A stretch of 24,874 nt of DNA from Deinococcales bacterium (lineage in GTDB: Bacteria > Deinococcota > Deinococci > Deinococcales > JAAFIG01). The position numbers were made by a program, and so were the translations under genes. The stretch spans positions 1 to 24,874 of the forward strand of contig JAYWGM010000047.1 of NCBI GenBank assembly GCA_043778225.1. The letters run 5' to 3'. The notes beneath the pieces were generated by a model. It did no database searches. It had not been told where the DNA came from and was given only the letters and a program-made list of their open reading frames with translations. Of the stretch, positions 1 through 24,874 are shown one piece after another (the stretch's first letter is position 1; every line of letters begins with the position of its first letter).

Positions 1-806
1 GCGGCTTGAGTGCGGTACACTAATGAGGGTATCGGATTGATTGGTATTTTCACAAATCATAATCTACCGATACCACCCAACTTAGGGAAACCTAGAGTAA
101 TCAGGAAAATTTCCATAAAATTAGGGTTTTTGGCATTGATAATACAGAATTAACTGGATTATATTTTTTAATTTCCAAAAATAGTGAAATAAATCAAGAA
201 ACATACAATTGTATCAAATCAAACTATACTTCATTAGATTTTGTAAGTAAAAATTGCTTAAATGGATATGAATTTGATAAAATTACGCTTGATAAAAACG
301 AATACTTACTAACTTTATTGAAAAGAGTAATAGATAATACTAGTTTAGACAAAAAATATTCTAATGGTCAACGTTTTAACGAAGATAATAGGGACTTAAA
401 TATGTTTAAGACATTTAACGACATTTATAAGAATTATCCAGAAAGAAAATTCATCTTCTCTATCCACGCTGGTCATAGTCTAAATCTTTCAAACAGATTT
501 GGTAGTTATATGAAAAATTCGACTTATAAATTTGATAACTACATTATCAGCTTGTGTTCGGGAGAAATAACTTCATATCGTGAAGTCAGTAAGGGGTTTT
601 ATACGCTATTCGTCCCAGCATTAAAGGGAAATTCAATTGAATCTGCGGTCTGCAATGGCAAAATTCCTGACCCAGAAAAAAATAACAAATTATTTCGATT
701 TACCAATATGTACTCCTCTGACGTGACTATAACAATACCTGATTACAGATTTAACGGGTTTATTGTGATTAAAAAAAGTTTGCCATTGATTTTTTCTAAA
801 AAATAA
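1..806 (+). pseudogene. Erythromycin esterase (EreA/ChaN-like superfamily)-like gene, 5' part disrupted or truncated; low GC
   Basis: The frame of ORF 318..806 is open back to 96 (SNQENFHKIRVFGID...), with an in-frame TAG at 93-95 and further stops upstream. Motifs IRVFGID, RDLNM, IFSIHAGH and FGSYMK resemble the Ere-family GxD, RDxxM, WAHNxH and MGxYL motifs. AT-rich, no CTCGAG. Confidence 0.45.
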
Positions 807-861
807 ATTTGTTGTCATTTTCCGTCGTCCAAATAAATTTCTGTAGCTTTATAAAAAAACT

Positions 862-2964
862 ATGAAAACCTTCCTCCAACACGACCCTCGAGACTGCGGC
901 ATCGCTTGCTTGCGCTCTGTCCTTTTTGCTCAGGGCAATCTCTCGAGCGTGGATTCACTGCGCCAAATCGCAGCCACCACAACTTCGGGTACTTCTTCGC
1001 TGGGTTTGCGTTCGGCGGCGCAACGCATGGGCTTTGAGGCAAAGGCTTTAACGGCTGAACTGAGCGATATAAGCAGTCTCGAGCTACCCTGTATTTTGCA
1101 TTGGGACAACAGCCATTATGTGCTGCTCTGGCGAGTGCATAATGGTAAGGCACTGATTGGCGACCCTGCACTTGGTAAGAACATCTGGTGGAAACTCGAG
1201 GATATACATCAGCACTGGACTGGTAAACTCTTGTGGTTGCGTCCGGGAACTCACTTTATTCGTGGTAATTTTGTCGGCAAACGTGGTTGGGCTGGGCTTT
1301 TGGTGCATTTTGAGCAGTTTCGCGGCGCTGGTCAGGTCTTGCTCGAGATTGCTTTAGGGACACTTATTTTGTCTGTTCTTGGTTTAAGTGCGCCAATACT
1401 TTCGCAAGTGCTGTTTGACCGTGTGCTAACTTTCCGCGAGGAGCAATTGCTGCCGTATTTACTGGCGGGTATTTTTATTTTGTCGGGCTTCCAAACTGCG
1501 TTTGGTTCGGTGCGAGGCTATATCAGTAGTCATCTGGCAATGCGTTTAGATTATCGGCTTCATCTTGGCTACTGGGATCATCTGCTGCGTTTACCATTGC
1601 GGCAGCACGAAACGCGCTTGGTTGGGGATTTACTCCAGCGCTTCTCGGATTTAACGATGGTGCGAAATGTTCTCTCGAGCCTGATTGTCGGCTTACCAAG
1701 TTCAGTTTTTTCTTTAATGATTAGCGTGGTGCTTTTAATCACCTACAATCCAACTTTGGCGTTGGTTGCCAGTGTCAATATCCCGTTGCAACTGGCGTAT
1801 CTTTTTATTCTCTCGCCAATGCTGCGCGAAAACTCGAGGCGAGGCTTAAAAAAATCGGGCGAGGTGCAATCTTTTTTAATTGGTTCGCTCGAGGGGTTAA
1901 GCACGATCAAGGCTTGGCGAGCCGAGGATTGGGCGCTGGGGCGTGGACGGCAACAAATTTCGGATTCAATGCAGATTGGGTGGCAAGGCATGATGCTGTC
2001 AACTTGGGGTGGCGTGGTTTTTAGCTTACTCGGTAGCCTTGGCAATATGCTGGTGCTTTGGTACGGCGCGACGCAAGTCCTAAAACTCGAGCTAACGGTT
2101 GGGCAATTGGTGGCTGCCAGTGGGCTGATGGGCAATGCACTAGGCGCATTATCGGGCATTACCAGCGCGGTTATGGGTGTCCAAGAAGGGATTGTGGCTT
2201 CGGATAGGCTGGCAGAATTGCTCGAGATAATGCCCGAGACCGATAAAGGGATTCGGGAATTACAACCACTCGAGCATGGTTTAGAAGTGCAGGGCTTACA
2301 ATTTGGGTATTTACCCGAAATTCCAATTCTAAAAAGTGTTTCGTTTGGCTTACCCAAAGGTTCGTACACCGCTCTGCTGGGTTCTAATGGAAGCGGCAAA
2401 AGTACACTGGCGACCATTTTGGCGCGGATGCAGGACACAACCGACGGCAAAATTCTTTGGGACGGGATTTCTTTCACCGATGTGGCAGCAGGTGCGGCTC
2501 GAGAACGGGTTTTATACCTTCGCCAAGATGTCCCACTTTTTTATGCCACGCTGCGCGAGAACATTGCTTTGGGCGCAGAACTTGAAGATATGCAGCTTTG
2601 GGCGGTGCTGGGCGCGGTTGGACTCGAGCCGATGGCACGGCGTTTACCAGAAGGTTTGGACACGACCATTGGCGGCGAAAGCCTTTATAAATTATCCTCT
2701 GGTGAACGGCAAATGCTCGGCTTATCTCGAGCCTTGTGCAGTAAAGCCGACGTGCTGATTCTGGACGAACCAACCGCGACACTAGACATGGAACGTGAAC
2801 GGCGTGTGGTGCAGATTTTAACGCAACTCAAACACAGTAAAACCCTATTGGTGATTACGCACCGACCAGCCTTAATTGAACCAGCCGACCAAGTGCTGAG
2901 TCTCGAGGATGGGATGGTACGGGTTCTCGAGAAAGCAGACTTGGGAATGAGGGTAATGGCATGA
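862..2964 (+). CDS. Peptidase-containing ABC transporter (PCAT): C39 peptidase + TMD + NBD
   Basis: C39 motifs QHDPRDCG (Gln/Cys), LHWDNSHY (His), IGDPA (Asp); multiple TM helices; Walker A GSNGSGKST, signature LSSGERQ, Walker B LILDE, H-loop ITHR. Confidence 0.95.
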   Translation: MKTFLQHDPRDCGIACLRSVLFAQGNLSSVDSLRQIAATTTSGTSSLGLRSAAQRMGFEAKALTAELSDISSLELPCILHWDNSHYVLLWRVHNGKALIGDPALGKNIWWKLEDIHQHWTGKLLWLRPGTHFIRGNFVGKRGWAGLLVHFEQFRGAGQVLLEIALGTLILSVLGLSAPILSQVLFDRVLTFREEQLLPYLLAGIFILSGFQTAFGSVRGYISSHLAMRLDYRLHLGYWDHLLRLPLRQHETRLVGDLLQRFSDLTMVRNVLSSLIVGLPSSVFSLMISVVLLITYNPTLALVASVNIPLQLAYLFILSPMLRENSRRGLKKSGEVQSFLIGSLEGLSTIKAWRAEDWALGRGRQQISDSMQIGWQGMMLSTWGGVVFSLLGSLGNMLVLWYGATQVLKLELTVGQLVAASGLMGNALGALSGITSAVMGVQEGIVASDRLAELLEIMPETDKGIRELQPLEHGLEVQGLQFGYLPEIPILKSVSFGLPKGSYTALLGSNGSGKSTLATILARMQDTTDGKILWDGISFTDVAAGAARERVLYLRQDVPLFYATLRENIALGAELEDMQLWAVLGAVGLEPMARRLPEGLDTTIGGESLYKLSSGERQMLGLSRALCSKADVLILDEPTATLDMERERRVVQILTQLKHSKTLLVITHRPALIEPADQVLSLEDGMVRVLEKADLGMRVMA

Positions 2965-3956
2965 TACAAAGTATTGCTAAACCTCAACCAAAGAATAATA
3001 GTCTCGAGTGGCAGCAACCCTCGAGCCGTGTTGCCCACTTCACATTCTGGGTGCTGGCATTGTTTGTGGTGGTTGCCATTGCTTGGGCATCCATTACTCA
3101 AATTCAACTGTACGGCTTGGTGCTTGGGTCACTCGAGCCGATGAAAAAACTCAGTACCCTCGAAATGCCATTTGCTGGGCGGGTTCTCGAGATTCGGGCG
3201 CAACTCTGGCGTAAAGTCAAAAAAGGCGATGTGCTGTTTATTGTGGATGGCGTAGGCACAGATGCTGCCGAAAGTACCCTAAAACTCGAACGCACTAAAA
3301 ACCAACTGGCAGATGCCCTAAAAACGCTCGAGACGGCTCAGACCGATTCCACCCAACAAGCACGAAAACTCGAGTTGGTCAGGGCGGTGTTTGAAGTTGG
3401 GGCAGCTTCGCGGCTTGAATTTAAAGAAGCCCAAGAAAATGCGTCTCGAGCAAAGGTGATGCTCGAGCAAGCCCAATTGCGAATTCAGGGCTTAAAGCTC
3501 GAGCAAGTGCAGCAAAAACGTTTGTTGCGGCTGGTGGTTCGCGCTCCGATTTCTGGAACGGTGGCAACGTTAGCCGTTCAGCAGTCGGGAAAACTGGTTA
3601 ATATGGGAATGCCACTGCTCGAGATTTTACCAAGTGCTGCAAAGCTGGTTTTTCGCGGTGAGTTAGCCGAATCTGACCGCCCCAAAGTCAAAGAAAATGC
3701 CAAAGCCGAAGTTGCTTGGAATGCCTATCCGCGCCAAAAGTACGGCATTACCCACGGCATTGTGCAAGCCATTTCGCCAACCAGCAGTGGCAAATACGCA
3801 CTCGAGATTCGGTTTGGCAAATTGGTTCTCGAAGGTCCGCTCGGCAATCGCCCGTTGCTGCCCGGAATGACGGCAGAAGCTCGAGTGATTGCCGCCACCA
3901 AACCCGCGCTGGGGCTACTCTGGGATTGGTTACGCGGCATTAGCCCATTAGATTAA
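2961..3956 (+). CDS. HlyD-family membrane fusion protein
   Basis: N-terminal TM helix, lipoyl halves (PFAGRV...VKKGDVL; VRAPISGTV), central coiled coil, YPRQKYG and LLPGMTAEA motifs; ATGA overlap with the PCAT gene. Confidence 0.93.
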   Translation: MIQSIAKPQPKNNSLEWQQPSSRVAHFTFWVLALFVVVAIAWASITQIQLYGLVLGSLEPMKKLSTLEMPFAGRVLEIRAQLWRKVKKGDVLFIVDGVGTDAAESTLKLERTKNQLADALKTLETAQTDSTQQARKLELVRAVFEVGAASRLEFKEAQENASRAKVMLEQAQLRIQGLKLEQVQQKRLLRLVVRAPISGTVATLAVQQSGKLVNMGMPLLEILPSAAKLVFRGELAESDRPKVKENAKAEVAWNAYPRQKYGITHGIVQAISPTSSGKYALEIRFGKLVLEGPLGNRPLLPGMTAEARVIAATKPALGLLWDWLRGISPLD

Positions 3957-3963
3957 GGAGTGT

Positions 3964-5232
3964 ATGGTTATTCGAGTTTTGTTGTTTATCTTGTTTTGGT
4001 CGTTTGGCAATGCACAGACCGCTATTTCTCGAGCCGATGTCATGCGCCTAGCCGAACGCAGTGCCAGTGTCGAGGTGGCTCGAGCCAAGATGCAAAGTGC
4101 CGAGGCGCAAGCTCGGGCTGTTGGTGCGGGAATCTCGGGTAGCGCGTCTGGTTCGGCGGCTGTGGCAGGTATTGTGCCGAGTTCTGGCGATACAATTTTG
4201 TCGTATCCATGGTCTTTGCAACTCAATTTGCGTTTTGCTGGGGTGCTTGGCGAAGCTGGCGATGCTCGAGTTCAAGCAAGTATCAACCTCGAACGGGCGC
4301 GGCGTGGTCTGGTTGCCGCAAGGATACGGGCGTTATCTCAAGCGGTGAATTTGTGGCATGGTTTGCGGCGTGGCATGGCAAATCTCGAGGTGGCACAAAT
4401 GGCGTTACAATTGGCGTTACTCGAGGATGCGGCGGCAGAAACTCGCTTGAAATCTGGCAGCATCAGTTTGGCAGAACGCGAACGAATCGCTTTGGCTTTA
4501 GAATTTGCGTGGCTCGAGGTTTCACGCGCCGAGCTTCGCTTGTCTGGGGTGCGTTTACAATTCGAGGTTTTGTTTGGCTTGCGCCATGCTGTGGCTTTAA
4601 CGGTATGGCAGGCATTATCCGAACCTTTAACTTTTGACCTCGAAGCTCGAGAGGATATTTTTGAGGCGCGGGCGGCTGTGGTTTTGGCAAATGTACAGGC
4701 GGGTGCTGCACAGCGCGTACTTTTACCAACCCTCAATCTCGAGGCTTCGGTGCGTGGCAGCGCTGGGGTCTTATCGGTCAGTGGCAATCAATTTTTAGCC
4801 CTCAGTATTGGTTATTCGTATCCTGTGGCTTTACCTGTTGGAGTCTCGAGCAGTTTTAGTATCGGTCTTAATCTGAGCATTCCAATTCAGCCTTTGAATT
4901 TAAGCGCCGCCAATCGGGCAGGTTCTGCGGCTCAACGTTTGCTCGAGGTTGTACTCGCTTTGGCAAAAGCCGAAGTCATCACGGCTCGCTCGAGTTTGGT
5001 TTTGGCACATTCAACCCTAGATTTGGCATGGCGTTCAAACGAATTTGCAGCACGGCAACTCGAGCGGGTCAAGGCTAGAATTTTAGCAGGCTTGGTTTCG
5101 GTCTTGGACTTAAAACGAGCCGAATTGGATTTTGCCAAAGCTGGCTTAGAAGTTCTTGACGCACAAGCCAACTTTGATACGGCAAACCTTGAGTTAAGCG
5201 CTACTTTGGCACTGGTTATGGAGGCACAATGA
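3964..5232 (+). CDS. TolC-family outer membrane efflux protein (copy 1)
   Basis: SD AAGGAG upstream; signal peptide; two OEP repeats with RLKSGSIS and RILAGLVS turns; predicted beta-strand segments (LQLNLRF, LPTLNLEASV, IGLNLSIPI). Confidence 0.85.
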   Translation: MVIRVLLFILFWSFGNAQTAISRADVMRLAERSASVEVARAKMQSAEAQARAVGAGISGSASGSAAVAGIVPSSGDTILSYPWSLQLNLRFAGVLGEAGDARVQASINLERARRGLVAARIRALSQAVNLWHGLRRGMANLEVAQMALQLALLEDAAAETRLKSGSISLAERERIALALEFAWLEVSRAELRLSGVRLQFEVLFGLRHAVALTVWQALSEPLTFDLEAREDIFEARAAVVLANVQAGAAQRVLLPTLNLEASVRGSAGVLSVSGNQFLALSIGYSYPVALPVGVSSSFSIGLNLSIPIQPLNLSAANRAGSAAQRLLEVVLALAKAEVITARSSLVLAHSTLDLAWRSNEFAARQLERVKARILAGLVSVLDLKRAELDFAKAGLEVLDAQANFDTANLELSATLALVMEAQ

Positions 5233-6224
5233 TTCGGTTTATTCTGGTGGCACTGTGGGTTTCCTCGAGTATTGCAATGGCACAAATACCCGAAAAATGG
5301 TTTGTGGCGGCTTTAGCTCGGTCAGATGGTTTTGCCATTGCCTTTGGCGAGGCACAAAATGCCAAAGTTCGTTTACAACGTCTTAAATCCGACCCACTTG
5401 CCACTAAACCTTTATGGCTCGAAAGCAGTACAGCCTTAGAATTGGCAGAAGCTCGAGTTGTTGCCACTCGGCTTGAGGTACGGCGCAGTTTATTTCAAAA
5501 CATTTTTGCTTGGCGTAATGCTTTAGACACATTCGAGACTGCATCTGCCAAACTTAATTTGGCGGATGCAAGTGCTAAAGCCACCAATGCAAGATTTAAG
5601 GTTGGAGCAGTTACCAGCGTTGAAGTCAATCGTACCGAGGCAGAATTAAGAGCCACCCAAAGCGAAATCTCGAGCGCTCGATCAGAACTTGCAGCCACTG
5701 TCGAAGTTTTGCAAAATCAGCTTGGTTTTGCCCCTAATGCCATAACCCCAAGCCAAGCCCTACCGCGTCCAACACGTCAAGTCTTAGAACGTAATCTTGA
5801 TTCAAGTGTGCGAATCGTGGATGCCAAAGGCGCATTGGCTCGAGCCAAGTTAGACTTTGAAATTAAAGACAACGAATTTTCTGCACCTGTTGAAATCAGC
5901 GAAGCCAAACGAAATGTGAGCAATGCAGAACGCAATTTAGCGGATGCTCGTAATGGAGTAAAAGCCGCCCTCACGACTCGCTGGGAGGTCTATCAATCGG
6001 CGGCTGGAGCGCTGACGGCTCGAGAACGGGCGGTGCAATTGGCTACGGACGAATTAAAAACCCAAGTCGAGCGTTTAGCGCGCGGTCTGGTTTCTCAATT
6101 GGTGATTTTGCAGGCTCGAGTCGCTCTGGTGCAAGCCCAAAGTAACCTCGAGTTTAGCCACCAACGTTTGGCAACCAGTGTTCTCGAGTTAGCAATCTTG
6201 GTTAATTTGGATTTATGGCGATAA
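5229..6224 (+). CDS. Short TolC-family protein (copy 2), mostly alpha-helical
   Basis: Signal peptide; OEP-type turns RFKVGAVT and RLARGLVS; ATGA overlap with copy 1; only 331 aa. Confidence 0.8.
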   Translation: MIRFILVALWVSSSIAMAQIPEKWFVAALARSDGFAIAFGEAQNAKVRLQRLKSDPLATKPLWLESSTALELAEARVVATRLEVRRSLFQNIFAWRNALDTFETASAKLNLADASAKATNARFKVGAVTSVEVNRTEAELRATQSEISSARSELAATVEVLQNQLGFAPNAITPSQALPRPTRQVLERNLDSSVRIVDAKGALARAKLDFEIKDNEFSAPVEISEAKRNVSNAERNLADARNGVKAALTTRWEVYQSAAGALTARERAVQLATDELKTQVERLARGLVSQLVILQARVALVQAQSNLEFSHQRLATSVLELAILVNLDLWR

Positions 6225-6401
6225 AAATGGCGCGAGTCTGTCAGCCTGTGTTGCTGCGGCTGGTTACTTAGGATTTGTCCGTTAATAACTTTCTTGCCCC
6301 TGAAACAGCACCTTCGGGCTTTGGGCGCTTCCCGATTTGAGAACGAAAAAACATCTCCTCTTACAGGGCGAACACTTCTTGACCATAAACGCACACCTAA
6401 C

Positions 6402-6429
6402 GGGCATGGTCGCAAGGTTCGCACCCTAC
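6402..6429 (-). repeat. Degenerate or chimeric GTAG-type REP
   Basis: Minus strand reads GTAG-GGTGCGAACC-TTGC-GACCATGCCC and lies back-to-back with the REP at 6446. Confidence 0.55.
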
Positions 6430-6445
6430 AGAACAATGCTTTTTC

Positions 6446-6470
6446 GTAGGGGCGATGCTTGTCATCGCCC
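6446..6470 (+). repeat. GTAG-type REP (repetitive extragenic palindrome)
   Basis: GTAG followed by a perfect 8-bp stem: GGGCGATG-cttgt-CATCGCCC. Confidence 0.75.
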
Positions 6471-6530
6471 AGCCATTTACGGATTTTATTCTTGGACAAA
6501 TCCTTGGCAGCTCGAGTCGGAGAAAACATT

Positions 6531-6575
6531 CTTGGCGGGCAACGTCTTGGCGCGAGCGCCAAAAGTACCGTCAAG
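6531..6575. repeat. Extended hairpin
   Basis: Outer stem CTTGGCGG/CCGTCAAG (one G-U pair) and inner stem TTGGCG-cgag-CGCCAA. Confidence 0.5.
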
Positions 6576-6755
6576 TGGTGGTTAGAAAGCCAAGTTCATT
6601 GTCAGAACATCATGAATCCAGTTTACCAGCACTTTGCGGCTGGGCATTTTTACAAAAATAACGACCCAAAGCAGATTTGGCATTACTGGGCGGTTAATTT
6701 GCCGTACCAATTCAGTAAGCCATTTTGTGGATTGCTGTTTGGCTCGAGTCTCGGT

Positions 6756-6761
6756 TAAACT
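6756..6761 (+). promoter_or_regulatory. Candidate -10 box for the ABC-F leader transcript
   Basis: TAAACT (TANNNT) about 60 nt upstream of the leader uORF. Confidence 0.3.
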
Positions 6762-6823
6762 AATGTCACCACTCGAGAATTAGCTCGAGCGAGCGGCTGA
6801 CCACTTTTTCAAAGGATACCTGC

Positions 6824-6850
6824 ATGACACGTTTGCGTTCATCACCATAG
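6824..6850 (+). CDS. Putative leader (arrest) peptide MTRLRSSP
   Basis: SD AAAGGA at 6811-6816, 7-nt spacer, then ATG ACA CGT TTG CGT TCA TCA CCA TAG; contains the +X+ motif RLR; ends 36 nt before the ABC-F start. Confidence 0.65.
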   Translation: MTRLRSSP

Positions 6851-6853
6851 GCT

Positions 6854-6873
6854 AAAGGCATTCGCCCTTTTTT
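6854..6873 (+). terminator. Weak attenuator-like hairpin followed by T6
   Basis: AAAGGC-attc-GCC-c-TTTTTT between the uORF stop and the ABC-F SD. Confidence 0.4.
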
Positions 6874-6886
6874 CTTGGAGGTTCAC

Positions 6887-8488
6887 GTGAGCTTAACCAT
6901 GCGTGGAGCGCAAAAGCGCTTTGCCGATACACTTATTTTTGAAGATGTGACCCTCGAGTTACATCAGGGTCAGCGCGTTGCTTTGTTGGGTCGTAATGGC
7001 AGTGGCAAAACCACATTGCTGAAAATTCTGGCTGGACTCGAGCAACCCGATGCTGGAACAGTTACGAGGCTCGGGCGCGTTTCTTATCTCGCGCAGCGCG
7101 ATTGGCTCGAGGCTGGTTTACTGCGCGATGTGGTGCTGCCCGATACCTTAAAAAGTCTCAAAGCCAAGCTCGAGGTGGCACAAATTGCGCTCGAGAATCC
7201 AAGCCCCGAAAATCTTGAGCAATTTGCCCTTCTCGAAGAACAATTTAGAATTGCGGATGGCTATGACCTCGAGATTCGCGCCGAGGAAATTCTGGCTGGA
7301 CTGGGTTTAGAAGGTTCACGCTCGAGCCAAGCCTTATCGGGCGGGCAGGAACGCCGTGCCTTGCTGGCTCGGTTGCTGATTCAACCCGCCGATTTTTACT
7401 TGCTGGATGAACCGACCAATCATTTGGACTTGGAAAGTTTGGCATGGCTCGAGAACTGGATTTTGGCTCAGGAAGCTGGTTTTATGATTGTTTCGCACGA
7501 TAGGGCTTTTCTGGATGCGACTGTAGAGCGTTGTTTTGAACTCGAGCGGCAAAAGGTGACAGGCTATGATGGGAATTTTACCGAGGCGATGCAGCTTAAA
7601 AAAGCCATTCAAGAAAATCAATTATTGGCATTTGAAAATCACGAGCGCAAAGTCAAGCAATTATTTCTCGAGCGGCAGGCGGCAATTGCCCAAGCCTCGA
7701 GAAGCGAAAATAAGAACCGAGCCGGTAGCCGTGATGCCATGACAGCCAGTCATTTGATGAACCGAGCTTCGCATAAACAAGGACGACGAGCGCTGGCACT
7801 CGAAAAACGCATCGAACACATGGGCGAACTCGAGAAACCATTTGAGGATGATTTTTTGACCAAAATCCAATTGGGGGCTGTGCCTGTGGGTGCGTCCGAA
7901 GTTCTCAAATTCGAGAATGTGACAGTGCAACGCGCTGAAAAAACGATTCTCGAGAACACGAATTTATTTATTCGGCGCGGCGAAAAAGTAGCGCTAATCG
8001 GTGCAAATGGCGGCGGCAAAAGTACGCTCTTAAAAGCCATTCTTGGGCAACTCGAGTTTACGGGCAGTATTGTTCTCGGGCAGAATGTTTCGGTTTACTG
8101 GGCAGCCCAAAATACAGAAGAACTGAACGAATTTATCACGCTCGAGGATGCGCTTTTGGCTGCCAATCCGCGTTTACAAACCAAAGAAATCTATGCGCTT
8201 TTAGCCAGTTTAGGGCTTCCCAAAGAACCTTCTCGAGCCATTGCCACCTTGTCTGGCGGTCAGCGCACCCGTTTAACCTTGGCGAGGTTATCGGTCACTC
8301 GAGCTTCTTTTTTAATCCTCGATGAACCGACCAATAATCTGGATACCGACGCAATTGCTGCACTCGAGAAATTACTGCTCGAATATAATGGCACAGTGCT
8401 GCTGGCTTCGCACGACCGACGCTTACTCGAGACCATAGCAACCCGCAGAATTTTGGTACAAGACACAAAGCTGCTCGAGCAAAATTAA
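6887..8488 (+). CDS. ABC-F family ATPase, ribosome-protection (ARE)-like
   Basis: Two NBDs and no TM helices (GRNGSGKTT/LSGGQ/LDEPTNHLD; GANGGGKST/LSGGQ/LDEPTNNLD); long interdomain linker ending ALEKRIEHMGELEKP. Start moved to GTG 6887 because SD GGAGG is at 6877-6881. Confidence 0.9.
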   Translation: MSLTMRGAQKRFADTLIFEDVTLELHQGQRVALLGRNGSGKTTLLKILAGLEQPDAGTVTRLGRVSYLAQRDWLEAGLLRDVVLPDTLKSLKAKLEVAQIALENPSPENLEQFALLEEQFRIADGYDLEIRAEEILAGLGLEGSRSSQALSGGQERRALLARLLIQPADFYLLDEPTNHLDLESLAWLENWILAQEAGFMIVSHDRAFLDATVERCFELERQKVTGYDGNFTEAMQLKKAIQENQLLAFENHERKVKQLFLERQAAIAQASRSENKNRAGSRDAMTASHLMNRASHKQGRRALALEKRIEHMGELEKPFEDDFLTKIQLGAVPVGASEVLKFENVTVQRAEKTILENTNLFIRRGEKVALIGANGGGKSTLLKAILGQLEFTGSIVLGQNVSVYWAAQNTEELNEFITLEDALLAANPRLQTKEIYALLASLGLPKEPSRAIATLSGGQRTRLTLARLSVTRASFLILDEPTNNLDTDAIAALEKLLLEYNGTVLLASHDRRLLETIATRRILVQDTKLLEQN

Positions 8489-8496
8489 AAATCGTG

Positions 8497-8502
8497 TATG
8501 CT
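8497..8502 (+). promoter_or_regulatory. -10 box, probable leaderless promoter
   Basis: TATGCT with 7 nt before ATG 8510. Confidence 0.55.
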
Positions 8503-8509
8503 TTAAGGC

Positions 8510-9352
8510 ATGAAAAAACTTTTACCGCTTTTACTGGTTTTATCCCTTGGTGTGGCTGCTGCACCAAACAACGCAACCTTCCTGGTTGGGTACGCTGGAT
8601 CCGAAGAAGGTCAGGATTTTGAAGTGCTGGGCGGCATTGCAGGTAGCACTTGGCTCGAGGGCAAAAAAGCAGTGGCGACAGCAGGCATGAAATACAATTC
8701 GTTCTGGGCATTAAATGGCAAAATCAGTGGCTCGAGTGTTGGTGCGGCTAAGGAATCCTATGGTGTGCCTTGCGAAGATACTTACGGTGTGTCATTATCC
8801 CCAGCCCCCAACACAAAAAACTGGGTGATAGGCACAAATGCTACTTGGAATTTGCGCCCTCGAGCCGTGACGGTACTGCCAAATAATAATGGCACATACC
8901 GAGCCGTGGTTTTTGAATACCTCGAGAAACTGGGCTTAAAGAATCCCGAGGTGAACATCACCAGTTTAATTAAAACTGACTTAGACAACGACAAAAAAGA
9001 TGAAATTATTATTGCGGCTACTCGAGTCGAACGCAATGGTTTAATGCCTTCTGTAGGCGCAAAACAAGGCGATTACAGTGTTTTGTTGGTGCGTAAAATT
9101 ATTGCAGGTAAAGTCCAAACGATTGCGCTTGGACAAGAAGTTCACTTAAAGACCCTAACCGCAGCAGATATTGAAGCTGGACGACAGAACAACCCAGACA
9201 TCTGGGATTTTATAAACGTCCTAGACCTTAACGCCGATGGCAAACTCGAGGTGCTGTTCTTTAATGCTATCTACGAGGATTCGGCAGTGTCCGCCGTTCA
9301 ATGGGATGGTAAAAAATTCGTATCACGCCTCATTTCGGGCTGCGGAGTTTAA
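8510..9352 (+). CDS. Secreted hypothetical protein with DxDxD-like loops
   Basis: Signal peptide MKKLLPLLLVLSLGVAA; DLDNDKKDE and DLNADGKLE loops; two Cys (PCED and C-terminal GCGV). Confidence 0.8.
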   Translation: MKKLLPLLLVLSLGVAAAPNNATFLVGYAGSEEGQDFEVLGGIAGSTWLEGKKAVATAGMKYNSFWALNGKISGSSVGAAKESYGVPCEDTYGVSLSPAPNTKNWVIGTNATWNLRPRAVTVLPNNNGTYRAVVFEYLEKLGLKNPEVNITSLIKTDLDNDKKDEIIIAATRVERNGLMPSVGAKQGDYSVLLVRKIIAGKVQTIALGQEVHLKTLTAADIEAGRQNNPDIWDFINVLDLNADGKLEVLFFNAIYEDSAVSAVQWDGKKFVSRLISGCGV

Positions 9353-9400
9353 GAGCAGAAGAAAGAGGAAACCATTTCTCCTTCCTCTTTCTTCTGCTCT
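9352..9400. repeat. Perfect 19-bp inverted repeat (terminator, stabiliser or operator)
   Basis: AGAGCAGAAGAAAGAGGAA (9352-9370), 11-nt loop, TTCCTCTTTCTTCTGCTCT (9382-9400). Confidence 0.85.
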
Positions 9401-9405
9401 CGAGT

Positions 9406-9411
9406 TACACT
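9406..9411 (+). promoter_or_regulatory. -10 box, leaderless ccmA promoter
   Basis: TACACT with 7 nt before GTG 9419; no SD. Confidence 0.65.
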
Positions 9412-9418
9412 AACATTT

Positions 9419-10063
9419 GTGAATGCAGTTGAATTGACAGGCTTGGTGCATCGTTATCAGCGCTCGTATGTGCTGCGCGGTACGAGCCTTGTCTTGCCTA
9501 AAAATCAAATTCTGGCGTTATACGGCGCGAATGGCTCTGGTAAAACCACGTTACTAAAAATTATTGCCTCGAGTCTTGTGCCAACAAGGGGTTCTGGCAG
9601 TATTCTTGGTATAGACCTTCGCAATCGGCTCGAATTACGCGGTCAAGTCTTAATTGTTTCGCACAGCCTTGGCTTTTACCCCGACCTGACTGGCACAGAA
9701 AATCTTGAGTTTGCCTTAAAAATGCACGACAAAACCGCCAATATCAAAGCCGCCCTTGAGGAAGTTGGTTTGCACAGCCAAAATCGGGTACGTGGTTACT
9801 CGAGCGGTATGAGAAAACGTCTGGCACTGGCTAAAATGCTGCTGCTCGAGCCAGATTTGATACTGCTGGATGAACCCTTTGCGGCGCTTGACCCTGAAGG
9901 GAAGAACTTGGTCGAAAAACTGATTCTCGAGCAACAACAACGCGGTGCGACTTTAATTATCGCCTCACATGAACCTGAACGCACCAATAAAATTGCCACG
10001 CTGGCAGTCATGCTCGAGAACGGCCTTATCTCTGAACCTCGAGAACCCGAGGTGGATTTATGA
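9419..10063 (+). CDS. ccmA: Heme ABC exporter ATP-binding protein
   Basis: Walker A GANGSGKTT, YSSGMRKRLAL signature, LLDEPF; directly precedes ccmB. Confidence 0.9.
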   Translation: MNAVELTGLVHRYQRSYVLRGTSLVLPKNQILALYGANGSGKTTLLKIIASSLVPTRGSGSILGIDLRNRLELRGQVLIVSHSLGFYPDLTGTENLEFALKMHDKTANIKAALEEVGLHSQNRVRGYSSGMRKRLALAKMLLLEPDLILLDEPFAALDPEGKNLVEKLILEQQQRGATLIIASHEPERTNKIATLAVMLENGLISEPREPEVDL

Positions 10064-10734
10064 AGGCTTGGAAAATTGTTCTGACGATTGCCCTAAAAGA
10101 TTGGCAAGTTGAGGGTCGCGCTCGAGATGTACTGGCAGCCACCCTATTTTTTGCGGTGTTGGTGGTCACGATTCTGGCTTTTGCTTTTGGTCCAGAAACG
10201 CGCCGACTGCGCGAGGCTGCGCCGGGCATCCTTTGGGTGGCGATTGCCTTTGCCAGTATTTTGGCGGCTTCTCGGGCATTCGCTTCTGAATCCGAAGATG
10301 GGGCGCTTGAGACCCTGCTTTTGTATCCTGTGCCGCACGAACTGATTTATCTTGGAAAGTTACTTGGCAATCTGGGTTTGATGCTGGTTTTGGCACTGGT
10401 GATTGCGCCATTTAGTTTGCTGCTGTACGGTGTGAGTGTTGCTGGGCGCGAATTACCGTTTGCCTTAACCGTATTTTTAGGGGTGATGGGTTTTAGCATT
10501 ATCTCGAGTTTCCAAAGTGCTTTAACCATCAACTTGCGCTCGAGAGAGAGTTTACTGCCCGTGCTGATTTTCCCGATTGTTGTACCCGTGGTGATTGCCA
10601 GTGTCAAAGCCACGGTTGGGTTAACCATGCCAGATTCGGGCGAGGACATTTGGGGTTGGATTCGTTTACTGGCGGGGTTTAACACTGTGTACCTTGTGGT
10701 TTGTACACTGGCGTTTCCGTATGCAGTAGAGTAA
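10060..10734 (+). CDS. ccmB: Heme exporter permease CcmB
   Basis: Six TM helices; APGILW, EDGALE and ESLLPVLIFP motifs. Confidence 0.92.
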   Translation: MKAWKIVLTIALKDWQVEGRARDVLAATLFFAVLVVTILAFAFGPETRRLREAAPGILWVAIAFASILAASRAFASESEDGALETLLLYPVPHELIYLGKLLGNLGLMLVLALVIAPFSLLLYGVSVAGRELPFALTVFLGVMGFSIISSFQSALTINLRSRESLLPVLIFPIVVPVVIASVKATVGLTMPDSGEDIWGWIRLLAGFNTVYLVVCTLAFPYAVE

Positions 10735-10743
10735 GGTAGACCC

Positions 10744-10938
10744 ATGCAAACTGTGACTATCAATGCCACATGGGATGAGGAAGCTCGAGTTTGGGTTGCT
10801 GAATCCAATGATGTTCCGGGGCTTGCTACGGGTTCTGCTTCACTTGAATTACTGGCAGAAAAATTGCGTTTTTTAGTTCCAGAATTATTAGAAGTCAATC
10901 ACCTATTTTCTCGTGTGCGTATTCAAATACAGGCTTAA
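10744..10938 (+). CDS. DUF1902 (HicB-like) antitoxin, possibly prematurely terminated
   Basis: INATWDEEARVWVAESNDVPGLATG...LVPELLEVN is the DUF1902 pattern; the frame continues RELVAAD* to 10962 after the TAA. Confidence 0.75.
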   Translation: MQTVTINATWDEEARVWVAESNDVPGLATGSASLELLAEKLRFLVPELLEVNHLFSRVRIQIQA

Positions 10939-10972
10939 CGCGAATTGGTTGCGGCTGATTGATGGCAGAGTA

Positions 10973-10996
10973 TCCTTCCCCTAACATGGGGAAGGA
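10973..10996. repeat. 9-bp hairpin
   Basis: TCCTTCCCC-taacat-GGGGAAGGA. Confidence 0.65.
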
Positions 10997-11028
10997 CTTA
11001 TGTTCAACTTAATTTCACTTTTGTTGCG

Positions 11029-11034
11029 TACAAT
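11029..11034 (+). promoter_or_regulatory. -10 box, probable leaderless ccmC promoter
   Basis: TACAAT with 6 nt before ATG 11041. Confidence 0.6.
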
Positions 11035-11040
11035 CTAGGT

Positions 11041-11763
11041 ATGAAGAAGCTGACTTTTGCGCCTTGGCTCACCCCAGCACTGGGTTTCTCGAGCATTAGC
11101 ATTATTGTAGTGGCTTTGGTTTTTACTTTTACTGCCCAACCAGACGTGCTGCAAGGCTATTTAACACGAATTTTACCAATTCATGTTGGCTCAAGTTGGC
11201 TGGCATACTTGTCGTTTGGTTTAACGGCTGTGTTTGGCTTGACCTATTTGATTACCCGCAATCATCACTGGGACAGGTTGTCCTTAGCCAGTACCGAAAT
11301 TGGCGTGGTTTTTATTGTGCTGTCCTTATTTAGCGGTGCGCTTTGGGGTCGTCCAACGTGGGGTGCGTACTGGACGTGGGGCGATGCCCGTTTGACCAGC
11401 ACCGCCTTAATGCTGCTGGTTTATATTGGACTGCTGATGGTGCGTGGCATGATTGAGGACAGCGGTCGTCGGGCGCGAGTCAGTGCCGTCATTGGCATTG
11501 TGGCAAGTGTTGGCGTGCCTATCAATTACATGAGCGTCTATTGGTGGAGTACACTGCATCAAACACCAACGGTCTCGATTGCTGAACGGCGCAGTGCTTT
11601 ACAAAACGATGGAATCCTAATTGGGTTTTTACTTGCATTGCTCGGGTTTACGATGTTGTACATTTATTTGCTGCGTTTGCGTGGGCAACTTGCATTACAA
11701 CAAGCCCGTCTCGAGGAACGCGAGCTTGACCTCGAACTAAAAGGAGTGTTGGCGCATGATTAA
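11041..11763 (+). CDS. ccmC: Heme exporter protein CcmC
   Basis: WWD motif WGRPTWGAYWTWGDARLT; conserved His in IHVG and TLHQ. Confidence 0.95.
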   Translation: MKKLTFAPWLTPALGFSSISIIVVALVFTFTAQPDVLQGYLTRILPIHVGSSWLAYLSFGLTAVFGLTYLITRNHHWDRLSLASTEIGVVFIVLSLFSGALWGRPTWGAYWTWGDARLTSTALMLLVYIGLLMVRGMIEDSGRRARVSAVIGIVASVGVPINYMSVYWWSTLHQTPTVSIAERRSALQNDGILIGFLLALLGFTMLYIYLLRLRGQLALQQARLEERELDLELKGVLAHD

Positions 11764-11783
11764 CTTGTCAATCGAGGCTTACA

Positions 11784-11939
11784 ATGTCTGAACAATTGGG
11801 TAGCCCAAACCAATGGGATGTTTTTGTCTTCTGGGTATATGGCGCTGCAATTGTCTTGTTGGGTGGCTATGTCTGGTATTTGGTACGCCTAAATAAACGT
11901 CTCAAAGAACAAGAAAAAGAATTCGAGGTGAAACCATGA
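11784..11939 (+). CDS. ccmD: Heme exporter protein CcmD (51 aa, absent from the ORF track)
   Basis: MSEQLGSPNQWDVFVFWVYGAAIVLLGGYVWYLVRLNKRLKEQEKEFEVKP: FVxxxYG TM helix plus charged tail; GAGG upstream; ATGA overlap with ccmE; lies between ccmC and ccmE. Confidence 0.85.
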   Translation: MSEQLGSPNQWDVFVFWVYGAAIVLLGGYVWYLVRLNKRLKEQEKEFEVKP

Positions 11940-12376
11940 AAGGCAATACCAAATACTTAATCGGTGCGTTTGTGGTTTTAATTGGCATTGGGATTATCCT
12001 GACCTCGAGCCTACAAAATAATCTGGTTTTTTTTATTACGCCATCCGAATTTAGCCGCGAACAAACCAAGTATGCCAACCGTACCATTCGCCTAGGCGGC
12101 GTGGTTGAACCAGGCAGTGTCAAATTTAACCGCGAAACTTTGGATGTGACCTTCAAAATATCCGATGGCACAACTGTGCTGCCAATCACGCACCGAGGTA
12201 CGCCACCAGATTTATTCCGCGAAGGCATGGGCGTAACGGTTCAGGGCAGACTCGAGAATAATGCTTTCAAATCCGACGAGTTATTGGTGCGGCACTCCGA
12301 AGAATACCGTGCGCCAAAACCGGGCGAAAAACTCGATTACAGCCGAATCATAGATGCGATTAAGGATAGCCAATGA
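11936..12376 (+). CDS. ccmE: Heme chaperone CcmE
   Basis: IRLGGVV.PGSV, PDLFREG and heme-binding HxxxY (HSEEY). Confidence 0.95.
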   Translation: MKGNTKYLIGAFVVLIGIGIILTSSLQNNLVFFITPSEFSREQTKYANRTIRLGGVVEPGSVKFNRETLDVTFKISDGTTVLPITHRGTPPDLFREGMGVTVQGRLENNAFKSDELLVRHSEEYRAPKPGEKLDYSRIIDAIKDSQ

Positions 12377-12927
12377 CCCAGTTGCTCGAGCCTCCGAAGG
12401 AAGGGAAACTCGAATTTGCCTTGTCGGACTTCGAGTGGCTATCCGAGCAGGGTTTTTTTGGTAATCAACACGTTGAATTACTGAATGGAGAAATTTTTGT
12501 GAAAGGTCAGCAAGGGTTTCGTCATGCACAAGCCATTCGTGGACTTAATGAGCAATTTGTGCTTGGTTTACAAGCCTACGCCTCGAGCCAATGCCCAATG
12601 GTTTTAATCAATCCACCACCTGATTTTGTTGAACCCGATTTAGCCTTGTTGCACCTGCCCAAAGAACAATATGGTCAGCGTGACGTGAACAGCACTGATG
12701 CGTACTTGGTGATTGAAATTTCGGACAGCACTTTAAAAGCCGAAAAACTCGAAGCATATGCAAGGAATCTTGTGCCAGAGTATTGGATTTATAATCTCAA
12801 TGCCAATTGGCTCGAGGTCTACCGTTCTCCAAATGGAAAGACCTATGCCGAGGTGCAAAAATACAGCGTCGGTCAGATGGTCGCACCACTCGAGTTTCCA
12901 GATTGTGCGGTTCAATGGTGGGTTTAG
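12373..12927 (+). CDS. Uma2/DUF820 family PD-(D/E)xK endonuclease-like protein
   Basis: VELLNGEI, EPDLA, LVIEISDST and VPEYWIYNL motifs. Confidence 0.88.
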   Translation: MTQLLEPPKEGKLEFALSDFEWLSEQGFFGNQHVELLNGEIFVKGQQGFRHAQAIRGLNEQFVLGLQAYASSQCPMVLINPPPDFVEPDLALLHLPKEQYGQRDVNSTDAYLVIEISDSTLKAEKLEAYARNLVPEYWIYNLNANWLEVYRSPNGKTYAEVQKYSVGQMVAPLEFPDCAVQWWV

Positions 12928-12935
12928 GGGGGTTA

Positions 12936-13181
12936 ATGACAACGATTCATGTTGAACAATCAAATCAGAACGTCAATAGTGTTTTAAGCCAAGTTCAAGA
13001 TTCGGCTTTGTTGGTCAATTCTGTCGGTGAGGAATTCGTGGTGATGTCCAAAAAAGAATGGGATTCTTGGCAGGAAACCTTGTATCTGATGAGTAATCCT
13101 GTCAATGCAGCGCGGATTCTCGAGGGGATTAGGCAGATTAAAGCTGGTCAGACGATTAAGAAGAATCTTTCGGAATTATGA
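12936..13181 (+). CDS. yefM: YefM/Phd-family antitoxin
   Basis: VVMSKKEWDSWQETLYLMSNPVNAARILEGI; ATG 12936 follows a G-rich SD; coupled to yoeB. Confidence 0.85.
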   Translation: MTTIHVEQSNQNVNSVLSQVQDSALLVNSVGEEFVVMSKKEWDSWQETLYLMSNPVNAARILEGIRQIKAGQTIKKNLSEL

Positions 13182-13436
13182 ATCTTGAGTTTTCACAAAT
13201 TGCTTGGGAAGATTATTTGTGGTTTCAACAGCAATGAACCAAAGTCAATCAAGAAGATCAATCGGCTTATCGAAGAAAGTAAAAGAACTCCTTTTGCAGG
13301 AACGGGAAAACCCGAAGCACTCAAACATGATTATGCGGGTTTTTGGTCAAGGCGGATAACAGATGAACACCGAATTATTTATCAAGTCCGTGGAGAACAA
13401 TTGTTCATTGCTTCGTGTCGGTTTCATTATGAATAA
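13178..13436 (+). pseudogene. yoeB: YoeB/Txe toxin split by one extra base (frameshift)
   Basis: ATG 13178 gives MNLEFSQIAWEDYLWFQQQ* (stop 13235-13237). The rest (NEPKSIKKINRLI...GTGKPEALKH...WSRRITDEHRIIY...CRFHY) is in the +1 frame. Confidence 0.85.
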
Positions 13437-13445
13437 GGGGTTTGC

Positions 13446-15407
13446 ATGAGTTGGATTGGGGAAGTCACGGTTTTAACAGCACTGGTGTTCTGTGTTTTTG
13501 GTTTGTTCACGGCGTGGCGGGCAGCCACCACCTTGGATGCGCGGCTCGAGCAAACCGCACGACGCACGGCTGGAATTACTTTGTTGTTCTCGAGTGCTGG
13601 CTTAGGGATTTTATGGGCAGCACTTTTAACCAACGATACTTCGGTGCGTTATGTGGCAAATCATAGTGTTTCGACCAGTCCATTGTGGGTCAAAATTGTC
13701 AGTTTATGGGGCGCACTCGAGGGCAGTATTTTACTTTGGGCATGGATTTTGGCGGTTTTTACGGCGGTGCTGGCGTGGGTCGCCAAGCCCGATGCCCTGC
13801 GCCCCTATGCGCTGGCAGTGATGTTCTTTATTCTGACTTTTTTTCTGGGAATTAACGCCAGTGTCGGTAGCCCATTTATCGAAGTACCGATACCACCATT
13901 GGATGGTCGGGGTCCAAATGCGTTGCTGCAAAACCATTGGATGATGGCGGTGCATCCAGTCTTAATGTACATTGGTTTTGTGGGCTTAACCGTGCCGTTT
14001 GCCTATGCCATGGCGGCGCTCTTAACTGGGCAAGTCGGCGAGGCGTGGCTGGTGCAGACTCGGCGTTGGACGATGACGGCTTGGATTTTTTTAAGTGCCG
14101 CGATTATTGCTGGTGGCTGGTGGAGCTATGAAGTGCTGGGTTGGGGCGGTTACTGGGCATGGGATCCAGTCGAGAATGCCAGTATTATCCCGTGGTTTTT
14201 TGCGACCGCTTTTATTCACAGCTTACAAATTCAAGAACGCCGCCGAATGTTGGTTGGTTGGAACATGGGCTTAATCGTGGCGGCTTTTACCAGCACGCTG
14301 CTGGGTACTTTTTTAACCCGCAGTGGCATTGTACAAAGCGTCCATGCCTTTGCGGCTGGCGCAATCGGACCTGTGTTTTTTGGTTTTCTGGTGGTGGTGT
14401 TGGTTCTAACGCTTGGTATTGGCTACAAAAAACTGCACTTAATCCGCGATGAACACCAACTCGATAGTCCAGTCTCTCGAGAAGGGGCGTTTTTGATGGG
14501 CAATTTATTATTCTCGAGTTATGCCGCCACCGTTTTAATTGGTACACTCTTTCCGGTTTTTGTCGAAGGCTTTACGGGTGCAAAATCCTCGGTTGGAGCG
14601 CCATTTTTTAATGCCGTTGGTGTGCCGCTTGGACTGGGTATTTTGGGCTTACAAGCCATTGGTCCCGCCTTGGGCTGGCGACGTGCCACTGGTGAGGGTC
14701 TGCGCCAAAGCCTGACAATACCAGCCATTTTGGCAGTCGTCATGACCGTGCTTGGTTTTGTCTTGGGCGCTCGAGAATGGTCGGTGGTGCTGACGGTATT
14801 TTTTGCCTTCTTTAATATTTTTGTGATTGTGCGCCTGACCGATAAAGCCATTCAAAGCCGTCGCAAAGCCGTGGGGCAATCGTGGTTAGCCGCCATTGGC
14901 GATTTGGTCAATGCTTTCCCAAGGCGTTATGGGGCATATATTGCTCATTTTGGGGTGGTCGTGATCGCTTTGGGGATTGCTTTTAGTGGAGCATACAAAA
15001 CCGAGCAAGAAGTCAGTTTTAAGATTGGCGAAAATAAAACCGTGCTTGGGCATAACGTTACTTATTTGCGTTTGGCGGGCGAAGAACAACCAGACCGCTT
15101 TGTCAATGCTGCCGAAATTTTACTCGATGGTCAGAGCTTTTTTCCAGCCCAAAACCAGTATAAAACCCAACAGATGAATGTGGCGACACCCGCCGTGCAG
15201 TACAATTTTCTGGGCGATTTTTATGTAATTTTCTTATCGGCAGACGAAAAAGGCAGCCAAGTTGCCTTAAAATTTATCAACAGCCCATTGGTCAGTTGGA
15301 TTTGGTTTGGCGGACTGATTATCGTGATTGGTGCAGGATTAACCCTGATTCCAGCCATTCAAGTCCAAGCCTCGAGAAAGAAGAACGAAATGGTTGCAGC
15401 AGATTAG
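13446..15407 (+). CDS. ccmF: Cytochrome c heme lyase CcmF
   Basis: YVANHS, WGALEGS, VHP, WSYEVLGWGGYWAWDPVEN, FIHS and SVHAF motifs. Confidence 0.97.
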   Translation: MSWIGEVTVLTALVFCVFGLFTAWRAATTLDARLEQTARRTAGITLLFSSAGLGILWAALLTNDTSVRYVANHSVSTSPLWVKIVSLWGALEGSILLWAWILAVFTAVLAWVAKPDALRPYALAVMFFILTFFLGINASVGSPFIEVPIPPLDGRGPNALLQNHWMMAVHPVLMYIGFVGLTVPFAYAMAALLTGQVGEAWLVQTRRWTMTAWIFLSAAIIAGGWWSYEVLGWGGYWAWDPVENASIIPWFFATAFIHSLQIQERRRMLVGWNMGLIVAAFTSTLLGTFLTRSGIVQSVHAFAAGAIGPVFFGFLVVVLVLTLGIGYKKLHLIRDEHQLDSPVSREGAFLMGNLLFSSYAATVLIGTLFPVFVEGFTGAKSSVGAPFFNAVGVPLGLGILGLQAIGPALGWRRATGEGLRQSLTIPAILAVVMTVLGFVLGAREWSVVLTVFFAFFNIFVIVRLTDKAIQSRRKAVGQSWLAAIGDLVNAFPRRYGAYIAHFGVVVIALGIAFSGAYKTEQEVSFKIGENKTVLGHNVTYLRLAGEEQPDRFVNAAEILLDGQSFFPAQNQYKTQQMNVATPAVQYNFLGDFYVIFLSADEKGSQVALKFINSPLVSWIWFGGLIIVIGAGLTLIPAIQVQASRKKNEMVAAD

Positions 15408-15416
15408 GGAGTAAGC

Positions 15417-15959
15417 ATGAAAAAAGGATTCACCAACATTATTATTATTGGCGTGGTCATTGCGATTCTAGCAGTGCTGCTTGGTGGCTTACTCAGTCCG
15501 ACCAGTCCAAGTAACAAAAGTACGGCGGCACTCGAGGGTAAAGTCGCACCTGTTTTTGACTTAGCTATGATTAACGGCGGCAGAATTAAGCTCGAGCAAT
15601 TTAAGGGTAAACCCGTAGTCCTAAATTTCTTTGCGTCGTGGTGCGTGCCTTGTAAAGACGAAGCCCCGATGTTCTCGAGGGCGGCGGTTGAATACAGTAA
15701 AAAAGGTGTGGTTTTTTTGGGCATTGCTTACAACGATAAAGCCGATAAAGCTAAAGAATTTGCCAATCAATTCGACCTTGGTTTTCCAATTATGATGGAT
15801 GACTCGAGCGACAACGGACGAACCAGTGTTAAATATGCACTTTTTGGTGTGCCAGAAACCTTTTTTATAGACAAAAATGGTGTGGTGCAAAAACATTATC
15901 CTAAGCCAATCGAGCGCCCCGAACTCGAGGCTGGCTTAAAACTGGTGGGGGTAGAATGA
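15417..15959 (+). CDS. ccmG: Thiol:disulfide oxidoreductase CcmG/TlpA
   Basis: N-terminal TM helix, NFFASWCVPC, GVPETFFID. Confidence 0.9.
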   Translation: MKKGFTNIIIIGVVIAILAVLLGGLLSPTSPSNKSTAALEGKVAPVFDLAMINGGRIKLEQFKGKPVVLNFFASWCVPCKDEAPMFSRAAVEYSKKGVVFLGIAYNDKADKAKEFANQFDLGFPIMMDDSSDNGRTSVKYALFGVPETFFIDKNGVVQKHYPKPIERPELEAGLKLVGVE

Positions 15960-16441
15960 AAATCGTTGTTCTTGTGTTGTTGTTGTTTTCTGTTGCCCTT
16001 GCTCAATCAGACGCAAACCTCGAGAATAGGGTTCGTGCCATTGGTAATGAATTGCGTTGCCCCGTCTGTGGTGGTTCTGCTTTGACCGAAAGCCCATCGG
16101 ATTTTGCCCGCAGTATGCTTTCTGAGGTTCGGGCGCAAGTTAAAGCGGGTAAACCAGATGCAGAAATTTTTTCGTACTTCTCGGGTAAATACGGCAATAC
16201 GGTGCTACTCAAACCCCCATTTCAAGGAGTCAATATGATTATCTGGATTTTACCACTATTGGTCTTGGTCGCGGGTGCTGTCGTGCTGTGGAATTACTTA
16301 AAACGCAGCAGTCAGCAAAAACTTGAAATTGTCAATCCTGTGGCACTCGAGCAAGTTCGTAAGCAACTCGAGGCACAGCGCGACCAAACATATAACCCTG
16401 CAAGCCACGTAGCGCAAAGTGGTGCAAGTACAAATTTATGA
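15956..16441 (+). CDS. ccmH: CcmH/CycL
   Basis: Signal peptide, LRCPVC, YGNTVLLKPP, C-terminal TM helix. Confidence 0.92.
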   Translation: MKIVVLVLLLFSVALAQSDANLENRVRAIGNELRCPVCGGSALTESPSDFARSMLSEVRAQVKAGKPDAEIFSYFSGKYGNTVLLKPPFQGVNMIIWILPLLVLVAGAVVLWNYLKRSSQQKLEIVNPVALEQVRKQLEAQRDQTYNPASHVAQSGASTNL

Positions 16442-17580
16442 TTGCTTGGTTTATTTTGCTTGGCTTGGTGGCGTTGGCGTTGGCAACTTTTGCGTTGCTG
16501 CCACTTCGTGGTAACTCGGTGCAGATTCAAATTAAAACTAAAAAAGACGAACTCGAGGACGAACTCAGTACCTTGTATAGCCAAATTCGGGAACTTGAAC
16601 GGCAATTGGAAGACCAAGAAATGAGCCCAGAAGATTATCAGCGCTTTCGCTTGCGCGACGAAACTCGAGCCGCCAAACTATTGGAGACGATCGAAAAAGC
16701 CCCTGAGACTGGACCAAAAGTTCAACCTCGAGCCAACCTGCGCGGCGGAGCAATGATGTTTTTAGCAACCGCCGTTATTCTTGGCGGTCTGAGTGCTTTT
16801 GCTGTCCCAAACCTCGAGAAACTGGCATTACGAACCGGTGAGCGCGAACTGTTTGAAAATCAAAAAGAATTGCTGAGTATTGCAGGTGAACTCAATGAAC
16901 TTTCTAAGCTCGAACAAGCCAAGCCCGAAACCGAGCGCAAGGATTTACCACTCGAGAAATTACTGCGCTACGGCGATGTCGCGTGGGAACTCGAGCGCTT
17001 TGAAGATGCCGCTAAAGGCTACGGTTCGGCACTCAGGCAATTCACCGATGCTGCCAAAAAAACGCCAAGCGTCAAACCAAATACCGACAACATTAAAGCC
17101 CTCTCGAGGTACGGGCAAATTTTATTCTTTAATGGCGACAACGACCAAGCCCTGACGCTGCTTGAGACCGCCGCTAAACTTGGCAACGCCGAAGCATGGC
17201 TAACGATTGGTAACATTCGCTTCAGTGCTAAAAATGACCCCAAAGGTGCAATTGCGGCTTGGCAGCAATTCCAAAAAATCAACACCGATAAAGCCTTTGG
17301 CGCTCGAGTTCCAGATCTTATTGCCGCCGCCAAAACGCGCTTACGCGCAGTTGACCCCGGCGCGACTTTATTTGCTCAGAACTGCTCGGCTTGTCATGGG
17401 GCAGAAGCCCAAGGTTTGGTTGGACCGAACTTAAAAACCTCACAAAAAGCAAAAAGCTCAGACTTTCTCAAAAAACAACTGGCTAACGGCTCGAGCAACC
17501 AAGAAATGCCAGCCTTCAAGCAAATCCAAGGTAAAGATTTGGATAACTTGATTCAATTTGTGACTGGCTTAAAACCATAA
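16438..17580 (+). CDS. CcmI-like TPR protein fused to a class I cytochrome c domain
   Basis: TM-coiled coil-TM N-terminus (LYSQIRELE...EDYQ), TPR-like helices, C-terminal GATLFAQNCSACHG...GPNL...MPAF. Confidence 0.85.
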   Translation: MIAWFILLGLVALALATFALLPLRGNSVQIQIKTKKDELEDELSTLYSQIRELERQLEDQEMSPEDYQRFRLRDETRAAKLLETIEKAPETGPKVQPRANLRGGAMMFLATAVILGGLSAFAVPNLEKLALRTGERELFENQKELLSIAGELNELSKLEQAKPETERKDLPLEKLLRYGDVAWELERFEDAAKGYGSALRQFTDAAKKTPSVKPNTDNIKALSRYGQILFFNGDNDQALTLLETAAKLGNAEAWLTIGNIRFSAKNDPKGAIAAWQQFQKINTDKAFGARVPDLIAAAKTRLRAVDPGATLFAQNCSACHGAEAQGLVGPNLKTSQKAKSSDFLKKQLANGSSNQEMPAFKQIQGKDLDNLIQFVTGLKP

Positions 17581-17582
17581 CC

Positions 17583-18125
17583 ATGCCTCTGAATCGTCGT
17601 AAAATTCTCGAGTATTGGTGGCTTGCACCCATTGCTGCGGTGGCAGGTTTTTTTACATGGTTTGGGATTCGTTCTTGGAACATTCTGGTCGGTAAGCCTG
17701 CCCCGAGTGCAGTACCCCAATTTGTGGCTGCCCCAAAAGTGCGGGTGGCTCGAGTGGCAGACTTTCCAAAACTCTGGGATGCCATTGAGTTCAAAATTGG
17801 TACAACGCCAGCCATTTTGGTACGGGTGCAAAAACCACAACTTGGTGGGCTAAGCGTAGCTGGAAAGCACTTTATTGGACTCTCAAGAAACTGCACCCAT
17901 TTGCGCTGCCCAGTCGAGTACATTAAAAACCCCGAAATTACCGCCATGGCATACAAATACCGTCCTGAATTTGCCCATCCAGTCTTGGGTTGCGCTTGTC
18001 ATTTTAGTGCCTTTGACCCTGAGATGGCAGGAAAAAGTGTGTCGGGTCCAGCCTTGTTGCCACTGCCAAGGGTGCAACTCGAGGCTCGAGGCTCAGAAAT
18101 TTTTGCGATTGGACTCGAGGCGTAG
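17583..18125 (+). CDS. Rieske [2Fe-2S] protein with Tat-like anchor
   Basis: NRRKIL followed by a TM helix; CTHLRC and CACHFS boxes; SGPALLPLP. Confidence 0.92.
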   Translation: MPLNRRKILEYWWLAPIAAVAGFFTWFGIRSWNILVGKPAPSAVPQFVAAPKVRVARVADFPKLWDAIEFKIGTTPAILVRVQKPQLGGLSVAGKHFIGLSRNCTHLRCPVEYIKNPEITAMAYKYRPEFAHPVLGCACHFSAFDPEMAGKSVSGPALLPLPRVQLEARGSEIFAIGLEA

Positions 18126-18145
18126 AGGGCTGTTGGACTCTAGGC

Positions 18146-19279
18146 TTAAAGTGTATCCAGCCACTCGAGAATTTCATGGCGATGCTCGTTTAACCTTGGT
18201 GGGGCTTGTCGAATTGGCAGGGCTTGACCGTCAAATTCAAATGGTGGCGCAGTCAGACGCACCTCGCCCAATTCTGGATGCTGCACGGTTTGTACCACGC
18301 CTCGAGACTTTGCCCAGTCTGACTCGAGTGCCTGAGCCACGCTCCAGACTGCCCCACATGGCACACCTGCTGATTGTAAACAGAGTATCGCCTCATCGCT
18401 CGAGAAACCTGCCAAGTGTGCCTCTAAACGCTGTGTAATCTCGAGCCGATGGCTTAAACGCTGCTGGTTGGTGGCAAAACGTGGCTCAAGTAAATCTGTG
18501 GCGTTAAGTGCCAAGCAAAGTTTTTGATACAAGCTATCGTTGCCAGCCGCGATATTGACAAAACTATCCGAGGTTTTATACGTGCCATACGGCACAATAC
18601 TGCGGTGTTCATTGCCCAGCCGTTCGGGTTCTTCGCCAGCATTTAAGTAGCGCGAAACTTGGTATGTGCCAAGCGCAATCATGCTCTCGAGCAGATTGAC
18701 CTCGATATGCCGCCCAAGCCCAGTGCTTTGACGTTCAAACAGGGCTGCCAGAATTCCTTGGGTCGCCAGCGAACCCGCAAAAATATCGGCAATCGCCACA
18801 CCCGCTTTGGTTGGATTCTTGTCGCCGGTGTAACTCATAAAGCCGCTCATGCCTTGGGCGATTAAATCGTAACCCGACCAGTCTTTGAGCGCCCCACTCG
18901 AGCCAAAGCCAGAAATGCTACAGGTGATCAAACGCGCCCTTGTGGTTATAATTCCCAACTTCTCGAGTGTCCCCGGGCGGTAATTCTCGACCAATACATC
19001 GGACGCATCCACAATTTGTTGGGCAAGCTCGAGGTCGCTTAGATTTTTTAAGTCTAAGGCAATGCTTTGTTTGTTGCGGTTAGCACTTAAAAAATAGGTG
19101 GCTTCTCTGTTCCCATCATGCTCGAGCCAAGGCGCACCCCACGCTCGGGTATCGTCGCCGTCGGGTGGTTCGATTTTAATGATTTTTGCCCCGAGGTCGC
19201 CAAGCGTTTGGGTACAAAACGGACCTGTTAAGACTCGGGTAAAATCGGCAACCACAATGCCAGACAAAGGAAGATTCAT
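18146..19279 (-). CDS. Family III CoA-transferase (CaiB/BaiF)
   Basis: PLSGIVVADFTRVLTGP, NRNKQS, ENYRPG, GYDLIAQG and catalytic IAD. Confidence 0.93.
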   Translation of the reverse strand: MNLPLSGIVVADFTRVLTGPFCTQTLGDLGAKIIKIEPPDGDDTRAWGAPWLEHDGNREATYFLSANRNKQSIALDLKNLSDLELAQQIVDASDVLVENYRPGTLEKLGIITTRARLITCSISGFGSSGALKDWSGYDLIAQGMSGFMSYTGDKNPTKAGVAIADIFAGSLATQGILAALFERQSTGLGRHIEVNLLESMIALGTYQVSRYLNAGEEPERLGNEHRSIVPYGTYKTSDSFVNIAAGNDSLYQKLCLALNATDLLEPRFATNQQRLSHRLEITQRLEAHLAGFSSDEAILCLQSAGVPCGAVWSVAQALESDWAKSRGVVQTVQHPELGEVRLTAPPFEFDGQALPIRQAPPRLNEHRHEILEWLDTL

Positions 19280-20235
19280 AAGCCACCTCTAAAAGCAGTT
19301 TTTATTTCGGCGCGAGTTGCCCCACCAGACAGCAGCACCAGCAATAAAATTCGGGCTTTGTGGGCATTCAAAAATGAAGCCGAAATCGCGCCGAGTTCTT
19401 GCAACTGTCTCCCGCCGCCTTCATAGCCATAAATCGGCAAAATTGCGCCCGTGTGGGTGCGGGTCGCAATCACCACGGGTTTGGCTGCGCCTGCAATAAT
19501 CGGCACAACGTCGGGCGGTACATTGCCAGTCCCTAAGGCGGCAATCACCACGCCATCGGCTCGAGCCAAGGCTTCTGGTAAACCTTGTCCGCGCCACCCA
19601 GCATAAGCGTAAACAATCTCGACCTTGGCGGCAACATTGTTGACGGCTTGGGTAACTCGAGCTTCGGGGATGGCAAAATACGAAATCATTGGCGCTCCTG
19701 CCAAAAAATCTATCCGCCCAATCGGACCTGGATAGCCCGCAAATGCCTCGAGTCGAGTGGTGTCGGTCTTGGTGACGGTGCGAGCATCAAAAATATCGCC
19801 AGCAAAAACCACCAGAACTCCACTTGAACGCGGCTCGAGTGCGACATGGGCTGCCGCCAAGACATTGCCAGGTCCATCCCATGATGCTTCTTCGGCGTGG
19901 CGCATACTGCCAGTCAGGACCACTGGCACATTTGTTTGAAGGGTTAAGTGCAAAAAAAACGCGGTTTCCTCGAGCGTATCTGTGCCATGGGTTAGCACAA
20001 TACCATCGTGATGAACGGCAACCGCTTGAATTAAATCGCGCAACTCGAGCATATGGGCTGGGGTGATGTGTGGGCTGGGCAAATTAAATGGCTGGAACAG
20101 CGAAATTTCAAATTGCTTGAGGCTTGGCAATGCCTCGAGTAAATCCAGCATGGCGTTGGCTGGAGTTAAATTGCCATTTGGGTCGGTGCGGCTGGCGATT
20201 GTGCCACCCGTCTGAATGAGTGCAAGGCGTTTCAT
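19276..20235 (-). CDS. L-asparaginase (cytoplasmic)
   Basis: TGGTIAS and THGTDTLEET motifs; start placed at ATG 20235 (MKRLALIQTGGT). Confidence 0.92.
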   Translation of the reverse strand: MKRLALIQTGGTIASRTDPNGNLTPANAMLDLLEALPSLKQFEISLFQPFNLPSPHITPAHMLELRDLIQAVAVHHDGIVLTHGTDTLEETAFFLHLTLQTNVPVVLTGSMRHAEEASWDGPGNVLAAAHVALEPRSSGVLVVFAGDIFDARTVTKTDTTRLEAFAGYPGPIGRIDFLAGAPMISYFAIPEARVTQAVNNVAAKVEIVYAYAGWRGQGLPEALARADGVVIAALGTGNVPPDVVPIIAGAAKPVVIATRTHTGAILPIYGYEGGGRQLQELGAISASFLNAHKARILLLVLLSGGATRAEIKTAFRGGL

Positions 20236-20244
20236 GATGCAATC

Positions 20245-20259
20245 AGCATACGGTACAGT
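20245..20259. promoter_or_regulatory. Back-to-back -10 boxes for the divergent asparaginase and rsmF-like genes
   Basis: Minus-strand TATGCT at 20245-20250 and plus-strand TACAGT at 20254-20259 within a 32-bp gap; no SD on either side. Confidence 0.5.
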
Positions 20260-20267
20260 AATACCCA

Positions 20268-21602
20268 ATGCGGCAACTTCCCAAAGAATTCATGGCACGA
20301 ATGCAAACCCAACTTGGGAGCGATTTTACCGCCTTCAAAACCGAACTCGAGAACGGCGAACGGCAATATGGCATCCGTAGCAATACCTTAAAAATAACTC
20401 GAGCAGAATTGGCGACCGAACTGAAATTAACCCAGACTATTCCCTGGTCAGAAAGCGGTTTATACGCCACTCGAGAAGCCCGACTTGGAGCGCATCCGCT
20501 TCACCATGCTGGGGCATACTATGTCCAAGAACCCAGCGCTCAGGCGGTGGCGCACGCCTTAGAGTTAAAACCCAATCTGCGGGTGCTGGATTTATGTGCT
20601 GCACCCGGCGGAAAAAGCACCCACTTAGCCGCCCTGATGCAAAACCAAGGGGTCTTGGTCTGCAACGAAATCAGTGCTACGCGGGGCAGAGCTTTAGCCG
20701 AAAACCTCGAGCGACTGGGCTGTGTTGGTATTGTTAGCAACGAAGAACCCGCCCGACTGACCGAAAAATGGGGTGCATATTTTGATCGAATTCTGGTGGA
20801 TGCGCCGTGCAGTGGTGAAGGAATGTTTCGTAAGCACACGGCAGCCATTCAAAGTTGGTCTCTAAACCATGTCAAAACCTGTGCCGTGCGCCAAAGTGCC
20901 ATCCTCGAGAACGCCGTGGCACTGCTGGCTGATGGCGGGGTTTTGGTTTACAGCACTTGTACTTTCGCGCCTGAAGAAAACGAGAATGTGATTGTCGGTT
21001 TGCTCGAGCAGCACCCAGAATTGAGGCTTGAAACAATTGATGGGTTTACAAGTGGAATCAATGGCATTGGCTCGAGATTGTACCCGCATTTAATTCGTGG
21101 CGAAGGACATTTTTTGGTAAAGCTCCGAAAAAGGTCACGAGGTGAGGCAAGCCCCACCCCTACGGATGGAGGGATTGATCTTGTTTCTACGGTGAAGGAT
21201 AAAAAAACTTTTTTAGAATTCACCCAAGAATTTGCTGTGCCAGAAGGTGTCGCCCTCGAGTTTCGCGGTGAAATTCAGATCGCACACCCAAACAGCCCAA
21301 GTCTCGAGGGCATTCGGGCATTACGGGCTGGAATTCCAGTCGCACAAATTCAAAAAAACCGACTCGAGCCACATCATGGCTTGTCTCGAGTCATCCAAGG
21401 CTTTGGTAATGTGGTCGAACTCGAGCCAATAGAAGTGGGGGCTTATCTGCATGGCGATACCATTTCTCGAGCAGGCAGTGCTGGCTGGGTTTTGCTGCAA
21501 ACCCAAGGCTTGGCGCTTGGTTGGGGTAAACGGGTTGGGCAGACAATCAAAAATCATTACCCCAAGCATTTACGTGGCAATTTGGTGTTGCTCGAGGACT
21601 AA
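20268..21602 (+). CDS. rsmF: rRNA m5C methyltransferase, RsmB/RsmF (NOL1/NOP2) family
   Basis: YYVQEPSA, LDLCAAPGGKST, LVDAPCSGEG, VYSTCT and C-terminal PUA-like KNHYPK. Confidence 0.9.
   Translation: MRQLPKEFMARMQTQLGSDFTAFKTELENGERQYGIRSNTLKITRAELATELKLTQTIPWSESGLYATREARLGAHPLHHAGAYYVQEPSAQAVAHALELKPNLRVLDLCAAPGGKSTHLAALMQNQGVLVCNEISATRGRALAENLERLGCVGIVSNEEPARLTEKWGAYFDRILVDAPCSGEGMFRKHTAAIQSWSLNHVKTCAVRQSAILENAVALLADGGVLVYSTCTFAPEENENVIVGLLEQHPELRLETIDGFTSGINGIGSRLYPHLIRGEGHFLVKLRKRSRGEASPTPTDGGIDLVSTVKDKKTFLEFTQEFAVPEGVALEFRGEIQIAHPNSPSLEGIRALRAGIPVAQIQKNRLEPHHGLSRVIQGFGNVVELEPIEVGAYLHGDTISRAGSAGWVLLQTQGLALGWGKRVGQTIKNHYPKHLRGNLVLLED
21141..21163 (-). repeat. GTAG-type REP inside the rsmF coding sequence
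   Basis: Minus strand GTAG-GGGTGGGGC-tt-GCCTCACC; translated as GEASPTPT in the interdomain linker. Confidence 0.65.
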
Positions 21603-21603
21603 A

Positions 21604-22209
21604 ATGCTGATTCGGTCGTATACCCTTTTGGATTATCCGCAATTGCTTGAGCTTCAACGGGCGTGTTTCCCCGCGCCTTACCCAGAAGATCAGCTTTGGA
21701 GCAGAGCCCAAATTGCGTCGCACCTCGAGCATTTTGCAGCAGGGGCGCTTTGTGTCGCCGAAAACGGGCTGATTATTGCTTCGGCAACGGCTTTAATCCT
21801 CGAGCATCCAGCCCACACTTTTGCTCAAGCCACCGATAATGGCTTTATTGGCAACCACAATTCGCAAGGCGACACGCTTTATGGGGTGGATATGGCGGTG
21901 CATCCAGCTTGGCGCGGACGCGGAATTGCGCGGATGCTGTATCAGGCTCGGTTTAGGTTGGTGCAGCAATTAGGCTTGAAGCGTTTTATGGCGGCTGGAC
22001 GAATGCCAGGACTCGAGAACCACTCCAATTTAAGCCCCGAAGAGTATGTGGAAAAAGTGGTGGCTGGTGAACTAACCGACCCAACACTGACCCCACAACT
22101 TAAAAATGGTTTGACACCCACAAAAGTCTTACACCAATATATCGAAGATGCCCAGTCAAGGAATTGTGTGCTTCTACTCGAGTGGAGGAATCCGTTATTG
22201 CCAATATAA
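21604..22209 (+). CDS. GNAT acetyltransferase (YkwB-like)
   Basis: LQRACFPAPYP, LYGVDMAVHPAWRGRGIAR, GRMPG and DPTLTPQL; starts 1 nt after the rsmF stop. Confidence 0.88.
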   Translation: MLIRSYTLLDYPQLLELQRACFPAPYPEDQLWSRAQIASHLEHFAAGALCVAENGLIIASATALILEHPAHTFAQATDNGFIGNHNSQGDTLYGVDMAVHPAWRGRGIARMLYQARFRLVQQLGLKRFMAAGRMPGLENHSNLSPEEYVEKVVAGELTDPTLTPQLKNGLTPTKVLHQYIEDAQSRNCVLLLEWRNPLLPI

Positions 22210-22361
22210 TTACTTTGATCCAAGTTCGCAACTTATTGAGATTAGCGATTTGGAAAAATTTAAGCAGATTAGAGAATTATGTGGTACTTTGAATACTAAC
22301 CAATTCAGCGATAGATGACGCTTCGGTCTAGTGTATTAGACATCTGGGACGGATAAACTTT

Positions 22362-24719
22362 ATGGCAGACCAAAAACTAAAATTTAATGTCAGTAGCGGA
22401 CTAAAAAGTATATTGGGAAATCAATTGATAACCAATGAAGAAGTGGCTATTTTTGAATTGATTAAAAATTCATTTGATGCTGATGCCACGCAAATAGAAT
22501 TGTACTTTAGTAAAGATAGGATTGTTATTTCTGATAATGGAAAAGGAATGACTTTTCGGGAAATAAATGAAAAATGGCTTTTTGTAGCCTATTCAGAAAA
22601 AAAAGAAGCAAACGAAAATCCTAATTTTAGAGATGAAATTTCTAAAAGAAAATTTTACGCAGGAAGTAAAGGTATAGGCAGATTTTCTGCGGATAGATTG
22701 GGGAAATCCATTCAACTTCAGACTCGCTCAATAAATGAACCTGATAGCCCTATTAATCAAATTAAAGTTGACTGGGAATCATTTGATAAAAATCAACTAA
22801 AACTCTTCGGAGATATTGAAATACAATATGAAACAACATTAAAATTTGAAAACCCTAATGAACTAAACCTATTTCCACATGGGACAATAATATCCATAGA
22901 TAAAACTCGAATTACATGGACTCGAGAAAAAATCCTATCCCTCAAAAAATCTTTAGCTAAACTCATTAACCCATTTGGAGCAGAGTTAGATAATTTTAAG
23001 ATATTCATGATAGTTCCCAGTGAAATAGAGGAGGATAAAAAGCTAAGGGCGAGTAGCGGATATGTTGAAGATGATGAGCTAAATAAAATTATCAACGGGG
23101 AAATAAAAAACTTTATTTTCTCGACACTCTCAGAAAAAACAACGCATATAAACGTTTCAATAAATCCTGATGGTAATTCTATTGAAACTACTTTAGTAGA
23201 TAGGGGTGAATTGATATACAAAATTAGAGAGCAAAACACATATAAAAATATCGCTAAGTCAGAATTTAGTTGTCAGATTTATTACTTAAATACGTCAGCA
23301 AAAGCAACCTTCACTCGACGAATGGGGGCAGAACCAATAAAGTTTGGTTCTATATTCTTATTTCGGAATGGATTTCGCGTATATCCAATAGGGGAAGAAG
23401 CAGATGATTGGTTTGGTTTAGATAGAAGAAAACAGCAAGGTTATGCAAGATTTTTGGGAACTCGAGAGCTAATTGGTAGAATTACAATAACTGGAGAAGA
23501 AAAGGATTTCCGAGAATCAACAAGTCGTGATTCAGGTTTGATAATGACACCAGCAGTTCATGAGCTTCAAAAGTTTTTTTTAGAAAAATGCTTAAAAAGA
23601 CTAGAACAATATGTTGTTTCTGTTACTTTTAAGAATACAGAGGATAAATTTTTTAGTGACATATCTCAACTGACTAATGATGAAGGCAGGAATAAAGTTA
23701 TAGGGGTGGTCTCTAAGTTAGTTGGAAAAAGCGATATTGACCTTCTGGACTATAGTAAAAACTTGGTTCAGATACTTGACGAGAAGGCTTCTTTGTTTGA
23801 AAACTCTTTGATAGGGATCAGACGAATAGCAGAAAAAATCAAAGACTCCGATTTGTTTACAAGTGTTGAAGAAGCAGAAGAAAGGTTTGCTGAGCTTAAA
23901 AAGTCGGAAAAAGAAGCGCGAGAAAATGCAAGAAAGGAACAAGAAGCTCGAAAAGTGGCTGAGAGGAAAGTAGAAGAAGCAGAAGAGGCAGAAACAAAAG
24001 CAAAAACACAATTAGCAGAAGAGCTTAAAAGGAATTTGTTTCTTACAGCGATAACCGATTTAGATGTTGAAACTGTTGTAAATTTACATCATCAAATCAC
24101 GCTGTATGCTGTTGACATCAATACGCAGATTGAGAATTTCATTCTTGATTCAATGCCAAAAAATTCAAATGAAAGAAAGAGCATTTTAGATTTTTTTGAA
24201 CAAATATCACTACTCAATAACAAGATATTAGTTATTTCCAAATTTGCAACGAAAGCAAATTTTCGACTAAACTCTGAAGAAATCGAAGAAGATTTATCAA
24301 ACTATATTGAGAGTTACCTTACAGAGATAGTAAAAAAAATATCAGGTAAAAAGATAGAGATTGTTATTAAAGGAGACAAAAAAAAGTTTTTTGTAAAGTT
24401 TAAGCCAATTGAAATTTCGATTATAATAGACAATTTTATATCGAATTCAAAAAAATCTGGAGCCAGAAAAATAGAATTTCATATGGAAGTTGTGTCAGAT
24501 AGGGAGTTTTTCTTAACAATTTCAGATAATGGAAAAGGATTTTCAGTTGATTCTAGTGACCTTAATAGGATATTTGAAAAGGGTTTTTCAGACACTGATG
24601 GCTCCGGTTTAGGCTTGTATCATGTACAACAGATAGTGCGAGGAATAAAAGGTTCTATAGATGCCAGCAAACCCACAATAGGGAAAGGTGCAATTTTTCA
24701 TATAAGGATTCCAAAATGA
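22362..24719 (+). CDS. MORC/GHKL ATPase + S5-like domain + coiled coil + histidine kinase fusion
   Basis: N-terminal GHKL motifs ELIKNSFDA, DNGKGM, GSKGIGRFS, HGT; FRNGFRVYPIG...DWFGLD; coiled coil; H-box-like NLHHQI; second HATPase DNFISNS, DNGKG, IFEKGFS, GSGLGL. Confidence 0.88.
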   Translation: MADQKLKFNVSSGLKSILGNQLITNEEVAIFELIKNSFDADATQIELYFSKDRIVISDNGKGMTFREINEKWLFVAYSEKKEANENPNFRDEISKRKFYAGSKGIGRFSADRLGKSIQLQTRSINEPDSPINQIKVDWESFDKNQLKLFGDIEIQYETTLKFENPNELNLFPHGTIISIDKTRITWTREKILSLKKSLAKLINPFGAELDNFKIFMIVPSEIEEDKKLRASSGYVEDDELNKIINGEIKNFIFSTLSEKTTHINVSINPDGNSIETTLVDRGELIYKIREQNTYKNIAKSEFSCQIYYLNTSAKATFTRRMGAEPIKFGSIFLFRNGFRVYPIGEEADDWFGLDRRKQQGYARFLGTRELIGRITITGEEKDFRESTSRDSGLIMTPAVHELQKFFLEKCLKRLEQYVVSVTFKNTEDKFFSDISQLTNDEGRNKVIGVVSKLVGKSDIDLLDYSKNLVQILDEKASLFENSLIGIRRIAEKIKDSDLFTSVEEAEERFAELKKSEKEARENARKEQEARKVAERKVEEAEEAETKAKTQLAEELKRNLFLTAITDLDVETVVNLHHQITLYAVDINTQIENFILDSMPKNSNERKSILDFFEQISLLNNKILVISKFATKANFRLNSEEIEEDLSNYIESYLTEIVKKISGKKIEIVIKGDKKKFFVKFKPIEISIIIDNFISNSKKSGARKIEFHMEVVSDREFFLTISDNGKGFSVDSSDLNRIFEKGFSDTDGSGLGLYHVQQIVRGIKGSIDASKPTIGKGAIFHIRIPK

Positions 24720-24874
24720 GATTAGATTTTAATATTTTATGGATTGATGACCAACAACAATATGTTAGGTCACAACAAAGATCGCTCGAAAGAGTTATTA
24801 GAAAAGAGGGTTTTCAATTGGAAGTGGAGTTCATTGAGTCTGTAGAAAAAGCCGTAGAGTTTCTAAAAGAAGAC
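24716..24874 (+). CDS. Response regulator receiver-domain protein (partial, absent from the ORF track)
   Basis: ATGA overlap with the kinase; MRLDFNILWIDDQQQYVRSQQRSLERVIRKEGFQLEV... has the receiver beta1 acidic pocket ILWIDD; open to the window end. Confidence 0.85.
   Translation, partial: MRLDFNILWIDDQQQYVRSQQRSLERVIRKEGFQLEVEFIESVEKAVEFLKED

Follow-up and report, generated by a model that had tools for sequence, protein, structure and literature searches.

CTCGAG is a densely iterated palindrome throughout a Deinococcales family and a possible self mark for DNA uptake or recombination

The 24,874-nt stretch of DNA analysed here (the window) belongs to the 4.03-Mb genome, G000, of an uncultured relative of Deinococcus, whose Deinococcales family we refer to as the host family. 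Transporter, cytochrome c maturation, metabolic and rRNA-methylase genes in the window are strewn with the palindrome CTCGAG, which occurs 164 times in total (Table 1). An earlier sequence-only reading had put the number at approximately 160 in about 21.3 kb; we found 162 copies in positions 861-22209 (21,349 bp, 49.3% GC), where 5.1 would be expected from base composition, a 32-fold excess. As that reading had also proposed, the copies fall into all three codon phases (95, 36 and 28 in phases 0, 1 and 2 of the curated ORFs), into genes on both strands (142 plus, 17 minus) and into intergenic DNA (5 copies). The sequences flanking the copies are not conserved, and no Rfam match was obtained within the window.

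Table 1. Features of the window and their CTCGAG content.
Feature	Coordinates	Strand	Remarks
AT-rich flank	1..860		GC 30%; 0 copies; ORF 318-806 without Pfam match
Dispersed CTCGAG palindromes	887..22182		162 copies, one per 132 bp; first copy of the window at 887
Intergenic copies	6511..6789		n=4 (6511, 6743, 6772, 6784); fifth intergenic copy at 9399
ABC-F type ATPase gene	6875..8488	+	Densest in window: 20 copies, 16 as Leu-Glu
CoA-transferase III and asparaginase genes	18146..20268	-	17 copies, all three phases
AT-rich flank	22210..24874	+	GC 33%; last two copies of the window at 22921 and 23461; 785-aa ORF with two GHKL-type ATPase domains

The flanks had been described as nearly devoid of the word. 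The counts of none on the left and two on the right are correct, but part of this emptiness reflects composition because the flanks are AT-rich: only 0.05 and 0.22 copies are expected, respectively, and the two right-hand copies still exceed chance. The right flank looks like a recent acquisition.

The bias had been assigned to the core genome, and all 107 contigs of G000 carry the word at 4.0-10.6 copies per kb, giving 24,877 copies overall, 6.2 per kb or approximately one per 160 bp. In the 3,517 confidently called genes, we counted 22,126 copies compared with 2,380 after a protein-preserving synonymous codon shuffle and ~1,020 after a codon-order shuffle (9.3- and 21-fold excess, respectively), so that the enrichment neither vanishes under these codon nulls nor stays restricted to the window, the two outcomes named beforehand as refuting it; over a second-order Markov model the excess is 15-fold. 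Across G000 the codon phases hold 13,802, 4,499 and 4,564 copies, and 2,022 copies are intergenic at a density of 5.7 per kb. The view that a DNA-level bias reshapes proteins was likewise supported, with Leu-Glu pairs 2.3-fold in excess. Among the 19,240 such pairs, 70% are encoded by CTC-GAG, compared with 9% CTC among other Leu codons and 22% GAG among other Glu codons; the Leu-Glu phase contributes 13,395 of the 22,126 genic copies, and the Glu-Leu dipeptide is not enriched. One-off variants, which had seemed frequent by eye, are not: the nine variant pairs reach 0.24-0.97 of the synonymous-shuffle expectation genome-wide, and TCGA outside CTCGAG is not enriched in G000. In this genome 32 of the 64 palindromic hexamers fall below 0.1 of expectation, and CGATCG is reduced to 182 copies (0.11). 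A search by four primer motifs gave no rRNA match.

All 19 host-family genomes (G000 and 18 others, 57-94% complete) contain 4.3-6.8 copies per kb. The idea that the bias is shared with other Deinococcota holds strongly in one family and weakly in some others (~1.4- to 2.4-fold over the codon null), and fails in genera g7 and g9; mild enrichment is seen in g13, g22, g24 and g11. Plasmid NC_014213 of Allomeiothermus silvanus carries 599 CTCGAG versus 99 GAGCTC; the excess in this species is only ~2-fold over the codon null (46 versus 23), which weakens its support for a self-mark reading. Methylation of the m5C type is poorly seen by PacBio sequencing. The five methylated motifs published for this A. 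silvanus strain do not include CTCGAG, according to S4 of PMC4752239. Extreme restriction-site avoidance was rejected as a prerequisite, given that G013 and G010 have CTCGAG with only mild avoidance.

All 18 synonymous one-base contrasts favour CTCGAG, at all six positions, with odds ratios of 18-42 for the 6 transitions and 67-495 for the 12 transversions, and the C-to-T neighbours that m5C would leave are not in excess. A coding opportunity is more often occupied the farther away the next site lies, with occupancies of 0.35 (<21 bp), 0.60 (30-49 bp) and 0.72 (100-299 bp), meaning that a second site within ~100 bp lowers occupancy; the rise between the latter two classes is 0.121, compared with 0.014 ± 0.009 in 40 permutations. 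Together, the bias at six positions, its extension to transversions and the interference between neighbours speak against repair of the Vsr type and in favour of a benefit that accrues to each DNA segment. The avoidance at 7-12 bp is partly common to other inverted hexamer pairs (0.6-0.8), which weakens a self-mark reading. Sites are conserved yet turning over: 854 of 1,321 are shared with G003 and 817 of 1,335 with G006, against a divergence of 49 and 58%, respectively, at four-fold sites, so that CTCGAG sites are kept beyond background. At distances above 20 bp, the relation between how isolated a site is and how well it is conserved in other genomes was noisy.

The word also occurs in 10 of the 43 CRISPR spacers of G000, with no match to the own assembly outside the array. 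One spacer matches, at 32 of 34 nt, the P23-77-like virus contig G001:C690; the matched cluster includes a VP16-like capsid gene. Three P23-77-like contigs from family genomes hold 52 copies in ORFs versus 4.6 expected (11-fold), with the caveat that composition-based binning would favour word-rich contigs; five homologous stretches from outside the family hold 13 versus 16.7 expected. The family virus contigs may be long-resident proviruses. No further CRISPR arrays were present in the relatives' stretches examined, and terminase had no match in G000. A triple-word scan of viral contigs was discarded, having returned at least 131 loci, mostly of high GC and with GAGCTC also common, and no family link among those listed; scanning viral contigs for VP16 turned up no relative.

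CTCGAG is kept at approximately one per 160 bp on family chromosomes and family-linked virus DNA. Our tentative preference, at somewhat less than even confidence, is for a self mark: a putative host protein would recognise CTCGAG when DNA is taken up or recombined, a role that we infer from the pattern. Such a sequence-specific protein would favour marked DNA segments during either process, and an allele with the intact word would win over an allele that has lost it, whether because it is taken up preferentially, shielded from degradation or favoured in recombination. Most of the benefit would come from one site per ~100-bp stretch, and viruses would acquire the word either through this process during residence or by mimicking the host. 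DprA-, ComEA-, PilT- and pilin-like genes were found by motif. ComEC was found in 18 of 19 family genomes; it was also found in each of the 22 non-family genomes, word-free ones included, which counts against a link to uptake. Active orphan m6A CTCGAG methylases are recorded for Marinithermus hydrothermalis, Meiothermus ruber and M. chliarophilus (M.Mhy14884I, M.Mru1279II and M.Mch9957IV; PMC4752239 S3), where they would represent later protection of an abundant word and not its cause. That the word is methylated in these three cultured relatives counts against the favoured reading.

Several known systems offer parallels. The DNA uptake sequences of Neisseriaceae and Pasteurellaceae, for which the receptor is known, are longer than CTCGAG and not known to be palindromic, which counts against an uptake role of CTCGAG. 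They likewise build up in a competent lineage, change protein sequences and tend to be evenly spaced, and are explained in PMC1939737 by uptake-driven molecular drive. CTCGAG also occurs alongside competence machinery but, unlike these sequences, lacks enriched one-off variants. Chi is polar, and we rejected CTCGAG as a Chi site since it is palindromic and the AddAB/RecB-type nuclease domain PF12705 was not found in G000 or in 5 of the 18 other family genomes; a Chi-like reading via AddAB is therefore not general. The Chi of RecBCD/AddAB is similarly a short self mark that is over-represented, also on host phages (PMC3784561), and HIP1 is reported to raise transformation in Synechococcus PCC 7002 (10.1101/2024.09.10.611283).

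An unlikely alternative to self-marking is methyl-directed repair drive, as in the model that Elhai put forward for HIP1 (PMC4390886 section 3.4). There, the word receives a mark from an enzyme, mismatch repair retains whichever strand bears it, and sites accumulate to saturation; the enzyme would belong to another family or have been missed in the assemblies. The predicted saturation with distance and action on virus DNA are both seen, the three cultured relatives possess active methylases for the word, MutS- and MutL-like genes are present by motif, and G000, rich in restriction-modification genes, encodes 24 candidate DNA methylases. However, the XhoI/PaeR7I/TaqI-like methylase and Vsr partner that the sequence-only reading had envisaged were not found family-wide in a search across genomes of six methylase or nuclease Pfam families, and the substitution pattern misfits Vsr. 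PF01555, PF00145 and PF02086 contained no orthologue common to G000 and five well-assembled family genomes, PF07669 contained none common to G000 and G013, and TaqI_C was detected in only 6 of 19 family genomes. Two Eco57I-domain methylases of enriched genomes outside the family, the M.TaqI-like enzyme of G025 and an enzyme of G030 that we take to be PaeR7I-like, had no close match in any of the 19 family genomes. The orphan C5 methylase G000:C2:28343 had resembled a HIP-linked enzyme but was dismissed, as just 4 of the 18 relatives contain a close match; its plasmid matches include one annotated HindV. Neither Vsr nor TaqI nuclease had a match in G000, and the XhoI nuclease search, also blank, shows nothing because its control matched nowhere either. 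The lack of both a C-to-T neighbour excess and TCGA enrichment outside the word further opposes repair drive, as does saturation at ~100 bp compared with 1,000 in the model (PMC4390886).

An architectural role, with the word as a closely and regularly spaced binding site for a nucleoid or condensin-loading protein and its density preserved by selection (compare HIP1, PMC5861425), is rather improbable. A palindrome would suit a dimeric binder, and the under-dispersed spacing, the site conservation and the even density of G013 (4.1-4.9 per kb in six 20-kb samples of its 5.09-Mb contig) agree with such an architecture. However, pair counts to 2 kb are flat, with no helical or short periodicity (contigs up to 154 kb), the word occurs on virus contigs and in spacers, and the genome tolerates gaps of up to 5.6 kb without a copy. 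We give little credence to a defence in which a nuclease or silencer attacks stretches without the word and viruses mimic it: the marked spacers and virus contigs, the abundant restriction-modification genes and the avoided palindromic hexamers fit, but word-free low-GC islands persist, G013 and G010 carry the word despite merely mild restriction-site avoidance, and no candidate system was found. A site-autonomous mutational or Vsr-type bias, or a codon or protein effect, would match the dominant Leu-Glu phase but is very improbable and largely refuted by the codon null, the contrasts at six positions including transversions, the neighbour interference, the intergenic density and the unenriched Glu-Leu, and very-short-patch Vsr/Dcm drive was rejected with no Vsr match in G000 and a gain not confined to one C position.

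The proposed membership in the HIP1-like class is borne out by a perfect short palindrome at least 15-fold over-represented genome-wide, present in all frames and intergenic DNA, with conserved sites. HIP1 (GCGATCGC) and the alternative cyanobacterial HIPs described in PMC4390886, PMC5861425 and PMC13756078 are also short perfect palindromes dispersed over genic and intergenic DNA, and HIP1 and CTCGAG are alike in being conserved beyond codon choice, lineage-wide and without settled function. CTCGAG differs in its word (a 6-mer with no conserved flank), its phylum, its density (6,170 per Mb versus 300-2,700 per Mb in Table 2 of PMC4390886) and in that no DmtA/DmtC-like family-wide methylase was found. 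It was rejected as HIP1 proper, as the host is not a cyanobacterium, CGATCG is depleted and no conserved orphan methylase was found in the searched families of these incomplete genomes. The orphan methylases of the cultured relatives act on the same word in a related order, with no matching family-wide enzyme here (PMC4752239 S3), and the Nocardia CTCGAG clusters in PMC4752239 adjoin dnaA, whereas the copies here are genome-wide, with no origin clustering as far as sampled. A literature search found no paper on this CTCGAG repeat.

For three decades the function of HIP1 has stayed unsettled, and work on it has been limited to a single phylum. Read as a likely self mark, CTCGAG would be a second, denser case of an unexplained HIP1-type repeat. 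This case has a different word, ranges within a single order from extreme through mild to absent, and seems to be independent of a methylase, which allows phylogenetic profiling for a reader and tests in enriched cultured relatives such as A. silvanus or Meiothermus ruber. More doubtful is a methylation-independent watermark, by the density of which a putative protein sorts self from foreign DNA, rewriting the proteome, and which P23-77-like viruses copied; if true, this would be a self-recognition system of a new kind and would provide a separate model of HIP1 function.

CTCGAG also shows a DNA-level force that more than doubles one dipeptide in a proteome, and it marks the viruses of the family, serving as a host-assignment and amelioration marker. 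Its suggested use as a marker of residence time stands in that the word is scarce in low-GC, foreign-looking genes (0.1-0.6 per kb in genes <36% GC), but the marker is a fast one because restriction-modification genes of 38-45% GC already hold several copies per kb.

The window contains 164 copies of CTCGAG, 162 of which lie within 861-22209, where base composition predicts 5.1, with none in 1-860 and two in 22210-24874. By codon phase they divide 95/36/28, plus five intergenic copies, and the bases flanking them show no consensus. These counts confirm the sequence-only reading of about 160 copies in about 21.3 kb, in all three codon phases and in intergenic DNA, with both ends of the window poor in the word.

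The excess holds for the whole source genome (G000; 4,029,277 bp, 107 contigs, 89% complete), in which CTCGAG is the top hexamer, 15-fold over a second-order Markov model, with 24,877 copies (6.17/kb; 4.0-10.6/kb on each contig; 6.2/kb in coding and 5.7/kb in intergenic DNA by our own gene calls, 3,942 ORFs). It persists under the codon-preserving shuffle proposed earlier: synonymous shuffling of the 3,517 best-scoring genes lowers their 22,126 copies to 2,380, and shuffling of codon order lowers them to about 1,020. No dipeptide exceeds expectation as far as Leu-Glu (2.33-fold, with Glu-Leu near 1), which is written CTC-GAG in 70% of cases. One-off variants, previously noted as frequent, are not enriched, being at or below expectation (0.24-0.97). 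In tRNA/tmRNA genes 6 copies were counted over 5,658 nt, and occupancy drops mildly, from 0.63 to 0.55, with codon bias as an expression proxy. Core genes with the lowest CTCGAG density mostly encode solute-binding proteins, and the 8-mer CCTCGAGG is under-represented (243 versus 1,100-2,200 for other flanks).

All 19 genomes of the family (f1) have 4.3-6.8 copies/kb (sizes rounded), and the single contig of family genome G013 is even, at 4.1-4.9/kb across six 20-kb samples. In sampled stretches the ratio to the codon null was 5.3 in G013, 3.6 in family genome G010 and 1.4-2.4 in five genomes outside the family. In a survey of 121 genomes of the order, genera g13, g22 and g24 have 1.4-3.4/kb, genus g9 (17 genomes) 0.6-1.1/kb, near the reversed-word control GAGCTC, and genus g7 (29 genomes) 0.01-0.27/kb. 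The suggested sharing with other Deinococcota applies strongly to the family and weakly to some others, but not to g7 or g9. The excess is real, family-wide and of a known, unexplained kind: CTCGAG behaves like the cyanobacterial HIP1 in those class features that were tested, as had been proposed, but the repeat is not HIP1 itself. Searches of the openly readable literature found no paper on CTCGAG excess in Deinococcota.

Over 202 kb of aligned codons per comparison, 854 of 1,321 sites are shared with genome G003 (four-fold sites 49% different) and 817 of 1,335 with G006 (58% different), a comparison also made for the window genes; the sites are conserved yet not fixed. They also interfere with one another: when another site lies within 20 bp, 35% of coding opportunities are filled (55% after permutation), and the share rises to 60% (permuted 61%) at 30-49 bp and to 72% (permuted 62%) at 100-299 bp. 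Because other inverted hexamer pairs are likewise depleted at 7-12 bp (0.6-0.8; first 1,200 genes), some of the interference at the shortest range may reflect hairpin avoidance, which does not account for the rise to 100 bp. We infer that a DNA segment gains from carrying the word, and gains less from each further copy. The best fit to most of the results, which we hold tentatively and at somewhat below even chances, is a sequence-specific host protein that would read intact CTCGAG, such that segments carrying it would be preferred during uptake or recombination. Two HIP1 studies (PMC13756078; 10.1101/2024.09.10.611283) lend support. ComEC is present in 18 of the 19 family genomes but also in all 22 genomes examined outside the family, and an AddAB-type nuclease domain had no match in G000.

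Virus-linked sequences carry the word as well. Of 43 spacers in a CRISPR array on G000:C80, ten contain CTCGAG (about 8/kb, against an expected 0.3); outside the array the assembly holds no match to them. A target was identified for one of the 43, which matches contig G001:C690 of another family genome over 32 of 34 nt, where neighbouring genes encode a packaging ATPase and capsid proteins like VP16/VP17 (PHROGs; PDB 3zmo, E=6e-21, with P23-77 and IN93 also matched). Three such virus contigs from two family genomes, which may be proviruses, have 2.8, 3.5 and 5.0 copies/kb, 11.3-fold over the codon null, with 39 of 52 Leu-Glu pairs written CTC-GAG, versus 0.1-0.4/kb, 0.78-fold and 20 of 195 in four homologous stretches outside the family plus phage P23-77. 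The contigs were binned by composition, which would favour CTCGAG-rich ones; binning does not affect the spacers.

An unlikely alternative is methyl-directed repair, the model in section 3.4 of PMC4390886, carried out by an unrecognised enzyme. When only synonymous changes are compared and neighbouring bases are controlled for, each of 18 contrasts, which together span the six positions, favours CTCGAG, with odds ratios of 18-42 for transitions and 67-495 for transversions. This excludes repair of one mismatch at one position; T-to-C neighbours are as frequent as C-to-T neighbours, so an m5C decay signature is absent. The anticipated XhoI/PaeR7I/TaqI-like methylase with a Vsr-like partner did not emerge: no family-wide gene was found for Vsr, TaqI nuclease or TaqI_C (the last in 6 of 19 genomes), at completeness of 57-94% and with six methylase or nuclease Pfam families searched across genomes. 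Among the five family genomes whose completeness reaches 91% or more, PF01555 had no match in G013 and PF00145 none in G010, PF02086 matches included no orthologue in common with G000, and G013's two PF07669 matches are 25-32% like those of G000. Two Eco57I-domain candidate methylases come from CTCGAG-enriched genomes outside the family; one resembles M.TaqI, the other resembles enzymes of mobile plasmids, and neither had a close match in the 19. According to Blow et al. (PMC4752239), Marinithermus hydrothermalis, Meiothermus ruber and M. chliarophilus have m6A CTCGAG methylases that lack a cognate nuclease. The five motifs given there for M. silvanus do not include CTCGAG; the plasmid NC_014213 of M. 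silvanus carries 599 copies versus 99 of the reversed word, about 2-fold over the codon null.

A role in nucleoid architecture, as discussed in PMC5861425, seems rather improbable; spacing showed no short periodicity up to 2 kb. A defence self-mark is a poor candidate. G000 has 24 candidate DNA methylases, many adjoining a likely partner gene, and strongly avoids restriction-type words (GGCC 131 versus about 20,900 expected, 0.6%; 32 of the 64 palindromic hexamers fall under 0.1 of expectation). In G013 and G010 avoidance is mild and the CTCGAG excess nonetheless present. Extreme avoidance was also seen in genera g1 and g5, and in G000 Trp-Pro and Gly-Pro stand at 0.10 and 0.35 of expectation.

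Features of the window, the source genome and family virus contigs
Location	Feature	Observation
318-6224	Peptide-export cluster	Peptidase C39 ABC transporter, HlyD, two outer-membrane efflux genes; preceded by a low-GC ORF without Pfam match, 95% identical in G003
6285-6480	Short intergenic repeat	REP-like by appearance; about 20-40 partial copies in genome; contig depth very high in sequencing runs
9419-18125	Cytochrome c maturation cluster	Broken at 12373-13181
12373-13181	Uma2 nuclease-domain gene and small antitoxin-like ORF	
22362-24719	Low-GC 785-aa ORF	N-terminal GHKL ATPase (weak BbrUII/HgiDII-family match, below cut-off), C-terminal histidine-kinase ATPase domain; neighbourhood may resemble that beside a C5 methylase on G000:C55
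G000:C19:9937-12769	tRNA gene cluster	At least 15 genes on one contig
G001:C690, G001:C298, G016:C309	P23-77/IN93-like single-jelly-roll virus sequences	Virus loci L271, L280, L281
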